Under the pieces are notes generated by a model. The model was not told the DNA's origin. It saw nothing but the letters and a program-made list of their open reading frames with translations, and searched no databases. 64,000 nucleotides of DNA from Myxococcota bacterium (GTDB lineage: Bacteria > Myxococcota_A > UBA796 > CAJQPC01), in NCBI GenBank assembly GCA_036229005.1, contig JAZAMN010000011.1, positions 96,001 through 160,000 of the forward strand. The letters run 5' to 3'. Of the stretch, positions 1 through 64,000 are shown in pieces. Each line of letters starts with the position of its first letter. Position 1 is the first letter of the stretch. The position numbers and the translations under genes were made by a program.

Positions 1-1
1 C

Positions 2-40
2 ATCCCCTCCCCTGGCGTCGAGCTGGAGTTCTACCTGTGA
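2..40 (+). CDS. C-terminal fragment, probably TonB-dependent receptor / outer-membrane barrel (partial)
   Basis: Reads IPSPGVELEFYL*, resembling a terminal beta-strand; stop overlaps the next GTG (GTGA). Confidence 0.45.
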   Translation: MPSPGVELEFYL

Positions 41-957
41 TCCCCCTGAGCACAACGCTGGCGCTGCTGCTGGGCTGCGAGATCACCCAGCTCGACTCCG
101 CCTCCATCGTCGACCGCACCCGCATCCTGGGGGTCAAGGCCACCCCCGCCGAGCCCGCGCCCGGCGACACCGTCACCTTCTCCTCCCTGGCCGTGGACCC
201 TGAGAGCGGCATCGCAGGCGTCACTTGGTTCGGCTGCGTGCTGGAGGACAGCGACTCCTTCGGCTGCGAGCTGGACACCGACACCCTGGAGGCGCTCTTC
301 GCCCAGGACCCCACCACCATGACCGCCCAGGAGCAGCAGGACTGGTACGCCGAGCTCCAAGCCGCGGGCTTCCTGGGCATCGAGCCCGACCTCTCCCCCA
401 CCCTCACCGTCCCCTCCGACCTGTTGGACGGCTTGAGCGAAGAGCAGCAGGCCGAGGGCAAGAACTACATGCTCACCCTCTCCGCCATCCCCGGCGGCCT
501 GGAGATCGACGACCTGGATCTCGACGCCGAGGGCACCCAGGCGGTGGGCGAGCAGGGCCTCAAGCGCATGCCCGTGAGCGTCGGTGGCACCCCCAACCGC
601 AACCCCGAGATCACCTCGCTGACCCTGGACGGTGAGTTTGACGTCAAGGACCAGGATGTCTTGGAGGTGAGGGCTGGGCAGACCTACACATTCCAGCTCA
701 ACCTCTCCGACGACAGCGTGGAGACCTACACTTTCGTGGACTCCCAGGGCGCCAGCGAGGACAGGATGGAGCAGCCGTATGTCAGCTTCTACGCCACGAC
801 TGGCTCCTTCTACCAGACCATCAGCCTCCACCCCTACCTGGAGGCGGAGTGGACCGCGCCCATCGATCCACCCGGCGAATCGCACACCCTGTGGTTCGTC
901 CTGCGGGATCGCCGCGGCGGCATGGATTGGGTGACCGTGGAACTTCTGGTGCGCTGA
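37..957 (+). CDS. Uncharacterised lipoprotein
   Basis: Lipobox LLG-C at residue 14; host-like codon usage; coupled to upstream gene. Confidence 0.75.
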   Translation: MIPLSTTLALLLGCEITQLDSASIVDRTRILGVKATPAEPAPGDTVTFSSLAVDPESGIAGVTWFGCVLEDSDSFGCELDTDTLEALFAQDPTTMTAQEQQDWYAELQAAGFLGIEPDLSPTLTVPSDLLDGLSEEQQAEGKNYMLTLSAIPGGLEIDDLDLDAEGTQAVGEQGLKRMPVSVGGTPNRNPEITSLTLDGEFDVKDQDVLEVRAGQTYTFQLNLSDDSVETYTFVDSQGASEDRMEQPYVSFYATTGSFYQTISLHPYLEAEWTAPIDPPGESHTLWFVLRDRRGGMDWVTVELLVR

Positions 958-990
958 GAAGTCTTTCACCCTGTTTGGCCCCCCTTTACC

Positions 991-1008
991 TTGACTGCAC
1001 ATTGACAG
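991..1008. promoter_or_regulatory. Direct repeat TTGACTG-N4-TTGACAG, candidate response-regulator site
   Basis: 11-bp period; similar element at 9708-9725. Confidence 0.4.
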
Positions 1009-1045
1009 CCGCTCAGCAAGCGGCCAAAAGGGACTCCCTTGCTTG

Positions 1046-1054
1046 TGCTATCTT
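1046..1054 (+). promoter_or_regulatory. Extended -10 element of the glt cluster
   Basis: TG-C-TATCTT about 65 bp upstream of ATG 1119. Confidence 0.45.
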
Positions 1055-1118
1055 TCCGCGACCCGAAAAACGCCCCTGCGCGGGATCTCCCCGCGTGCTG
1101 AAGCTGGAGAAGCAGTCC

Positions 1119-1946
1119 ATGAACTCTACCCGCACCCTGGTTGCCGGGACGATGGGAGTCGCCATGACGGCACTCGCGCTCGTCTCGGGCGGCGAGGCCT
1201 GGGCCAACCCGGCGGAAGACGCCCTCCGTCAGGCCCAGGGAGAGGTGACCGTCAAGCAGGACGCGGTGCAGAACCGCTTCTTCCTCAAGTCCCAGCGATT
1301 CGAGATCGCGCCGGTGCTTGGAGTGGTCCCCAACAACCCCATGGTCCGTCGCTACACCGGCGGCATCCTGGTGGCCTACCACTTCAACGAGCAGTTCGCT
1401 GCGGGCGGGCAGCTCATCTACAGCCCCGACCTGGGCATGAACGATGTCAAGGGCCTGACCGAGACGCTCGTGCAGATCGCACACAGCTCGGACAGCGGCG
1501 TTGAGTTCCAGCAGCCCCTGGACAAGCTGATCCTGGGCGCGACCTTCTCGGCCAACTGGGTCCCCGTCTACGGAAAGATCAACCTCATCGGTGAGACGGT
1601 CGTGAACTTCGACCTCTACATGTCCGCCGGTCTGGGGATGCTCTCCATCAAGAAGTACCACGCCGAGTACGACAACCAGGCGGCCGACGGCACCACGCCC
1701 GTCAAGCTGGTGGAAGACCAGAACAAGGTGACCGTGCCCGCCAACCTGGCGGTCGGCACCGACATCTTCCTCACCCAGACCCTGGCCCTCAAGCTGGAGG
1801 CCCGGTCGTACATCTACCGCGACCGCGTCCCCCAGTACGACCCTGACGTCGATGTGCAGGACATGCGCCTCTACAACGTCTTCATCGCTTCTGCAGGCCT
1901 CTCGATGTACTTCCCGAAGATGGAAGAGCGTCGGACCGAGTTCTAA
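1119..1946 (+). CDS. gltB: Outer-membrane beta-barrel, GltA/GltB family
   Basis: Signal peptide AWA; VQNRFFLKSQRFE and PVYGK motifs; SD GGAGA. The A/B assignment rests only on M. xanthus gene order. Confidence 0.75.
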   Translation: MNSTRTLVAGTMGVAMTALALVSGGEAWANPAEDALRQAQGEVTVKQDAVQNRFFLKSQRFEIAPVLGVVPNNPMVRRYTGGILVAYHFNEQFAAGGQLIYSPDLGMNDVKGLTETLVQIAHSSDSGVEFQQPLDKLILGATFSANWVPVYGKINLIGETVVNFDLYMSAGLGMLSIKKYHAEYDNQAADGTTPVKLVEDQNKVTVPANLAVGTDIFLTQTLALKLEARSYIYRDRVPQYDPDVDVQDMRLYNVFIASAGLSMYFPKMEERRTEF

Positions 1947-1963
1947 GCGGAGAACCAGAGAAC

Positions 1964-2851
1964 ATGCGAATGAACACTGCCCCGATCTGGCTCTGCACCG
2001 CCGGTCTGCTGCTCTCCACCCCCGCCCTGGCCCAGGAGGATCCCTCCCTGGACGGCGTGGCCCAGGAGGACTCCGAGGAGTCCGAGTCTGGTGACGACGA
2101 GCTCGACGACCTGCTGACCACCCCCGGCTCCAGCAGCCGGCGCGGCGAGAAGGAGGACCTCCGCGAGGAGAGCTCCTCCTTCAACCAGCCTCAGAACAAG
2201 AGCTACGTCCCGCCCCAGCGCACCATCAAGACCATCCAGGAGAAGGACTTCATGAAGCTGGGTCGCTTCGAGGCGACCCCCTCGGTCGGCTTCGTGACCA
2301 ACGACCCCTTCCTGAACCGCTACATCGCTGGCGCGCGGCTGGGCTACCACATCACCGAGATCTTCGCGGTGGAGGCTGAGTTCTCCTACAGCCCCGACCT
2401 CGGCACCCGGGACTGGAAGCCCCTGACCCACCAGCTCGTCGAGGAGAACAACGTCTCTCCCGACATCAGCAAGCTGACGCTGATCTCCAACGCCACCTTC
2501 CAGTTCTCCCCCATCTACGGGAAGGTCGCGCTGGGCAACGGCAACATCATCCACTTCGACATCTACGGCGCATTCGGGATGGGTGTCACCCAGACCCGTG
2601 ACGATCTCGAGGCCCTCCAGGCCATCGACGATCCCATCGCCCAGGCCACCGAGGTGCAGCTCCAGCCCACCACCAACTTCGGCGGCGGTGTGCGCGTGAG
2701 CTTCAACGAGACGGTCGCCCTCCGCATCGATGGCCGCTCCCTGGTCTACATCGAGACGGTGAACTCCACGACCCTGGAGATGAAGAACAACTTCATCCTC
2801 TCCGGCGGCGTCGGCTTCTTCTTCCCGAGCATGGAAAAGGTGAACCAGTGA
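1964..2851 (+). CDS. gltA: Outer-membrane beta-barrel, GltA/GltB family
   Basis: Paralogue of previous gene (IQEKDFMKLGRFE, SPIYGK); precedes gltC. A/B assignment tentative. Confidence 0.75.
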   Translation: MRMNTAPIWLCTAGLLLSTPALAQEDPSLDGVAQEDSEESESGDDELDDLLTTPGSSSRRGEKEDLREESSSFNQPQNKSYVPPQRTIKTIQEKDFMKLGRFEATPSVGFVTNDPFLNRYIAGARLGYHITEIFAVEAEFSYSPDLGTRDWKPLTHQLVEENNVSPDISKLTLISNATFQFSPIYGKVALGNGNIIHFDIYGAFGMGVTQTRDDLEALQAIDDPIAQATEVQLQPTTNFGGGVRVSFNETVALRIDGRSLVYIETVNSTTLEMKNNFILSGGVGFFFPSMEKVNQ

Positions 2852-4755
2852 GCACCAAGCGCAGCCTCTCCCTCCTCATGGGGCTCGGCGCGATCGCGCT
2901 GAGCGCTACCAGCTCTTCCAACGCGTGGGCCTTGGACTGCGACGAGATCATGAACATGGTCAACGTCAACGTCCCCACCAACATCATCGTGCAGACGATG
3001 GAAGACAGCGGCGATCAGTTCACCAACGAGGACATCCGCTGCCTGATGGACGCGGGCGCCCCCGACGACGTGGTGACCACCGCCAAGCGCATGTCGGCCT
3101 CCGCTGCCCCGGATCCCGAGCCCATCGAGCGCGGCGAGCCCAGCACCACCCGGGACGCAGACGACTGGGATCAGACCGACCGCATCGGCGAGAGCTCCTC
3201 CCGTCGCGGCGGCCGCGGCGGCTACGACGACCTGCCGGAGGACGGCGAGGACCAGGCCAACCAGGCCGGCGGTGCCTGCGCCGACGACGTGGACGAGGCG
3301 GTCGAGGCCTACAAGGCCAAGAAGTACCTCGGCTCCAGCCTGATGCTCTTCCGCCTGCTGGAGGACGGCTCCTGCCCCGAGCAGGAGGAGCGGATCCACT
3401 TCTACCTGGGCATGAACCTCTACGACCTGGAGATGTACCACTCCAGCCAGTACTACTTCATGCAGGTCATCAAGAAGGGCACCAACGGGCGCTACTTCAA
3501 GTACGCCCTGCCCAAGGTCGTGGCCATCGCCCGCTACACCGGCGATGACAGCGAGCTGATGCGCGTGGCCAAGGCCGCCTCCTCCAAGGATGTCCCCATC
3601 CAGGAGTACCCGCGGAACGCCCAGAACTACATGGCCTACCTCTACGGGGTGGACGCCTACGACGACGGCGAGCTCTCCAAGGCCCGCCGCTACTTCGGGA
3701 TGATCTCCACCAAGTCGGACCTGTACCTCAAGTCCAAGTACTTCGAGGGCGTCATCTACCGGCAGCAGGACCGCTACAAGAGCTCCGTCAAGAGCTTCCG
3801 CGACGTCATCCGCGACTCCGAGCAGGTCACCCTCTACACCGAGGAGGAGGTCCGCGACGTCGAGCGTCTCACCGACCTTTCCCTGGTGAACATCGGGCGT
3901 ATCTACTACGGCATCCAGCGCTTCGACGAGGCCGAGAAGTACTACGACTACGTGCCCCACGACTCCGAGGTCTGGCCCCAGGCGCTCTTCGAGGCCGCCT
4001 GGTCCAACTTCATGCAGGGTGAGCTCAACACCACTCTGGGTCAGGTGCTGACCGTCCAGTCTCCCTTCTACGGGAACGAAGAGTTCTTGCCGGAGGCCAC
4101 CATCCTCCGCGCGCTGACCTTCTTCAACCTCTGCGAGTACGACCAGGTCGAGTACGAACTCCTGCGCTTCGAGGCTGAGATCAAGCCGATGAACCAGGAG
4201 CTCAAGGACTTCATCGGTCAGTACAAGTCCAAGGAAGGCCGCAAGCTCGCGGACCAGGCCTACGAGGCCTACTTCGAGGGCGTCAAGAAGGACACGGTCC
4301 TCCCCAAGAGCATGTTTGTCAAGTTCTTGCGGAACCAGGACCTGTACTCGCTTGTCAGACACCTCCAGATCATGGAGGAAGAAGAGACAAAGATTGCTGC
4401 ACAGAAGACCCTCTGGCGCGACTCCGTCGGCGCTCACCTCGAGCAGGTCCTGGAGCAGGACCGCCGCCGCTACAAGCAGCGGGCCGGCATGGTCATGCTC
4501 CAGGAGATGGTCCTGATGCAGAAGCACCTTGGTGACCTGCTCGGCCAGTCCCAGATCATCCGCTTCGAGGTCGTGTCCGCCCAGCGCGCCGGCTACGAGT
4601 ACGCGATGTCCAACCTGGACCTGTCGGCCACCAAGGACGAGAACGCCATCGATTTCGCTACCAGCGTCGACTACATCTACTGGCCGTTCAACGGCGAGTT
4701 CTGGAAGGACGAGCTGGGCTACTACTACTACACCGAGCAGGGCTCCTGCGAGTAA
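2848..4755 (+). CDS. gltC: Gliding motility TPR protein GltC-like
   Basis: Signal peptide, TPRs, C-terminal WPFNGEFWKDELGYY...C motif. Confidence 0.85.
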   Translation: MSTKRSLSLLMGLGAIALSATSSSNAWALDCDEIMNMVNVNVPTNIIVQTMEDSGDQFTNEDIRCLMDAGAPDDVVTTAKRMSASAAPDPEPIERGEPSTTRDADDWDQTDRIGESSSRRGGRGGYDDLPEDGEDQANQAGGACADDVDEAVEAYKAKKYLGSSLMLFRLLEDGSCPEQEERIHFYLGMNLYDLEMYHSSQYYFMQVIKKGTNGRYFKYALPKVVAIARYTGDDSELMRVAKAASSKDVPIQEYPRNAQNYMAYLYGVDAYDDGELSKARRYFGMISTKSDLYLKSKYFEGVIYRQQDRYKSSVKSFRDVIRDSEQVTLYTEEEVRDVERLTDLSLVNIGRIYYGIQRFDEAEKYYDYVPHDSEVWPQALFEAAWSNFMQGELNTTLGQVLTVQSPFYGNEEFLPEATILRALTFFNLCEYDQVEYELLRFEAEIKPMNQELKDFIGQYKSKEGRKLADQAYEAYFEGVKKDTVLPKSMFVKFLRNQDLYSLVRHLQIMEEEETKIAAQKTLWRDSVGAHLEQVLEQDRRRYKQRAGMVMLQEMVLMQKHLGDLLGQSQIIRFEVVSAQRAGYEYAMSNLDLSATKDENAIDFATSVDYIYWPFNGEFWKDELGYYYYTEQGSCE

Positions 4756-4832
4756 GCAGGACCGACCCAGGTCTCTCAGAGGGGAGCGCCTGCTCCCCTT
4801 GACCCGCCATTTCCTTGGCAGGAGTAATGCAC

Positions 4833-7800
4833 ATGAGCATCCGCAACCTCCGCACCTTGGTGTTGCCCGTCGCGCTCGCCTTCTCGGCGGGCATCTTCGT
4901 TGCAGGCGACGCCCACGCCCAGGACCGCAAGGACAAGGAGGAGCGTCGCGTCCTCCGGGCTGACGATGTCGACGACATGCAGTCCCAGTCCGACGAGCTC
5001 CGGGCCCTCGCTCGCGAGAAGCGCCATCAAGAGATGGAGATGGCCAAGCAGATGCTCAGCGGTGGTGGCCTGGAGGGCGAGCAGAAGGCGAGCATGATGC
5101 TCCGCCTCGCTGACCTCTACTTCCAGGAGGGCCGCGACATCTACTTCGTGGAGATGCGCGAGTACGAGAAGAAGTTCGACGCCTGCTTCGAGGACGACTC
5201 CTGCGACACCTCCAAGATGCAGCCGGACAACTCCGAGTCCAACAAGTGGCAGAAGCAGAGCATCAAGCTCTACCGTCAGATCCTGACGAACTACCCCACC
5301 TACGCCCGCGCCGACGAGGCGACCTTCTACCTGGCGCAGGCGCTGCAGGACACCGGTGACCGCAAGGCGGCTCTGACCGAGTACACCCGCCTGGTCAAGA
5401 CCTACCCCGAGAGTGGCTACGTCCCCGACTCCTACGTGCAGATCGGCGAGTACTACTTCGACGAGAACGACGCCTACAAGGCGCTGCTCGCCTACCAGAA
5501 GGCCACCGCCTTCAAGAACAGCGAGAAGTACGCCTTCGCCCTCTACAAGCTGGCCTGGTGCTACTACAACGTCGGCGAGTACGGCAAGAGCATCGAGACC
5601 ATGAAGGGCGTCGTCGCCTACTCCATGGCCTCGGAGGAGGCTGGGCAGCAGAGCAACATCCAGCTCCAGGAAGAGGCCCTCAAGGACCTGGTCCGGTTCT
5701 TCGCCGACGCCGGCGAGATGGACGAGGCCTACGCCTACTTCTCCAAGCTCGGTAAGAAGGAGCTCATCCGCTCCATGCTCAAGCGCCTCGCGGCCACCTA
5801 CTTCGAGCAGGGCAAGTTCGAGGAGGCTGTGCAGACCTACCGTCGCCTCATCGCCGAGGACCCCAACTCCCCCGACGCGCCCGAGTACCAGGCTGAGATC
5901 ATCTCGGCCTACAACAAGATCGGCCGCAAGGAGGAGACCCTCGCGGAGATCGACAAGCTCCTCAAGACCTACGGCAAGAACTCCGCTTGGGCCCGCGCGA
6001 ACGCGACCAACCAGGAGGCCATCGAGGACGCGCAGGGCTACATCGAGAAGAACCTGCGCAAGGTCGCCATCGACTACCACACCGAGGCCAAGAAGCTCGG
6101 CACCGGTCGTCAGGCCCGCGACGTGTACGGACACGCCGAGACCGCCTACCGCGTCTACCTCGAGCAGTTCCCGGACAACAAGCACACCTACGAGATGCGC
6201 TACGCCTTCGGCGAGCTCCTCTACACCCTCAAGAACTACGAAGAGGCCTACGAGCAGTACATGGCCGTCGTGGCGCTCGACCCCAAGGGCAAGCGCTCGG
6301 AGTTCTGTGCCAAGTCCGCTGTCTTCGCCGCTGGCGAGATGGTCAAGGCCGAGGAGAAGGAAGGCAAGGTCGAGAAGGCCTCCAAGGACAACAAGACCGA
6401 GCCGGTCCCCCTGTCCGACTGGGAGAAGAACAAGCTGGCGGCGCTGGACCAGTACGCCGAGCTCTTCCCCACCAACAAGGAAACCAAGGGGATGATCTAC
6501 GAGGCTGGCTACCTCTTCTACAACAAGAACCAGTTCAAGGAGGCGTCCGATCGCTTCCGGATCGTCATCGGCATGGACCCCCAGTCCAGCCAGGCGATGC
6601 TGGCCGCCAACCTCATCCTGGACTCCTTCAACCTCGTCGAGGACTGGAAGAACCTCAAGGAGGTCTCCAAGGCCTTCTACGACCAGGACAACCTGGGCAA
6701 CAAGAAGTTCAAGGAGGAGACCTACACGGTCTACCAGAACGCCTCGCTCAAGCTCATCGAGGTCACCCTCGAGGAGTCCGGTGACAAGAAGACCGCAGCG
6801 TCTTCGCTGGTCGCCTGGTACGAGGAGTTCCCCAAGGCCGAGAACGCCGACCTCGCCCTGAACAACGCCGCGACCTACTTCTACGGCGAGGGCATGCGCA
6901 AGGAGGCGATGGAGACCCGCCTGACCCTGCTGGAGAACTTCCCCAAGAGCAAGTTCTACAACAGCCAGGTCGCCCAGCTCGGCTACGACTACGAGTCCAT
7001 GGCCGACTTCTCCTCCGCCGCCGCGCAGTACGAGAAGCTCTTCGAGTTGGACAAGGACAACGAGAACTCCCCCGATGCCCTCTACTCTGCGGCCCTGTTC
7101 CGCCGGGCCCTCGGTGAGTGGGAGGCTGCTGTCGACAACTACCAGAAGTACATCACGGCCTACCCCGACCGCGAGAACGTCCAGCAGGTCCAGCTCGAGA
7201 TCGGCATGCTCTTCGAGGAGAACGGCCAGCACGAGAAGGCTGCCAAGGTCTACCAGACCTTCTACTCCCAGAAGGACCCCCAGGGTGTGAGCGCCGACGA
7301 GCTGATGTACGCCCGCCTGCACTACGGACTCTCCCTGTCCGAGATGGGCCAGGCCTCCAAGGCGACCAAGCACTACAAGGACTCGGTCGAGTGGTTCAAG
7401 TCTGCCCAGGAGGGCGGCGCCGGAATGACGCTGGGCGTCGAGTTCGCGGCTCAGATGATGTACATCCTCGCGGAGCCCACCTTCGACAAGTACATGGCCA
7501 TGACCATCGACGGTCCCAAGTCCAAGGTCAGCCAGCGCCAGGAGGACAAGGTCCTCGGCGACAGCCTGATGGCCAAGGCGAAGACCCTGCAGGAGGTCGA
7601 GAAGCTCTACGCGGAGATCGTGGCCACCGGCGCTGGTGAGTGGGGCCTCGCGGCCCTCGTGAACCTGGGTCAGGCCTACGAGAACATGGGCGACTCCATG
7701 ATCAACTCGCACATCCCGACCTACCTCACCGAGGACCAGATCGAGTTCTACCGGATGAACCTGGAGGACACGGCCTACCAGCAGCAGGAGAAGGCGGTTC

Positions 7801-7988
7801 AAGCCTACTCCCTCGCCCTCGAGAAGAGCTACGAGCTCAACCTCTACAACGAGCGCCTCGCCCTCGCGACCCGTCGTCTCGGTCAGCTCCGCCCCGAGGA
7901 ATACCCCGGGCTGGAAGAGACCCTGATGGAGCCCAACTTCACCTCGTCGTCCGGGACTGCCAGCCAGCCCTTCGTCGAGAGCCTCTGA
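4833..7988 (+). CDS. gltD: Large periplasmic TPR protein GltD/AgmU-like
   Basis: Signal AHA; many TPRs; ALYKLAWCYYN; SD GGAG at 4821; cluster position. Confidence 0.85.
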   Translation: MSIRNLRTLVLPVALAFSAGIFVAGDAHAQDRKDKEERRVLRADDVDDMQSQSDELRALAREKRHQEMEMAKQMLSGGGLEGEQKASMMLRLADLYFQEGRDIYFVEMREYEKKFDACFEDDSCDTSKMQPDNSESNKWQKQSIKLYRQILTNYPTYARADEATFYLAQALQDTGDRKAALTEYTRLVKTYPESGYVPDSYVQIGEYYFDENDAYKALLAYQKATAFKNSEKYAFALYKLAWCYYNVGEYGKSIETMKGVVAYSMASEEAGQQSNIQLQEEALKDLVRFFADAGEMDEAYAYFSKLGKKELIRSMLKRLAATYFEQGKFEEAVQTYRRLIAEDPNSPDAPEYQAEIISAYNKIGRKEETLAEIDKLLKTYGKNSAWARANATNQEAIEDAQGYIEKNLRKVAIDYHTEAKKLGTGRQARDVYGHAETAYRVYLEQFPDNKHTYEMRYAFGELLYTLKNYEEAYEQYMAVVALDPKGKRSEFCAKSAVFAAGEMVKAEEKEGKVEKASKDNKTEPVPLSDWEKNKLAALDQYAELFPTNKETKGMIYEAGYLFYNKNQFKEASDRFRIVIGMDPQSSQAMLAANLILDSFNLVEDWKNLKEVSKAFYDQDNLGNKKFKEETYTVYQNASLKLIEVTLEESGDKKTAASSLVAWYEEFPKAENADLALNNAATYFYGEGMRKEAMETRLTLLENFPKSKFYNSQVAQLGYDYESMADFSSAAAQYEKLFELDKDNENSPDALYSAALFRRALGEWEAAVDNYQKYITAYPDRENVQQVQLEIGMLFEENGQHEKAAKVYQTFYSQKDPQGVSADELMYARLHYGLSLSEMGQASKATKHYKDSVEWFKSAQEGGAGMTLGVEFAAQMMYILAEPTFDKYMAMTIDGPKSKVSQRQEDKVLGDSLMAKAKTLQEVEKLYAEIVATGAGEWGLAALVNLGQAYENMGDSMINSHIPTYLTEDQIEFYRMNLEDTAYQQQEKAVQAYSLALEKSYELNLYNERLALATRRLGQLRPEEYPGLEETLMEPNFTSSSGTASQPFVESL

Positions 7989-8005
7989 GCGCACTGGAGA
8001 TTTTC

Positions 8006-9523
8006 ATGCTGACCAAGCGCATCCCCCTCCTGCTCGGGCTGGCCTTCACCTTGGGCCTGTCCACCGGCTGCGGCGACAAGAACGACACCCCTGCCGTTGA
8101 CGAGACCACCGTCACCGACCCGGGCTACTTCTTCAACCGCGGCGTCACCACCCTCAAGAGCCCCGACTCCAAGACCGGTGACGTCAACTACCAGGCCGCC
8201 TACGACGACTTCGTCAAGGCAGCAAACCTCGATGCCGGCAACAAGGGTGTCCAGTACAACGCTGGATGGACCGCCGAGCAGATGGGTGACCTGAGCAAGG
8301 CTGAGACCCACTACCGCAAGGCACTCGAGCTCGACCCGACCTACGAGGCGGCCCTGAACAGCCTGGCCAAGATCCTGGCGGCTGACGGCCGTGACGCCGA
8401 GGCTGTGGACGCCTACACCGCGTACCTCGCTGCCAAGCCCGGCAACATCGACATGTGGAACGCCAAGGTCGACGCGCTGACCCGCGCCGGTCAGTACGAC
8501 GCCGCGATCGCCGAGGCTCAGGCCATCCTGCAGGCCTCCCCCGACAACGTGCCGGCGTACCGCAACCTCTCCCGCGCCTACCACGGCAAGGGCGAGCTCG
8601 GCATGAGCCAGCTCACCGCTGAGAAGGCCAAGTCCCTCAAGGAAGGCGACCCCGGCATCTACAACAACATGGGCGTGACCTACCTCCAGCAGGGAGACCA
8701 GACTGCGGCCATCGAGTCCTTCCAGACCGCGATCAAGGTCGATCCCGACAACGTCGAGGCGAACCTGAACCTCGGCTACATCGCGCTGGACTCCGGCGAC
8801 TACAACCTCGCGCTCGCCTGCTTCCAGGCGGCGACCGGGGCTGAGCCCAACAACGTCCCCGCGCTCCTCGGCCTCGCCGTCGCTCAGCGCGGAACCATGG
8901 ACTACGAGGGCGCCTCCGCCACCTACGACAAGGTCCTCAAGCTCGATCCCGAGAATGAGATCGCCTACTTCAACGCCGCGACCCTGCACGAGAAGTACAC
9001 CAAGGACTTCAAGAAGGCCAAGGCGCTGCTGCAGGCCTACGTGGACGTGAACCAGGGCAACATCGCCCCGAGCCACGAGGTCTTCGGTCGAATCGATGGC
9101 ATCGCCGCCGCCGAGGCCGAGGAGAAGGCTCGCCAGGAAGAGCTCAAGCGCCAGGAGCAGGAGCGCAAGGAGCGCGAGGAGCGCCAGAAGGCACAGCTCG
9201 TCAAGCTCCAGGAGCGGACCACCGCCTACATGGCCAAGGTGGATCAGGCCTCCTGCCCCGCCGTCATGGAGATGGGCATGGTCGAGGAGTTCGCGATGAT
9301 CGGCGAGCAGGCCCAGATGGTCATCGACGCTGGTGACTACGGGATGGCCGGAGACATGCTCACCTTCCTGGACTCCATGGAGCCCACCCTGGACGAGCTG
9401 ATCCCCATGTGCGGCGACGCAGGCTCCACGGAGCCCGCTCCTGCCGAGGGTGAGGCCACCGAAGCCGCTCCTGCAGAGGAGACCGCTGCTGAGCCCGCCG
9501 CGGAGGCCGCTCCCACCGAGTGA
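8006..9523 (+). CDS. gltE: TPR lipoprotein GltE/AglT-like
   Basis: SD GGAGA, lipobox STG-C, TPR array, C-terminal coiled coil; lies between gltD and gltF. Confidence 0.8.
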   Translation: MLTKRIPLLLGLAFTLGLSTGCGDKNDTPAVDETTVTDPGYFFNRGVTTLKSPDSKTGDVNYQAAYDDFVKAANLDAGNKGVQYNAGWTAEQMGDLSKAETHYRKALELDPTYEAALNSLAKILAADGRDAEAVDAYTAYLAAKPGNIDMWNAKVDALTRAGQYDAAIAEAQAILQASPDNVPAYRNLSRAYHGKGELGMSQLTAEKAKSLKEGDPGIYNNMGVTYLQQGDQTAAIESFQTAIKVDPDNVEANLNLGYIALDSGDYNLALACFQAATGAEPNNVPALLGLAVAQRGTMDYEGASATYDKVLKLDPENEIAYFNAATLHEKYTKDFKKAKALLQAYVDVNQGNIAPSHEVFGRIDGIAAAEAEEKARQEELKRQEQERKEREERQKAQLVKLQERTTAYMAKVDQASCPAVMEMGMVEEFAMIGEQAQMVIDAGDYGMAGDMLTFLDSMEPTLDELIPMCGDAGSTEPAPAEGEATEAAPAEETAAEPAAEAAPTE

Positions 9524-9546
9524 TCGATCGGGAGTGCTGCAAGAGA

Positions 9547-9580
9547 GAGAGGTGATCCTTCCGGATCACCTCTTTTTTTT
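9547..9580 (+). terminator. Intrinsic terminator
   Basis: GAGAGGTGATCC-ttcc-GGATCACCTCT followed by a T run. Confidence 0.9.
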
Positions 9581-9893
9581 GCCCCTCGTACAGATTTCGG
9601 GGAACTTGAGTCCCGAGCCGCTGTCGGACTGGAAGCTGCTGTTCTCTTCGGAGCCTGCATGCCTCCTCCCAACTGGCCAAGCGCCCCGTGGTTGCTTGGT
9701 TTCTGGCTTGACCGACAACTGACAAGCCCCCCATTGTTCAACCCTTCCCCTTCCAGCAAGATCGCCTGACTCGGCCACGACAGCCCGCCTGGTGCGTCAG
9801 AGAGCAGTCAGGGGTGTGCAAACGCCTTCTGATTCCCGCTCACCTGCGCTACTCTCCCCGGCGACCGTCGTCCGCCATCCAAGGAGACCGACA

Positions 9894-10154
9894 ATGAACT
9901 TCCGCCGCGTGTCCGCGCTTGTGCTCGTCTCGAGCCTGTTCGCATCCCCTGCCCTCGCTCAGGATGACGACACCAAGATCCAGTACAAGGCAAAGACCGA
10001 GATCGACTTCGAAGGAGTCGAGGTGGACGGTGAGTTGGTCAAGCCCACGGGCGCCTTGCTCCTCGACCGCAAGCGCGCGGACTTCAACCCGCTCATCAAG
10101 CTGCGTGAAGACTTCGACGAGGAGATGGACCAGTCGGTCAACCAGGTCAAGTGA
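9894..10154 (+). CDS. gltF: Small secreted gliding protein GltF/CglF-like
   Basis: SD AAGGAG; YKAKTEIDFE...GELVKP...LIKLREDF signature. Confidence 0.85.
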   Translation: MNFRRVSALVLVSSLFASPALAQDDDTKIQYKAKTEIDFEGVEVDGELVKPTGALLLDRKRADFNPLIKLREDFDEEMDQSVNQVK

Positions 10155-10234
10155 CCCGGTCACCACTTCCATCCCCACTGCGCAACCCATCTTCATTCTG
10201 AACCGGCGCCCTTTCTGCGCCCCAGAGGGATCCC

Positions 10235-12220
10235 ATGGCGGACAGCCCCATCCTCACTTTTGAGGTCTACCGAGACAGCAACTTCCTCTTCCGCGAGGAC
10301 CTGTCTGCGGAGAGCATCACCATCGGCAAGGGCCCCGCAGCCATGCTCCGCATCGAGGACGATGCGCTGCAGGACCTGCAGGCTGTCGTGAACGTCAACG
10401 ATGACGGCAGCGTGCAGTTGCTGGACCTCGTCGGCGAAGGCACCAAGGTGAATGGCTCCAGCGTGGTCAACACCACCCTGAACAACGGCGACACCATCGA
10501 GGTCGGCGCGATCCGCGTCATCATTGGTATCTCCGGCGCCGCCGAGTTCGACGACGAGGAGGCCACCCAGATGGTGCAGGCCCCCGAGGTCGGCGAGCAC
10601 ATCGAGGACGAGGCGACCGACCACGGCGAGAAGGGCGGCTTCGCCCTCAAGTCCAAGAGCGAGGTCAGCGCAGACGCTTCGGCAGCCGCAACCGAGGGCG
10701 AGGAGCCCGAGGAGCAGTACACCGAAGATGTCATGGCCTTCATCATGCGCTCCGGTACCGGCCAGAGCGATGTGGGCAACGACAACAAGCGCCCCCCCGT
10801 CCTGGAGGTCTCCCAGATCTGGGGCGATCAGGTCGTGGACACCAAGCACTACGGCAAGGGTGGCAAGCCGGTCACGGTGGGTACCTCCACGGGCCAGCGC
10901 ATGCGCTTCATGAGCCACCCCTTTGGCTGGGGACCTGAGTTCGTTCCCGGTGTCCTGTGGCTCACCGGCGGCATCCTGTCCGCCACCCAGGAGTGGAAGA
11001 ACGAGTTCTACGTCCCCCCCGAGGACGTGGCTGAGGAGGGCTACCAGCTCTTCACCTGGTCCGGCGGCTCCTGGACCGCGAACATCTCCGACAAGTGGAG
11101 CGGTTTCGTCGACATCGGCGAGCAGCGCCACACCATCCAGGAGATGATCGAGTCCGGCAAGGCCACTGGCGGCGGCGGCAGCTACTCCATCGAGATCACC
11201 GACGACACCCGCCTGGTCCTGGACCTGGGCAACGTCGTGTTCTTCGCTCAGATGGTGCCCTCCTCCAAGGCCATCGTGTCCAAGGTCACCGACAACCTGG
11301 ACTACCCCTTCCTGGGCATCATGTTCTTCACCGTGTTCCTCGGCATCATGGCCGGGGTCCTGGTGTGGAACGCTCCTCCCGTGAAGAGCACCGGCCTGAA
11401 CGAGGTCCCGGACCGCTTCGTTGAGCTGCTGCTCGAGGAGCCGCCCCCCGAGCCCCCCAAGGAGAAGTCCAAGCCCTCCGGAAACCCCGACGCGGGTGAG
11501 GGTGCCAAGGCCAAGCGCGAAGAGGGCAAGGTCGGCAAGAAGGACGCCAAGATGGAGCGGGCCAAGGGCAACAAGGTCGAGATGAACAAGCGTCAGATCG
11601 ACAAGGAGATCGCCGAGAACGCCGGCGTCCTCGGTGCCATGCGTGATGGCGGCGAGATGGACGGCGTGTTCGGCTCCTCCGGCCTGAACTCCGACATCGC
11701 TGGCGGCATCGGCGGCCTCATCGGCGCCAAGGGCACCCAGATCGGCTCCGGCGGTCTCGGCTCCCGCGGCTCCGGCCTCGGCGGCGGCGGTACCGCTGAG
11801 GGTCTCGGTGGTCTCGGCACCAAGGGCCGTGGCTCCGGCTCCTCCGGCTACGGTACCGGCGGCGGCAACTTCGGCGCCAAGGGCGAGGGTGGCATCGGCC
11901 GGATCGGTGGTGACCCCATCATCCTCGGTGCACTGGACAAGAGCCTGATCGACGCCGTCATCAAGCGCAACATGTCGCAGATCCGCTACTGCTACCAGCG
12001 TGAGCTGACCAAGAACCCCTCCCTGGGCGGCAAGATCGTCGTGAAGTTCGTCATCGCCAAGGACGGGTCCGTGTCCTCCGCGTCGACCAAGGCGACCACG
12101 ATGAACAACAAGGCCGTGGAGAGCTGCATCAACGGGCGCTTCATGCGCTTCAAGTTCCCCGAGCCCAAGGGCGGCGGCATCGTCATCGTGTCCTACCCCT
12201 TCATCTTCTCCCCCGGCTGA
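10235..12220 (+). CDS. gltG: GltG-like protein: FHA domain, TM helix, Gly-rich linker, TonB C-terminal (AgmX/PglI) domain
   Basis: N-terminal FHA-like (ITIGKG...GTKVNG); C-terminal IRYCYQREL...FPEPKGGGIVIVSYPF. Confidence 0.9.
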   Translation: MADSPILTFEVYRDSNFLFREDLSAESITIGKGPAAMLRIEDDALQDLQAVVNVNDDGSVQLLDLVGEGTKVNGSSVVNTTLNNGDTIEVGAIRVIIGISGAAEFDDEEATQMVQAPEVGEHIEDEATDHGEKGGFALKSKSEVSADASAAATEGEEPEEQYTEDVMAFIMRSGTGQSDVGNDNKRPPVLEVSQIWGDQVVDTKHYGKGGKPVTVGTSTGQRMRFMSHPFGWGPEFVPGVLWLTGGILSATQEWKNEFYVPPEDVAEEGYQLFTWSGGSWTANISDKWSGFVDIGEQRHTIQEMIESGKATGGGGSYSIEITDDTRLVLDLGNVVFFAQMVPSSKAIVSKVTDNLDYPFLGIMFFTVFLGIMAGVLVWNAPPVKSTGLNEVPDRFVELLLEEPPPEPPKEKSKPSGNPDAGEGAKAKREEGKVGKKDAKMERAKGNKVEMNKRQIDKEIAENAGVLGAMRDGGEMDGVFGSSGLNSDIAGGIGGLIGAKGTQIGSGGLGSRGSGLGGGGTAEGLGGLGTKGRGSGSSGYGTGGGNFGAKGEGGIGRIGGDPIILGALDKSLIDAVIKRNMSQIRYCYQRELTKNPSLGGKIVVKFVIAKDGSVSSASTKATTMNNKAVESCINGRFMRFKFPEPKGGGIVIVSYPFIFSPG

Positions 12221-12240
12221 TCCAGCCATCGGAGACTCCA

Positions 12241-12269
12241 AGGGCTCGGCATCCAGCCGGGCCTTTGTT
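12241..12269 (+). terminator. Probable intrinsic terminator
   Basis: AGGGCTCGGC-atcca-GCCGGGCCTT-TGTT. Confidence 0.65.
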
Positions 12270-12391
12270 GCATCCGGGCCAACGCTCCTGCGCTGCGGCC
12301 TGTCTGTCCTGCGAAACCTCTCCGCGTGTGTTAAAACGCGGGGCCAGTGCGGAGGCTCTCTGAGCGCTCCGCGATCTCTCCGAGGTAGCTG

Positions 12392-13108
12392 ATGTCCCTG
12401 TCCCTGTCCTACGCGCTGCTGACCAGCCTCATCTCCACCCCCGCCATGGCGCAGGGGATTGACGGCCTCGACGACCCCGTCGAGGAGCAGGAGAGCGCAC
12501 GCCGGCCCCGCAAGGAAGAGGTGGTGAAGGAGGTCAACAAGGGCTTCTACGCCAAGTCCAGCTTTGGCGGCGCCGGCTACATCCTGGAGCTCGCTCCCGC
12601 GCTGCGCGCAGGCAGCGCGATCGGTCTCGCAGTCGGTCAGGACTTTGTTGACCAGGAGAAGACCTCGATGGCTTGGGAGGTCGCCCTGCTCCAGGGTGTC
12701 CACAACGGCTGCAGCTACATCTACCAGGCGGACGGCACCTGCCAGGGTGGCACCCCCGGCCCCTTCATCCAGGGCGACACCCGCACCTACTCGATGCTCG
12801 CAAACTACGAGTTCTCGAAGTACCCCACCCGCCGCATCGGCCTCGGCGTTCGCGCAGGTGGTGGCGTGCTCTTCGCTCCCCTGCTGATGGATCCTGACGC
12901 CTACCAGCGTGACGTGGTCGCCGGCGAGTGGGGCGGCAACGACGGCTTCTACCACAACGGCGCCAAGCCCCTGGGCTTCGGCGGCGTCACCTTCGAGTAC
13001 TACAGCAAGCTCTCCCACTTCTCGGTGGGTGCAGATGCCGACGTGTTCTACGCGGTGAACTTCGACCTGGGCTACAACGCCACCGGGTACTTCAAGTACA
13101 CCTTCTGA
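12392..13108 (+). CDS. gltH: Outer-membrane beta-barrel GltH/CglE-like
   Basis: EVNKGFY, FEYYSKLSHFSVG, terminal KYTF; follows gltG. Confidence 0.8.
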   Translation: MSLSLSYALLTSLISTPAMAQGIDGLDDPVEEQESARRPRKEEVVKEVNKGFYAKSSFGGAGYILELAPALRAGSAIGLAVGQDFVDQEKTSMAWEVALLQGVHNGCSYIYQADGTCQGGTPGPFIQGDTRTYSMLANYEFSKYPTRRIGLGVRAGGGVLFAPLLMDPDAYQRDVVAGEWGGNDGFYHNGAKPLGFGGVTFEYYSKLSHFSVGADADVFYAVNFDLGYNATGYFKYTF

Positions 13109-13127
13109 GCGCACGCTCGCTCGCTCC

Positions 13128-13155
13128 ACGGCCCCGCATGGGGCCGTTTTCATTT
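13128..13155 (+). terminator. Intrinsic terminator
   Basis: ACGGCCCC-gcat-GGGGCCGT-TTTCATTT. Confidence 0.75.
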
Positions 13156-13273
13156 GTCCTTCGTTCAGTCAAGACTTGGCGAAGCCCTCCTCTGCGCGCT
13201 ACCAGGCGCGACGGCACCGACGGTCCCTCCTACCCGGAGGCGGACCTGCCCAACCATGCACCGGAGTCCCCCC

Positions 13274-14422
13274 ATGCGTGCCCTGGCCCTCATGCCCCTG
13301 CTGCTTCTCCTCCCCGCTTGTGGTCTGGAGACCAACTCGCCGTCCACCAGCGACAGCACCAGCGGTCCTGAGACCTACGGCAACCTGACCATCAGCTCCA
13401 CCAACCTGGACTTCGGTCAGGTCGACGCAGGTACCAGTGCAGAGGCCACCCTCACGCTGAGCAACGAGGGCGTGGATCCCATCGAGCTCCTGGACGCGAG
13501 CACCGACAACGCCGTGTTCGAGGTCATGGACGCCGCCTCCCTGCTGCCCATCACCATCCAGGCCGGCGGCTCCGCCAGCCTGGATGTGTCCTTCACCCCC
13601 GACCGTGCTGTGGACTTCGAGGGCGTGATGACCCTCATCACCGACGAGGTCGAGGCCTCCGAGGTCACCGTCGGACTCTACGGCAGCGCCGCAGAGGGTG
13701 GTGGGGATGACACCGGGCCCCAGGTGACGGGTGGTGAGCTGAGCTTGAGCGTGAGCTCCATCAACTTCGGCAACGTCGAGACCAGCGAGATCGGAGCAGA
13801 GCCTCTGACCATCACCAACATCGGTGACGAGGACGTCCTGCTGGTGAACTTCACGGGCTCCGAGAGCATGTGGGGCTACGGCGGTGAGCTTGCCCTCCCC
13901 TACGTGCTCGGCGCAGGAGAGTCTCGCGAGGTCACCCTGACCGCCACCCCGCCCGCTGAGCAGACCTACAACGGGACGATCACTCTGACCTCGGATGCGA
14001 ACAACGACAGCATTGACATTCCGGTGAGTGTGACGGGGACCTATGACTACGACGGTCCAAGCTCCTACATCGAGTGCCTTGAATGCGAGGGGGGTACCAA
14101 GCTGATCATGAACGCTTTCGGCGGCTTTAGCACCTCCGGAAGCTTCAGTATCGTCAACGATGGCGATCAGGACCTGGTGATTTCCAATGTCACCATGAGT
14201 CAAGACGATGCTCTGTGCAGCGGTTGCAGCTTCTCCATGAGCGGCTTCTCGGGCAAGACAACCCTGCGTCCCGGTGAGAGCCTCCCCATCACGATCAAGT
14301 TCACGCCGGTGACTGGCGGACTTTTTCTCTTTGGTTCGCTCGAGATTTCAAGCAACACACAGGGCGGGAGTGGTCTTGGCCTGACCTCGCTTGACCTTCA
14401 GGGAAATCACTTCTCCCTGTGA
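13274..14422 (+). CDS. Lipoprotein with three ASH/choice-of-anchor D Ig-like domains
   Basis: Lipobox LPA-C; repeated LDFG.V...LTLSN.G...V.F.P modules; SD GGAG. Confidence 0.8.
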   Translation: MRALALMPLLLLLPACGLETNSPSTSDSTSGPETYGNLTISSTNLDFGQVDAGTSAEATLTLSNEGVDPIELLDASTDNAVFEVMDAASLLPITIQAGGSASLDVSFTPDRAVDFEGVMTLITDEVEASEVTVGLYGSAAEGGGDDTGPQVTGGELSLSVSSINFGNVETSEIGAEPLTITNIGDEDVLLVNFTGSESMWGYGGELALPYVLGAGESREVTLTATPPAEQTYNGTITLTSDANNDSIDIPVSVTGTYDYDGPSSYIECLECEGGTKLIMNAFGGFSTSGSFSIVNDGDQDLVISNVTMSQDDALCSGCSFSMSGFSGKTTLRPGESLPITIKFTPVTGGLFLFGSLEISSNTQGGSGLGLTSLDLQGNHFSL

Positions 14423-14488
14423 TGCGTTTTCGCGCCTCTTTGGCTACGATTTGACGTTTCTCGCCTGCCCCGAGACTCTCGGCACGAG

Positions 14489-16333
14489 TCAAATCCCCTC
14501 CCCCCGAAGCAGGAATGCCGTGTCCGAAACGGCAACCGCCCATACGAGCCAAGGGAGGCCACCATCCGCGGCTTCCATCGTGGTTACGCCGCCGTAGGGA
14601 TAACCTCCTCCCAATTCCACCACAGCATGGGGCTGGGACGGGAGAGCCCCGTGAAGCGGGTTGGCCCAAACCTCGACAGTCGGGTTTGTGCCATTGTCCC
14701 TGACACCACCGGCAACCAAATCCAGGTGGCTGTCCCCATCAACATTCCCAGCCTCAAGCCAGTAGACCCCGGTGAGCGAGTCTCCTTCGAGCAGCACGTC
14801 AGCATCCGAGGCATCGTAGTTGTTGAAGGTCTGTGGCCCCCCCAAGAACACGGCCACTTGGCCCACGAACTCGGAATCGTCGGCCTTGCTGGGTACACCG
14901 ACCGCAAAATCGTCGTAGCCATCCTCATCGAGGTCCGCCGCTACCCCGTTGGCTCCCAGCTGCCCCTCCGAGCTGCTGTCTGAAATCGATCCGTCAAAGT
15001 CTTGGACGGTTCGACTGCCGTTGAGCGAATCAGCGTAGAAGAAGTAGAACCGCTCCCCGTGAAGCGCGAGATCCGTTGCCCCATCTCCATCCCAGTCGGA
15101 GAAAACGGGCCGTCCAACATACATCCCAACCTTCACCCCGCTTGAATCGGTGATGACCACGTCCGCACTACCTGCGCCTGTGCCGCTGGTGGGAGCTACG
15201 TCCCAGAGATACACCGAAGCGGCCGAAAAGTCCTTTTCAAGCTGCGTGATCGCAAGACTCCCCTCATGTCCAACGACGCTCCATCCAAAGTACACGGAGT
15301 TTCGTTCCCTCTCAATCAGGACGTCTGCGCTGGCACCCAAGCCTGCGCTCCCCCCGAGAAAGAGCCTGACATACTCATTGGTCGCTCCGTACTCTGGCAC
15401 CAAGTTGGCGTTTCCAACGGCCAGGTCTTCGAAGCCATCGCCGTCCAAGTCTCCGGCCCAGAGTGACCCACCTACCTCATGGTAGTAGCCCTCCTCTGGC
15501 GTGTACTCCCAATCGGCACCGGCGGTCGACAAGACCGTCGTATCCCCTGGTTCGTCGAAGAGGTAGACGGCTCCCCTTCCATTGTCCGGTGCCCCAAGAA
15601 CTAGCGAGTCCGCCCCATCCCCATCAAAGTCACCTGCAGCCAGTCCCCAACCCAAGTGGAAGTTGGAACTGGATGAAACGACCACACCGGCATCACCAGC
15701 ACTCCACTCCCCCACCAACCCACACTCCGGCGCCCCCCCACTGCAGTCATTGTCGATGCCGTCCCCGCACACCTCCGTGCGGCCCGGGTTCGCCTGGGTC
15801 TGCTCGTCGTCGCAGTCCCCCGCTACCTGGACGTGCCCCACGGGCACATCACAAGCCTCGATCGCGCCGGCATCGTCGCCGTAGCCGTCTGAGTCGCCGT
15901 CCGGGTACCAGGTCAGGAACTCCAGCCCGTCGTCCTCGACGCCGTCACAGTCCTGATCGATGCCGTCGCAGACCTCCAGCTGACCGGGGTGGACCGAGGC
16001 GTTCCAGTCATCACAATCCTCTCCCTGCAGGACGTGCCCAGGCTCGAGCGCGCAGGAGTCGAAAGCCCCAGCGTCGTCGCCCCACCCGTCCCCGTCCTCG
16101 TCCGGGTACCAGGTCAGGAACTCCTGGCCCTCGTCCACGCTGCCGTCGCAGTCCTGGTCCACATCGTCGCAGTCCTCGCCCGCTCCGGGAAAGATCGCTG
16201 CGTCCTCGTCATCGCAGTCCGGACCGCCGAACTCCGCGGAGGGGAAGCCGTCCCCATCCATGTCCCGAGCCTGCTCGTACAGGTCGCGGTACTCCGCGGG
16301 ACTCGTCAGACACCCCACCAGCCAGATCCACAT
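14489..16333 (-). CDS. Lipoprotein with MopE-type (DCDD..PG..E.CDG.D.DCDG) repeats and FG-GAP integrin-alpha-like propeller
   Basis: Three Cys/Asp repeats then GDFDGDG..LVLGAP motifs; SD GAGGAGGT before ATG 16333. Confidence 0.85.
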   Translation of the reverse strand: MWIWLVGCLTSPAEYRDLYEQARDMDGDGFPSAEFGGPDCDDEDAAIFPGAGEDCDDVDQDCDGSVDEGQEFLTWYPDEDGDGWGDDAGAFDSCALEPGHVLQGEDCDDWNASVHPGQLEVCDGIDQDCDGVEDDGLEFLTWYPDGDSDGYGDDAGAIEACDVPVGHVQVAGDCDDEQTQANPGRTEVCGDGIDNDCSGGAPECGLVGEWSAGDAGVVVSSSSNFHLGWGLAAGDFDGDGADSLVLGAPDNGRGAVYLFDEPGDTTVLSTAGADWEYTPEEGYYHEVGGSLWAGDLDGDGFEDLAVGNANLVPEYGATNEYVRLFLGGSAGLGASADVLIERERNSVYFGWSVVGHEGSLAITQLEKDFSAASVYLWDVAPTSGTGAGSADVVITDSSGVKVGMYVGRPVFSDWDGDGATDLALHGERFYFFYADSLNGSRTVQDFDGSISDSSSEGQLGANGVAADLDEDGYDDFAVGVPSKADDSEFVGQVAVFLGGPQTFNNYDASDADVLLEGDSLTGVYWLEAGNVDGDSHLDLVAGGVRDNGTNPTVEVWANPLHGALPSQPHAVVELGGGYPYGGVTTMEAADGGLPWLVWAVAVSDTAFLLRGEGI

Positions 16334-16364
16334 TCTGACCTCCTCTTGGCCCCTTGATAGCACA

Positions 16365-16383
16365 ACGGGTGACCTCGCTTGGG
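16365..16383 (-). repeat. Dispersed 19-bp repeat copy 1
   Basis: CCCAAGCGAGGTCACCCGT on minus strand. Confidence 0.65.
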
Positions 16384-16461
16384 GGAGTTGGAGGAGGTGC
16401 CGACAGGACCCGGATCCCTGGATGGTGATCCCCGCAACTGGGGTCCACCGGGGTCCTCTCC

Positions 16462-16490
16462 TTGCCGAAGAGAGGGTGCTGGGCTACATG
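16462..16490 (+). promoter_or_regulatory. Sigma70-type promoter of rplC
   Basis: TTGCCG-N17-TACATG. Confidence 0.5.
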
Positions 16491-16571
16491 CGCCCGGCTG
16501 CGGGACACCTCCCGCGCTGCATTCCGTAAGAAGGCGGCAATGAAGCCGTCGTCCAATGCGAGGACATCAGA

Positions 16572-17213
16572 ATGAACAAGAACCCCGGCATCCTTGGCCG
16601 CAAGATCGGCATGACCCAGTTCTTCAACGAGGACGGCACCGTCGTCCCCGTGACCGTCGTCGAGGCGGGCCCCATGGTCGTGACCCAGATCAAGACCGTC
16701 GACACCGACGGCTACAACGCCATCCAGGTCGGCTTCGCCTCCCAGAAGGAAGGCCGCCTCAACAAGGCCATGAAGGGTCACTACGCCAAGGCTGGCGTGG
16801 CTCCCGCCAAGCTCCTCCGTGAGTTCCGCATGGACGACGTCTCCGGCTACACCGTCGGCCAGGAGATCAAGGTGGGCGAGGTCTTCGAGGCTGGCCAGAA
16901 GATCGACGTGACCGGCACCTCCAAGGGTCGCGGCTTCGCTGGCGTCATGAAGCGCCACAACTTCGCTGGCTTCATCCGCTCCCACGGTACCCACGAGTTC
17001 TTCCGTCACGGTGGCTCCATCGGTACCCGCCTGACCCCCGGCCACGTCGCCAAGGGCAAGAAGATGCCCGGTCACATGGGCGCCGCACGCACCACCGTGC
17101 AGAACCTGACCGTCGCCAAGGTCGACGCTGAGCAGAACCTGCTCTACATCAAGGGCGGCATCCCCGGCGCGCGCAACAAGCTCGTGATCGTCAAGGGCGC
17201 TGTCAAGGCCTGA
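16572..17213 (+). CDS. rplC: 50S ribosomal protein uL3 (stand-alone)
   Basis: GRKIGMTQ, DGYNAIQ, GTSKGRGFAG, KKMPGHMG. Confidence 0.98.
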   Translation: MNKNPGILGRKIGMTQFFNEDGTVVPVTVVEAGPMVVTQIKTVDTDGYNAIQVGFASQKEGRLNKAMKGHYAKAGVAPAKLLREFRMDDVSGYTVGQEIKVGEVFEAGQKIDVTGTSKGRGFAGVMKRHNFAGFIRSHGTHEFFRHGGSIGTRLTPGHVAKGKKMPGHMGAARTTVQNLTVAKVDAEQNLLYIKGGIPGARNKLVIVKGAVKA

Positions 17214-17235
17214 TCGGTCTCCGCGCCACACGCTG

Positions 17236-17260
17236 GGTCGGTCCTTCGGGGCCGGCCTTT
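17236..17260 (+). terminator. Intrinsic terminator after rplC
   Basis: GGTCGGTCC-TTCG-GGGCCGGCC-TTT. Confidence 0.7.
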
Positions 17261-17312
17261 CGTGCTCTGGGGGATGGGGTTGTTAGGCTCTTCGACGAGC
17301 CAGGAGGCCCCT

Positions 17313-18008
17313 GTGAACAAGGTCTACGCGTCGGCCCAAGAAGCCGTCGCTGACATCCCCGACAACGCCGTGCTGATGGCGGGAGGCTTCGGTCTCTGCG
17401 GCATCCCCGAGACGCTGATCGCGGCTCTCGTGGAGGCAGGCCCCGCTGGCCTGACCTTCGTGTCCAACAACGCCGGCGTGGACGACTTCGGGCTGGGGCT
17501 GCTGCTCCAGACCCGCCAGATCAAGAAGATGATCAGCTCCTACGTGGGCGAGAACAAGACCTTCGAGCAGCAGTTCCTGAGCGGCGAGCTCGAGGTGGAG
17601 CTCACCCCCCAAGGCACCCTGGCGGAGCGCATCCGGGCAGGCGGCGCCGGCATCCCGGCCTTCTACACCCCCACCGGCGTCGGCACGCTGGTCGCCGAGG
17701 GCAAGGAGACCCGCGAGTTCGAGGGGCGCACCTACGTCCTGGAGCGCGCGCTGACCGCCGATTTCGGGCTGGTCAAGGCCTGGAAGGGCGACACCCACGG
17801 CAACCTGGTCTTCCGCAAGACCGCCCGGAACTTCAACCCCATGATGGCCATGGCCTCGCGCATCACCATCGCCGAGGTCGAGGAGCTCGTGCAGCCCGGG
17901 GAGTTGGATCCCGATGAGATCCACACCTCCGGCATCTTCGTCCAGCGGATCATCCAGGGCGACCACTACGAGAAGCGCATCGAGCGCCGCACCGTGAAGG
18001 AGGGCTGA
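17313..18008 (+). CDS. scoA: 3-oxoacid CoA-transferase subunit A
   Basis: [37 protein letters not shown] before GTG. Confidence 0.93.
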
Positions 18009-18011
18009 GAG

Positions 18012-18668
18012 ATGGCCACCGACCGCAATGGCATCGTCGCCCGCGCCTCCCAAGAGCTGCGCGATGGCTACTACGTGAACCTGGGCATCGGCATCCCGAC
18101 CCTCGTCGCCAACCACATCCCCCAGGGCATGAACATCGTCCTGCACTCGGAGAACGGCCTGCTGGGCATGGGGCCCTTCCCCGCCGAAGCCGACGTGGAC
18201 GCCGACCTGATCAACGCCGGAAAGCAGACCGTTACCGCGCTCCCCGGCGCCGCCTTCTTCGACTCCTCCACCAGCTTCGCGATGGTCCGTGGCGGCCACG
18301 TCGACCTGACCATCCTGGGCGCCATGCAGGTCTCCGAGCGCGGCGACCTGGCCAACTGGATGATCCCCGGGAAGATGGTCAAGGGCATGGGAGGCGCCAT
18401 GGACCTCGTCGCCGGAGCCCGCCGCGTGGTGGTCACCATGACCCACACGAACAAGCGAGGGGAGACCAAGGTGCTCAAGGACTGTGGCCTACCGCTGACC
18501 GGCGTCGGCTGCGTCGACCTGGTGATCACCGATCGCTGCGTCTTCGAGGTGCGTGAGGGTGCGCTCGTCCTGACCGAGCTCGCCCCCGGTGAGAGCGTCG
18601 AGTCCATCCGCGAGGTCACCGAGGCGGACTTCACGGTGGACGGCCCCAAGCCCATGTTCGTGGGCTGA
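18012..18668 (+). CDS. scoB: 3-oxoacid CoA-transferase subunit B
   Basis: NLGIGIP, catalytic [13 protein letters not shown]. Confidence 0.93.
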
Positions 18669-18673
18669 AGACT

Positions 18674-18707
18674 CCGGAGGCTCCCCTCACCAGGAGGAGC
18701 CTCCCGG
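18674..18707. terminator. Hairpin between convergent scoB and guaB
   Basis: GGAGGCTCC...GGAGCCTCC inverted repeat, no T tract. Confidence 0.5.
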
Positions 18708-18711
18708 GCGC

Positions 18712-20187
18712 TCACCCCATGCGGTAGTTGGGCGCCTCTTCCGTGATGGTCACGTCGTGCACGTGGCTCTCACGCAGGCCGCTGGACGACATCCGCACAA
18801 AGTGCGTGTCCTCCTTCATGGCCTTGATGTCCTTGGAGCCCGTGTAGCCCATCGACGCGCGCAGGCCGCCCACCAGCTGGTAGACGACATCCGCCACCGG
18901 GCCCTTGTAGGGGACCCGACCGGAGATGCCCTCGGGCACGAGCTTGCGGGTCTCGGCCTCGGGGTCGCCGACCAGGGCGTCCTCCTGGAAGTAACGATCG
19001 GCGGAGCCCGCCTTCATCGCCTCCATCGAGCCCATGCCGCGGTAGCGCTTGAAGCGGCGGCCACCCAGCAGCACGACCTCACCGGGGGCCTCGGAGGTGC
19101 CGGCCAGCATGGAGCCGACCATCACGGTGTCCGCGCCGGCTGCGATGGCCTTGGCGACGTCACCGCTGAACTTGATGCCGCCGTCGGCGATGATCGGGAC
19201 ATCGTGCTTGCGGGCGACCTCGAAGCAGTCGGAGATCGCGGTGAGCTGCGGGACACCGACGCCGGCAACGACGCGGGTCGTGCAGATCGAGCCGGGACCG
19301 ATGCCCACCTTGATGGCGCTCGCGCCGGCCCTGATGCAAGCCTCGGCGGCGCCGGCGGTGGCGATGTTGCCGACGATGATGCGCAGCTCCGGCCAGGTCT
19401 GGCGGGCTGCCTCGGCGGCTCGGAGAACCCCGGCGCTATGTCCGTGGGCGGTGTCGATCACGACCGCGTCCACGCCGGCGTCGACCAGCGCCTGGATCCG
19501 CTCGTTCTGACCGGGGCCCACCGCGGCGGCGCAGCGGAGTCGCCCGCGCTCATCGGTCACCGCCAGCGGGTAGCGGGTGGAGAGTTCGATGTCCTTGATG
19601 GTGATCAGGCCCTTGAGCAGCCCGGCGCCATCGACCACCAGCAGCTTCTCGATCTTGTGGCGCTGCATCAGCTCCTTGCAGCGCTCAAGGTCCGTGCCCG
19701 GGGGGACCGTGACCAGCTCATTGGAGGTCATCACGTCCCGCACGGGCAGGTCGTGGCGCTTCTCGAAGCGCAGGTCCCGGTTGGTGAGGATGCCGACCGC
19801 GCGACCATCGACCGTGACCGGGACGCCCGAGATGCTGTGCAGCCGCATCAGCGCGCGAGCCTGCCCGATGCTGTCGCCCGGCCCCACGGTGATGGGATCC
19901 GCGATCACGCCCGTGACCGCCCGCTTGACCTTGGTGACCTCGGCCGCCTGCTGCTCGGGGGTGAAGTTCTTGTGGATGACCCCCATTCCGCCGACCCGGG
20001 CCATCGCGATGGCGGTTCCAGCCTCGGTGACCGTGTCCATGGCCGCCGAGAGGAGCGGAACGTTCAGGTGCAGGTCGGCCGTCAGACGGCTGGAGACATC
20101 CACCTGGTTGGGCAGCACATCGGAGGCCGCGGGCTGGAGGAGGACGTCGTCGAAGGTGAGTGCCAGACGGGGCTGCTTCTCGAGCAT
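18712..20187 (-). CDS. guaB: IMP dehydrogenase with CBS pair
   Basis: [32 protein letters not shown]. Confidence 0.97.
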
Positions 20188-20312
20188 GTGAGCTCCTTTG
20201 CGGCGGGGTAACCGAGCCGGAGAGGCCTGCCGCCCAGGGACACGCAATGGTTGCAGGGGGATCGAGGGAATCCAATGGACGATCCGTGGGTCGATCCTGC
20301 GCCCCGTCAGGG

Positions 20313-20342
20313 TTGACACTGGGTTGTCACCTGCCGTAGAAC
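20313..20342 (+). promoter_or_regulatory. Promoter of TRAP operon with overlapping inverted repeat
   Basis: TTGACA-N18-TAGAAC; TGACA-N6-TGTCA over the -35. Confidence 0.5.
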
Positions 20343-20400
20343 GCACTGCAACTGCGTCAGTCGGCCATTCCGTCGTTCCCCCCTGACCTGTGGAGAGACA

Positions 20401-21279
20401 ATGAATCGCGTGTGGATCCTGGCTCCTGTGCTCACCCTCGGACTGGTCGCTTGCGGCAAGAAGCACGAGGGCAACTACGAGGTCGCTGAGGCCGCCGCTG
20501 ACGCCCAGAACTCCAACGTGGAGCTGATGGTGACAGGCGCGGACGCTCTCTGGGAGAAGCGCGGCGAGGAGGAGTCTCTCCGCCAGGCCCTTGCCGCCTA
20601 CGAGGGGGTCGTCAGCGCCGACCCCACCAACCGCCACGCCTACGCCCGCCTCACCCGCGGCTACTACTTCCTGGGGGACGGCGTCCTCACTGAGCCGGCC
20701 GCCAAGGGCGAGGCCTGGAACACCTCCGTGAGCTGGGGCAAGAAGTGCCTCGCGCTCAACAGTGACTTCGTCGGGCGGGTCGAGTCTGGTCAGACCGAGG
20801 CCGAGGCCGGCGCCGCCTTCGGCCAGGAGGACATGCCCTGCATGTACTGGATGGCCAGCTCCCTCGGGAAGTGGGCCAAGGCCGAGTCCCTGGCCACCAT
20901 CCTCCAGTACAAGGATCAGATCTACGCCTGGATGCTCCACCTGGACGCAACGGATCCGGAGTACTTCTACGCCGCCGCTGACCGCTACCTGGGCGCCTAC
21001 TGGGCTGCCCTCCCCAGCTTCGCTGGCCAGGACCTCGACAAGAGCCAGGAGCACTTCCTGGCCGCCATCGAGGCCAACCCCGACCACTTCGGCAACCGGG
21101 TCCTCTACGCGGACTACTGGGCCAAGAAGACCCAGAACAAGGAGGTCTTCCTGGAGCAGCTCAACATGGTCGTGAGCGGCGATCCCAGCGTCATCGAGGG
21201 CCTCGAGCCCGAGCAGCGCGCCGAGCAGGTCAAGGCCCAGGCGCTGCTGGATCAGGCCGACGACCTCTTCGTCGATTGA
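20401..21279 (+). CDS. TRAP transporter T component (TatT-like TPR lipoprotein)
   Basis: Lipobox LVA-C, helical repeats, [14 protein letters not shown]; directly upstream of dctP. Confidence 0.8.
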
Positions 21280-21305
21280 ACTTCCCCTCTCCCGGAGCGC
21301 TCCCC

Positions 21306-22331
21306 ATGAAGAAGACCTGGATCAAGGCCGCTGGTGTCAGCGCGGTCGCCCTCGCTGTCCTGGCCACCCCCACCTCGGAGACCCAGGCCCAGGCCCAGTA
21401 CACCCTGAACTTCGGCACCGTCGCGCCGGAAGGCACCCCCTGGGCTGACCAGCTCCAGTCCTTCCGCAAGCGCATCCAGGACGACTCCAACGGCGCCATC
21501 AAGGTCGTGGTCCACCACGGCACCATGGGCGGCGAGATCGAGATGAGCCGGGACTGCCGCCGCGGCGAGCGCCTCCAGGGCGTCGGCGTGTCCACTGGTG
21601 CCCTCTCCGAGGGTGCCGGCGTTCCTCTGCTCCAGCTCCCCGAGCTCCCCTACCTCTTCCGCAACGAGGCCGAGGCCGACGCCGTCCTGGACGAGGTCCT
21701 CTACGAGCCCGTCGCCAAGCAGCTCGACGCCAAGGGCTTCGTGTTCAACACCTGGGCCGAGAACGGCTGGCGCAACTTCGCCACCAAGGGCGGCCCCGCC
21801 ACCACCCCGGAGGAGCTCGCCAAGTTCAAGATGCGCTCCCAGGAGTCCATGGTCCACACGGGCATGTACAAGGCCCTCGGGACCCAGGCGGTCGCCCTCC
21901 CCACCTCCGAGGTGCTGCAGTCCCTGAACACCGGCGTGGTCACCGGCTTCGACAACACCCCGCTGTTCTCCCTGGCCGCCGGCTGGATCAACCCGGTGAC
22001 CCACTACACGCTGTCCCGGCACATCTACCAGCCCGCCGCCATCGTGTACTCCAAGCGCTTCATGGCCCGCCTGAGCCCGGACCTGCAGAAGGTCGTGGAG
22101 GGCGATCCCGCCAAGGAGGCGTCCATCGGCCGAAAGGCCGTGCGCGCCCAGGAAGGCGACATGCTCGCGGTCATCAAGACCAAGGGCATCGAGATCGTCG
22201 ACCTCAGCGACGCTCAGCGCCAGGCCTTCGCCGCAAAGACCCAGGGGGTCCACATGGACTTCGTGGCAGCGAACCCCGGCGTGAAGGGTGAGTACGAGAA
22301 GACCATGGCCAAGCTCAAGGCCATGCGCTGA
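21306..22331 (+). CDS. dctP: TRAP substrate-binding protein
   Basis: [26 protein letters not shown]. Confidence 0.92.
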
Positions 22332-22394
22332 GCTTGCTCCGCCGCGCCGAGCCCTGAGTCCCAGGCGCTCGGCGCGCTCGTGCCTGGAGGCACC

Positions 22395-24950
22395 GTGTAT
22401 CGCCTGTTGACGGGATTCTTCGACGCCTTCGCGGGCGTCATTGGCGGGGTACAGGGTGGGATCCGCAGGGGCTGGAGGGCCTTCGCGGACGGTCCAGGCC
22501 AAACGCTGGTCTTCTTCCTGATCCTCAGCTTCACGGCACTGCGCCTCATCGTCGAGGACACGCTGGAGTGGATCGATCGGGTCATCGCCTGGCTCGAGAA
22601 GGCCATCATCGCGGTGGCCCTGCTGGCCATGACGGCCTTCTCCTTCCTGGACTACCTCCGCCGCGAAGCCGGCGTGGAGGCCCTGGAGGTCGAGGGTGGC
22701 CCCAACATGGCCATGCTGCTCATGGTCTGGGTAGGTTTCCTGGGCGCCTCCCTCGCCACCCGTCGCGGCGAACACCTCAGCGTCGACGCCACCGACCGGA
22801 TCCTGTCCCCGGGCGCCGCCAAGATCGCCAAGCGCTTCTCCGCGCTGGTGGCCGCCGGCCTCTCGTGGATCCTGATGAAGAACGCCTGGATGCTCACCGC
22901 AGAGGGCATCGAGTTCGGCGACACCATGGAGGGCCTGGTCGTCTGGCCCGCCCTGGTCACTCCCCTCAACTTCATCATCGGCAGGCTGCCCGGTGCAGAC
23001 GGGATCGCCTGGCCGGCGCTCCTGGGCTTCGGCCTGGTGTCCGCCATCGCCATGCGCCAGCTCCGCCGGTGGGAGCCCCAAGACAAGGCCGCACGGGAGC
23101 GCCAGGAGGCCCTGAACCTCCGTGACATCACCAACCCGGAGCTGCGCCCCAAGCTCCTCCGCCGCGCCGGACTGACGGCCCTGGAGGCCCTCGCGGGCGT
23201 CACCGGTGGGCTCGCCCTGCTGGCCGCTCTCCCGCTCATCTGGGAGCCCACCCTGGAGTTCGGCGACCCCGTCGTCTGGCCCAGCGTGGAGCCCGACGCC
23301 GGCTTCCCCATCTGGCTGGGCAACGTCGTCCTCCCCATGGCCTTCGCATTGATGGCCCTTCGCTTCGGCGTCGCCGGCATCCTCGGCCGCTTCAGCCCTG
23401 GCGCGGACGCCACCGAGGACGACGGCCCCATCGGCGCCAAGAAGCCCTCGGGCACCCGCACCCGGGCCGACAGCGTGATCGCCGGCTGGTTCCCTGGGCT
23501 GCTGCTGGGCGTCGGCGCCACCCTGGTGCTCGGCAAGCCCGCCATCATCCTCATCTGCGCCATCCTGCTGGTGCTCGTCGGCGCCCCCCTCTTCGTCGCC
23601 ATCGGCGTGGCCGCCTTCGCCAGCGTGGTCATCCTGTCGGACGGCGTGTCCGGCGTGGCCGTCGTCTCCGACATGTTCGAGGCCACCAAGAAGCAGGAGC
23701 TGCTCGCCATCCCCTTCTTCGTGCTCGCCGGCAACATCATGACCCAGGGCTCGCTCGCTGAGCGTCTGGTCGGCGTCGCGCGCGCAGCCATGGGCAAGAC
23801 CCCCGGCGGCCTCGGCCTCGCCACGATCTTCGCCTGTGTGATCTTCGCGGCCATCTCCGGGTCCTCACCCGTGACCGTCATCGCCATCGGCGGCCTGATG
23901 TTCCCCATGCTGCTCAAGGACCGCTACCCCGAGTCCTACAGCACCGGCGTCCTCGCCTCCGCTGGCTCCCTGGGCATCATCATCCCGCCCAGCATCCCGA
24001 TGATCCTCTACGCGGTGGTGACCTCCAACCCCCGCAACCCCATGAGCCCCATCGACCTCTTCCTGGCCGGTCTGCTCCCGGGGCTCTTCATCGCTGGCGT
24101 GCTCGTCGTCTACACCCTCTACGTGACCCGCCCCTCCGGCGGCGTGGACATCAAGATCCCCAAGGTCGAGGGCGGCTGGCTCAAGAACATGGGCCGCAGC
24201 CTCAAGCGCGGCATCCTCGCGCTGATGCTCCCCGTCCTGATCCTGGGCGGCATCTACGGTGTCTTCGCCCCCATCGGGATCCGCTTCACCGTGACCGAGG
24301 CCGCGGCCGTCTCGGTGGTGTACGCGATCGTCATCGAGCTCTTCGTCCACCGCGAGATGAGCCCTCGCCAGCTCACCAAGGTGCTGGTCGAGTCCGGCGT
24401 GATGATGGGCAGCCTCTTCGTCATCATCGTGCTCGCCATCGCCTTCAACAAGTTCCTGGCCTTCGAGAAGATCCCCGACCAGGCCACCGAGTGGCTCGCC
24501 GCCCACGTGGACTCCAAGTGGGAGTTCCTGCTCCTGGTCAACCTCTTCCTCATCGCGCTGGGGATGGTCATGGAGATCATCTCCGCCATCCTCATCGTCG
24601 CCCCGCTCCTGGCCCCGATCGCCTCGAGCTTCGGCATCGACCCGATCCACTTCGGGATCATCTTCATCGTCAACCTGGAGCTCGGCTACCTCACCCCGCC
24701 GATGGGCATCAACCTCTTCGTCGCCAGCACGGTGTTCAAGCAACCCATCGTCAAGGTGATCAAGTCGGCCCTGCCCTTCCTCTTCCTGATGGTGTTCTCC
24801 CTGGCGGTCATCGCCATCTTCCCCACCCTCTCGACCGCGATGCCCTGCGCCGTCAACAATGACTTCGACCGGGAGGCGACCGCGGCCTGCATCTGGCCGG
24901 ACGAGCCCCCCGCCGATACCCAAGAGGCAGACAGCCCCGGAGCCGACTGA
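22395..24950 (+). CDS. Fused TRAP small/large permease (DctQ-DctM)
   Basis: Q motif GFLGASLA..RGEHLSVD; M motifs LLAIPFF, FAAISGSS, IPPSIP, GYLTPP; SD GGAGG. Confidence 0.92.
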   Translation: MYRLLTGFFDAFAGVIGGVQGGIRRGWRAFADGPGQTLVFFLILSFTALRLIVEDTLEWIDRVIAWLEKAIIAVALLAMTAFSFLDYLRREAGVEALEVEGGPNMAMLLMVWVGFLGASLATRRGEHLSVDATDRILSPGAAKIAKRFSALVAAGLSWILMKNAWMLTAEGIEFGDTMEGLVVWPALVTPLNFIIGRLPGADGIAWPALLGFGLVSAIAMRQLRRWEPQDKAARERQEALNLRDITNPELRPKLLRRAGLTALEALAGVTGGLALLAALPLIWEPTLEFGDPVVWPSVEPDAGFPIWLGNVVLPMAFALMALRFGVAGILGRFSPGADATEDDGPIGAKKPSGTRTRADSVIAGWFPGLLLGVGATLVLGKPAIILICAILLVLVGAPLFVAIGVAAFASVVILSDGVSGVAVVSDMFEATKKQELLAIPFFVLAGNIMTQGSLAERLVGVARAAMGKTPGGLGLATIFACVIFAAISGSSPVTVIAIGGLMFPMLLKDRYPESYSTGVLASAGSLGIIIPPSIPMILYAVVTSNPRNPMSPIDLFLAGLLPGLFIAGVLVVYTLYVTRPSGGVDIKIPKVEGGWLKNMGRSLKRGILALMLPVLILGGIYGVFAPIGIRFTVTEAAAVSVVYAIVIELFVHREMSPRQLTKVLVESGVMMGSLFVIIVLAIAFNKFLAFEKIPDQATEWLAAHVDSKWEFLLLVNLFLIALGMVMEIISAILIVAPLLAPIASSFGIDPIHFGIIFIVNLELGYLTPPMGINLFVASTVFKQPIVKVIKSALPFLFLMVFSLAVIAIFPTLSTAMPCAVNNDFDREATAACIWPDEPPADTQEADSPGAD

Positions 24951-25771
24951 TGTCCGCCACCACCACCCTGGCCAGCAAGGACGGCACCCGCCTCCGCATG
25001 CTTCGCTGGGACCCCCAAGGTGAGCCCATCGGCAAGGTCCTCATCGTGCACGGCTTCGCGGAGCACATGGGCCGCTACGAGCACGTCGCCGGCGCCCTCA
25101 CCGCCCGGGGATGGACCGTGTTCGGCCTCGAGCTGCGCGGACACGGCGCGTCCGAGGGCGAGCGGGGCCACATCCTCCACTGGTCCGACTACGCCGACGA
25201 CGTCGATGCCGCGCTGGCCGAGATCGCCGACCCCGCGTTCGTGCTCTGCCACAGCATGGGCGGCCTGGTCATGTCCTGGCACGGCATCGAGCGCCAGCGC
25301 CCCCAGATCCAAGGCGTGGTCTTCACCAACCCCCTGATGGGCACCGCCTTCGAGCCCGCCCGGCTCAAGGTCATGGCGGGGCGCCTCCTCTCCAAGCTCG
25401 CCCCCGGCGTCGACCTCCCGGGAGAGGTGGACCCCCAGAACATCTGCCGGGATCCCGCCGTGGTGGACGCCTACGTGAACGACCCCTTGGTCTTCACCAC
25501 CATGAACGCCCGGTGGGCCATGGAGGTCCTCGCGGCCCAGCGCCTCATCCACGAGCGCGCCCGGGACTTCAAGCACCCCGTGCTCCTGCTCGTCAGCGAC
25601 GGCGACAAGATCTGCTCCGCCGAGCGCTCCAAGGCCTGGCTCTCCCAGGTCGGGAGCCCCGACAGCAGCCTGCAGGAGTTCGGGCCGCTGTACCACGAGC
25701 TGATGAACGAACCCGAGAAGCAGCAGGTCCTGGATTCGATCTGCGACTGGCTGGAGGCCCACCGTGCGTGA
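24950..25771 (+). CDS. Lysophospholipase / monoacylglycerol lipase-like alpha/beta hydrolase
   Basis: HGFAEH.GRY, HSMGG nucleophile elbow, YHELMNEPE. Confidence 0.88.
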   Translation: MSATTTLASKDGTRLRMLRWDPQGEPIGKVLIVHGFAEHMGRYEHVAGALTARGWTVFGLELRGHGASEGERGHILHWSDYADDVDAALAEIADPAFVLCHSMGGLVMSWHGIERQRPQIQGVVFTNPLMGTAFEPARLKVMAGRLLSKLAPGVDLPGEVDPQNICRDPAVVDAYVNDPLVFTTMNARWAMEVLAAQRLIHERARDFKHPVLLLVSDGDKICSAERSKAWLSQVGSPDSSLQEFGPLYHELMNEPEKQQVLDSICDWLEAHRA

Positions 25772-26300
25772 GCGCTTGATCACCCTGTTGAAGGAACTCT
25801 CCTACGAGCGCAAGCGCGTCGTGCTCGCCAGCGGCCTGGAGTCCGACTTCTACGTCGATGGCCGCCAGACCACCCTCAACGCCGAGGGCTCCTGGCTCAT
25901 CGGCAACCTCGTCCACGAGGCCCTCAAGCCCGAGGTCGTGGGCATCGGCGGCCTCGTCGTCGGCGCCGACCCCATCTCCGCCGCCACCGCAGCCGTCAGC
26001 TTCCACCGGGGACGCCCCGTCCAGGCCTTCCTGGTCCGCAAGGAGCCCAAGGGCCACGGCATGAAGCGCCACATCGAGGGCCGCCGCAACCTCCCCGACG
26101 GCAGCCCCGTCTGCATCGTGGAGGACACCTGCACCACCGGCGGCAGCATGCTCCGGGCCATCGACATCGCCGAGGCCGAAGGTCTCCGCGTCGTGCAGTG
26201 CCTCACCATCGTCGACAGGAACGAGGGAGCTGTGGAGCGCCTCGCGGCGGCTGGGCACACCCTCCAGGTCCTGGTCCATCGCCACGAGCTCGAGTCCTGA
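25764..26300 (+). CDS. pyrE: Orotate phosphoribosyltransferase
   Basis: LASG.ESDFYVD, VRKEPKGHG, VEDTCTTGGS. Confidence 0.93.
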   Translation: MRERLITLLKELSYERKRVVLASGLESDFYVDGRQTTLNAEGSWLIGNLVHEALKPEVVGIGGLVVGADPISAATAAVSFHRGRPVQAFLVRKEPKGHGMKRHIEGRRNLPDGSPVCIVEDTCTTGGSMLRAIDIAEAEGLRVVQCLTIVDRNEGAVERLAAAGHTLQVLVHRHELES

Positions 26301-26301
26301 G

Positions 26302-26320
26302 CCCAAGCGAGGTCACCCGT
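26302..26320 (+). repeat. Dispersed 19-bp repeat copy 2
   Basis: Identical 19/19 to copy 1. Confidence 0.65.
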
Positions 26321-26912
26321 CCGTGATCTCGATCGAGCCCGCCCCGAGCTCCTGCAGCTCCTCCTTGAGCCCGCTGACCGCCTCGACAGGCACCGCGAGC
26401 CGAAGCTGCACGGCGTGGTCCCACTGCGCATCGGTGACCTCGCCTGCGAACCGGGTGATCAGCCCGCGCACGGGCCCCTCCAGCGAGTAGGTGCACCGCA
26501 AAGTGAGGGGCAGGGTCGCAGCCTCCTCGACCCACTGGACCTGCTCAAGCGCCAGCGCGGCGGCCTCTCCGTAGGCCCGCACCAGCCCCCCGCAGCCCAG
26601 CTTGGTCCCGCCGTAGTAGCGGGTCACGATCACGACCGTCTGCTCGGCCTCGGCGGAGTCCAGGCGGCGAAGGATCGGCAGACCGGCCGTCCCGTTGGGC
26701 TCCCCGTCGTCCGAGCTGCGCCGTTGTTCGGGATCGATGCGCCAGGCAAAGCAATGGTGGGTGGCGTCCGGCATCTCCTCGCGGAGCTCCTGGATCAGCG
26801 CCATGGCCTGCTCCGCGTCCAGCGCCCGGTCCAGCGTGGCCAGGAAGCGGGACCCCTTGATGGGATCCAGCGCGACACGGACTCGGGAGGCGGGGCGACG
26901 CAGCAGCGGCAT
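26313..26912 (-). CDS. yigZ: YigZ/IMPACT family protein
   Basis: ATHHCFAW, DDGEP.GTAG.P, VTRYYGGTKLG.GGL.RAY. Confidence 0.92.
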   Translation of the reverse strand: MPLLRRPASRVRVALDPIKGSRFLATLDRALDAEQAMALIQELREEMPDATHHCFAWRIDPEQRRSSDDGEPNGTAGLPILRRLDSAEAEQTVVIVTRYYGGTKLGCGGLVRAYGEAAALALEQVQWVEEAATLPLTLRCTYSLEGPVRGLITRFAGEVTDAQWDHAVQLRLAVPVEAVSGLKEELQELGAGSIEITDG

Positions 26913-26951
26913 GGCTCCCCAGTATCCCGCCGGAGCAGATAGGTTGTGGCC

Positions 26952-28343
26952 ATGCTCACTCCCAAGATCTTCGCTGACCGCCGCGCCGCCCTCGCCAACA
27001 CCCTCGGCCGCCCCGTGCTGCTGATGGGCTGCGGGACGCGCCTGCGCAACCTGCCCATGAACCACCTGCCCTTCCGGCAGGACAGCAGCTTCCTGTACTT
27101 CACGAACTGCGCGATGCCCGACGCGGCGCTGCTGATCGACGGCGAGCACAGCACCCTCTTCCTGCCCCCCGCCGCGGACGACGACGCCCTCTGGCACGGG
27201 CACGTCGAGACCTTCGCCGACCACCGGGAGCACTACGGCGTGGACGAGGTCGCCGACATCTCCACTCTGGAGGCCCGCTGCGAGGGCAAGGAGCTCGCGA
27301 CCCTGGCCGTGGCCGATCCCGCCCCCACCGCCCGCGCGGCCGCCATCACTAGGCTCCCCCTGCGCTACGGCAAGCAGAACGGCAGCGACGACCTGATCGA
27401 CGCCATCATCCGCATGCGCCGCAACAAGAGCCCCGAAGAGCTCGAAGAGCTGCGCCACGCGGCCGTCTCCACCGCCGAGGCCTTCCACGCCGTCATGGCC
27501 GCGACCGAGGTCGGCGGGAGCGAGGCAGAGCTGGCGGCGCTGTTCACCGGTGTGCTCTACGCCCGCGGCCTGGAGCCCGGGTACCACCCCATCGTGACCG
27601 TGCGCGGCGAGGTCCTCCACAACCCGCACCACAGAAACCCCCTCCGCGAAGGCCAGCTCCTGCTCCTCGACGGTGGGGGCGAGCGGCCCAGCGGCTACAC
27701 CGTCGACATCACCCGCACCTGGCCCGTCGACGGCGTGTTCACCGGCCGGCAGCGCGCCGCCTACGAAGCCGTCCTGGAGTCGCAGCTCGCCGCGATCGAC
27801 AAGGTCCGCCCCGGCGTGCGCTACCGCGAGGTCCACGACACCGCCGCCCGCGTCCTGACCCGCTGGCTCCGCGACGAGGGCCTGCTCCGCGGCAGCCAAG
27901 ACGAGCTCATGGAGGCCCACGCCCACGCCGTCTTCTTCCCCCACGGCGTCGGTCACCACCTGGGCATGGACGTCCACGACCTCGAGCAGTTCGGGGACCG
28001 CGCCGCCTACGCGCCCGGCCGCAGCCGGGATCCCCACTTCGGGACCGCCTACCTGCGCATGGACATGGACCTGGAGCCGGGCCACGTCGTCACCATCGAG
28101 CCCGGCTTCTACGTCGTGCCCGCCATCCTTCGGGACGACACCCTCCGGGAGCGGCTGGGGGCCAAGGTGAACTGGGCGCTCGCCACCGAGTGGGCCCACT
28201 TTGGCGGGATCCGCATCGAAGACGACATCCACTGCACCGACGGCCACCCCGAGGTCATCACGGCGACCACCGTCAAGGGAATCTCCGACATCGAGGAGCT
28301 GGTCGGCAGCGGTGTCCCCGCCTCCCAGCGCCTGCGCCGCTGA
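26952..28343 (+). CDS. pepP: Xaa-Pro aminopeptidase (M24B)
   Basis: FRQDSSFLY, DITRT, HGVGHHLGMDVHD, TIEPG, GIRIEDD. Confidence 0.9.
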   Translation: MLTPKIFADRRAALANTLGRPVLLMGCGTRLRNLPMNHLPFRQDSSFLYFTNCAMPDAALLIDGEHSTLFLPPAADDDALWHGHVETFADHREHYGVDEVADISTLEARCEGKELATLAVADPAPTARAAAITRLPLRYGKQNGSDDLIDAIIRMRRNKSPEELEELRHAAVSTAEAFHAVMAATEVGGSEAELAALFTGVLYARGLEPGYHPIVTVRGEVLHNPHHRNPLREGQLLLLDGGGERPSGYTVDITRTWPVDGVFTGRQRAAYEAVLESQLAAIDKVRPGVRYREVHDTAARVLTRWLRDEGLLRGSQDELMEAHAHAVFFPHGVGHHLGMDVHDLEQFGDRAAYAPGRSRDPHFGTAYLRMDMDLEPGHVVTIEPGFYVVPAILRDDTLRERLGAKVNWALATEWAHFGGIRIEDDIHCTDGHPEVITATTVKGISDIEELVGSGVPASQRLRR

Positions 28344-28359
28344 CCTGTGCGCCGCCGAC

Positions 28360-29970
28360 TCAGTCGATCAGGCGGCGCTCCAGCACGGTGTCCCGGATCC
28401 AGCGGTCGTCGCTCTCCGGGAAGTCCAGGGTGTAGTGCAGCCCGCGGCTCTCACGGCGCCGTAGGGCCGACTCCACCACCAGCCCGGCCACATCGGCCAG
28501 GTTCCGGAGCTCCACAAGCTCCGGCGTCAGCACCGTCTCCCAGTAGTAGTGGCGCAGCTCGTCCTTGACCATCTGGACGCGCCGGCGGGCCCGCTTGAGG
28601 CGGTTGGTCGTGCGGACGATGCCCACGTAGTCCCACATGAACTTCTGGATCTCGGCCCAGGTGTGCTTGATCACCACCAGCTCGTCGGCCGGGACCGCGT
28701 GCCCGACATCCCAGGCCGGCAGCGTCGAGGGGATCTCTCCGGTCCGACCGCGCGCCTCGTTGGCGGCTGCGTGCGCGAAGACCGCGGCCTCCAGCAGCGA
28801 GTTGCTCGCGAGGCGGTTGGCCCCATGCAGCCCCGTGCAGCTCGCCTCTCCGATCACGAAGAGGTTCCGGATGGAGGACTCACCGTTCAGGTCCGTCCGG
28901 ACGCCGCCGCACACATAGTGACAGGCGGGGACCACCGGGATGGGGGCCTCGGCCATGTCATGGCCGGCCTCCTTGCAGTGCTTGTAGATGGCCGGGAAGT
29001 GGTCCATCAGGAACTCCCGGCTGTGGTGCGTCATGTCCAGGTACACGCAGTCATCGCCGCGGCGCTTGAGCTCTGCGTCGATCGCGCGCGCCACGATGTC
29101 GCGGGGGGCCAGCTCAAGGCGCTCGTCGTAGTTGACCATGAAGCGCTCGCCGCCCGAGTTCAGCAGGCGCCCGCCCTCTCCGCGGAGGGCCTCACTCACC
29201 AGGAAGCTGTCCTTGCCCGGGTTGTAGAGCGTGGTCGGGTGGAACTGCACGAACTCCATGTTCGCGATCCGTGCCCCGGCCCGCCAGGCCATGGCCATGC
29301 CGTCACCCGTCGCCACCCGCGGGTTGGAGGTGAAGCGGTAGATCTGCCCGGCACCGCCAGCGCAGAGGGCGACGACCCGGGCTGAGACGGCGCTCACCGT
29401 TCCCGACGGCTCGTCCAGTACGTAGGCGCCCACCACCCGGTCGGGGTAGCTCGGCAAAGGCCCGCCGCGCCGGCAGAGCCAGGCCTCGGTGATCAGGTCC
29501 ACGACCGTCTGGTGCTCGCGGATCTCGATGTTCGGGTGGACCCGGACCGCCTCGGACAGCGCCCGGACGATCTCCGCCCCGGTCTGGTCCCGAGCGTGCA
29601 GGATGCGGCGGGTGCTGTGGCCCCCCTCCCTGTGCAGCTCGTGCTCGTCAGGGCGGCCTTCGCGCTTGTCGAAGCTCACGCCCAGCTCGATCAGCTCTCG
29701 GATCCGCTCGGGTCCGGTCCGCACCACGTGCTCCACGGTCTCCCGGCGGCAGAGCCCCGCGCCGGCGACCAGGGTGTCCTGGATGTGGTCCTCGAAGCGA
29801 TCCTTGTCGTCCCAGACCGCGGCCACACCGCCCTGGGCGTAGCGGGAGTTGGACTCCCGGAGCACATCCTTGGTCACCAGGAGCACGCGGCCGGTGTCGG
29901 CCACCTTGAGGGCAAAGAGCATGCCCGCGAGTCCCGAGCCAATCACCAGATAGTCGCAGCACTGCGTCAT
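28360..29970 (-). CDS. nadB: L-aspartate oxidase
   Basis: GSGLAG, AQGGVA, EFVQFHPT, LHGANRLASNSLLE; SD GGAG. Confidence 0.95.
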   Translation of the reverse strand: MTQCCDYLVIGSGLAGMLFALKVADTGRVLLVTKDVLRESNSRYAQGGVAAVWDDKDRFEDHIQDTLVAGAGLCRRETVEHVVRTGPERIRELIELGVSFDKREGRPDEHELHREGGHSTRRILHARDQTGAEIVRALSEAVRVHPNIEIREHQTVVDLITEAWLCRRGGPLPSYPDRVVGAYVLDEPSGTVSAVSARVVALCAGGAGQIYRFTSNPRVATGDGMAMAWRAGARIANMEFVQFHPTTLYNPGKDSFLVSEALRGEGGRLLNSGGERFMVNYDERLELAPRDIVARAIDAELKRRGDDCVYLDMTHHSREFLMDHFPAIYKHCKEAGHDMAEAPIPVVPACHYVCGGVRTDLNGESSIRNLFVIGEASCTGLHGANRLASNSLLEAAVFAHAAANEARGRTGEIPSTLPAWDVGHAVPADELVVIKHTWAEIQKFMWDYVGIVRTTNRLKRARRRVQMVKDELRHYYWETVLTPELVELRNLADVAGLVVESALRRRESRGLHYTLDFPESDDRWIRDTVLERRLID

Positions 29971-30019
29971 GGGATCTCCAGCGATCCTGATACCATGATC
30001 GACCGGAGACTGGACCCCG

Positions 30020-30607
30020 ATGCTGCTTCTGGCCTTGCTCAGCGCTGGTGACATCTTCATGCGGGTCGAAGAAGACGGCTCGCTGACCTTCACCGATGTC
30101 CCCGCCGAAGAAGAGAGCTTCACCCTGTTCCTTCGGGAGAAGCCCCTCCCCGCTCCGACTGCGGTCTCCCTCAAGACCTTCCCGCTGCTGGACACCTGGG
30201 ACGAGGACATCCTGGACGCCGCCAAGCGCTACGGGGTCGAGGCGGCCCTGATCAAGGCCGTCTGCGTGGCGGAATCGGGCATGAACCCCAACGCGGTCTC
30301 CCCCGCCGGCGCCCAGGGGCTGATGCAGCTCATGCCGGCGACCGCCACATCGCTGGCCGTCCTGGACGCCTTCGATCCCATCCAGAACATCGACGGAGGC
30401 ACCCGCTACCTCAAGCGGCAGCTCCGCCGCTTCGGCTCCAAGGAGCTCGCGCTGGCCGCGTACAACGCCGGGCCTCACAACGTCGAGAAGCACGGGGGCA
30501 TCCCTCCCTTCGAGGAGACCCAGCGCTACGTCCCCCGGGTCCTCTCGCTCTACGAGTTCTTCCGGGTGCAGCGCCCCGTGGTCGCGCCCGTTAGCCAAAC
30601 CGAGTGA
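30020..30607 (+). CDS. Lytic transglycosylase (SLT) with DUF4124-like N-domain
   Basis: [25 protein letters not shown]. Confidence 0.92.
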
Positions 30608-31221
30608 GCCAGCCTCCCTTCTACCGTCGCCCCGGCTTCTGGAACCTCCCGAACGCCATCACCGTCGCCCGCATCTTCGCGGTGCCGTTGATGGTGTGGG
30701 TCCTCTGGGACGAGCCCGGCAGGATGGAGGCCATCCTGGCCTGCGGGATCTTCGTCACCGCCATGCTGACGGACGTCCTGGACGGCTACCTGGCGCGCAA
30801 GTGGAAGCTCGTGTCCGTCGCCGGGGCCTTCCTGGACCCCCTGGCCGACAAGCTCATGGTCGCGACCACCATGGTCATGATGGTGGCGCTGGACTGGCTC
30901 CCCGCCTGGATCGCCGCCCTCATCATCTGCCGCGAGTTGACCATCACCGCCCTGCGGACCGTCGCTCTTTCCGAGGGCCTCAAGCTCCCCGCGGACAGCC
31001 TCGGCAAGTTCAAGACCGCCTTCCAGAGCACCGCCCTGGGCTACCTGCTCTGGCACTACCCCACCGAGCTGTGGCCGGGCTTCACCGTCTCCGCCACCAG
31101 CGTCGGCTACATCCTGCTGCTGATCGCCGTCGCCTTCACCATCATCTCCGCGTTCAACTACCTGTGGAACTTCTTCAAGCACGCCGCGGAGAAGGAGCGG
31201 AGGGAGGGGCTGCGGCCCTGA
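30604..31221 (+). CDS. pgsA: CDP-diacylglycerol--glycerol-3-phosphate 3-phosphatidyltransferase
   Basis: NLPN, D.LDGYLAR...G.FLDPLADK. Confidence 0.93.
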
Positions 31222-31335
31222 GGGGGACCCCACCCCAACTCGGTTGCGAGTGGAGCGGGCCAAGAACCCCCACCAGGAGGGCTTGATTCTCCCCAGTGTC
31301 TTTGCGCCTGCTATGGTCGGGGCAGAGGAGGGGAG

Positions 31336-32967
31336 ATGCTCACGCTGTTCATTGGATGCTTGGTTTCGCCAGGGGAATACGAACTACTGCTTGAGGACGC
31401 TCAGGACGCCGACGACGACGGCGACATCTCGGAGGTCTACGGTGGTGCCGACTGCGATGATGCTGATCACGCAATCCACAGCCGAGCCCAGGAACTTTGC
31501 GACCAGATCGACAACGACTGCGACGGTCTCATTGACGAGGGCATAGCCACCCAAGCCTGGTACCTCGATGCCGACCGCGATGGCTTTGGAGACTTGAGCA
31601 CAGCCGTGGACCGCTGCTCCGCCCCTGAGGACCATGTCCTGGAGCCTGGCGACTGCGACGACAGCGAGGATGATGTGAACCCTGATGCAGAAGAGATCTG
31701 CAACGACGGGATAGACAATGACTGCGACGGGGGAGCTCCCGAATGTGCATGGGGCGGGACCTATGACCTGGCCCTGGCTGACGCCGTGATCCGGAGCGAA
31801 TCAGGCCTCGACTACTTTGGACTCACGCTGGCTGTCGTCGACGCCAACGGAGATGGCACGGATGAAGTCGCCATCGGTGCCCCGTTCCGAGACAGCGACG
31901 AGTTCTCCGACGCTGGCGTTGTCTACCTCTTCTCCAACGTGACCGGCAGCCACTTCGCGCACGAAGAGGCAACTTGGCAGGTTCCAGGAACTGAGTCTGG
32001 GGCTGGCCTCGGCCTCTACAGCCTTGGTCTCTCCGATTTCAATGGCGATGGCTACGGGGATCTGGCAGTTGGCGGTGACGACCGCTACGGAGCAGTACAT
32101 GTATGGACCGGCTCAGCGGCCGGCTACAGCCAAAGTCCTCAGCTGACATTCACCGCCCCCGAGTCAGGGCGGACCTCTTGGGGAGAGGGAATGGCCTCAA
32201 TCCAAGTCGAAGACGGGACCACTGGCTTGGCCATCGGCGCTCCTGACGCCAGCATACCAGCCCTCTATCTATGGTTCGACCTGGTTTCGGCCACCAATCC
32301 AGCCTCCAGTGCTGACCTGGTCGTGGAGGGAGAAGGTATCGGCGAGTCTCTCTCGAGCACAGCATCCGGCGACCTCGACGGAGATGGACAGGGCGATCTG
32401 GTGCTCACTTTGGAGGACAGAGACATCGTTGCCCTTGGATACGGGCCCCTTCCCAGGGGAGTCATCCCTGTCGCCGACCTCGGTAGGCAACTCCACGCAG
32501 AAGGGCTTGAGCCTGGAACCGGGCCAGCTGTCGGAGACTTCGATGGAGATGGCTACGACGACGGTGTCTTCGCAGACATCAGCACAGGCACACTCTACCT
32601 TCATCACGGGTCAGCGTCCCGAGAGTGGGCAGACCACATCGCCGACACGGATGTCGTTATCGAGACCGGCTACGAAGGAGGCGGACTCGTAATGTCAGCG
32701 GGGAGTCTCGTTTCCGAGACAGACCTGTTGGTGACTGTTCCCAGGTACGTCGAAGACAACTGGCAGGGAACCCTCATACAAGTCTTCTCATCCCCCATCT
32801 CCGTAGACTCGAGCCCGGCGGTGACTGCCACCGGCGACGGTCGTTACTGTGGATTTGGGGTCGCCACCGCCGATCTGAACGGTGACAACGCGCCCGATCT
32901 CATCGTGTCATGTCCTCTGGCAGAAGACCGCGGTCTGGCCTACATCCAATTTGGCCGAACACTCTAA
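31336..32967 (+). CDS. Lipoprotein with two MopE-type repeats and FG-GAP propeller (paralogue of 14489-16333)
   Basis: Repeats plus DANGDGTDEVAIGAP, DFNGDGYGDLAVG; SD AGGAGG. Confidence 0.85.
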   Translation: MLTLFIGCLVSPGEYELLLEDAQDADDDGDISEVYGGADCDDADHAIHSRAQELCDQIDNDCDGLIDEGIATQAWYLDADRDGFGDLSTAVDRCSAPEDHVLEPGDCDDSEDDVNPDAEEICNDGIDNDCDGGAPECAWGGTYDLALADAVIRSESGLDYFGLTLAVVDANGDGTDEVAIGAPFRDSDEFSDAGVVYLFSNVTGSHFAHEEATWQVPGTESGAGLGLYSLGLSDFNGDGYGDLAVGGDDRYGAVHVWTGSAAGYSQSPQLTFTAPESGRTSWGEGMASIQVEDGTTGLAIGAPDASIPALYLWFDLVSATNPASSADLVVEGEGIGESLSSTASGDLDGDGQGDLVLTLEDRDIVALGYGPLPRGVIPVADLGRQLHAEGLEPGTGPAVGDFDGDGYDDGVFADISTGTLYLHHGSASREWADHIADTDVVIETGYEGGGLVMSAGSLVSETDLLVTVPRYVEDNWQGTLIQVFSSPISVDSSPAVTATGDGRYCGFGVATADLNGDNAPDLIVSCPLAEDRGLAYIQFGRTL

Positions 32968-34484
32968 AAAATGATGTCCGCCCCCGCATCAATCCGGAGA
33001 CTGTAGGTCTGGGAGCACCCCTTCGTGACCCAACTTGATGGATAGATCCGCAGCGCCCAGTCGCTATCCGTCCCCCACTCCTTGGGCTTGGTCAGCCTCA
33101 ACACCCCCCCACCAGACACGCTGGCAGAGGTGTAGAGCACGCTCCCATTGTCAAGGTCGTACAGCTCCGCGACCCAAGCCCCGCTGGCAGGGAGGCTCGT
33201 GATTTGGACGGTGAAATAGGCTGACTCGAATAGGTTGTCGCCAACGTCGAAGACAAACCAGTCCTCGTCTCCTGGCCCCGACATTGTCAGGCCGGAGACC
33301 GACAGGCTGTCACCGCTCCACAACAAGCCATCAACCTCCCCAAAGTCATAGGCCCCCGCCTGCGACTCATTCTCTTCGTAACTGTCCCACCAGTCCTCGT
33401 TGTTGTCCCCATCGCAGTCCTGATCGACCCCGTCGCAGACCTCGGCCTCGCCAGGAGACACCTTGGGGTTGCCGTCATCGCAGTCCCCCATGTTCTCGGT
33501 GTAGCCGTCCCCGTCGTTGTCGTAGTTGTCGGGGTCGATCACGATGACCTGCGCGCTCGCGGATCCCTCGTTCCCGTCCTCGTCGACGGCCCGCAGTGTC
33601 AGGGTGTGCGTGCCCTCCATCAGCGAGAAGGATGAGGACACCTTGCCGGAGCTGTCCGCAGCCCCTCCCCACAGAGAGCCCTGCAGGTCCGAGTCGAAGG
33701 AGAGGGAGAGGGCATTGGGCGCCGTCAGATCATCGCCCACCGTCGCGGACAGCGTGATGGTGTCGGTCGTCCAGTGGTTGGCTCCGTCCTTCGGCGAGGT
33801 CAGCGTGACCGTAGGCCGGGCATCCTCCAGGATCTCGATGCCGACGGTGGCGCTCCCGACCTTGTCCTCCAGATCCAGGCAGCGCAGCGACAATGTCGCC
33901 GCCCCGATGCTGAGCCCGGTGAGCGCCTGGGTGACACCGCCGTTGGCCGCGGGGCTCCCCGTCCACAGCATGCCGTCGCGGGAAGAGACGATCTCGCAAG
34001 ACAGCTCCCCCGGAAGCTGGACGTCGTCCTCCACGAAGGCCACCACGTTGACCTCGGCGCTGGCAGGGAACGCGTCCCCCTCCATGGGGCCGATGATGTT
34101 CACGACCGGGGACCCGGGGACGTTCTCGCCGTTGCCGACCTCGATCTCGACCGTGGCCCGACCGGCCTCGCCCGAGGCGTCGATGGCCTCCAGCGTGATC
34201 ACGTGCGGTCCGGGAGAGAGGCCCGTGACCGGCAGCAGCACGACCCCGCTGGCGTCTGGGACCGCCGTGCCCAGCTCTCCATCCACAGAGGAGGCCCAGG
34301 TGACCTCCAGGGTCTGCGGGTCCTGCTGGTCGTCTCGGGCGATCCCCGCGAGCTCGACGCTGTCCCCGGGGGGAACGGCCATGCCCTCTTCGGGCGAGGT
34401 GATGCTCACCGAGGGCGGCGTGTTGTAGACGCCCACCTCATTGTCATTGCAGGCGACAAACGCCAGAAGGAGGACAGAGCTCAT
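32964..34484 (-). CDS. Lipoprotein with three Ig-like domains, one MopE-type repeat and a PPC-like C-domain
   Basis: Lipobox FVA-C; P.V.I.SP..G..H.ITL.A.D repeats; GDEDWF. Confidence 0.8.
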   Translation of the reverse strand: MSSVLLLAFVACNDNEVGVYNTPPSVSITSPEEGMAVPPGDSVELAGIARDDQQDPQTLEVTWASSVDGELGTAVPDASGVVLLPVTGLSPGPHVITLEAIDASGEAGRATVEIEVGNGENVPGSPVVNIIGPMEGDAFPASAEVNVVAFVEDDVQLPGELSCEIVSSRDGMLWTGSPAANGGVTQALTGLSIGAATLSLRCLDLEDKVGSATVGIEILEDARPTVTLTSPKDGANHWTTDTITLSATVGDDLTAPNALSLSFDSDLQGSLWGGAADSSGKVSSSFSLMEGTHTLTLRAVDEDGNEGSASAQVIVIDPDNYDNDGDGYTENMGDCDDGNPKVSPGEAEVCDGVDQDCDGDNNEDWWDSYEENESQAGAYDFGEVDGLLWSGDSLSVSGLTMSGPGDEDWFVFDVGDNLFESAYFTVQITSLPASGAWVAELYDLDNGSVLYTSASVSGGGVLRLTKPKEWGTDSDWALRIYPSSWVTKGCSQTYSLRIDAGADIIF

Positions 34485-34555
34485 CCGTTGATTCCCGTCC
34501 GGTGCCTGGGGCAGACCAGTATACAACGCGACAAGCACCTGCGAGGCGTTAGACG

Positions 34556-35569
<1,014 letters not shown>

Positions 35570-35571
35570 GC

Positions 35572-36468
35572 TCAGCCCTTCTTGCGGCGGTCCCCGAAGC
35601 GGCTGTCCGAGCGCACCGGGTTGGGATCCCGCGCCTCCCGGGCCTGCTGGCCGATGCCCTCCTCGGGAGAGAAGGCATCGATCTCACGCACCAGACGGCG
35701 CCGCGGCCGGGTCACGAACTCGGCGATGTTGTCGGCCACGCGGACACCAGCGGGCTCCAGCATGGGGTGGTGGCTGACGTCATCAAAGCGCCAGAGCACC
35801 GCACCGAAGTAGTCCGCCAGCAGCCTGGACTGGTGCAGCGTCACGATGGGGTCCTTGAAGCCATGGACCACCAACATCGGCGCCGAGATCGCGTCGCGGG
35901 GGATGTCCGGCCTCGACAGCCCGAGTTCGCGCGTCAGGCGGTTGGGCCAGGGGGTGAGTCGCTGCAGCGCCTTGGACTGCGCATCCGAGGGCAGTTGGTC
36001 GAAGCCGCAGTCCAGATACGCCTTCTCCGAGAGCGCCAGAGGACGTCCGCGCGCCAGTCCCATGAGCTGCGGCAGGAAGGAGCGGATCCCGGTGCGGGTC
36101 GGTCGCATCCACACCGCCTTGGGCGTCGCGCTGGCCACACATACCAGAGACTGCACGTCCACCTGCGAGGCCACCATCTGCGCGACCAGCCCCCCCATCG
36201 AGTGACCGATCAGAGCCACCGGCCCCTTGAGGGAGGAGAGGGATCTGGAGACGGACTCAGCGAGTTGGCCCAACCCCGGGTCCTGATCGCTCTGCGAACC
36301 ATGACCGGGCAGCTCGAGCGCAAGCGAGGACAGGCCGTGCTGTTCTGCCCAGCGCCGCTGATCCCGCTCCCAGATCCATGGCCCCAGGCCAATGCCGTGA
36401 AGCAAGACCAGGGTCGGCCCATCTGAGGAGCCTTCAACCAGCACACCGGGGAGATCGCCAAATCGCAT
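35572..36468 (-). CDS. Alpha/beta hydrolase
   Basis: LLHG, GHSMGG, D and H of the triad. Confidence 0.85.
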   Translation of the reverse strand: MRFGDLPGVLVEGSSDGPTLVLLHGIGLGPWIWERDQRRWAEQHGLSSLALELPGHGSQSDQDPGLGQLAESVSRSLSSLKGPVALIGHSMGGLVAQMVASQVDVQSLVCVASATPKAVWMRPTRTGIRSFLPQLMGLARGRPLALSEKAYLDCGFDQLPSDAQSKALQRLTPWPNRLTRELGLSRPDIPRDAISAPMLVVHGFKDPIVTLHQSRLLADYFGAVLWRFDDVSHHPMLEPAGVRVADNIAEFVTRPRRRLVREIDAFSPEEGIGQQAREARDPNPVRSDSRFGDRRKKG

Positions 36469-36541
36469 CCCCCTCGACCTAGCCCATCCAGACGCTGAAC
36501 GCACCTTGGCTTGGGCCAGCAACGCACTTAGCTTCCGGAAC

Positions 36542-37816
36542 ATGCTGCTGCTCCTGATCTCCTGTTGGACCAAAGAGATCCCCGCACACCTGCAGCCAGG
36601 GCTGGCTGCCCCGGTGACCGCTCCTGTGTCTGCCCCGGTGGACCTGTCAGAGGCGATGGACCGCCTGGTCGCTCGGGATCCCCTGCTCCGCCGGCCCGAT
36701 CTCGACGCAGCGGCCCAATGGCCTCCGCTGGATCCCGCTCTGAGCGCCTACCTGGACAGGGTGGCCGAGCAACCCGCTGAGCCCGCAGCCTTCCAGTCCC
36801 TGGAACAGGAGCACCCCGGAACGGTCGCGGTCGTGCTGGCCCGAGGCTGGCGACTCGCCGCCATCGAGCACTTCGGCACCCAGCTCAGCTCCAGCCTCCC
36901 GCTCCAACGCCAGGCTGGGCTGTGGCTCATGCCCTTTGGCGCCAGCGGTGTGACTCCCCAGGACCGGGGTCCCTGGAGCTGGCTGCCCCCCGATCAGATC
37001 CTCACCTATGCTGAACAGTGGGTCCTCCGCGCTTGGCTGGAGGCACCGGACCTTCCCCAGCAAGCCCTGGCGGAGACTCTGTCCGACCCGACCTTCGACC
37101 GGCTCGCCCTCTCCCCAGAGGGCCTGATCCTGAGCGCCCCCCGCGCCGGCGATGCCGACCTCAAAGCGCTCAATGACCTGGTCACGCTCTTCTTGGAGTC
37201 GGTCGCGGCAGACAGCAACAGCGAGCAGGCCCGACACCGGGAGAACATCGAGGCCCTGGAGGAGCAACTTGGGGTGGAGCACGCCGCACTCGAGACCTAC
37301 GCCCAGTCGGTCCGGCTGGAGCTCGGCTCTGCAGGCGGTGACCGGGGACGCGGGGGCGCCTTGATGGCCTGGCAAGTAGAGCGCTGGCTGGATCCCTCCC
37401 GCGGCTGGGGCCTGGACCGCAGCGAGAACCTGCAGAGAGCCGCCCGGTGGGATCCCAGCCTTGAGGCGCCCGCCGCAGTCCTTCAGGTCGCACTCCTCAA
37501 GGACCTCGTGGACCGACTGGAGGTCGGACTCAAGAGAGGCCGCATCACCCACCTGCTGCCTCCGCTGGCCGACGCACTGAACGGAGTGGGGCACGCCCGC
37601 CTCCCCATGCGATGGCTGGAGCGTCCTGGCCCTGAGCCGGCGACCTGGTTGGATCTGACCCGGGCCGCGGGAGCGCCGGATGGCACCACCCCAGAAGAGG
37701 GGCTCGCCGCGCTCAACGCACTGCTCGCCGAGCGGTGCACGGTGGCGCTGAGGAACACGCTGCCGTCGGAGCAGCGCGCGCTCATCGAGCGCATCCAACG
37801 CAAGGCCACCCAGTGA
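36542..37816 (+). CDS. Hypothetical helical lipoprotein
   Basis: Long ORF starting MLLLLIS-C; family not recognised; alternative TTG start at 36506. Confidence 0.6.
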   Translation: MLLLLISCWTKEIPAHLQPGLAAPVTAPVSAPVDLSEAMDRLVARDPLLRRPDLDAAAQWPPLDPALSAYLDRVAEQPAEPAAFQSLEQEHPGTVAVVLARGWRLAAIEHFGTQLSSSLPLQRQAGLWLMPFGASGVTPQDRGPWSWLPPDQILTYAEQWVLRAWLEAPDLPQQALAETLSDPTFDRLALSPEGLILSAPRAGDADLKALNDLVTLFLESVAADSNSEQARHRENIEALEEQLGVEHAALETYAQSVRLELGSAGGDRGRGGALMAWQVERWLDPSRGWGLDRSENLQRAARWDPSLEAPAAVLQVALLKDLVDRLEVGLKRGRITHLLPPLADALNGVGHARLPMRWLERPGPEPATWLDLTRAAGAPDGTTPEEGLAALNALLAERCTVALRNTLPSEQRALIERIQRKATQ

Positions 37817-38703
37817 GCCTCCTCGTGGAGCGCTTCGAGCGCCTCAGATTCAAGGCGCTCTGGCAACTGGGCGCCGACCCCGTGGAGCTCGAACGCCTGG
37901 AGCGCGAGGTCCTCCTGACCGCGCCAGCCCACCCACTGGTCATGAACCACCGGGCCCGCCTGGCGCTCCCAGAGACCGAGCTTCCGCCCCCGCCCCGCGG
38001 TCTGTCCGGCATCGCCAAGGCCTGGCTGATGGGGGACATCCGGGCAGCCCGCGGCCTGGCGGAGAAGCACAAGGGACCTCGGATCCAGGTGATCCGCGGA
38101 GACCTGGCGCTGGCGGAGCGGGCCCACCAGCAGGCGCTGGAGCACTACTCGCTCGCCGAGCGCGTCTTTGGGACCCACCCTCCGCTCCTGGCCCGTCAGG
38201 CCAGATGCCACCTCTCCCTGGGCGAGCACCAGCAAGCCAAGCAGCGGGTTGTCCTCGCGCTCTCCATCAATCCACTCTACGGGTCCGCGCGGACCCTGCG
38301 CTGGGAGGTGGGCGCACATGCAGGGACCAAGCTCCGCCCCGTCCCCCTCCAGGCCCCTATCCAGGTCAAACAGGGCAGCCTGTTCATCCCCAAGGACATG
38401 GACGAAGAGAGCCAGCGGGTCTGGCAAGCCTGGTACCAGGGCCTGCTGCGAGAGGACCCGACACGTCCGCCGCGCAGCCTCGCCCACGAGGCGCTGCTCT
38501 CCGCCTTTGGCAGCCGAAGCATCCACCACGAGGGGACCCAGGCCCTGTGCGAGCTCCTCGCACTGTGGCGAGGCCAAGAGCTCCTGGGGTCCTATCAGTG
38601 GAGCATGGGCCTGACCCCTGAGCGGGCACCGCAGTTCCGGAGCTGGCACGACCTGAACCAGGATGCCCTCCACCGATTCTGGGACCAAGGCATCGAGGCC
38701 TGA
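37813..38703 (+). CDS. Hypothetical TPR-containing protein
   Basis: GTGA overlap with previous gene; TPR-like central segment. Confidence 0.6.
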   Translation: MSLLVERFERLRFKALWQLGADPVELERLEREVLLTAPAHPLVMNHRARLALPETELPPPPRGLSGIAKAWLMGDIRAARGLAEKHKGPRIQVIRGDLALAERAHQQALEHYSLAERVFGTHPPLLARQARCHLSLGEHQQAKQRVVLALSINPLYGSARTLRWEVGAHAGTKLRPVPLQAPIQVKQGSLFIPKDMDEESQRVWQAWYQGLLREDPTRPPRSLAHEALLSAFGSRSIHHEGTQALCELLALWRGQELLGSYQWSMGLTPERAPQFRSWHDLNQDALHRFWDQGIEA

Positions 38704-38739
38704 GCCTCCCTCCCTTGCTCCGGCTTGAAGCCCGCAGAG

Positions 38740-38770
38740 CAAGAGAGCCCCGCCCGAAGGCGAGGCTCCC
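38740..38770 (-). terminator. Terminator of 38789-40690 gene
   Basis: Minus strand GAGCCTCGCC-TTCG-GGCGGGGCTC-TCTTG. Confidence 0.65.
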
Positions 38771-38788
38771 ATCAGTCCCAGACCAGAC

Positions 38789-40690
38789 TCAGCTACCGGT
38801 GCAGGAGAAGTCGATGGTCATGGTGTCGGAGTCGGTGGCGCCGTAGCAGTCGGTGACCTGGAGACCCATGATCACGCTCGCGGTGTTGGTGCTGCCGTAG
38901 GTCGCGGAGACCCCGGAGACCGTGACCTCGGGGGTGTCGCTGCTGCTGTCGTCGATGGAGACGGTCGCGCCGTCGTTGTCGTCGACCGTCCAGCTGTAGG
39001 ACATCCAGTAGGCGGACTCAGCGTCACTGGAACCCGAGGCATCCAGGTCGAACTTGTAGTCGTCGCAGTCATCGCAGCTATAGGACGCGCCGTAGCTGAT
39101 GGCCTGGCAGGTCACGCTGTCGCTGTAGCTCTGGTCGCTACCAGCGTCCGCGACCGGCGCGGTGTTGCTGCCTGCTGCCGTGACCACGGCGGTGACGGTG
39201 GAGGGGTAGCTGTCAGCACCACCGTCGTTCACCGTCAGGGTGAAGACGTAGGTGCCGTCGACATCCGGGGTGAAGGTGGGGTTGGCAGCGGTGTAGTCGC
39301 TGAGATCGGAGGTGGTGGCCACCGAGGTCGCGGGCGCCGAGGTCAGCTCCCACTCGTAGGTCAGAACACCGGAACTATCGGGGTCGTAGGAGCTGGAGCC
39401 GTCCAGGTAGAGCACGCTGCAGTGCTCCAGGCTGGAGGAGCTGTCGTAGGTTCCAACCGCGATGGGCATGACCTCGGCATCACCGTCGCAGTCGTTGTCG
39501 ATGCCGGTCTCGACCTCGGGCGCGCCGGGGTAGACGGTGACGCTGGTGTCGTCACAGTCGCCGTCGTCGCGGGAGAACCCGTCGCCGTCGTGATCGATGT
39601 GGGAGCACAGCTCGTTCTCCTCACCCGGAGAGCCGGCGTCACCCAGCAGCTCCCAGGAGTCCAAGGAGGTGCACCAGTTGTTGACGTCGTCGTTCAACGT
39701 CGCGTCGACGCTGCCGGGATCCAGGTTGATCGAGCCACCATCGGGGTCCGGCATCGTGGCGCCATCATCCCAGCTCAGGCTGTCGATCACGACCCCTTCT
39801 GCGGACAGGGAGACGTCGTCACTCTCGTTGGAGAGCGAGATCCCCGAGTACTCGTAGTCGACGGTCATGTTGCCGTTGGTGGAGGTGTTCGAGTTCGCGC
39901 CCAGCACCAGGTACTCGCCCGCCCCGATGACCAGGGGGTCACCAGGAGCGATCACGTGCGACTCACTCCCGGACTGGATCTGGATGCCGGCGAGATTCAG
40001 ATCCCCGGCGGTGGTGTTGTAGATCTCGAACCACTCACCGTTCGGGTCGGTGATGTTCTTGGGGTTGTTCATCACCTCGGTGATGACCAACTCACCGCCT
40101 GCCCAGGGCAGCTCGTCCGTCATGCCGTCGCAGTCGTTGTCCACGCCATCACCGTCGACCTCGGTGTTGCCGGGGTAGGCGCTGGCGTCGGAGTCGTCGC
40201 AGTCGTCCTGGCACTGGGTCACGCCGTCACCATCGACGTCGTAGCCCTCGTCCACGAGGCTGTCGCCGTCGTTGTCCAGGCCGTCGCAGATCTCGCTGCC
40301 CACGCAGTCAGCGACACCGTCGCCGTCTGCATCAGCGAAGCCCTCGTCGACGCCACCGTCGCCGTCGTTGTCCAGGCCGTCGCAGTCCTCGACGTCCATG
40401 CAGTCCGCGGTGGAGTCGCCGTCGCTGTCTGCGAAGCCCTCGTCCGTCAGGCCGTTGCAGTTGTCGTCGACGCCGTTGCAGTCTTCGGTGCGGCCCGGGT
40501 AGACGTCGGCGTTGTTGTCGTCGCAGTCCCCGTCTTCCGCGGTGACGCCGTCAAGGTCGGCGTCGGTGGGGTCGGAGCTGTCTACGGGAATGGGCTCTTC
40601 GGAGTCCACCACGAGCTCGTCGTCCTTACAGGCGGCGAGCGTGAGGAGGAGGGAAGACGCGAACAGGGCCGATGCGGTCTTGATGTTCAT
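38789..40690 (-). CDS. Lipoprotein with MopE-type repeats, lamin-tail domain and PKD-like domains
   Basis: Lipobox LAA-C; LVITEVMNNP..GEWFEIYN; LDGSSSYDPD; PVADAG. Confidence 0.85.
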   Translation of the reverse strand: MNIKTASALFASSLLLTLAACKDDELVVDSEEPIPVDSSDPTDADLDGVTAEDGDCDDNNADVYPGRTEDCNGVDDNCNGLTDEGFADSDGDSTADCMDVEDCDGLDNDGDGGVDEGFADADGDGVADCVGSEICDGLDNDGDSLVDEGYDVDGDGVTQCQDDCDDSDASAYPGNTEVDGDGVDNDCDGMTDELPWAGGELVITEVMNNPKNITDPNGEWFEIYNTTAGDLNLAGIQIQSGSESHVIAPGDPLVIGAGEYLVLGANSNTSTNGNMTVDYEYSGISLSNESDDVSLSAEGVVIDSLSWDDGATMPDPDGGSINLDPGSVDATLNDDVNNWCTSLDSWELLGDAGSPGEENELCSHIDHDGDGFSRDDGDCDDTSVTVYPGAPEVETGIDNDCDGDAEVMPIAVGTYDSSSSLEHCSVLYLDGSSSYDPDSSGVLTYEWELTSAPATSVATTSDLSDYTAANPTFTPDVDGTYVFTLTVNDGGADSYPSTVTAVVTAAGSNTAPVADAGSDQSYSDSVTCQAISYGASYSCDDCDDYKFDLDASGSSDAESAYWMSYSWTVDDNDGATVSIDDSSSDTPEVTVSGVSATYGSTNTASVIMGLQVTDCYGATDSDTMTIDFSCTGS

Positions 40691-40912
40691 GGGACAAAGC
40701 TCCCGAAGTAGAAGGGCTGGTCAGACAACGTCCGACGGACAATACCGTGAAAAGCAGATGCCAGACAAGATTTCATCCATTTTTCCATGCAAGGTCGGGG
40801 GGACGGTGTCCAACCCACCCAACGTACTTCCAACGGCACACCACATCCACGGGTTGAAGCTGACCTTGCGCTGAACTCCTGAAAAAAGCGATCCCCTCCA
40901 AGAGTTTTCGGC

Positions 40913-40940
40913 TTGACGTTTGGCCACTGGACGATAGATG
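40913..40940 (+). promoter_or_regulatory. Promoter of tRNA-Gly
   Basis: TTGACG-N16-TAGATG. Confidence 0.55.
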
Positions 40941-40981
40941 GGTGGGGCTTCGCGAGGACATCTCGCTGGGCGAAGAGCTGC

Positions 40982-41057
40982 GCGGGAGTAGCTCAGTTGG
41001 TAGAGCACCAGCTTGCCATGCTGGCTGTCGCGGGTTCGAATCCCGTCTCCCGCTCCA
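40982..41057 (+). tRNA. tRNA-Gly (GCC)
   Basis: Cloverleaf, anticodon arm CCAGC-TTGCCAT-GCTGG, GTTCGAA, encoded CCA. Confidence 0.97.
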
Positions 41058-41060
41058 TTC

Positions 41061-41090
41061 AAAAGCCGCCCTCCGGGGCGGCTTTTTTTC
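41061..41090 (+). terminator. Intrinsic (probably bidirectional) terminator
   Basis: AAAAGCCGCCC-tcc-GGGGCGGC-T7. Confidence 0.88.
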
Positions 41091-41115
41091 TCTGCCCCCG
41101 AAAGGTGCTTGCGGC

Positions 41116-42306
41116 TCAGGCTCCCTCCGCCTTGCCGTCCACAAAGCGCCTGCCCTTCCACTCCGACTCCACCCCGAAGAGAGAGCGGAGCAGGATCCAG
41201 GCGAACATCAGGTTCCCCAGTGGGTGCGTCAGGGCGTGGAGCCCGCTGCGTCCATCAGCCCGCTCCAAGCGAAAGCGGAAGGTGTGGATCAAGGCGATCA
41301 CCCCAAGCAGCCACGCCCCCCAGGGCCAGGTGGGCCCCGGCCAGATCCCAAGCAGGGAGCCCAGCCACGCCCCAAGCAGGGCGTAGGGCAGGAGCGTGCT
41401 GACCGCGATGAAGGTCATCGCTCCCAACGCGACCCCAGGTCGCCGGCCCATCCCCTCGTAGAGGTTCTTGCCGTATCCGGAGACGATCTCCGAGAGGCGC
41501 GTGTAGAGGCGGACCGAGAATGCCTCTGGGGCGTGGAACAGCCCCGTGGGCAGTCCGCGTTGCTTGAAGGCCTGAGCGAGCCGGACATCCTCCAGGACCT
41601 CGGCGCGGACGGCCTCGTGTCCCCCCAGGCTGTCGTAGGCCCCCCGTTCGACGAGGATGAACTGGCCGTTGGCGAAGGCCTCTCTGCGCCCGGGATCATT
41701 GATGGCGTCCAGGTCCACGGAGCCGCGGATGAACCACCCGATCACAGGGATCACCGCCACCTCCCAGAAGCTCTCGAGGGCCCAGTCTCCGAAGAGGGAG
41801 AGCAGCGCGAGCCCGCGAGCCTGCATCCGCGAAGCCGCCGTCCGCGCGGCCCATGGGGCGAGCCGAAGGTCCGCATCGACGAACAAGAGCTGCTCTCCCG
41901 CCGCCTCCCCAGCAGCGCGCTGACAGGCCCAAGGCTTCCCAGCCCAGCCCGCAGGAGGCTCCACGCCGGCGACCACCCTCAGGCGGGGATCTCCGCCGCC
42001 GGCATCCAGAGCCTCCTGGCGCGTGTTGTCCTCGCTCCGGTCATCAACGACGAGGACTTCGAAGTTGGGGTGGTCCTGGGTGAGCGCAGATCGCACGGCT
42101 GCCCCGATCTTCCCCTCCTCGTTCCGGGCAGGGATGCAGATGGAGAGCAGCGGGAGCTCCGCGGGGGTGGGCTCCTGAGCGTCCAGCCTGTGCCCGGTCC
42201 CCCAGCGACCGACTCCGAGCGCCAGGCCCGACCAGGTCAGGCTCATCAAGCCCAGGTAGCCGCCCGCGAGGACCGCAGAGAAGCCAGGGTCGGACCAGGT
42301 GATCAC
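41116..42306 (-). CDS. Membrane glycosyltransferase family 2 (CrtQ/HpnI-like architecture)
   Basis: IPARNEE, VDDRSED, GWAGKPWAC, FVDAD, ANGQF, LED; terminal TM helices. Confidence 0.9.
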   Translation of the reverse strand: MITWSDPGFSAVLAGGYLGLMSLTWSGLALGVGRWGTGHRLDAQEPTPAELPLLSICIPARNEEGKIGAAVRSALTQDHPNFEVLVVDDRSEDNTRQEALDAGGGDPRLRVVAGVEPPAGWAGKPWACQRAAGEAAGEQLLFVDADLRLAPWAARTAASRMQARGLALLSLFGDWALESFWEVAVIPVIGWFIRGSVDLDAINDPGRREAFANGQFILVERGAYDSLGGHEAVRAEVLEDVRLAQAFKQRGLPTGLFHAPEAFSVRLYTRLSEIVSGYGKNLYEGMGRRPGVALGAMTFIAVSTLLPYALLGAWLGSLLGIWPGPTWPWGAWLLGVIALIHTFRFRLERADGRSGLHALTHPLGNLMFAWILLRSLFGVESEWKGRRFVDGKAEGA

Positions 42307-43454
42307 GGTGCCTCCAAGCGCCCGTCGCGCACCACGAGCGGCCCTTGGTGTCCCTCGGGCGAATCCGGACGCGCCAACACATTCCCTCCTAGCACGACCA
42401 CGCCTGCGGGGATCCGGCGGCCGGGGGCGACCCAGACCCCGCTCCCCACCGTGGTCCCCTCCCCCACGCAGATCCCCGCCATCCCCATCGGCGCCGGGAC
42501 GATCTGACCGCCGACCTCCACGCGGACCGGGCTCCCATCCAGGCGCTGGTCCATGCCGGTGCTCCCCCGCTTGAACGCCGCCTGAGGCCCCAGGACACCG
42601 AGCTGCAGGACCCCACCCAGACTCGCTCCGCTGCCGAGGACCCCGAACTTGAGCATCGCCTGCCGCTGCACGACCGCCTGAGGCCCCAGCACACTCCCCT
42701 CCACCAGCGCGAGCGGCTCGACCCGCGCGCCAGGCCCCAGGATGCTGCCTCGGACGACGGCGCCCGCCTCGACCTTTGCGCCCGGGAGGAGCAGCGAGGC
42801 CTCCACGATCGCGTCCGGGTGGACCTCGCCGCCACGAGAGAGCCCCTGCGGGATGCGGCGGGGACCCGAGCGAAAGAAGGCACGGACCACAGCCCAGGCA
42901 GCCCCGAGCCCCTCTCCTCCCAGCTCCAGCCAGAGCGTGGGGGGGAGCAAGAGCAGGTTCGCCCAGAGCAGCCCGATCCAGCTCCGGACCGGGAGGATGA
43001 GCCGATCGCTGACCATCAGGGCCTCACCGCCGGGCACCAGCTCTCCCAGGGGCTTCTCCTGGGGGTCGAGGCAGATCTCCTTGGCCTCACGGATGCGCTC
43101 ACCGAGCGGACTCGGGCTGGCACCGTGCAGATAGACGAGCCCCTCTCCCGCAAGCGAGGACATGCGCAGCATCTCCCCGATCGCACCCGACAGGACGATC
43201 CGGCCGTCCCTGCCCGCCTGCTGCCCAGCTTCCCAGGCGGCCTCGAGCGCCTTGGGGCCGAGCGCACACCCAACGGGGACCACCAACACGGCCCCCTGCT
43301 CCGGGTCCGCGCACGGCGTGAACCCCGCCGCTGCAACCGCGATCACGCTGGCGTCCTGGAGACTGTGGCGCCCCAGCGGGAGGTCCTGAGCGGAGCCAAG
43401 TCCCGGAAGCTCCAGGCTCCCAGACTGCAGCAGCGCGCGCCTAGTAGAGGGCAT
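42303..43454 (-). CDS. Protein with C-terminal hexapeptide (left-handed beta-helix) repeats
   Basis: SILGPGARVE, SVLGPQAVVQ, VGEGTTVGSGVWV. Confidence 0.65.
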   Translation of the reverse strand: MPSTRRALLQSGSLELPGLGSAQDLPLGRHSLQDASVIAVAAAGFTPCADPEQGAVLVVPVGCALGPKALEAAWEAGQQAGRDGRIVLSGAIGEMLRMSSLAGEGLVYLHGASPSPLGERIREAKEICLDPQEKPLGELVPGGEALMVSDRLILPVRSWIGLLWANLLLLPPTLWLELGGEGLGAAWAVVRAFFRSGPRRIPQGLSRGGEVHPDAIVEASLLLPGAKVEAGAVVRGSILGPGARVEPLALVEGSVLGPQAVVQRQAMLKFGVLGSGASLGGVLQLGVLGPQAAFKRGSTGMDQRLDGSPVRVEVGGQIVPAPMGMAGICVGEGTTVGSGVWVAPGRRIPAGVVVLGGNVLARPDSPEGHQGPLVVRDGRLEAP

Positions 43455-45123
43455 GGATGCGCACCCCATTCCCCTCGGCGATGGGCGACTGGACGCTCTC
43501 CAGGTAGCGCACCGCCTCGTCGTGCATGTCCGGCCGGGCCGTGGGGTCTTCGTGGATCACCAGGTAGCGGATGCCCTTGCTGTGGGCAGCCCCCTGTGTC
43601 CGCTGCAGGGGCTTCCCATCGCGGGTCCGCGCGTCCGAGAGCAGCGCGCTCCAGACCGCTCGCGAGGCCGGGTTGTTGGGGAAGTTGAGGGTGCCGGTCA
43701 GCGGCTTGTCATGCGCGGTCTGCTCGTAGAGGTAGGAGCGCCCACCGGCCACGGGGTAGTTGATGACCGCGCCCGAGGGGGCCTCGGCGAGCGCCTGGAA
43801 GGCGGGGTCCAGCTCGAAGTCGGCGTGCTCGGGCAGCCCGGCGACTGGCGAGAGGAGGCGGAGATCCACCACCAAGAGGGCGAGGAGGGCCGGCGCCGCC
43901 CAGGGCCTGTCGATCCGGGCCACCGCCCCCGCCGCGAGGAGCGCGAGCCCCAAGGAGGGAAGCACGGCGAGGCGCCACAAGAGAGAGAGGGACGAGAAGC
44001 CCGGCGCCCCCTCCAGCAGGAAGTACGGGAGTGGGACGGCCAATCGGCGATCGATGACCCAAGCGGCCCCGTCCATGCAGACCACCGGCCCCATCGCCAG
44101 GACGAGCCCCGCTCCGCCTGCGAGCCAGATCACACCGTCGATGTCCTCGTCTGCGCCCCGGCGGCGGAGAGCGAGTGCGCCCCCAGCAGCCAGCAAGAGG
44201 GTGAGCCCCAGGTAGTGCGAGTGGATGAAGCCCTCTCCATACCGGGAGAGCTTGCGGAAGTCGGGGCTGCGGAAGTCGCCGGGGACCCACCAGCCGCGGG
44301 GATCCGCGGGGCCGATGCTGCGCCGGACGGTGCTGAGCTCCTTGTCGGTCTTGATGCCGACCAGGTTCTGCGGGTGTTGGACGCCTGCGCGCACCCCGGC
44401 GGCGACGGGCACCGTGAGCACGAGGGCCACCCCTGCGACCAGGGCACCTCTGCTGAGGCGCTGACGCCAAGGCACCCGCGGGCCACCGAGGACAAGCAAG
44501 GCGAGCCAGAAGATCCAGGCGGTCACCCCCAGATACCAGCTCCCGAGCGCCGCCAGGAAGAGGCCGACGGCGCCCTTGACGATGGCCTTGGCCCCTCCCC
44601 GTTCGAGGGCCTGGAGCATCCAGAGGACGGCGAGGGGGAGCCAGCCGCCTCCGATGGCCTCGCTGGTGCCGTTCTGCATGCCGGAGACGAGCACAGGGGC
44701 GAGGGCGAACGCGACGCCGGCGACATAGCCAGCCGCCTCCTTCCGCCAGAGGTGGACCGCGAGCGCGTGGGCGCAGAGTCCGGCGAAGGCGACGTGGAGG
44801 AGGCAGAGAGCGCCATAGGCCACCAAGGGGCCCGCGAGAGCGACCAGCGGGAGGGCAAGGAGCGCGTTCAGAGGGTCGGCGACCTGGATCACACCGCCGT
44901 CGGGCCAGCCCAGCAGGGTCGTGTGCCAAGGCAGGTCCCCCTGGGCGAGGCTGTGCTGCACGAACCACAGCGACCAGAGGGAGTTGCCGAGGTCGCTCCG
45001 TGCAGCCCCCGGGACCGTTCGGCCCAGCTCCGGGAGCAGCGGCCAGGTCAACACAACCGCCACGCCCGAGTACACAGCCAGACGGCTCAAGCGGGTGGGC
45101 CAGGGAGAGCGGGGAGAGGTCAC
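43441..45123 (-). CDS. Polytopic membrane protein, possibly GT-C fold
   Basis: About 11-12 hydrophobic segments, acidic residue in first loop (SDLGNSLW), soluble C-domain. Confidence 0.65.
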   Translation of the reverse strand: MTSPRSPWPTRLSRLAVYSGVAVVLTWPLLPELGRTVPGAARSDLGNSLWSLWFVQHSLAQGDLPWHTTLLGWPDGGVIQVADPLNALLALPLVALAGPLVAYGALCLLHVAFAGLCAHALAVHLWRKEAAGYVAGVAFALAPVLVSGMQNGTSEAIGGGWLPLAVLWMLQALERGGAKAIVKGAVGLFLAALGSWYLGVTAWIFWLALLVLGGPRVPWRQRLSRGALVAGVALVLTVPVAAGVRAGVQHPQNLVGIKTDKELSTVRRSIGPADPRGWWVPGDFRSPDFRKLSRYGEGFIHSHYLGLTLLLAAGGALALRRRGADEDIDGVIWLAGGAGLVLAMGPVVCMDGAAWVIDRRLAVPLPYFLLEGAPGFSSLSLLWRLAVLPSLGLALLAAGAVARIDRPWAAPALLALLVVDLRLLSPVAGLPEHADFELDPAFQALAEAPSGAVINYPVAGGRSYLYEQTAHDKPLTGTLNFPNNPASRAVWSALLSDARTRDGKPLQRTQGAAHSKGIRYLVIHEDPTARPDMHDEAVRYLESVQSPIAEGNGVRIHALY

Positions 45124-45169
45124 AGGCGTCCGAGCGGGAGCTGGAGTCTATCACCGCACCCGGCGGGAG

Positions 45170-45190
45170 TTATCCACAAGCTGTGGACAA
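45170..45190. promoter_or_regulatory. Inverted pair of DnaA boxes
   Basis: TTATCCACA (perfect)-agc-TGTGGACAA (one mismatch). Confidence 0.7.
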
Positions 45191-45373
45191 CAGCAGAAAT
45201 GGCGCCGACGTGACAAGCGCCCCACAACTTCGCCCAAACCGCTGTTTTTATTGGGGTATTCCCGTGCTCAAAACTTGCGCACGCACTCCCAATCCGATCT
45301 TGTCCGCAAGCAAGGCCCCCGCGTGCTCCCCCTGGGGATGGCGGTTATCGGGCCGATGAAGGAGTGTCTTTCC

Positions 45374-45823
45374 ATGCTGACCCTGCCCCTGTTGATCGCG
45401 TCCCTGTTCACCGCCTGCGGAGAGAAGGAGGCGACCGAGACCGCCGCCCCCGCTGAGGCCGCAACCACCGAGAGCAGCGTGGTCCCCGCAGACAAGAACT
45501 CTCAGGCCTTCGCCGAGAGCCTGTTCGCCGAGGACTTCGAGGGCATGAAGCCCGTTGAAGGCGACGGCGTGGTCCTCACCTACAAGCGCCTGAGCTTCAA
45601 CCCCGACGGGAGCTGGAAGGCCGAGGGCGTGGTCGAGGTCATGGACGAGGGCATGGAGTGTGTCGAGAGCGGCTCCTGGAGCATGGAGCCTGCTGACTCC
45701 AAGAGCGTCGGCACGGTGAGCTGGGACCTGGAGAAGACCAACTGCGCCGGCCGCGAGTCCGGCGGGACGACCCGCGCCGAGTTCAGCTTCGACGGCGGCG
45801 ACTACTCCATGAAGATGCGCTGA
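45374..45823 (+). CDS. Small beta-rich lipoprotein
   Basis: SD AAGGAG; lipobox FTA-C. Confidence 0.75.
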   Translation: MLTLPLLIASLFTACGEKEATETAAPAEAATTESSVVPADKNSQAFAESLFAEDFEGMKPVEGDGVVLTYKRLSFNPDGSWKAEGVVEVMDEGMECVESGSWSMEPADSKSVGTVSWDLEKTNCAGRESGGTTRAEFSFDGGDYSMKMR

Positions 45824-45835
45824 GCAGCCGACGCC

Positions 45836-47482
45836 TCACCCGCGGGAGATGCCGACCGTCTCCCGCGGTGCGTAGCGCTCGACCAGCGACTCCGCCGCGC
45901 GCACACCATCGAGCGCTGCGGAGACGATTCCACCCGCGTAGCCAGCCCCTTCACCCACGGGCAGCAGATCGCGGAGCCCTTCTGCGTGGAGATCCCGGTC
46001 CCGCAGGAAGCGAACCGGCGAGGTCGTCCTGGTCTCCGGTGCGATCAGCAGCGCCTCCGGTCCCGCGAAGCCCGGGATCTTCTTGTCGAAGGAGCGGATG
46101 GCCTTCTTGAGCCCGGAGATGAGGCCGCTGGGGAGCACCTCGCGCAGATCCACGGCGCTCAGCCCCTGGGGGTAGGAGCTGCGCGGAAGCTCGGCGCTCA
46201 CCCGCCCCGCCAGGAGGTCCTCGACCCGCTGCGCGGGCGCCTTGTAGTCCCCGCCTGCGAGCTCGAATGCCCGCTGCTCGATGCGGTCCTGGTAGTCCAG
46301 GCCGCCCAGGGGATTCTTGCTGACCTTGGGGTACTCGGCCGCCTGGACCTGGACGATGATGGCCGAGTTTGCCCAGAACGCCCGTCGCGCCGCGAAGCTC
46401 ATGCCGTTGACCACCACCCGGCCCTCTTGTGCGGTGGCCGGTACGACCACCCCGCCTGGGCACATGCAGAAGGTGTGGGCGGCCCGGCCCTTGTTGGGCG
46501 TGTGGGTGAGGCGGTAGCTCGCGGGCGGGAGATCCCCGCGAGGGCCGCGGTAGCGCGCCTGGTCGATGACGGCCTGCGGGTGCTCGATGCGGGCCCCGAT
46601 GGCGATTGGCCGCGCCTCGCACTGGGCACCCGCCTCGTAGAGCGCGCGGTAGGTGTCCCGGGCGCTGTGGCCGGCAGCGACGATGACGGGCGCTCTGCGG
46701 ATGACCTCGCCGGTGGACAGAGCGACCCCGACGCAGCGACCGCCCTCGGACAGGAAGCGTTGGACCGAGGTGTTGAAGCGGATCTCAGCCCCGAGCTCCC
46801 GCAGCCGCTCCCTGAAGACGGGGAGGATGGCTCGGACCCGGTCGGTCCCGAGGTGGGCGTAGGCGCTGGTCTGGATCTCGGGATCCGCACCGAAGCTGAC
46901 CAGTCGTTGGAAGACGTAGCCGAGGTCCCCGTCCCGGCGCCGCGTGTAGATCTTGCCGTCCGAGAAGGTCCCCGCGCCGCCCTCACCAAACACGACGTTG
47001 GACTCGGGGTCGAGCGGCCGCTTGTTCCGCCAGGTCATGTTGACGGTGGGCACCCGCTGCTCGACGGGCTCACCGCGCTCGATCAAGAGCACCTTCGCAC
47101 CGGCCTCAGCAAGTCGAAGAGCGGCGAAGAGGCCTGCGGGACCTGCGCCCACAACGATCGGACGCACGTCGGGTGGCCAAGCCTTCCTTGGGATCGTGGC
47201 CCTGTCGAAGTCGCCGTAGCGCTCTTCGTCCCGCAGGGTCCACGCCCGGGCGCCCTTGACGCCTCGGGCCAGCAGCGCGGCCTCGTCGCCGCTGAGCTCC
47301 ACCTTGTAGTTGGCGACCCAACGCTTGGCCCGTTGGCGCGCGTCCAGGGAGCGCTTGACCACCTCAAGTGCGGTGATTCGCTCCTCCTCCACGCCAAGCG
47401 CCGCGGCGACCGCAGATCGCTGCTCTTCCACCGGACTCGACTCGTCACCGAGCCACTTCACGCCCATCACCAGGATCGCCAC
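45836..47482 (-). CDS. FAD-dependent oxidoreductase
   Basis: VGAGPAG, FGEGGAGTFSDGK, FCMCPGG, GEGAGYAGGI; SD GGAGG. Confidence 0.9.
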   Translation of the reverse strand: MAILVMGVKWLGDESSPVEEQRSAVAAALGVEEERITALEVVKRSLDARQRAKRWVANYKVELSGDEAALLARGVKGARAWTLRDEERYGDFDRATIPRKAWPPDVRPIVVGAGPAGLFAALRLAEAGAKVLLIERGEPVEQRVPTVNMTWRNKRPLDPESNVVFGEGGAGTFSDGKIYTRRRDGDLGYVFQRLVSFGADPEIQTSAYAHLGTDRVRAILPVFRERLRELGAEIRFNTSVQRFLSEGGRCVGVALSTGEVIRRAPVIVAAGHSARDTYRALYEAGAQCEARPIAIGARIEHPQAVIDQARYRGPRGDLPPASYRLTHTPNKGRAAHTFCMCPGGVVVPATAQEGRVVVNGMSFAARRAFWANSAIIVQVQAAEYPKVSKNPLGGLDYQDRIEQRAFELAGGDYKAPAQRVEDLLAGRVSAELPRSSYPQGLSAVDLREVLPSGLISGLKKAIRSFDKKIPGFAGPEALLIAPETRTTSPVRFLRDRDLHAEGLRDLLPVGEGAGYAGGIVSAALDGVRAAESLVERYAPRETVGISRG

Positions 47483-47612
47483 GGAGCCTCCACGGCGGCC
47501 CTGATAACGCAGGCCGGGCATCGGGTGCCTCAGCACCTGAGGTCGGTTAGCCAAGGCTTCCTGAAACCCGCGGGCCCCCGATGTGGAGGGGCCCCATCGT
47601 CCTGGAGCGCAC

Positions 47613-48620
47613 ATGCCCATCCGCGTCGCAATCAACGGCTTTGGCCGCATCGGCCGCAACGTCCTTCGCGCAGGCTGGGACGACCCCGAGATCGAGTTCG
47701 TCCACCTCAACGACCTGACCAACGACGACATGTTGGCCCACCTGCTGGTCAACGACTCCGTCCACGGCCGCTTCGACCACGACGTGAAGGTCGTCGACGG
47801 CGGTATCGAGATCGACGGCAAGCTGGTCCGGACCTCGGCCGAGCGCGATCCCACCAAGCTGCCCTGGGGCGATGAGAAGATCGACGTCGTCATGGAGTGC
47901 ACGGGTGTGTTCCGCTCCCGCGACGCCGCCTCCAAGCACCTGCAGGCAGGCGCCGGCAAGGTCATCGTCTCCGCTCCCGCGACCGACCCTGACGCGACCA
48001 TCGTCGTCGGTGTCAACGACAGCACCCTGACCGGAGACGAGCGCATCATCTCCAACGCAAGCTGCACCACCAACTGCCTGGCCCCCGCCGCCAAGGTCAT
48101 CCACGACCGCTTCGGCATCCGCCACGGCCTGATGACCACGGTCCACAGCTACACCATGGACCAGCGCCTGCTCGACGCTCCCCACAAGGACTTCCGCCGC
48201 GCACGGGCCGCAGCCGTCAACATGGTCCCGACCACGACGGGCGCCGCAAAGGCCGTCGGCCTGGTCCTCCCCGAGCTCGCCGGCAAGCTGGGCGGCATGG
48301 CCATCCGCGTCCCCACGCCGAACGTGTCCCTGGTCGACCTGGTCGTCGAGCTGGACAGCGACGCCACCGTCGAGGCTGTCAACGCAGCGATCACCGAGGC
48401 TGCCAACGGCCCCCTCAAGGGCATCCTGGGCGCCGAGAGCGCGCCTCTGGTCAGCTCCGACCTCGTCGGCAACCCCCACTCCTCCATCGTCGATCTCGAC
48501 TTGACCGACATGATGGGCCCCCGCACCCTCAAGATCCTCACCTGGTACGACAACGAGTGGGGCTTCTCGAACCGCATGCTGGACCTCACCCGCCTGGTCA
48601 TGGGGAAGAACCGCCGATGA
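47613..48620 (+). CDS. gap: Glyceraldehyde-3-phosphate dehydrogenase
   Basis: INGFGRIGR, ASCTTNCL, WYDNEWG. Confidence 0.98.
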   Translation: MPIRVAINGFGRIGRNVLRAGWDDPEIEFVHLNDLTNDDMLAHLLVNDSVHGRFDHDVKVVDGGIEIDGKLVRTSAERDPTKLPWGDEKIDVVMECTGVFRSRDAASKHLQAGAGKVIVSAPATDPDATIVVGVNDSTLTGDERIISNASCTTNCLAPAAKVIHDRFGIRHGLMTTVHSYTMDQRLLDAPHKDFRRARAAAVNMVPTTTGAAKAVGLVLPELAGKLGGMAIRVPTPNVSLVDLVVELDSDATVEAVNAAITEAANGPLKGILGAESAPLVSSDLVGNPHSSIVDLDLTDMMGPRTLKILTWYDNEWGFSNRMLDLTRLVMGKNRR

Positions 48621-49792
48621 GCGCCTTCGACAAGCTTCAGGTCCAGGGCAAGCGCGTCCTGCTGCGCCTGGACCTCAACGTTCCACTCAAGAAGCGCAAG
48701 GTGGCGGACGCGACCCGCATCGAAGCGGCGCTTCCCACCATCACCTCCCTGCGGGACCGGGGCGCGCGCCTCGTGATCTGCAGCCACCTCGGCCGTCCCA
48801 AAGGCCAGGTGGTCCCCGCGCTGTCCCTGGAGCCTGTGGCCGCCTGGCTCGCAGAGCACCTGGACACCGAGGTCGTGTTCGCCCACGACTCCGTCGGGGA
48901 CGACGTGGAGTACCTCTCCCGCGAGCTCCCCGAGGGTGGGATCCTGGTCCTGGAGAACCTGCGCTTCCACCCCGGTGAGAAGGCCGGCGAGGACGCCTTC
49001 GCCCAGAAGCTGGCCCGGCTCGCCGAGGTCTACGTGAACGACGCATTCGGTGTCTGCCACCGCGAGCACGCCAGCGTGACCGGCGTGGCCAAGCACCTCA
49101 AGCAGCGCGCTCTGGGGCCGCTCATCGCGCAGGAGGTCGCGGCCCTCGACCGCCTCCTCAAGGGCGCGGTCCGTCCCTTCGTGGGTGTGCTCGGCGGCGC
49201 CAAGGTCAGCGACAAGATCGGTGTGCTCGAGGCCCTGCTGGAGCGCTCCGACAGCCTCCTCATCGGGGGGGCCATGGCCTACACCTTCCTGGCCGCCAAG
49301 GGCGAGGAGATCGGCTCCAGCCTGGTCGAGTCCAACAAGCTCCGCCTCGCCACCCGCCTGATGGCCACCGCCGAGGACCGGGGCGTGAAGCTGATGCTTC
49401 CCCTGGACCACGTCGTCACCCAGGAGGGCTCCGACGACCCCATCGTCGTAGAGGAGATCCTCCCCGGGATGACCGCATTCGACATCGGGCCCAAGACCGC
49501 CGCCGCCTACGCAGAGGTCCTCTCCAAGGCCAACTCGGTGTTCTGGAACGGCCCGATGGGCATGTTCGAGAAGGAGGCATTTGCCGGCGGCACCAAGGCC
49601 GTCGCCGAGGCCGTGGCAGCATCGGGCGCCTACACGGTGGTCGGTGGGGGTGACTCCGCCGCTGCCGTGAACCGCTTTGGGCTCGCAGATCAGATCTCCC
49701 ACATCTCCACCGGCGGTGGCGCCTCCCTCAAGTACATGGAGGGCGCCGGCCTCCCGGGCATCCTGGCCGTCCGCGCGAAGGGGGCCCGATGA
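48617..49792 (+). CDS. pgk: Phosphoglycerate kinase
   Basis: DLNVP, HLGRP, WNGPMG, STGGGA. Confidence 0.97.
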   Translation: MSAFDKLQVQGKRVLLRLDLNVPLKKRKVADATRIEAALPTITSLRDRGARLVICSHLGRPKGQVVPALSLEPVAAWLAEHLDTEVVFAHDSVGDDVEYLSRELPEGGILVLENLRFHPGEKAGEDAFAQKLARLAEVYVNDAFGVCHREHASVTGVAKHLKQRALGPLIAQEVAALDRLLKGAVRPFVGVLGGAKVSDKIGVLEALLERSDSLLIGGAMAYTFLAAKGEEIGSSLVESNKLRLATRLMATAEDRGVKLMLPLDHVVTQEGSDDPIVVEEILPGMTAFDIGPKTAAAYAEVLSKANSVFWNGPMGMFEKEAFAGGTKAVAEAVAASGAYTVVGGGDSAAAVNRFGLADQISHISTGGGASLKYMEGAGLPGILAVRAKGAR

Positions 49793-50550
49793 GCCGCCGC
49801 CCCTTCGTCGCTGGCAACTGGAAGATGAACAAGGGCCCCAACGAGGCTGACGCGCTCGCTCGCGAGCTCAAGGCAGCGCTCGCCGACCAGACTGCGGTCG
49901 ATGTCGCAGTGGCCCCGACCTACGTCGCCCTTCCGGGCGTGTGCGCGCGCCTCCAGCACAGCGGCATCCAGGTCGCTGCCCAGGACATCCACCCCCAGGT
50001 CTCCGGCGCCTTCACCGGCGCGATCTCGGGCGAGATGGTGCGCCAGCTTGGAGTGACCTACACGCTGGTCGGCCACAGCGAGCGTCGGCAGCTCTGGGGA
50101 GAGGACGACACCCTGATCAACCAGAAGGTCCACGCGGCCTTCCGCGCAGGCCTGCTCCCGATTCTCTGTGTGGGCGAGACCCTCGCCCAGCGGGACTCCG
50201 GGCAGGTTGAGCAGGTCCTCGCTACCCAGCTCGCCGGTGGTCTAAAGGGACTCGCCGCCGACCAGGTGGCAGCCGTCACCCTCGCCTACGAGCCCGTGTG
50301 GGCCATCGGGACCGGCCGGACCGCCAGCCCCGCTCAGGCACAAGACGCGCACGCGTTCATCCGACGCTGGCTCTCCGAGAACTTCCCTGCCTACGTGCCG
50401 GACGCCGTGCGCATCCAGTACGGAGGCTCCGTGAAGCCTGGAAACGCCGCGGAGCTGATGTCCCAGCCCGACGTCGATGGCGCCTTGGTCGGGGGAGCTG
50501 CCCTCAAGGCCGACAGCTTCGCTGCCATCGTCCAGGCCGCTTCGACTTGA
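49789..50550 (+). CDS. tpiA: Triosephosphate isomerase
   Basis: GNWKM, GHSERR, AYEPVWAIGTG. Confidence 0.98.
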   Translation: MSRRPFVAGNWKMNKGPNEADALARELKAALADQTAVDVAVAPTYVALPGVCARLQHSGIQVAAQDIHPQVSGAFTGAISGEMVRQLGVTYTLVGHSERRQLWGEDDTLINQKVHAAFRAGLLPILCVGETLAQRDSGQVEQVLATQLAGGLKGLAADQVAAVTLAYEPVWAIGTGRTASPAQAQDAHAFIRRWLSENFPAYVPDAVRIQYGGSVKPGNAAELMSQPDVDGALVGGAALKADSFAAIVQAAST

Positions 50551-50613
50551 CAGATCGTGCTCCGGGGAGCAAGTTCCCGGGGCTTTGGGCCCAGCGCCCC
50601 CGGAGACCGGACC

Positions 50614-50961
50614 ATGTCCTTGTTCATCACCATCCTGCACCTGATGCTCTGTCTGGTGCTCATCCTCGTCATCTTGCTGCAGCCCGGCAAGGGTGGCGAC
50701 GTGTCCGCCGCATTCGGTGCTGGCGGCAGCGGCGGTTCCCAGGTCTTCGGTCCGCGCGGTCCGGCCAACCTCCTCTCTCGGGCCACGACCGTGGTCGCGG
50801 TGCTGTTCATGGTCACCTCCATCACCTTGGCGGTCCAGTCCAACACCCGCGCAGGCAACGACGCCGACGCGGAGGAAGAGGTGATCATCGACGATGATGA
50901 AGGCTTCCTGCCGGCTTTCGAGGAAGTGCCCTCGACCAGCGGTGCAGCAGCCTCAGAATAA
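50614..50961 (+). CDS. secG: Preprotein translocase subunit SecG
   Basis: ILLQPGKGG, two TMs, tpiA-secG-tRNA-Leu synteny. Confidence 0.93.
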   Translation: MSLFITILHLMLCLVLILVILLQPGKGGDVSAAFGAGGSGGSQVFGPRGPANLLSRATTVVAVLFMVTSITLAVQSNTRAGNDADAEEEVIIDDDEGFLPAFEEVPSTSGAAASE

Positions 50962-50985
50962 GATCCAAACGGGCCCCAAAGTGCC

Positions 50986-51013
50986 TTGACACTTTGTGGG
51001 CCAGCGTTAAAAG
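50986..51013 (+). promoter_or_regulatory. Promoter of tRNA-Leu
   Basis: TTGACA-N16-TAAAAG. Confidence 0.55.
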
Positions 51014-51026
51014 GACGGAGTCCTCA

Positions 51027-51114
51027 GCGCGGGTGGCGGAATTGGTAGACGCGCTAGGTTGAGGGCCTAGTGGACGTTTAGTCCATGAGGGTTCGATTCC
51101 CTCCTCGCGCACCA
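51027..51114 (+). tRNA. tRNA-Leu (GAG)
   Basis: Anticodon arm CTAGG-TTGAGGG-CCTAG, long variable arm, CCA. Confidence 0.96.
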
Positions 51115-51117
51115 TCT

Positions 51118-51153
51118 CTTCGGCCGGGCCTCAGTGCCCGGCCGAAGTCTTTT
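51118..51153 (+). terminator. Intrinsic terminator
   Basis: CTTCGGCCGGGC-ctcagt-GCCCGGCCGAAG-TCTTTT. Confidence 0.8.
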
Positions 51154-51301
51154 GGGGGGTAGCTCTCGGAGCGGTCGGCTCAGCTCGCCAAAGCCTCTCC
51201 TCGCTTGCATCCCAGACTGAAGAAGCGGCGAGGTGGCCACAAGGGTCAGGAGGTACACCTCCCAAGCCCTGACAGCCTCCTCAACCGCTCTCTCCCCCCT
51301 C

Positions 51302-51320
51302 CCCCAGCGAGGTCACCCGC
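51302..51320 (+). repeat. Dispersed 19-bp repeat copy 3
   Basis: CCCCAGCGAGGTCACCCGC, 17/19 match. Confidence 0.6.
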
Positions 51321-51327
51321 AGCCCGT

Positions 51328-51771
51328 TCAGCTCGCCAGACAGGCCGGACAGACCCCGTACAGCTCATGCCGGTGGTGCTTGAGCCGCCACCCGAGCTCA
51401 CGGACCACGGCGTCCTGGCGTGCCTCCAGCGCCTCGTCCTCGAACTCGTCGATGCGGCCGCAGTTGGTGCAGATGAGGTGGTCGTGGTGGTCGAGGTCAG
51501 CGAGCTCGTACCTGGCCTGGCCCTCGTCGAAACGACGCTCGTGCGCGACGTTGGCCTCCGTGAGCAGCTTCATGGTCCGGTAGACCGTCGCGAAGCCGAT
51601 CCCCGGGTCCCCTTCCTGAACACGCCGCGTGAGCTCTTGCAGGGTGATGTGGCCCCCCTGAGCGAAGAAGCAGTCCACGATCACATCGCGTTGCCGTGTG
51701 TTCCGCTTCCCCTCCTTCTCCATGAAGCGAGCCAAGCGCTTTCGAAGCTGGTTCTTGTGCTCTTGATCCAT
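51328..51771 (-). CDS. fur: Fur family metalloregulator
   Basis: TRQR, ATVYR, HHDHLIC..C, terminal C..C. Confidence 0.9.
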   Translation of the reverse strand: MDQEHKNQLRKRLARFMEKEGKRNTRQRDVIVDCFFAQGGHITLQELTRRVQEGDPGIGFATVYRTMKLLTEANVAHERRFDEGQARYELADLDHHDHLICTNCGRIDEFEDEALEARQDAVVRELGWRLKHHRHELYGVCPACLAS

Positions 51772-51856
51772 TGCAGACTCTCCTGGCCCCCCCCTTAAGA
51801 GTTCGGGGGCAAAGATCCAGCAGCAACCGTCTGCTCCGCGCCCTGCCCAAGGACGC

Positions 51857-51896
51857 AGAAAGGGGAGACAGCCCTGTTGGACTGCCTCCCCTTTCT
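51857..51896 (-). terminator. Terminator of the alpha operon
   Basis: 18-bp stem AGAAAGGGGAG...CTCCCCTTTCT after rplQ. Confidence 0.8.
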
Positions 51897-51914
51897 CACA
51901 CAGGCTGGAGAGGA

Positions 51915-52391
51915 CTACTCCTCGCCACCACCCTGCACGTCGTCACCAGCGACTTCCTGCTTGGCGGAGACAGGCTTCTCGTCGCCGACCAGCGAGATCA
52001 CAACCATGGGGGCGTTGTCACCGGTACGGTGGCCCACGCGGGTGATGCGGGTGTACCCGCCAGCGCGGCTCTGGAAGCGCTCGCTGTACTCGTTGAAGAG
52101 ACGGTTGAGGGCCTCACCATCGACCACCTTGCGGCGAGCCTGGCGGAGGGCGTGGAGACGCTTGGCCTTCGCCTCAGCGAGCTCGTCCCCGGTCAGCCCC
52201 TCAAGGGAGCTGGGGGGAACGCGCTTGCCCAGCGAGATGAGCTTCTCGGCGTAACCGCGCAGCTCCTTGGCCTTGGCCTCAGTGGTTTGGATCTTGCCGT
52301 GCAGGAACAGGCTGGTAGCCATGTTCCTGAACATTGCCTTCCGGTGGGAGCTGTTCCGCCCCAGCTTGCGGCCGGACTTTTCGTGACGCAT
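51915..52391 (-). CDS. rplQ: 50S ribosomal protein bL17
   Basis: MRH, KLGR.SSHR, GGYTRI. Confidence 0.97.
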   Translation of the reverse strand: MRHEKSGRKLGRNSSHRKAMFRNMATSLFLHGKIQTTEAKAKELRGYAEKLISLGKRVPPSSLEGLTGDELAEAKAKRLHALRQARRKVVDGEALNRLFNEYSERFQSRAGGYTRITRVGHRTGDNAPMVVISLVGDEKPVSAKQEVAGDDVQGGGEE

Positions 52392-52448
52392 TGGGATCTC
52401 CTACGACCTCAAGCAGGGGCTCCGGGTCAAAGACCCGGGCTCTACCGC

Positions 52449-53486
52449 TCAGGCCCGGTTCTTGGGGAAGTTGTGAAGCTTCATGCCCAAGGAGAGCTGC
52501 ATGTCGGACAGAATCTCCTTGATCTCATTGAGGGACTTGCGACCAAAGTTCTTGGTCTTGAGCATCTCGGCCTCGGTCCGCTCGACCAGCTGCCAGATGT
52601 ACTCAATGCCGGCGTTCTGCAGGCAGTTGGCGGAACGAACCGAGAGCTCGAGCTCGTCCACGCGCTTGTACAGGTGCTCGCTCCACTGCTCCTCGGGCTC
52701 GGCGCTCTCTGCGACCACCGGCTCGTCTTCCTCGGAGAAGTTGACGAAGATTGCAAGCTGCTCGCGGAGAATCTTGGCCGAGTAGGCCACGGCGTCCTCG
52801 GGGAGGACAGAACCGTCGGTCCAGACCTCCAGGGTCAGCTTGTCGTAGTCCGTACGACGACCAACGCGAGCGTTGGTGACGGCGTACTTGACCTTCTTGA
52901 TCGGCGTGTGGATCGAGTCGACCGGGATGGCACCCAGCTCGTGGTCGTCGCCCTTGTTCTGCACTGCAGGGACGTAGCCCTTGCCCATGTTGAAGCGCAG
53001 GTGCGCCTCAAAGGTGCCATCCTGAGTCAGGGTGGCGATGGGGTGCTCGGGGTTCAGGACCTCCGCCTCAACGCCCTCATCAAAGACGACATCAGCGCCC
53101 GTGACGATGACGCTGGTGCGGGAGGCACCAACCTTCTTGATGCTCGCACCGAATGCATCCATCGCGGTGGTCTTGATCAGCAGGCCCTTGAGGTTCAGCA
53201 CGACGTCAGTGACGTCCTCAACCACACCGGGGATGGAGGAGAACTCATGGAGCACCCCTTCGATCCGAACGGACGTGACAGCGCAGCCCTGCAGCGAGGA
53301 CAGCAGGACACGACGCAGGCTGTTGCCGATGGTCGTGCCAAAGCCACGCTCCAGCGGACGCGCGACGAACTTGCCGTACGTGCTGCTGGACCGGGAGTCG
53401 CGCTCGACCGCCCGGGGCTTGATGAGGTTGCGCCAGTTGGCGTAGACGTGCTCCTCGAGGGGAGGCAGATCAGACATGTCACTCAT
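52449..53486 (-). CDS. rpoA: RNA polymerase alpha subunit
   Basis: [28 protein letters not shown]. Confidence 0.98.
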
Positions 53487-53608
53487 GGATGTCTCCAGCG
53501 GGTTTCAGCGCCAACGACCAGCATGGCGTTCTACACCCGGGAAGCGAGCAGCGGCCGAGGCCGAGGTTGGTCAGACCAGGCGCAAAAGGCGCCCTGCAGT
53601 GAACAGAA

Positions 53609-53998
53609 TCAGACGCGACGACGCTTGGGAGCGCGGCAGCCGTTGTGCGGGATGGGCGTGACGTCCTTGATCATGGTGATCTTGAGGCCAGCGTTGGCCA
53701 CGGCACGCAGGGCGCTCTCGCGACCGGAACCGGGACCCTTCACGAACACCGCGACCGAACGCATGCCATGGTCCATGGCCTTGCGGGCGGCATCCTCGGC
53801 GACCAGCTGAGCCGCGAAGGGGGTGCTCTTGCGGGAGCCCTTGAAGCCCTTCACACCAGCGCTGGACCAAGCCACCGTGTTCCCGGCGGGATCGGTGAAG
53901 GTCACGATGGTGTTGTTGAAGGTCGCCTGGATGTGCACTGCACCGGCGGGGATATTCTTCTTTACGCGCTTTCCGCGCTTCTTCTTGGGAGCAGCCAT
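53609..53998 (-). CDS. rpsK: 30S ribosomal protein uS11
   Basis: [23 protein letters not shown]. Confidence 0.98.
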
Positions 53999-54011
53999 GA
54001 CAGACCTCCTT

Positions 54012-54374
54012 TCAGCGACGGCGCGCGAGGCGCTTCGGCCCCTTGCGGGTGCGGGCGTTGGTGTGGGTGCGCTGACCACGGACGGGGAGTCCGCGCTTGT
54101 GACGCAGGCCGCGGTACGCGCCCAGGTCGATCAGTCGCTTGATGTTCATCGCGACTTCCTTGCGGAGTTCACCCTCAACGGTGTAGCTGCGCTGGATGAC
54201 GTCACGCAGACGAGCGACCTCGACCTCGGAGAGGTCCTGCACTCGGATCTGGGGCTCGACTTCAGCCTCCGCGAGAATCAGGCCGGCGGTGTGCCGACCA
54301 ATCCCGTAGACGTAGGTGAGCGCAATATCAATGCGCTTGTTGCGTGGAAGGTCCACGCCTTCGATACGTGCCAT
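54012..54374 (-). CDS. rpsM: 30S ribosomal protein uS13
   Basis: [20 protein letters not shown]. Confidence 0.98.
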
Positions 54375-54464
54375 TCGTCCTCTCCTCGCCGGAACGCCGG
54401 TTCAACGGTGGACAGTTTCGTTGTTGAAATGCGACATGGGCCCTGACGGGCCCGAAGCCGCTGG

Positions 54465-54493
54465 CATCTATGAGAGATGCCAAAGAAAGTCAA
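54465..54493 (-). promoter_or_regulatory. Promoter of the alpha operon
   Basis: TTGACT-N17-TAGATG, overlapped by palindrome GGCATCT-N5-AGATGCC. Confidence 0.55.
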
Positions 54494-54501
54494 GCTGGAG
54501 A

Positions 54502-55854
54502 TCAGCTATCGCTGGACTGCTGCTCCAGAAGGCGCCGACGCCGGCCCCGGCCAGCGCCTCCCCCACCCTCGCCCATCAAGCCATCGTAGTGCTTGGTGAG
54601 CAGGTGTCCCTCGATCTGCGCGACCGTGTCGAGAGAGACACTGACTACAATCAGCAGGCTGGTGCCGCCGAAGTAGAAAGGCACACCGAACTCGTTGATC
54701 AGCAGCGTGGGGACGATGCAGATGGCAGCCAGGTAGATGGCGCCAGCAGTGGTCAACCGGCTCAAGATGGTATCGATGTAGTCAGCGGTCTGCTTCCCGG
54801 GCCGGATTCCCGGGATGTAGCCACCCTGCTTCTTGAGGTTGTCCGCGACATCTACGGGGCTGAAGGTCACAGCCGTGTAGAAGAAGGCGAAGAACACGAT
54901 GAGCAGTACATAGACGAGGTTGTAGAGCCAACGTCCCGGGGTCAAAGCACCGATGACCTGCTGCACGACGGGGTGCTGCCAGAAGGTGGCCAGCGTAGCC
55001 GGGAACATCAGCAGGGCACTGGCAAAGATCGGCGGGATGACGCCGGCCACATTCACCTTGAGCGGCAGGTGGGTTGCCTGTCCACCGTAGACACGACGTC
55101 CCACAACGCGCTTGGCGTACTGGATGGGCAGCCGCCGCTGTGCGCGCTCAAAGAAGACAATGCCGGCCAGGACGAAGAACATGAAAACAGCCAGACCAAC
55201 CAAGAACACCAGGTTCATTTGGCCGTCTTGGACCTTCTGGACCAACTGAAAGATGCCCTGGGGCATCCCAGCAATGATGCCAGCCGTGATGATCAGGCTC
55301 GCCCCGTTGCCAACACCACGCTCGGTGACCTGCTCGCCCAGCCACATGACGAAGCAGCTACCGGCCGTCATCGTCACGATGGTCATGAACTCGAACCAAG
55401 GGCCGGCGTTCAACACGACGTCCTGACCGCCCGCAGCCTTCATCTGCTCAAGTCCCTTCGCAATTGCAAAGGACTGAACGATGGCGATGGCGATGGTGCC
55501 ATAGCGCGTGTACTGAGTGATCTTGTTGCGTCCTGCCTGTCCTTCCTTGGACAGGCGCTCCAACTGCGGCACAGTGGCCGTCAGTAGCTGCATGATGATG
55601 GACGCAGAGATGTAGGGCATGATGCCCAACACAAACACGCTGAACTGCTCAAGGGCTCCGCCCGAGAACATGTCGTAGAGACCGAACAGCGTGTTGGAGT
55701 TGCTCGAGAAGAAGCTGGCCAGCGCCGTGCGGTCTACACCCGGCGCAGGCACAAAGACCCCAAGGCGATACACCGCGAGCATCGCGAGCGTAAACAGAAT
55801 CCGGTTCCGAAGCTCTGGAACGCGGAAGATGTCCTTGAGGGAGCTAGCGTTCAC
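54502..55854 (-). CDS. secY: Preprotein translocase subunit SecY
   Basis: LGIMPYISASII, GVIPPIFA, IPGIRPG, GGTSLLIVV. Confidence 0.98.
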   Translation of the reverse strand: MNASSLKDIFRVPELRNRILFTLAMLAVYRLGVFVPAPGVDRTALASFFSSNSNTLFGLYDMFSGGALEQFSVFVLGIMPYISASIIMQLLTATVPQLERLSKEGQAGRNKITQYTRYGTIAIAIVQSFAIAKGLEQMKAAGGQDVVLNAGPWFEFMTIVTMTAGSCFVMWLGEQVTERGVGNGASLIITAGIIAGMPQGIFQLVQKVQDGQMNLVFLVGLAVFMFFVLAGIVFFERAQRRLPIQYAKRVVGRRVYGGQATHLPLKVNVAGVIPPIFASALLMFPATLATFWQHPVVQQVIGALTPGRWLYNLVYVLLIVFFAFFYTAVTFSPVDVADNLKKQGGYIPGIRPGKQTADYIDTILSRLTTAGAIYLAAICIVPTLLINEFGVPFYFGGTSLLIVVSVSLDTVAQIEGHLLTKHYDGLMGEGGGGAGRGRRRRLLEQQSSDS

Positions 55855-55856
55855 GG

Positions 55857-56309
55857 TCAGACGACCTCAGCGGTCCCACCGGCGGCCGCGATCTTGTCAG
55901 CAGCAGTCTTGCTGAACTTGGCTGCCTTGACGGTGAGCTTCTTGGACAGCTCGCCACGGCCGAGGATCTTGAGTCCGTCCTTGCCAACGCGAGCCACGAC
56001 ACCCTGCTCCTTGAGCAGCGCCAGATCGATCTCTGCACCGTCCTCGAAGCGAGCCTCGAGCTCAGAGACGTTCAGGACGGTGTAGTCCTTGGCGAAATTG
56101 TTGTGGAAGCCGCGCTTGGGCAGGCGGCGCTGAAGGGGCATCTGGCCACCCTCGAAGCCGACCTGGATGCCGGAGCCAGAGCGGGAGCCGTAGCCCTTCT
56201 GTCCGCGACCAGCGGTGCGCCCCTTACCGGAGCCCTCACCACGACCAACGCGCTTGCGGGTCTTGGTGGACCCGGGAGCGGGCTTGAGGTTTGCGAGTTC
56301 GTTTGCCAT
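55857..56309 (-). CDS. rplO: 50S ribosomal protein uL15
   Basis: [17 protein letters not shown]. Confidence 0.97.
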
Positions 56310-56350
56310 TTTGGGTATCTCCACGCGGCAGGACCGCGTAAGCGAGGCGC

Positions 56351-56536
56351 TCAGGCCTCGACCTCTTCGACGTCCACCAGGTGGATGACCTTCTTGACCA
56401 TGCCGCGAACTGCAGGCGTGTTCGGCAGGACCCGCTCCGAGCGGATCTTGCGAAGCCCCAGGCCCTTCACAGCAGCGATCTGCTTGTCGGTAGCACCGAT
56501 GGTCGAACGCTTGAGGGTGACCTTGATGTTCTTCAC
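56351..56536 (-). CDS. rpmD: 50S ribosomal protein uL30
   Basis: [13 protein letters not shown]. Confidence 0.95.
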
Positions 56537-56598
56537 TTGAACGTCCTTCTGCCGGAGGGCGCCGTGTACTTAAACACCACGCCCCTCACGGCTACTGT

Positions 56599-57153
56599 TT
56601 ACTGGATGGAAGCCCAGTGGGCCTCACCCACCACGTAGTTGGGGGTCACCTCGCTCACGTCCTTCCCGACGCGAACAGCGTACTGCTCGGGAGTCTCGAG
56701 AAGGTGCAGAGCGTTGAGCGTAGCCCGCACAACGTTGTGGGAGTTGTTGGTACCAAGGCACTTGGTGAGCACGTTGTGGTAGCCAGCCGCATCCAGGATG
56801 GCCCGGATGCTGGGCCCAGCGATGACGCCGGTACCGGGAGCAGCGGGGAGCAGCAGCACCTGACCGGCGCCGAAGTTCCCGACCTGCTTGTGCGGAACGG
56901 TACCGTCCACCATTGCGGCCTGGAACATGTTGGCCCGAGCCTTCGTGCTCGCCTTGCGAATCGCCTCAGGCACCTCGTTGGCCTTGCCGAACCCGACGCC
57001 GACCTTGCCCTCACCATCGCCAACGACGACGATAGCCGAGAAGCTGAAGCGACGGCCGCCCTTGACGACCTTCGCAACGCGGTTGATGTTGATGACCTTT
57101 TCAGTCAGTCCGTCATCGGGCTGATTGCGGCGTCCGCGGGACATCCTTGCCAT
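56599..57153 (-). CDS. rpsE: 30S ribosomal protein uS5
   Basis: RVAKVVKGGRRFSF. Confidence 0.97.
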   Translation of the reverse strand: MARMSRGRRNQPDDGLTEKVININRVAKVVKGGRRFSFSAIVVVGDGEGKVGVGFGKANEVPEAIRKASTKARANMFQAAMVDGTVPHKQVGNFGAGQVLLLPAAPGTGVIAGPSIRAILDAAGYHNVLTKCLGTNNSHNVVRATLNALHLLETPEQYAVRVGKDVSEVTPNYVVGEAHWASIQ

Positions 57154-57202
57154 TGAAAACCTCCACCGAAGCCAAGCTCCGGAAGTGACCGGGCGACCGG
57201 TC

Positions 57203-57571
57203 TCAGAACTTGAGACCACCGTCGCGTGCGGCATCGGCAAGAGCCTTCACACGCCCGTGGTACAGGTAGCCATTGCGATCAAAGACAACGCTGGACACAT
57301 CAGCCTCTGCAGCCTTCTTGGCGATGAGCTCGCCAACGGCCTTTGCTGCCTCGATGTTGCCCCGATGCCCCTCATACCCCTTCAGGTCGGAGGACAGGGT
57401 CGAAGCCGCTGCCAGAGTCTTGCCGCTGTCATCGTCGATGAGCTGGGCGTAGATGTGCTTCGCGCTGCGGAAAACGCTGAGCCGAGGACGGTCTGCAGTG
57501 CCGCGCAGGTGCTTCCGGATGGAAACCTTGCGACGGAGACGGGCCGTCTGGCGAGAGTTGGTGTTTGCCAT
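57203..57571 (-). CDS. rplR: 50S ribosomal protein uL18
   Basis: [21 protein letters not shown]. Confidence 0.97.
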
Positions 57572-57582
57572 TGGTGACTCCG

Positions 57583-58119
57583 TTACTTCTTGGCGGCCTT
57601 GCCGGCCTTGAGACGGACGTTCTCACCTTCGTAACGAACGCCCTTACCCTTGTAGGAGTCGGGAGCCCGGAAGGACCGGATGACAGCAGCCGCCTGGCCA
57701 ACCGTCTCGCGATCCGGGCCGGTCAGCGTCACAAGCGTCTGCTTGTCCACGCTCACCGAAACCCCCTCGGGGGGATCGAAAGTGATCGGGTGGGAGTAGC
57801 CCAGGTTGAGGAGCAGGCTCTTGCCCTTGACCTCTGCCCTGTAGCCGACACCGATGATCTCGAGCTTCCGGGTGAAGCCCGTGGACACACCCACGACCAT
57901 GTTGTTGATGAGGGCACGCATCAGCCCGTGGTTGGAGCGGTGCTGCTTGCTGTCAGACTGCCGGGTCACGATGACCTGGTTGTCCTCAACCTTGACGTCA
58001 ACACCGTCCACCAGGGGACGCTCGAGTTCGCCCTTGGGGCCCTTGACCACGACCTTGTCGGTGATGGTGACCTCGACCTTCGCAGGAAGATCGACGGGCT
58101 TCTTTCCAATACGGGACAT
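57583..58119 (-). CDS. rplF: 50S ribosomal protein uL6
   Basis: [14 protein letters not shown]. Confidence 0.98.
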
Positions 58120-58130
58120 GCTCTTCCTCC

Positions 58131-58529
58131 TTACCAGACGTAGCAGAGGACTTCGCCACCAACACCCTCACGCCGGGCGGTGCTGTCAGTGAGCACGCCC
58201 CGAGGGGTGGTGAGGATTGCAACGCCGAGCCCGTCACGAACGCGCGGAATCTCAGCCTTGCCGACGTACTTCCGCCGTCCAGGCTTGGAAACCCGCTGCA
58301 GACCGCGGATGACGCCCTTGTTGGACTTGTCGTACCGCAGGAAGACCTTGATGCTCCCCTGCGGCTTCTCGGGGATGTCGATGTAGCCCTCAACGAAGCC
58401 TTCGGCCTTGAGGATCTTCACCATCTCCAGCTTGATCTTGGAACGCGGGATAACCACGCTGGAGTGGCCCGCCTGAGAGGCGTTCCGGATCCGCGTCAGC
58501 ATATCCGCGATCGGATCTGTCATGGACAT
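58131..58529 (-). CDS. rpsH: 30S ribosomal protein uS8
   Basis: DPIADMLTRIRNA, SKPG.R, GGEV. Confidence 0.98.
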   Translation of the reverse strand: MSMTDPIADMLTRIRNASQAGHSSVVIPRSKIKLEMVKILKAEGFVEGYIDIPEKPQGSIKVFLRYDKSNKGVIRGLQRVSKPGRRKYVGKAEIPRVRDGLGVAILTTPRGVLTDSTARREGVGGEVLCYVW

Positions 58530-58608
58530 GTTTTGTTCTCCAGTTCGGAGCTGGTTTCCTCAGGGAGGACCTGGCTCGAGGAAGAAAGTCTTAGCGAGCT
58601 CTTGAAGC

Positions 58609-59151
58609 TCAGCTACGGAAAGGGAAACCCATCGCCTTGAGGAGGGCACGGCCCTCGGCGTCGGTCTTTGCGGTGGTGACGAACGTGATGTTCATCCCGT
58701 TGATCTTGGAGACCTTGTCGTAGTCGATCTCAGGGAACAGGATCTGCTCCGTCAGTCCCATGTTGTAGTTCCCACGGCCATCAAAGCCCTTGGGATCCAT
58801 TCCACGGAAGTCACGAATACGAGGCATCGCCAGCGACACCAGTCGGTCATAGAAGAACCACATCCGCTCACCGCGGAGGGTCACCCTGGCGCCCAAAGGC
58901 ATGCCTTCACGAAGCTTGAAGTTCGCGATGCTCTTGCGCGCGCGGCTGATGACGGCCTTCTGCCCCGTCAGCAGGGAGAGCTCCTCAGCAGCCTGGTCCA
59001 GGACCTTGGAGTTGCTGATGGCCTCCTTGAGACAGGTGTTCACCACGATCTTCTCGAGGCGAGGCACTTCCATCACGTTGCCGTACTCGAACTCCTTGAG
59101 GAGCGCGGGAACAGCCTGGGTGGCGTAGATGGTCTTGACACGGGGGGTCAT
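58609..59151 (-). CDS. rplE: 50S ribosomal protein uL5
   Basis: [21 protein letters not shown]. Confidence 0.98.
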
Positions 59152-59161
59152 GTCTTACTCC

Positions 59162-59482
59162 TCAGGCGTCCAGCGCCTGGCCGGTCTTGCGGTCAACCCG
59201 CACCTTCCGGCCATCAGCGTTGGTACCGAAGCCGACCTTCACACGACGCTGCTCGGCGGCGTTCCAGAGGGCGACGTTGGAAATGTGGAGGGCGGCCTCA
59301 CGGTGGAGGATCTGGCCAGCCTGCTCGCCGGTGGGCTTCTGGTGCTTCTTCACCAGGTTCACGCCCTCGACAACAAGCCGCGCCTTCGCGGGATCAACGC
59401 TCAGAACGCGCCCCGTCTTGCCCTTGTCCTTGCCAGTGATGACGACAACAGTGTCACCACGCTTGATCTTGTACTTGGCCAT
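59162..59482 (-). CDS. rplX: 50S ribosomal protein uL24
   Basis: GD.V.VITGKDKGK. Confidence 0.97.
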   Translation of the reverse strand: MAKYKIKRGDTVVVITGKDKGKTGRVLSVDPAKARLVVEGVNLVKKHQKPTGEQAGQILHREAALHISNVALWNAAEQRRVKVGFGTNADGRKVRVDRKTGQALDA

Positions 59483-59490
59483 GGCGGTTC

Positions 59491-59859
59491 CTACAGGACC
59501 TCGGGAGCCAGCGCAACGATCTTCATGTACCGCTTCGCACGCAGTTCGCGTGCAACAGGGCCGAAGATACGGGTGCCGATGGGCTCACCGTCCTTGTTGA
59601 TGAGAACAGCGGAGTTGTTGTCGAAGCGAATGTAGGTACCGTCAGCGCGACGGACCTCCTTCTTCGTGCGCACGATGACAGCTCGGGCGACGTCGCCCTT
59701 CTTGACCTTGCCGTTGGGCAGGGCCTCGCGCACAGCAACGACAACAACGTCACCGATGGAGGCGTAGCGACGCTTCGAACCGCCCAGGACCTTGATGGCC
59801 TTGAGCTTCTTGGCGCCGCTGTTGTCAGCTACCTCGAGGGTGCTTTCAGTCTGAATCAT
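59491..59859 (-). CDS. rplN: 50S ribosomal protein uL14
   Basis: [15 protein letters not shown]. Confidence 0.98.
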
Positions 59860-59889
59860 GGGATGGTCTCCCTCGCGTCAGAAGTCGGT

Positions 59890-60156
59890 TCAGGAGCCAC
59901 GGGGCGTGCGATCGACCACAACCCACCGCTTGGTGCGGGAGAGGGGCCGAGACTCACGGATGGTGACAGTGTCACCCACGCGGCACTCGTTGGACTCGTC
60001 GTGGGCCTTGTAGACGTTCCGACGGTTGATGTACTTGTGATAGCGCGAGTGCTTCACGCGCCGGTTCACTTCGACGGAGACCGTCTTGTCCATCTTGTCA
60101 GAGGTCACCCGACCCTGCAGGACCCTACGGCCCGAGGTTTCGTTGTGCTCAGCCAT
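59890..60156 (-). CDS. rpsQ: 30S ribosomal protein uS17
   Basis: SDKMDKT, AHDE, ESRPLS.TKRW. Confidence 0.97.
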
Positions 60157-60164
60157 GTTTCGCT

Positions 60165-60332
60165 CACGTTTGCTGCACACAGGTGCAACGTGGTTTCCGG
60201 TTTATCGGACTTTGGCCAACCCGGTCTCCCACCGAAGCGGGACTCGAAGTTGGTCGGCGCCGTGCCAGCACTCGACGAGTGCAGGTTGTCAGCCGAAGCT
60301 GACCCGGCCCAACAGGGCCGGAAGCGGGCGGC
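60165..60332 (-). ncRNA. Candidate structured RNA element between rpmC and rpsQ
   Basis: Six hairpins, two with cUUCGg tetraloops on the transcribed strand. Confidence 0.6.
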
Positions 60333-60334
60333 AA

Positions 60335-60658
60335 CTAATCGTCGCCACCAACCTTGTCAACAATCCCCTGCAAAAACCCAGCACCAGCGCCGTCGGCCTG
60401 ACTGCCAGCGTCTGCAGCAGAGAAGCTGCCGCGGAACTTGTTGCGAAGGCTGTCCTTGGCCAAGCCCTGGTTCAGCTCCCGCTCGCGCTGGAAGGTCCGG
60501 GCCCGGGCGATGTCCTTGCGGAGCTTGCCGATGACCGAGGAGTCCTCGAGCTGGTTCGTCGCGAGCTGAAACTCGGCAGTGACCATCTGACGCTCCAACT
60601 GGAGCTCGTGATGGACAAGCTGCTCATCGGTCATGCTCTTCCAATCGGTGGTAGCCAT
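60335..60658 (-). CDS. rpmC: 50S ribosomal protein uL29 with C-terminal extension
   Basis: FQLATNQLED...LRKDIARA.T; between rplP and rpsQ; 107 aa. Confidence 0.93.
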   Translation of the reverse strand: MATTDWKSMTDEQLVHHELQLERQMVTAEFQLATNQLEDSSVIGKLRKDIARARTFQRERELNQGLAKDSLRNKFRGSFSAADAGSQADGAGAGFLQGIVDKVGGDD

Positions 60659-61074
60659 CAGACCAAGCCCTCCCGGCGGACGATCTTCCACTTGATGGGA
60701 AGCTTGTGACCAGCGCGCTCAAGGGCGCCAACTGCGACCTCCTCCGCCACGCCGTTCAATTCGTAGATAACGCGGCCGGGCTTGACCACGGCCACCCAGA
60801 ACTCCGGGTTGCCCTTACCCTTACCCATTCGGGTCTCGGCGGGCTTCTTGGAGATGGGCTTGTCAGGAAAGACTCGAATCCAGACCTTGCCACCACGCTT
60901 GATGTGGCGGGTCATGGCGATACGGCCAGCCTCGATCTGACGAGAGGTCAGACGTCCGCAGGTCATCGCCATGAGGCCGAATTCACCGAAGGAAACTTCG
61001 TTCCCGCGCCAAGACAGACCGGACATCCGGCCCTTATGGCTCTTGCGGTACTTGACACGCTTGGGGGTCAACAT
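60658..61074 (-). CDS. rplP: 50S ribosomal protein uL16
   Basis: ETRMGKGKG. Confidence 0.98.
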
Positions 61075-61092
61075 GATGAAACTCCTGGGCCC

Positions 61093-61731
61093 TCAGGCCT
61101 GCTCGCCCGGCAGGACTTCGCCCTTGAAAATCCAGACCTTGACGCCGATCATCCCGTAGGTGGTCTTCGCGGTGGCCTGACCGTAGTCGATGTTGGCACG
61201 GAGGGTGTGCAGCGGAACGCGGCCCTCGTGGTACCACTCCCGCCGGCCCATGTCAGCGCCACCGAGCCGGCCGCCGCACATGACCTTGACGCCCTTGGCA
61301 CCGGCCCGCTGAGCCTGGGTGACTGCCTTCTTCATCGCGCGGCGGAAAGAGACGCGCTTGACGAGCTGGGCGGCGATGTTCTCGGCGACCAACTGAGCGT
61401 CGGTCTCGACCTTCCGGACCTCGATCACGTTGGCGTAAATCTCGGTGGAGGTGAGCTTCTGGAGGTCGCCTCGCAGCATCTCGAGACCCGTCGCACGCTT
61501 GCCGAGGATCACACCAGGCTTCGCAGCGTGGATGTAGACCTTGGCCTTGTTGGCAGCGCGCTCGATGGTGACCTTGGCGACACCAGCGTGGTGGTACTTG
61601 TCCTTGACGAACTTTCGGATCGCGACGTCCTCGTGGACATTGCGCTCGTAGTCCTTCTCGGCGAACCACTGGGCGTCCCAACCGCGGGACACACCAACTC
61701 GGAAGCCGATCGGATGAATCTTGTGACCCAT
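61093..61731 (-). CDS. rpsC: 30S ribosomal protein uS3
   Basis: [16 protein letters not shown]. Confidence 0.98.
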
Positions 61732-61735
61732 GTCC

Positions 61736-62074
61736 TTACTCCTGGCGGGTGTCGAGGACGACGGTGATGTGGGAAGTGGGCTTACGGACCGGGGTAGCGC
61801 GGCCCTGCGCCCGGGGGCGGAACCGACGCAGACTTGCACCCTCGTTCACGAAGATGGTCTTCACGAAGAGCGCATCGATGTCAACGCTGTCATCGGTGTC
61901 CTCGGCGTTGGCCATGGCGGACTCGATGAGCTTCTTGATCATCGGCGCGGTCTTCTTGCGGGTGAACGCGAGGAGCTCAAGCGCCTCGTCGACATCCTTG
62001 CCCCGGACCATGTCCGCGACCAACCGGGCCTTGCGCGGCGAAACGCGCGCGAAACGGAGACTTGCCTTGGACAT
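61736..62074 (-). CDS. rplV: 50S ribosomal protein uL22
   Basis: [18 protein letters not shown]. Confidence 0.98.
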
Positions 62075-62358
62075 CAGCGGCGCCCCTTGGACTTCTTGTC
62101 CGCAGCGTGCCCGTAGTAGGTACGGGTAGGTGCGAACTCGCCCAGCTTGTGACCGACCATGTTCTCGGTCACGTAGACCGGAATGAACTTGCGGCCGTTG
62201 TGAACGGCAAAGGTCATCCCAATGAAATCGGGAAGAATGGTAGAGCGACGGCTCCAGGTCTTGACCACGGGAGCGTTCTGGCCGCTCTCGCGAGCCTTGG
62301 AGACGCGCTTGAAAAGGTGAGGGTCGACGAAGGGACCCTTCTTGATGGAACGTGCCAC
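62074..62358 (-). CDS. rpsS: 30S ribosomal protein uS19
   Basis: KTWSRRS, GHKLGEF. Confidence 0.98.
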
Positions 62359-62367
62359 GGGTTCTCC

Positions 62368-63192
62368 TTACTTGCGACGCTTGACGATGAAACGGTTGCT
62401 CGGCTTCTTCCGAGCGCGGGTCTTGCGACCCTTGGTGGGCTTGCCCCAGGGGGTCACCGGGTGGCGACCACCAGTGGTCCGGCCCTCACCACCACCGTGG
62501 GGGTGGTCGATGGGGTTCATGGCTGCACCACGGACCTTGGGACGACGACCGAGCCAGCGGCTGCGACCTGCCTTTCCGATGGACTGGTTCTCGTGCTCGA
62601 GGTTGCCGACCTGACCGATCGTGGCCTGGCTGTTGCGGTGCACCTGACGGAGCTCACCGCTCGGCAGCCGCAGCAGGACGAGATCGCCCTCCTTGGCCAT
62701 CACCTGGGCGTAGCTTCCAGCGGAGCGACAGATCTGGCCGCCGCGGCCAATGGTCAGCTCGATGTTGTGCACCCAGGTACCCAACGGGACGGCGTGCAAC
62801 TGCATGCTGTTCCCAGGCTTGATGTCAGCCTCGTTGCTGCTGATGATCTGGTCACCGACCCGAAGGTTCAGCGGATGCAGGATGTACCGCTTCTCTCCGT
62901 CGGCGAAGTGAATCAGCGCAATGCGTGCCGAGCGGTTGGGGTCGTACTCGACAGCAGCGACCTTTCCAGGAACGCCCCACTTGTCACGCTTGAAGTCGAT
63001 GATTCGGTAGCGCCGCTTGTGACCACCACCCCGGCGACGGACAGTCATCCGGCCGCGGTTGTTTCGCCCACCGCTGCTCTTGAGCGGAGCCAGGAGCGAA
63101 CGCTCCGGGGACTTCTTGGTGACCTCGGCGAAGTCGCTGACGCTCATGAAGCGGCGACCGGCACTGGTCGAGTTGAACTTGCGAATGCCCAT
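62368..63192 (-). CDS. rplB: 50S ribosomal protein uL2
   Basis: [21 protein letters not shown]. Confidence 0.98.
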
Positions 63193-63202
63193 CGTTCTGT
63201 CC

Positions 63203-63499
63203 TCAGGCCTCGCCGGCGTCGGCGTAGAAGTTGATGCTGTCGCCGTCACGCAGGGTCACGTAGGCCTTCTTCCAGTTGGAGCGACGCCCCATATGGCGGC
63301 CGAAGCGCTTGACCTTTCCGCGCACAATCAGCGTACGGACGTTGCTGACGCGAACCCCGAAGAAGTTCTCAACAGCGTCCTTGATCTGGTGCTTGTTGGC
63401 CTTGAGACCGACCTTGAACACGTAGGTGTTGTCCTCGGCGGCGTAGGCGGTCTTCTCGGTCACGACGGGACCGAGCAGGATGTCGTGGAGCTGATCCAT
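63203..63499 (-). CDS. rplW: 50S ribosomal protein uL23
   Basis: [20 protein letters not shown]. Confidence 0.97.
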
Positions 63500-63500
63500 T

Positions 63501-64000
63501 TCAGGCCCCCAGGCGGCTGATGATACCGTCGACCGCAGCCTTGGTGGCGGCGATGTTGCCGTGCTTGAGCACGTCGTAGACGTTCAAGCCCTCGACGGGG
63601 AGCACGGTGACGCCGGGAAGATTCCGGGCCGACTTGATGACGTTCTCGTCCTTCTCGCTCAGGATGAGGAGCAGGTCGTTGAACTCGAAGTTGTCCATGA
63701 CGGACTTGAAGGACTTGGTCTTGATCTCGCTCATCGCGAAGCTATCGAAGACAGTGAACTTCGACTCCTCAACACGGCGGGACAGCGCGCTGCACAGCGC
63801 GGCGCGACGGACCTTCTTGGGAACCTTGTGCCCGTGATCACGAGGGGTGGGACCGAAGACGATTCCGCCGCCACGCATCTGCGGGGCACGGGTGGTGCCC
63901 TGACGCGCGCGGCCGGTGCCCTTCTGCTTGAAGGGCTTCTTGCCGCCACCAGACACCTCGGAGCGGCCCTTCACCTTGTGGGTACCCTGACGGCGGTTGG
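63501..64000 (-). CDS. rplD: 50S ribosomal protein uL4 (5' part outside window)
   Basis: KP.KQKGTGRARQG, GGG..FGP. Confidence 0.97.
   Translation of the reverse strand, partial: NRRQGTHKVKGRSEVSGGGKKPFKQKGTGRARQGTTRAPQMRGGGIVFGPTPRDHGHKVPKKVRRAALCSALSRRVEESKFTVFDSFAMSEIKTKSFKSVMDNFEFNDLLLILSEKDENVIKSARNLPGVTVLPVEGLNVYDVLKHGNIAATKAAVDGIISRLGA

Follow-up and report, generated by a model that had tools for sequence, protein, structure and literature searches.

Short, uncharged N-termini on predicted lipoproteins of a Myxococcota order as candidate minimal Sec signals

The stretch of DNA analysed here, referred to as the window, comprises 64,000 nucleotides of a Myxococcota bacterium (G000:C11:96001-160000), whose genome measures 6.4 Mb and has a GC content of 70%. 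Seven of its genes, named here after the coordinate at which they start, begin with a short hydrophobic stretch that contains neither Lys nor Arg; in three of them, genes 16333, 31336 and 36542, a Cys follows at position 8. Together with three control lipoproteins and two genes of the translocon, they are located as follows.

37..957, plus strand: predicted lipoprotein, 306 aa, Cys14, GTG start, coupled to the upstream stop
14489..16333, minus strand: predicted lipoprotein, 614 aa, signal MWIWLVG-C (Cys8), MopE-type repeats and FG-GAP propeller
30020..30607, plus strand: SLT lytic transglycosylase, 195 aa, Cys-free uncharged start, putative signal peptidase I type
31336..32967, plus strand: predicted lipoprotein, 543 aa, signal MLTLFIG-C (Cys8), MopE-type repeats and FG-GAP propeller
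32964..34484, minus strand: predicted lipoprotein, 506 aa, Cys12, Ig-like, PKD and MopE domains
36542..37816, plus strand: predicted lipoprotein, 424 aa, signal MLLLLIS-C (Cys8), no Pfam family
45374..45823, plus strand: predicted lipoprotein, 149 aa, Cys15, start less certain
13274..14422, plus strand: control, lipoprotein, signal of 15 residues with Arg, Ig-like domains
20401..21279, plus strand: control, TRAP-T TatT lipoprotein, ordinary signal with Arg
38789..40690, minus strand: control, MopE/LTD lipoprotein, ordinary signal of 20 residues with Lys
50614..50961, plus strand: secG
54502..55854, minus strand: secY

All seven N-termini lie where the initial annotation of this DNA had placed them, five of them on the plus strand and two, genes 16333 and 34484, on the minus; gene 37 has the N-terminus described, although it falls outside the range that had been quoted. 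But how certain are the starts? Those of genes 31336 and 30020 are unambiguous: the former has an in-frame stop 38 codons upstream, with no ATG, GTG or TTG in between, as had been reported, nor any CTG, ATT, ATC or ATA, and the latter has an in-frame stop 7 codons upstream. Gene 30020 encodes no Cys, and its putative cleavage site is a guess. The sequence also supports the starts of gene 16333, which is preceded by the Shine-Dalgarno (SD) motif GAGGAGGT and has a single upstream GTG at -10 without an SD, and of gene 37, whose GTG overlaps the stop (GTGA) of an upstream TonB receptor with an uncharged signal of its own. For gene 36542, the proposed check of start conservation came out in favour of the short form: M-x6-C is encoded from the same ATG in 3/3 same-genus orthologues found (G001-G003; none was found in G011 or G015), and the upstream TTG at -12 is not in frame in the orthologue from G001. 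The start of gene 34484 is weaker, with a TTG and a GTG upstream at -14 and -18, both lacking an SD, and with homologues in G030 and G022 that carry longer signals with Arg. The alternative starts noted earlier for genes 16333 and 34484 thus do lack an SD, but the 8 in-frame upstream starts of gene 45374 had gone unmentioned; they leave this gene ambiguous, as an ATG at -6 would add Lys2, without an SD, while its own start is preceded by the SD AAGGAG. An Rfam scan returned two tRNAs and nothing else, and no windows resembling this one by place were found. Protein atlas clusters that contain gene 31336 point to Myxococcota.

The seven-residue uncharged signal pattern is confirmed as real and genome-wide. 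Genes were called with our own hexamer caller (5391 genes), whose start model makes no direct use of the protein N-terminus; because the caller missed gene 31336 and picked a longer start (upstream TTG) for gene 36542, the genome-wide counts are approximate. A strict short rule, Met-(Leu-rich)-[A/G/S]-Cys with the Cys at positions 7-14, applies to 649 of the 5391 called genes and the long rule to 188, which makes ~77% of the predicted lipoproteins short-type. The short signals place 6-13 uncharged hydrophobic residues before the Cys, with the mode at Cys 8-10, and the histogram of first-Cys positions that had been suggested as a check falls into two groups, peaking at 8-10 and forming a low shoulder over 15-23. 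Normal signals do coexist with the short ones, as was noted before, both genome-wide in the 188 long-rule lipoproteins and in the window among the controls.

When each gene is read from the first ATG, GTG or TTG after the stop, the short rule holds for 386 of 5395 genes, whereas the nulls give 29 hits among 26774 internal Met and 67 among 37048 shadow ORFs (0.11-0.18%; odds ratio 42.5), and 223 of the 386 also lack an upstream CTG, ATT, ATC or ATA. Coupling to an upstream stop (ATGA/TGATG) was found for 137 starts (445 with neighbour scored). In 125 of the 649 genes, the distance from stop to Cys is below 15 codons, so that no codon could yield a signal of at least 15 residues. A Cys-free class accompanies the lipoproteins: 437 of the 5391 genes have uncharged Cys-free starts, 332 of them without a later membrane helix, at a null of 4.1% of internal Met, and the same genome holds 289 canonical-looking counterparts. 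The Cys-free class is noisier than the short-lipobox class.

The short lipoprotein signals follow a recognizable grammar. Leu accounts for 42-67% at each core position, and strongly hydrophobic residues (LIVFMW) average 4.7-6.3 for Cys 8-14. Residue -1 is Ala, Gly or Ser in 695 of 733 unfiltered cases, -3 is Leu in 64%, and Leu also predominates at -2 (67%), which departs from the standard [LV][ASTVI][GAS]C; the -3/-1/+2 profile is the same in short and long lipoproteins. Length and charge switch together: Lys or Arg precedes the Cys in 15/695 proteins with Cys at or before position 14 versus 118/130 with Cys at or beyond position 17. Since residues 2-3 include Lys or Arg in 11/684 short signals (69/130 long ones) compared with 23% of all proteins, charge is depleted below background. 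The few Cys 7-14 signals of G026 mostly retain Lys or Arg (5/6). Among the 332 Cys-free starts, 221 have an A-x-A-like site, counted with a loose motif that has no null for comparison. As for twin-arginine signals, the short class lacks Arg by definition, and 8 other proteins match the RR motif. Type IV prepilin leaders were discarded as a category, with the hydrophobic run beginning at Met and Glu not among the common residues at positions 2-6, and so were signal anchors of about 20 hydrophobic residues, only 4-6 strongly hydrophobic residues being present here.

What do these signals carry? Most passengers resemble extracytoplasmic proteins, in agreement with the earlier impression. A Pfam scan of 72 of the 235 proteins that have Cys at or before position 10, lack an upstream start and do not exceed 700 residues, drawn from gene-dense regions, gave hits in 34, mostly to extracytoplasmic types, and none in 38. 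The hits include FG-GAP, MopE and Ig-like domains, three c-type cytochromes, S41 and M15 peptidases, a beta-lactamase fold, phospholipase D, copper monooxygenase and a C-type lectin, with Memo, HEAT and DUF2252 as ambiguous types. The motif CXXCH occurs in 36/649 short lipoproteins versus 17/2810 cytoplasmic-like proteins, some of these 17 being missed signals (odds ratio 9.6), and the patterns that we assume to mark CcmF and CcmC each match one protein in the genome. Of 14 TonB plug-domain proteins, 10 have a signal without Lys or Arg, only 3 of which lack an upstream start, and 4 have a charged one (one after start correction). Passengers of this kind, such as c-type cytochromes and TonB receptors, need Sec export, and the proteins found here are probably exported.

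The trait does not extend beyond the order, within which its level varies by degrees; homologues with normal signals occur in some genomes of the order and in one outgroup from the class. The idea that the trait belongs to a lineage is upheld by genome-wide counts and by the genomes of relatives. A Cys8 DNA pattern has 60 matches in the source genome, 51 of them at called starts, with controls at 1-9. The same pattern yields 44-90 matches among members of the genus, 1-64 among the remaining genomes of the family, 13-39 in 8/9 genomes of family f7 and 0-1 in f2; outside the order, none of 15 class genomes exceeds 3 matches and none of 283 other genomes of the phylum exceeds 5. A Cys11 pattern is present in 109/110 order genomes and is noisy (medians of 11 in the order, 4 in the class and 3 in the phylum). 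In 400-kb samples, the ratio of short to long lipoproteins is 34:10 in the source genome (G000), 47:15 in G001, 22:29 in G030, 1:24 in G026, 0:30 in G022 and 4:40 in G155 (0 from first starts). At gene level, G155 is the sole class outgroup sampled, and family f1 contributes none of its low-count members. Homologues of the short lipoproteins, taken as best hits at 26-76% identity and hence of putative orthology, are short in 26/36 cases in G001 and mixed in G030 (4 short and 7 long of 17); in G026 (9/12), G022 (9/13) and G155 (5/11) they are long and none is short. BamD, with starts read by eye, lacks Lys and Arg in G001, G002, G003, G011 and G027 and has an Arg in the source genome. The high-count lineages do not form one clade on a SecY tree (FastTree, branch support left aside), which suggests repeated expansion of short signals within the order.

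The source genome encodes one each of SecA, SecY, YidC, Ffh, FtsY, Lnt, LolA and Fmt, two deformylases, LepB with four extra S26-like proteins, four Lgt and two LspA (over the cut-off). No dedicated export route was found among this machinery, and the separate route proposed in the initial annotation is not supported, the canonical set being complete. Loss of formylation, which would make the free amino group a source of charge, is ruled out by fmt and the two deformylases. So is loss of SRP, as Ffh is present in 30/30 genomes and a second hit at the level of FtsY turns up in 29/30. Aligned over its full length with Ffh of the B. subtilis/E. coli type, Ffh shows no obvious M-domain insertion; a detailed comparison across genomes took in one relative. 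The catalytic motifs of LspA are ordinary. A special Lgt or Lsp paralogue had also been proposed, and this is not supported: 31/31 relatives have 3-6 Lgt matches at whatever level of the trait, which rules out Lgt copy number as the cause. Lgt H103 is replaced in 33/33 aligned sequences, class outgroups included, and was likewise dismissed as a cause. In families f1 and f7, an Asn precedes Lgt E243 in 12/12 best hits, as it does in 1/18 of the others, a comparison that mixes paralogues and non-independent kin.

Is the translocon itself altered, as had been supposed? At the level of the order it is. In SecY, Ala185 (codon 55302-55300) corresponds to the pore-ring residue Ile187 of E. coli and Thr190 to Phe192; I187 is described in PMC2171872 as a member of the isoleucine ring. 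This position is Ala or Ser in 28/28 order genomes (two partial order loci left out) and Ile in 27/30 outgroups (12/12 class, 15/18 phylum), F192 is replaced by Thr in 24/28 order genomes, and the remaining ring positions are retained (I82 in 26/28; I86, I191, I278 and I408 in 28/28). I187 is one of 8 order-specific columns among 210 conserved ones, and one of 8 columns would hit the ring by chance with P=0.21; the share of switched columns (8/210) does not differ significantly from that of ribosomal proteins (3/268; p=0.066). Thr, Ser, Ala or Val occupies position 187 in 16/76 SecY among the matches listed, 15 of them outside the order. A search for SecY columns that separate high from low in-order genomes produced three weak ones, none convincing. 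SecA carries N369S and L372Y in 18/18 order genomes (one divergent copy left out), with N9/Q1/S1 at 369 and L9/V2 at 372 in the outgroups (n=11). We take L372 to line the signal groove, for which a literature search gave no support, and its neighbour A373 is presumably a prlD site. G022 and G026 carry both the SecY and the SecA changes yet nearly lack short lipoprotein signals (0 and 1); because of these order members, the substitutions would be permissive at most, and the suspicion of an altered translocon survives in this reduced form. Ring changes have been linked to relaxed signal recognition in PMC3164448, PMC2171872 and PMC13537251; I187 as a prl site was not found in the passages available from PMC2171872, PMC3164448, PMC13537251, PMC3518225, PMC8082313, PMC8612361 and PMC2585858.

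We favour, at an even chance, a reading in which these N-termini are minimal Sec signals without a basic n-region that use ordinary Sec, Lgt and LspA by means of a buried formyl-Met and an order-wide permissive translocase. A formyl-Met followed by about 5-8 hydrophobic residues (Leu about 60%) would enter the ordinary SecYEG channel, with a hand-over that is probably co-translational via SRP, together with SecA. A 7-residue helix covers ~10 angstrom versus ~30 for the core of a bilayer. Without a start charge on the cytoplasmic face, the short peptide might sink into the bilayer rather than span it, placing the lipobox Cys at the outer leaflet for ordinary Lgt, LspA and Lnt to act on; it is in this leaflet that the Cys is modified, according to PMC8048626. 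The Cys-free versions would be cleaved by signal peptidase I. Looser proofreading of signals across the order (SecY I187A/S, SecA L372Y/N369S) may have come first, after which some lineages shortened their signals. Because a charged start would hold the lipobox off the outer leaflet, short signals should be uncharged and long ones free to carry charge, and this is the pattern observed. A more far-reaching version seems possible to us but not probable: the order would have evolved a naturally relaxed Sec translocase plus a second signal grammar, a formylated, uncharged 7-residue peptide buried in the membrane, through which extreme lineages route about one fifth of their proteins, possibly via a dedicated factor.

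Could ordinary SecYEG, SRP, Lgt and LspA simply suffice for poly-Leu minimal signals, the SecY and SecA changes being incidental and the signals spreading by drift or economy in lipoprotein-rich genomes? The substitutions are not co-extensive with the trait, a chance hit on the ring is no rarity at 0.21, and short and long signals swap among paralogues (27/171 best paralogues are long). It also counts for this explanation that in engineered E. coli signals hydrophobicity compensates for lost charge. However, free tolerance should have led to a wider spread, contrary to the Cys8 counts in class and phylum, and the minimum in E. coli is 15-16 residues (PMC5963308), so that we consider the explanation rather unlikely. 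Lineages with a high level of the trait might instead possess a dedicated factor, such as an Lgt, LspA or S26 paralogue that has specialised, an altered YidC or Ffh, or a novel targeting protein. This explanation would agree with the sharply bimodal lengths, the patchiness of the trait inside the order, the surplus of Lgt, LspA and S26-like proteins and the Asn before Lgt E243. It is nevertheless unlikely, and clearly more so, given that Lgt numbers are independent of the trait, H103 loss extends to class outgroups, the LspA motifs are ordinary and Ffh has no obvious M-domain insertion.

Two further explanations concern the N-termini themselves. If the proteins were exported with the short peptide uncleaved or unlipidated, it would be kept as a small hydrophobic anchor; the small residue at -1, the -3/-1/+2 profile shared with long lipoproteins and the normal lipoprotein signals of homologues make this improbable. 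Hardly credible, finally, is an artefact of start codons, with true starts upstream and normal signals. It draws on the 263 of 649 model calls that have an upstream start or depend on the start model, and on the ambiguity of gene 45374, but it is refuted for the 125 genes in which 15 residues cannot be reached from any codon, and it is opposed by the 223 genes without even a non-standard start upstream and by the out-of-frame TTG of gene 36542 in G001.

As minimal Sec signals, the N-termini can be placed beside known systems. With Sec/signal peptidase II signals of the E. coli Lpp type (PMC8048626), they share the Leu-rich core, the L-x-[A/G/S]-C lipobox, an acidic, Pro-rich tether after the Cys and a genome encoding Lgt, LspA, Lnt and LolA, and relatives' homologues use the canonical form; unlike these, they lack a basic n-region and have 6-13 residues before the Cys, whereas E. 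coli signal peptides have a median of 22 and a minimum of 15-16 residues, as given in PMC5963308. The Cys-free starts, found on TonB receptors, an SLT and BamD orthologues, resemble Sec/signal peptidase I signals in their hydrophobic core, behind which most have a putative A-x-A-like site at 11-18, but have no n-region and often only 10-15 residues. The short signals thus depart from canonical ones in two defining features, the basic n-region and the length, yet most likely work like them. The translocase, in turn, is reminiscent of the E. coli suppressors prlA (SecY) and prlD (SecA) in having a changed isoleucine-ring residue and a SecA change beside A373; unlike in those mutants, the substitutions are natural and fixed in a whole order, and the relaxed phenotype is putative here. 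No description of such short uncharged signals was found in a full-text literature search that covered subscription journals thinly, nor any passage on short signals in the parts of the Myxococcota secretome paper PMC11495043 that were available.

Textbooks describe bacterial signal peptides as having a basic n-region and enough length to span the membrane, and a single genome here offers hundreds of natural counter-examples. Short signals whose homologues in relatives have the normal form provide ready substrates for studying the role of the n-region and the minimum length, and the SecY and SecA of the order are candidate natural variants for the proofreading of signals by the translocon. Where secretome predictors have learned from canonical signals, their counts of exported proteins in this lineage may be too low.

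BamD, which is usually a lipoprotein, was compared across 30 genomes of the order (L104-L133), including the genome under study (G000):

G000:C7:59545-60351, BamD

Judging the N-termini by eye, a lipobox Cys is present in only four of the 30 orthologues (G008, G010, G014 and G018), and the remaining ones carry predicted SPase I-type signals. In 400 kb of G026, an order member nearly without short lipoprotein signals, 23 Cys-free uncharged starts were counted versus a single short lipoprotein signal (L276-L286, L267-L275); the background of such Cys-free starts is 6-7 in the class outgroup G155 and in G022. Given this imbalance in G026, the two signal classes may evolve separately. Besides LepB, G000 encodes four divergent S26 peptidase-like proteins (L015-L019; contigs C52, C47, C73 and C24), which are candidates for processing the Cys-free short signals.

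In the lipidation enzyme Lgt (L347-L376), H103 is substituted in all 33 sequences, by Tyr, Trp, Leu, Gln and others. The residue preceding E243 is Asn in the best matches from families f1 and f7 and also in G022. In the SecY tree, a record titled Enterobacterales (L024) groups with family f2 of the order and is probably mislabelled.

The window itself additionally contains:

1095-13108, gene cluster encoding two OMP beta-barrels along with three TPR proteins and one FHA protein
20401-24950, TRAP-T transporter (TatT, DctP, DctQ-DctM fusion)
40982-41054, tRNA gene
51027-51111, tRNA gene

The OMP/TPR/FHA cluster, which we take to resemble myxobacterial gliding loci, has mostly ordinary signals. 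Two MopE/FG-GAP genes (14489-16333 and 31336-32967) have a GC content of 63% and 61%, respectively, compared to 70% for the genome, making their recent acquisition possible.
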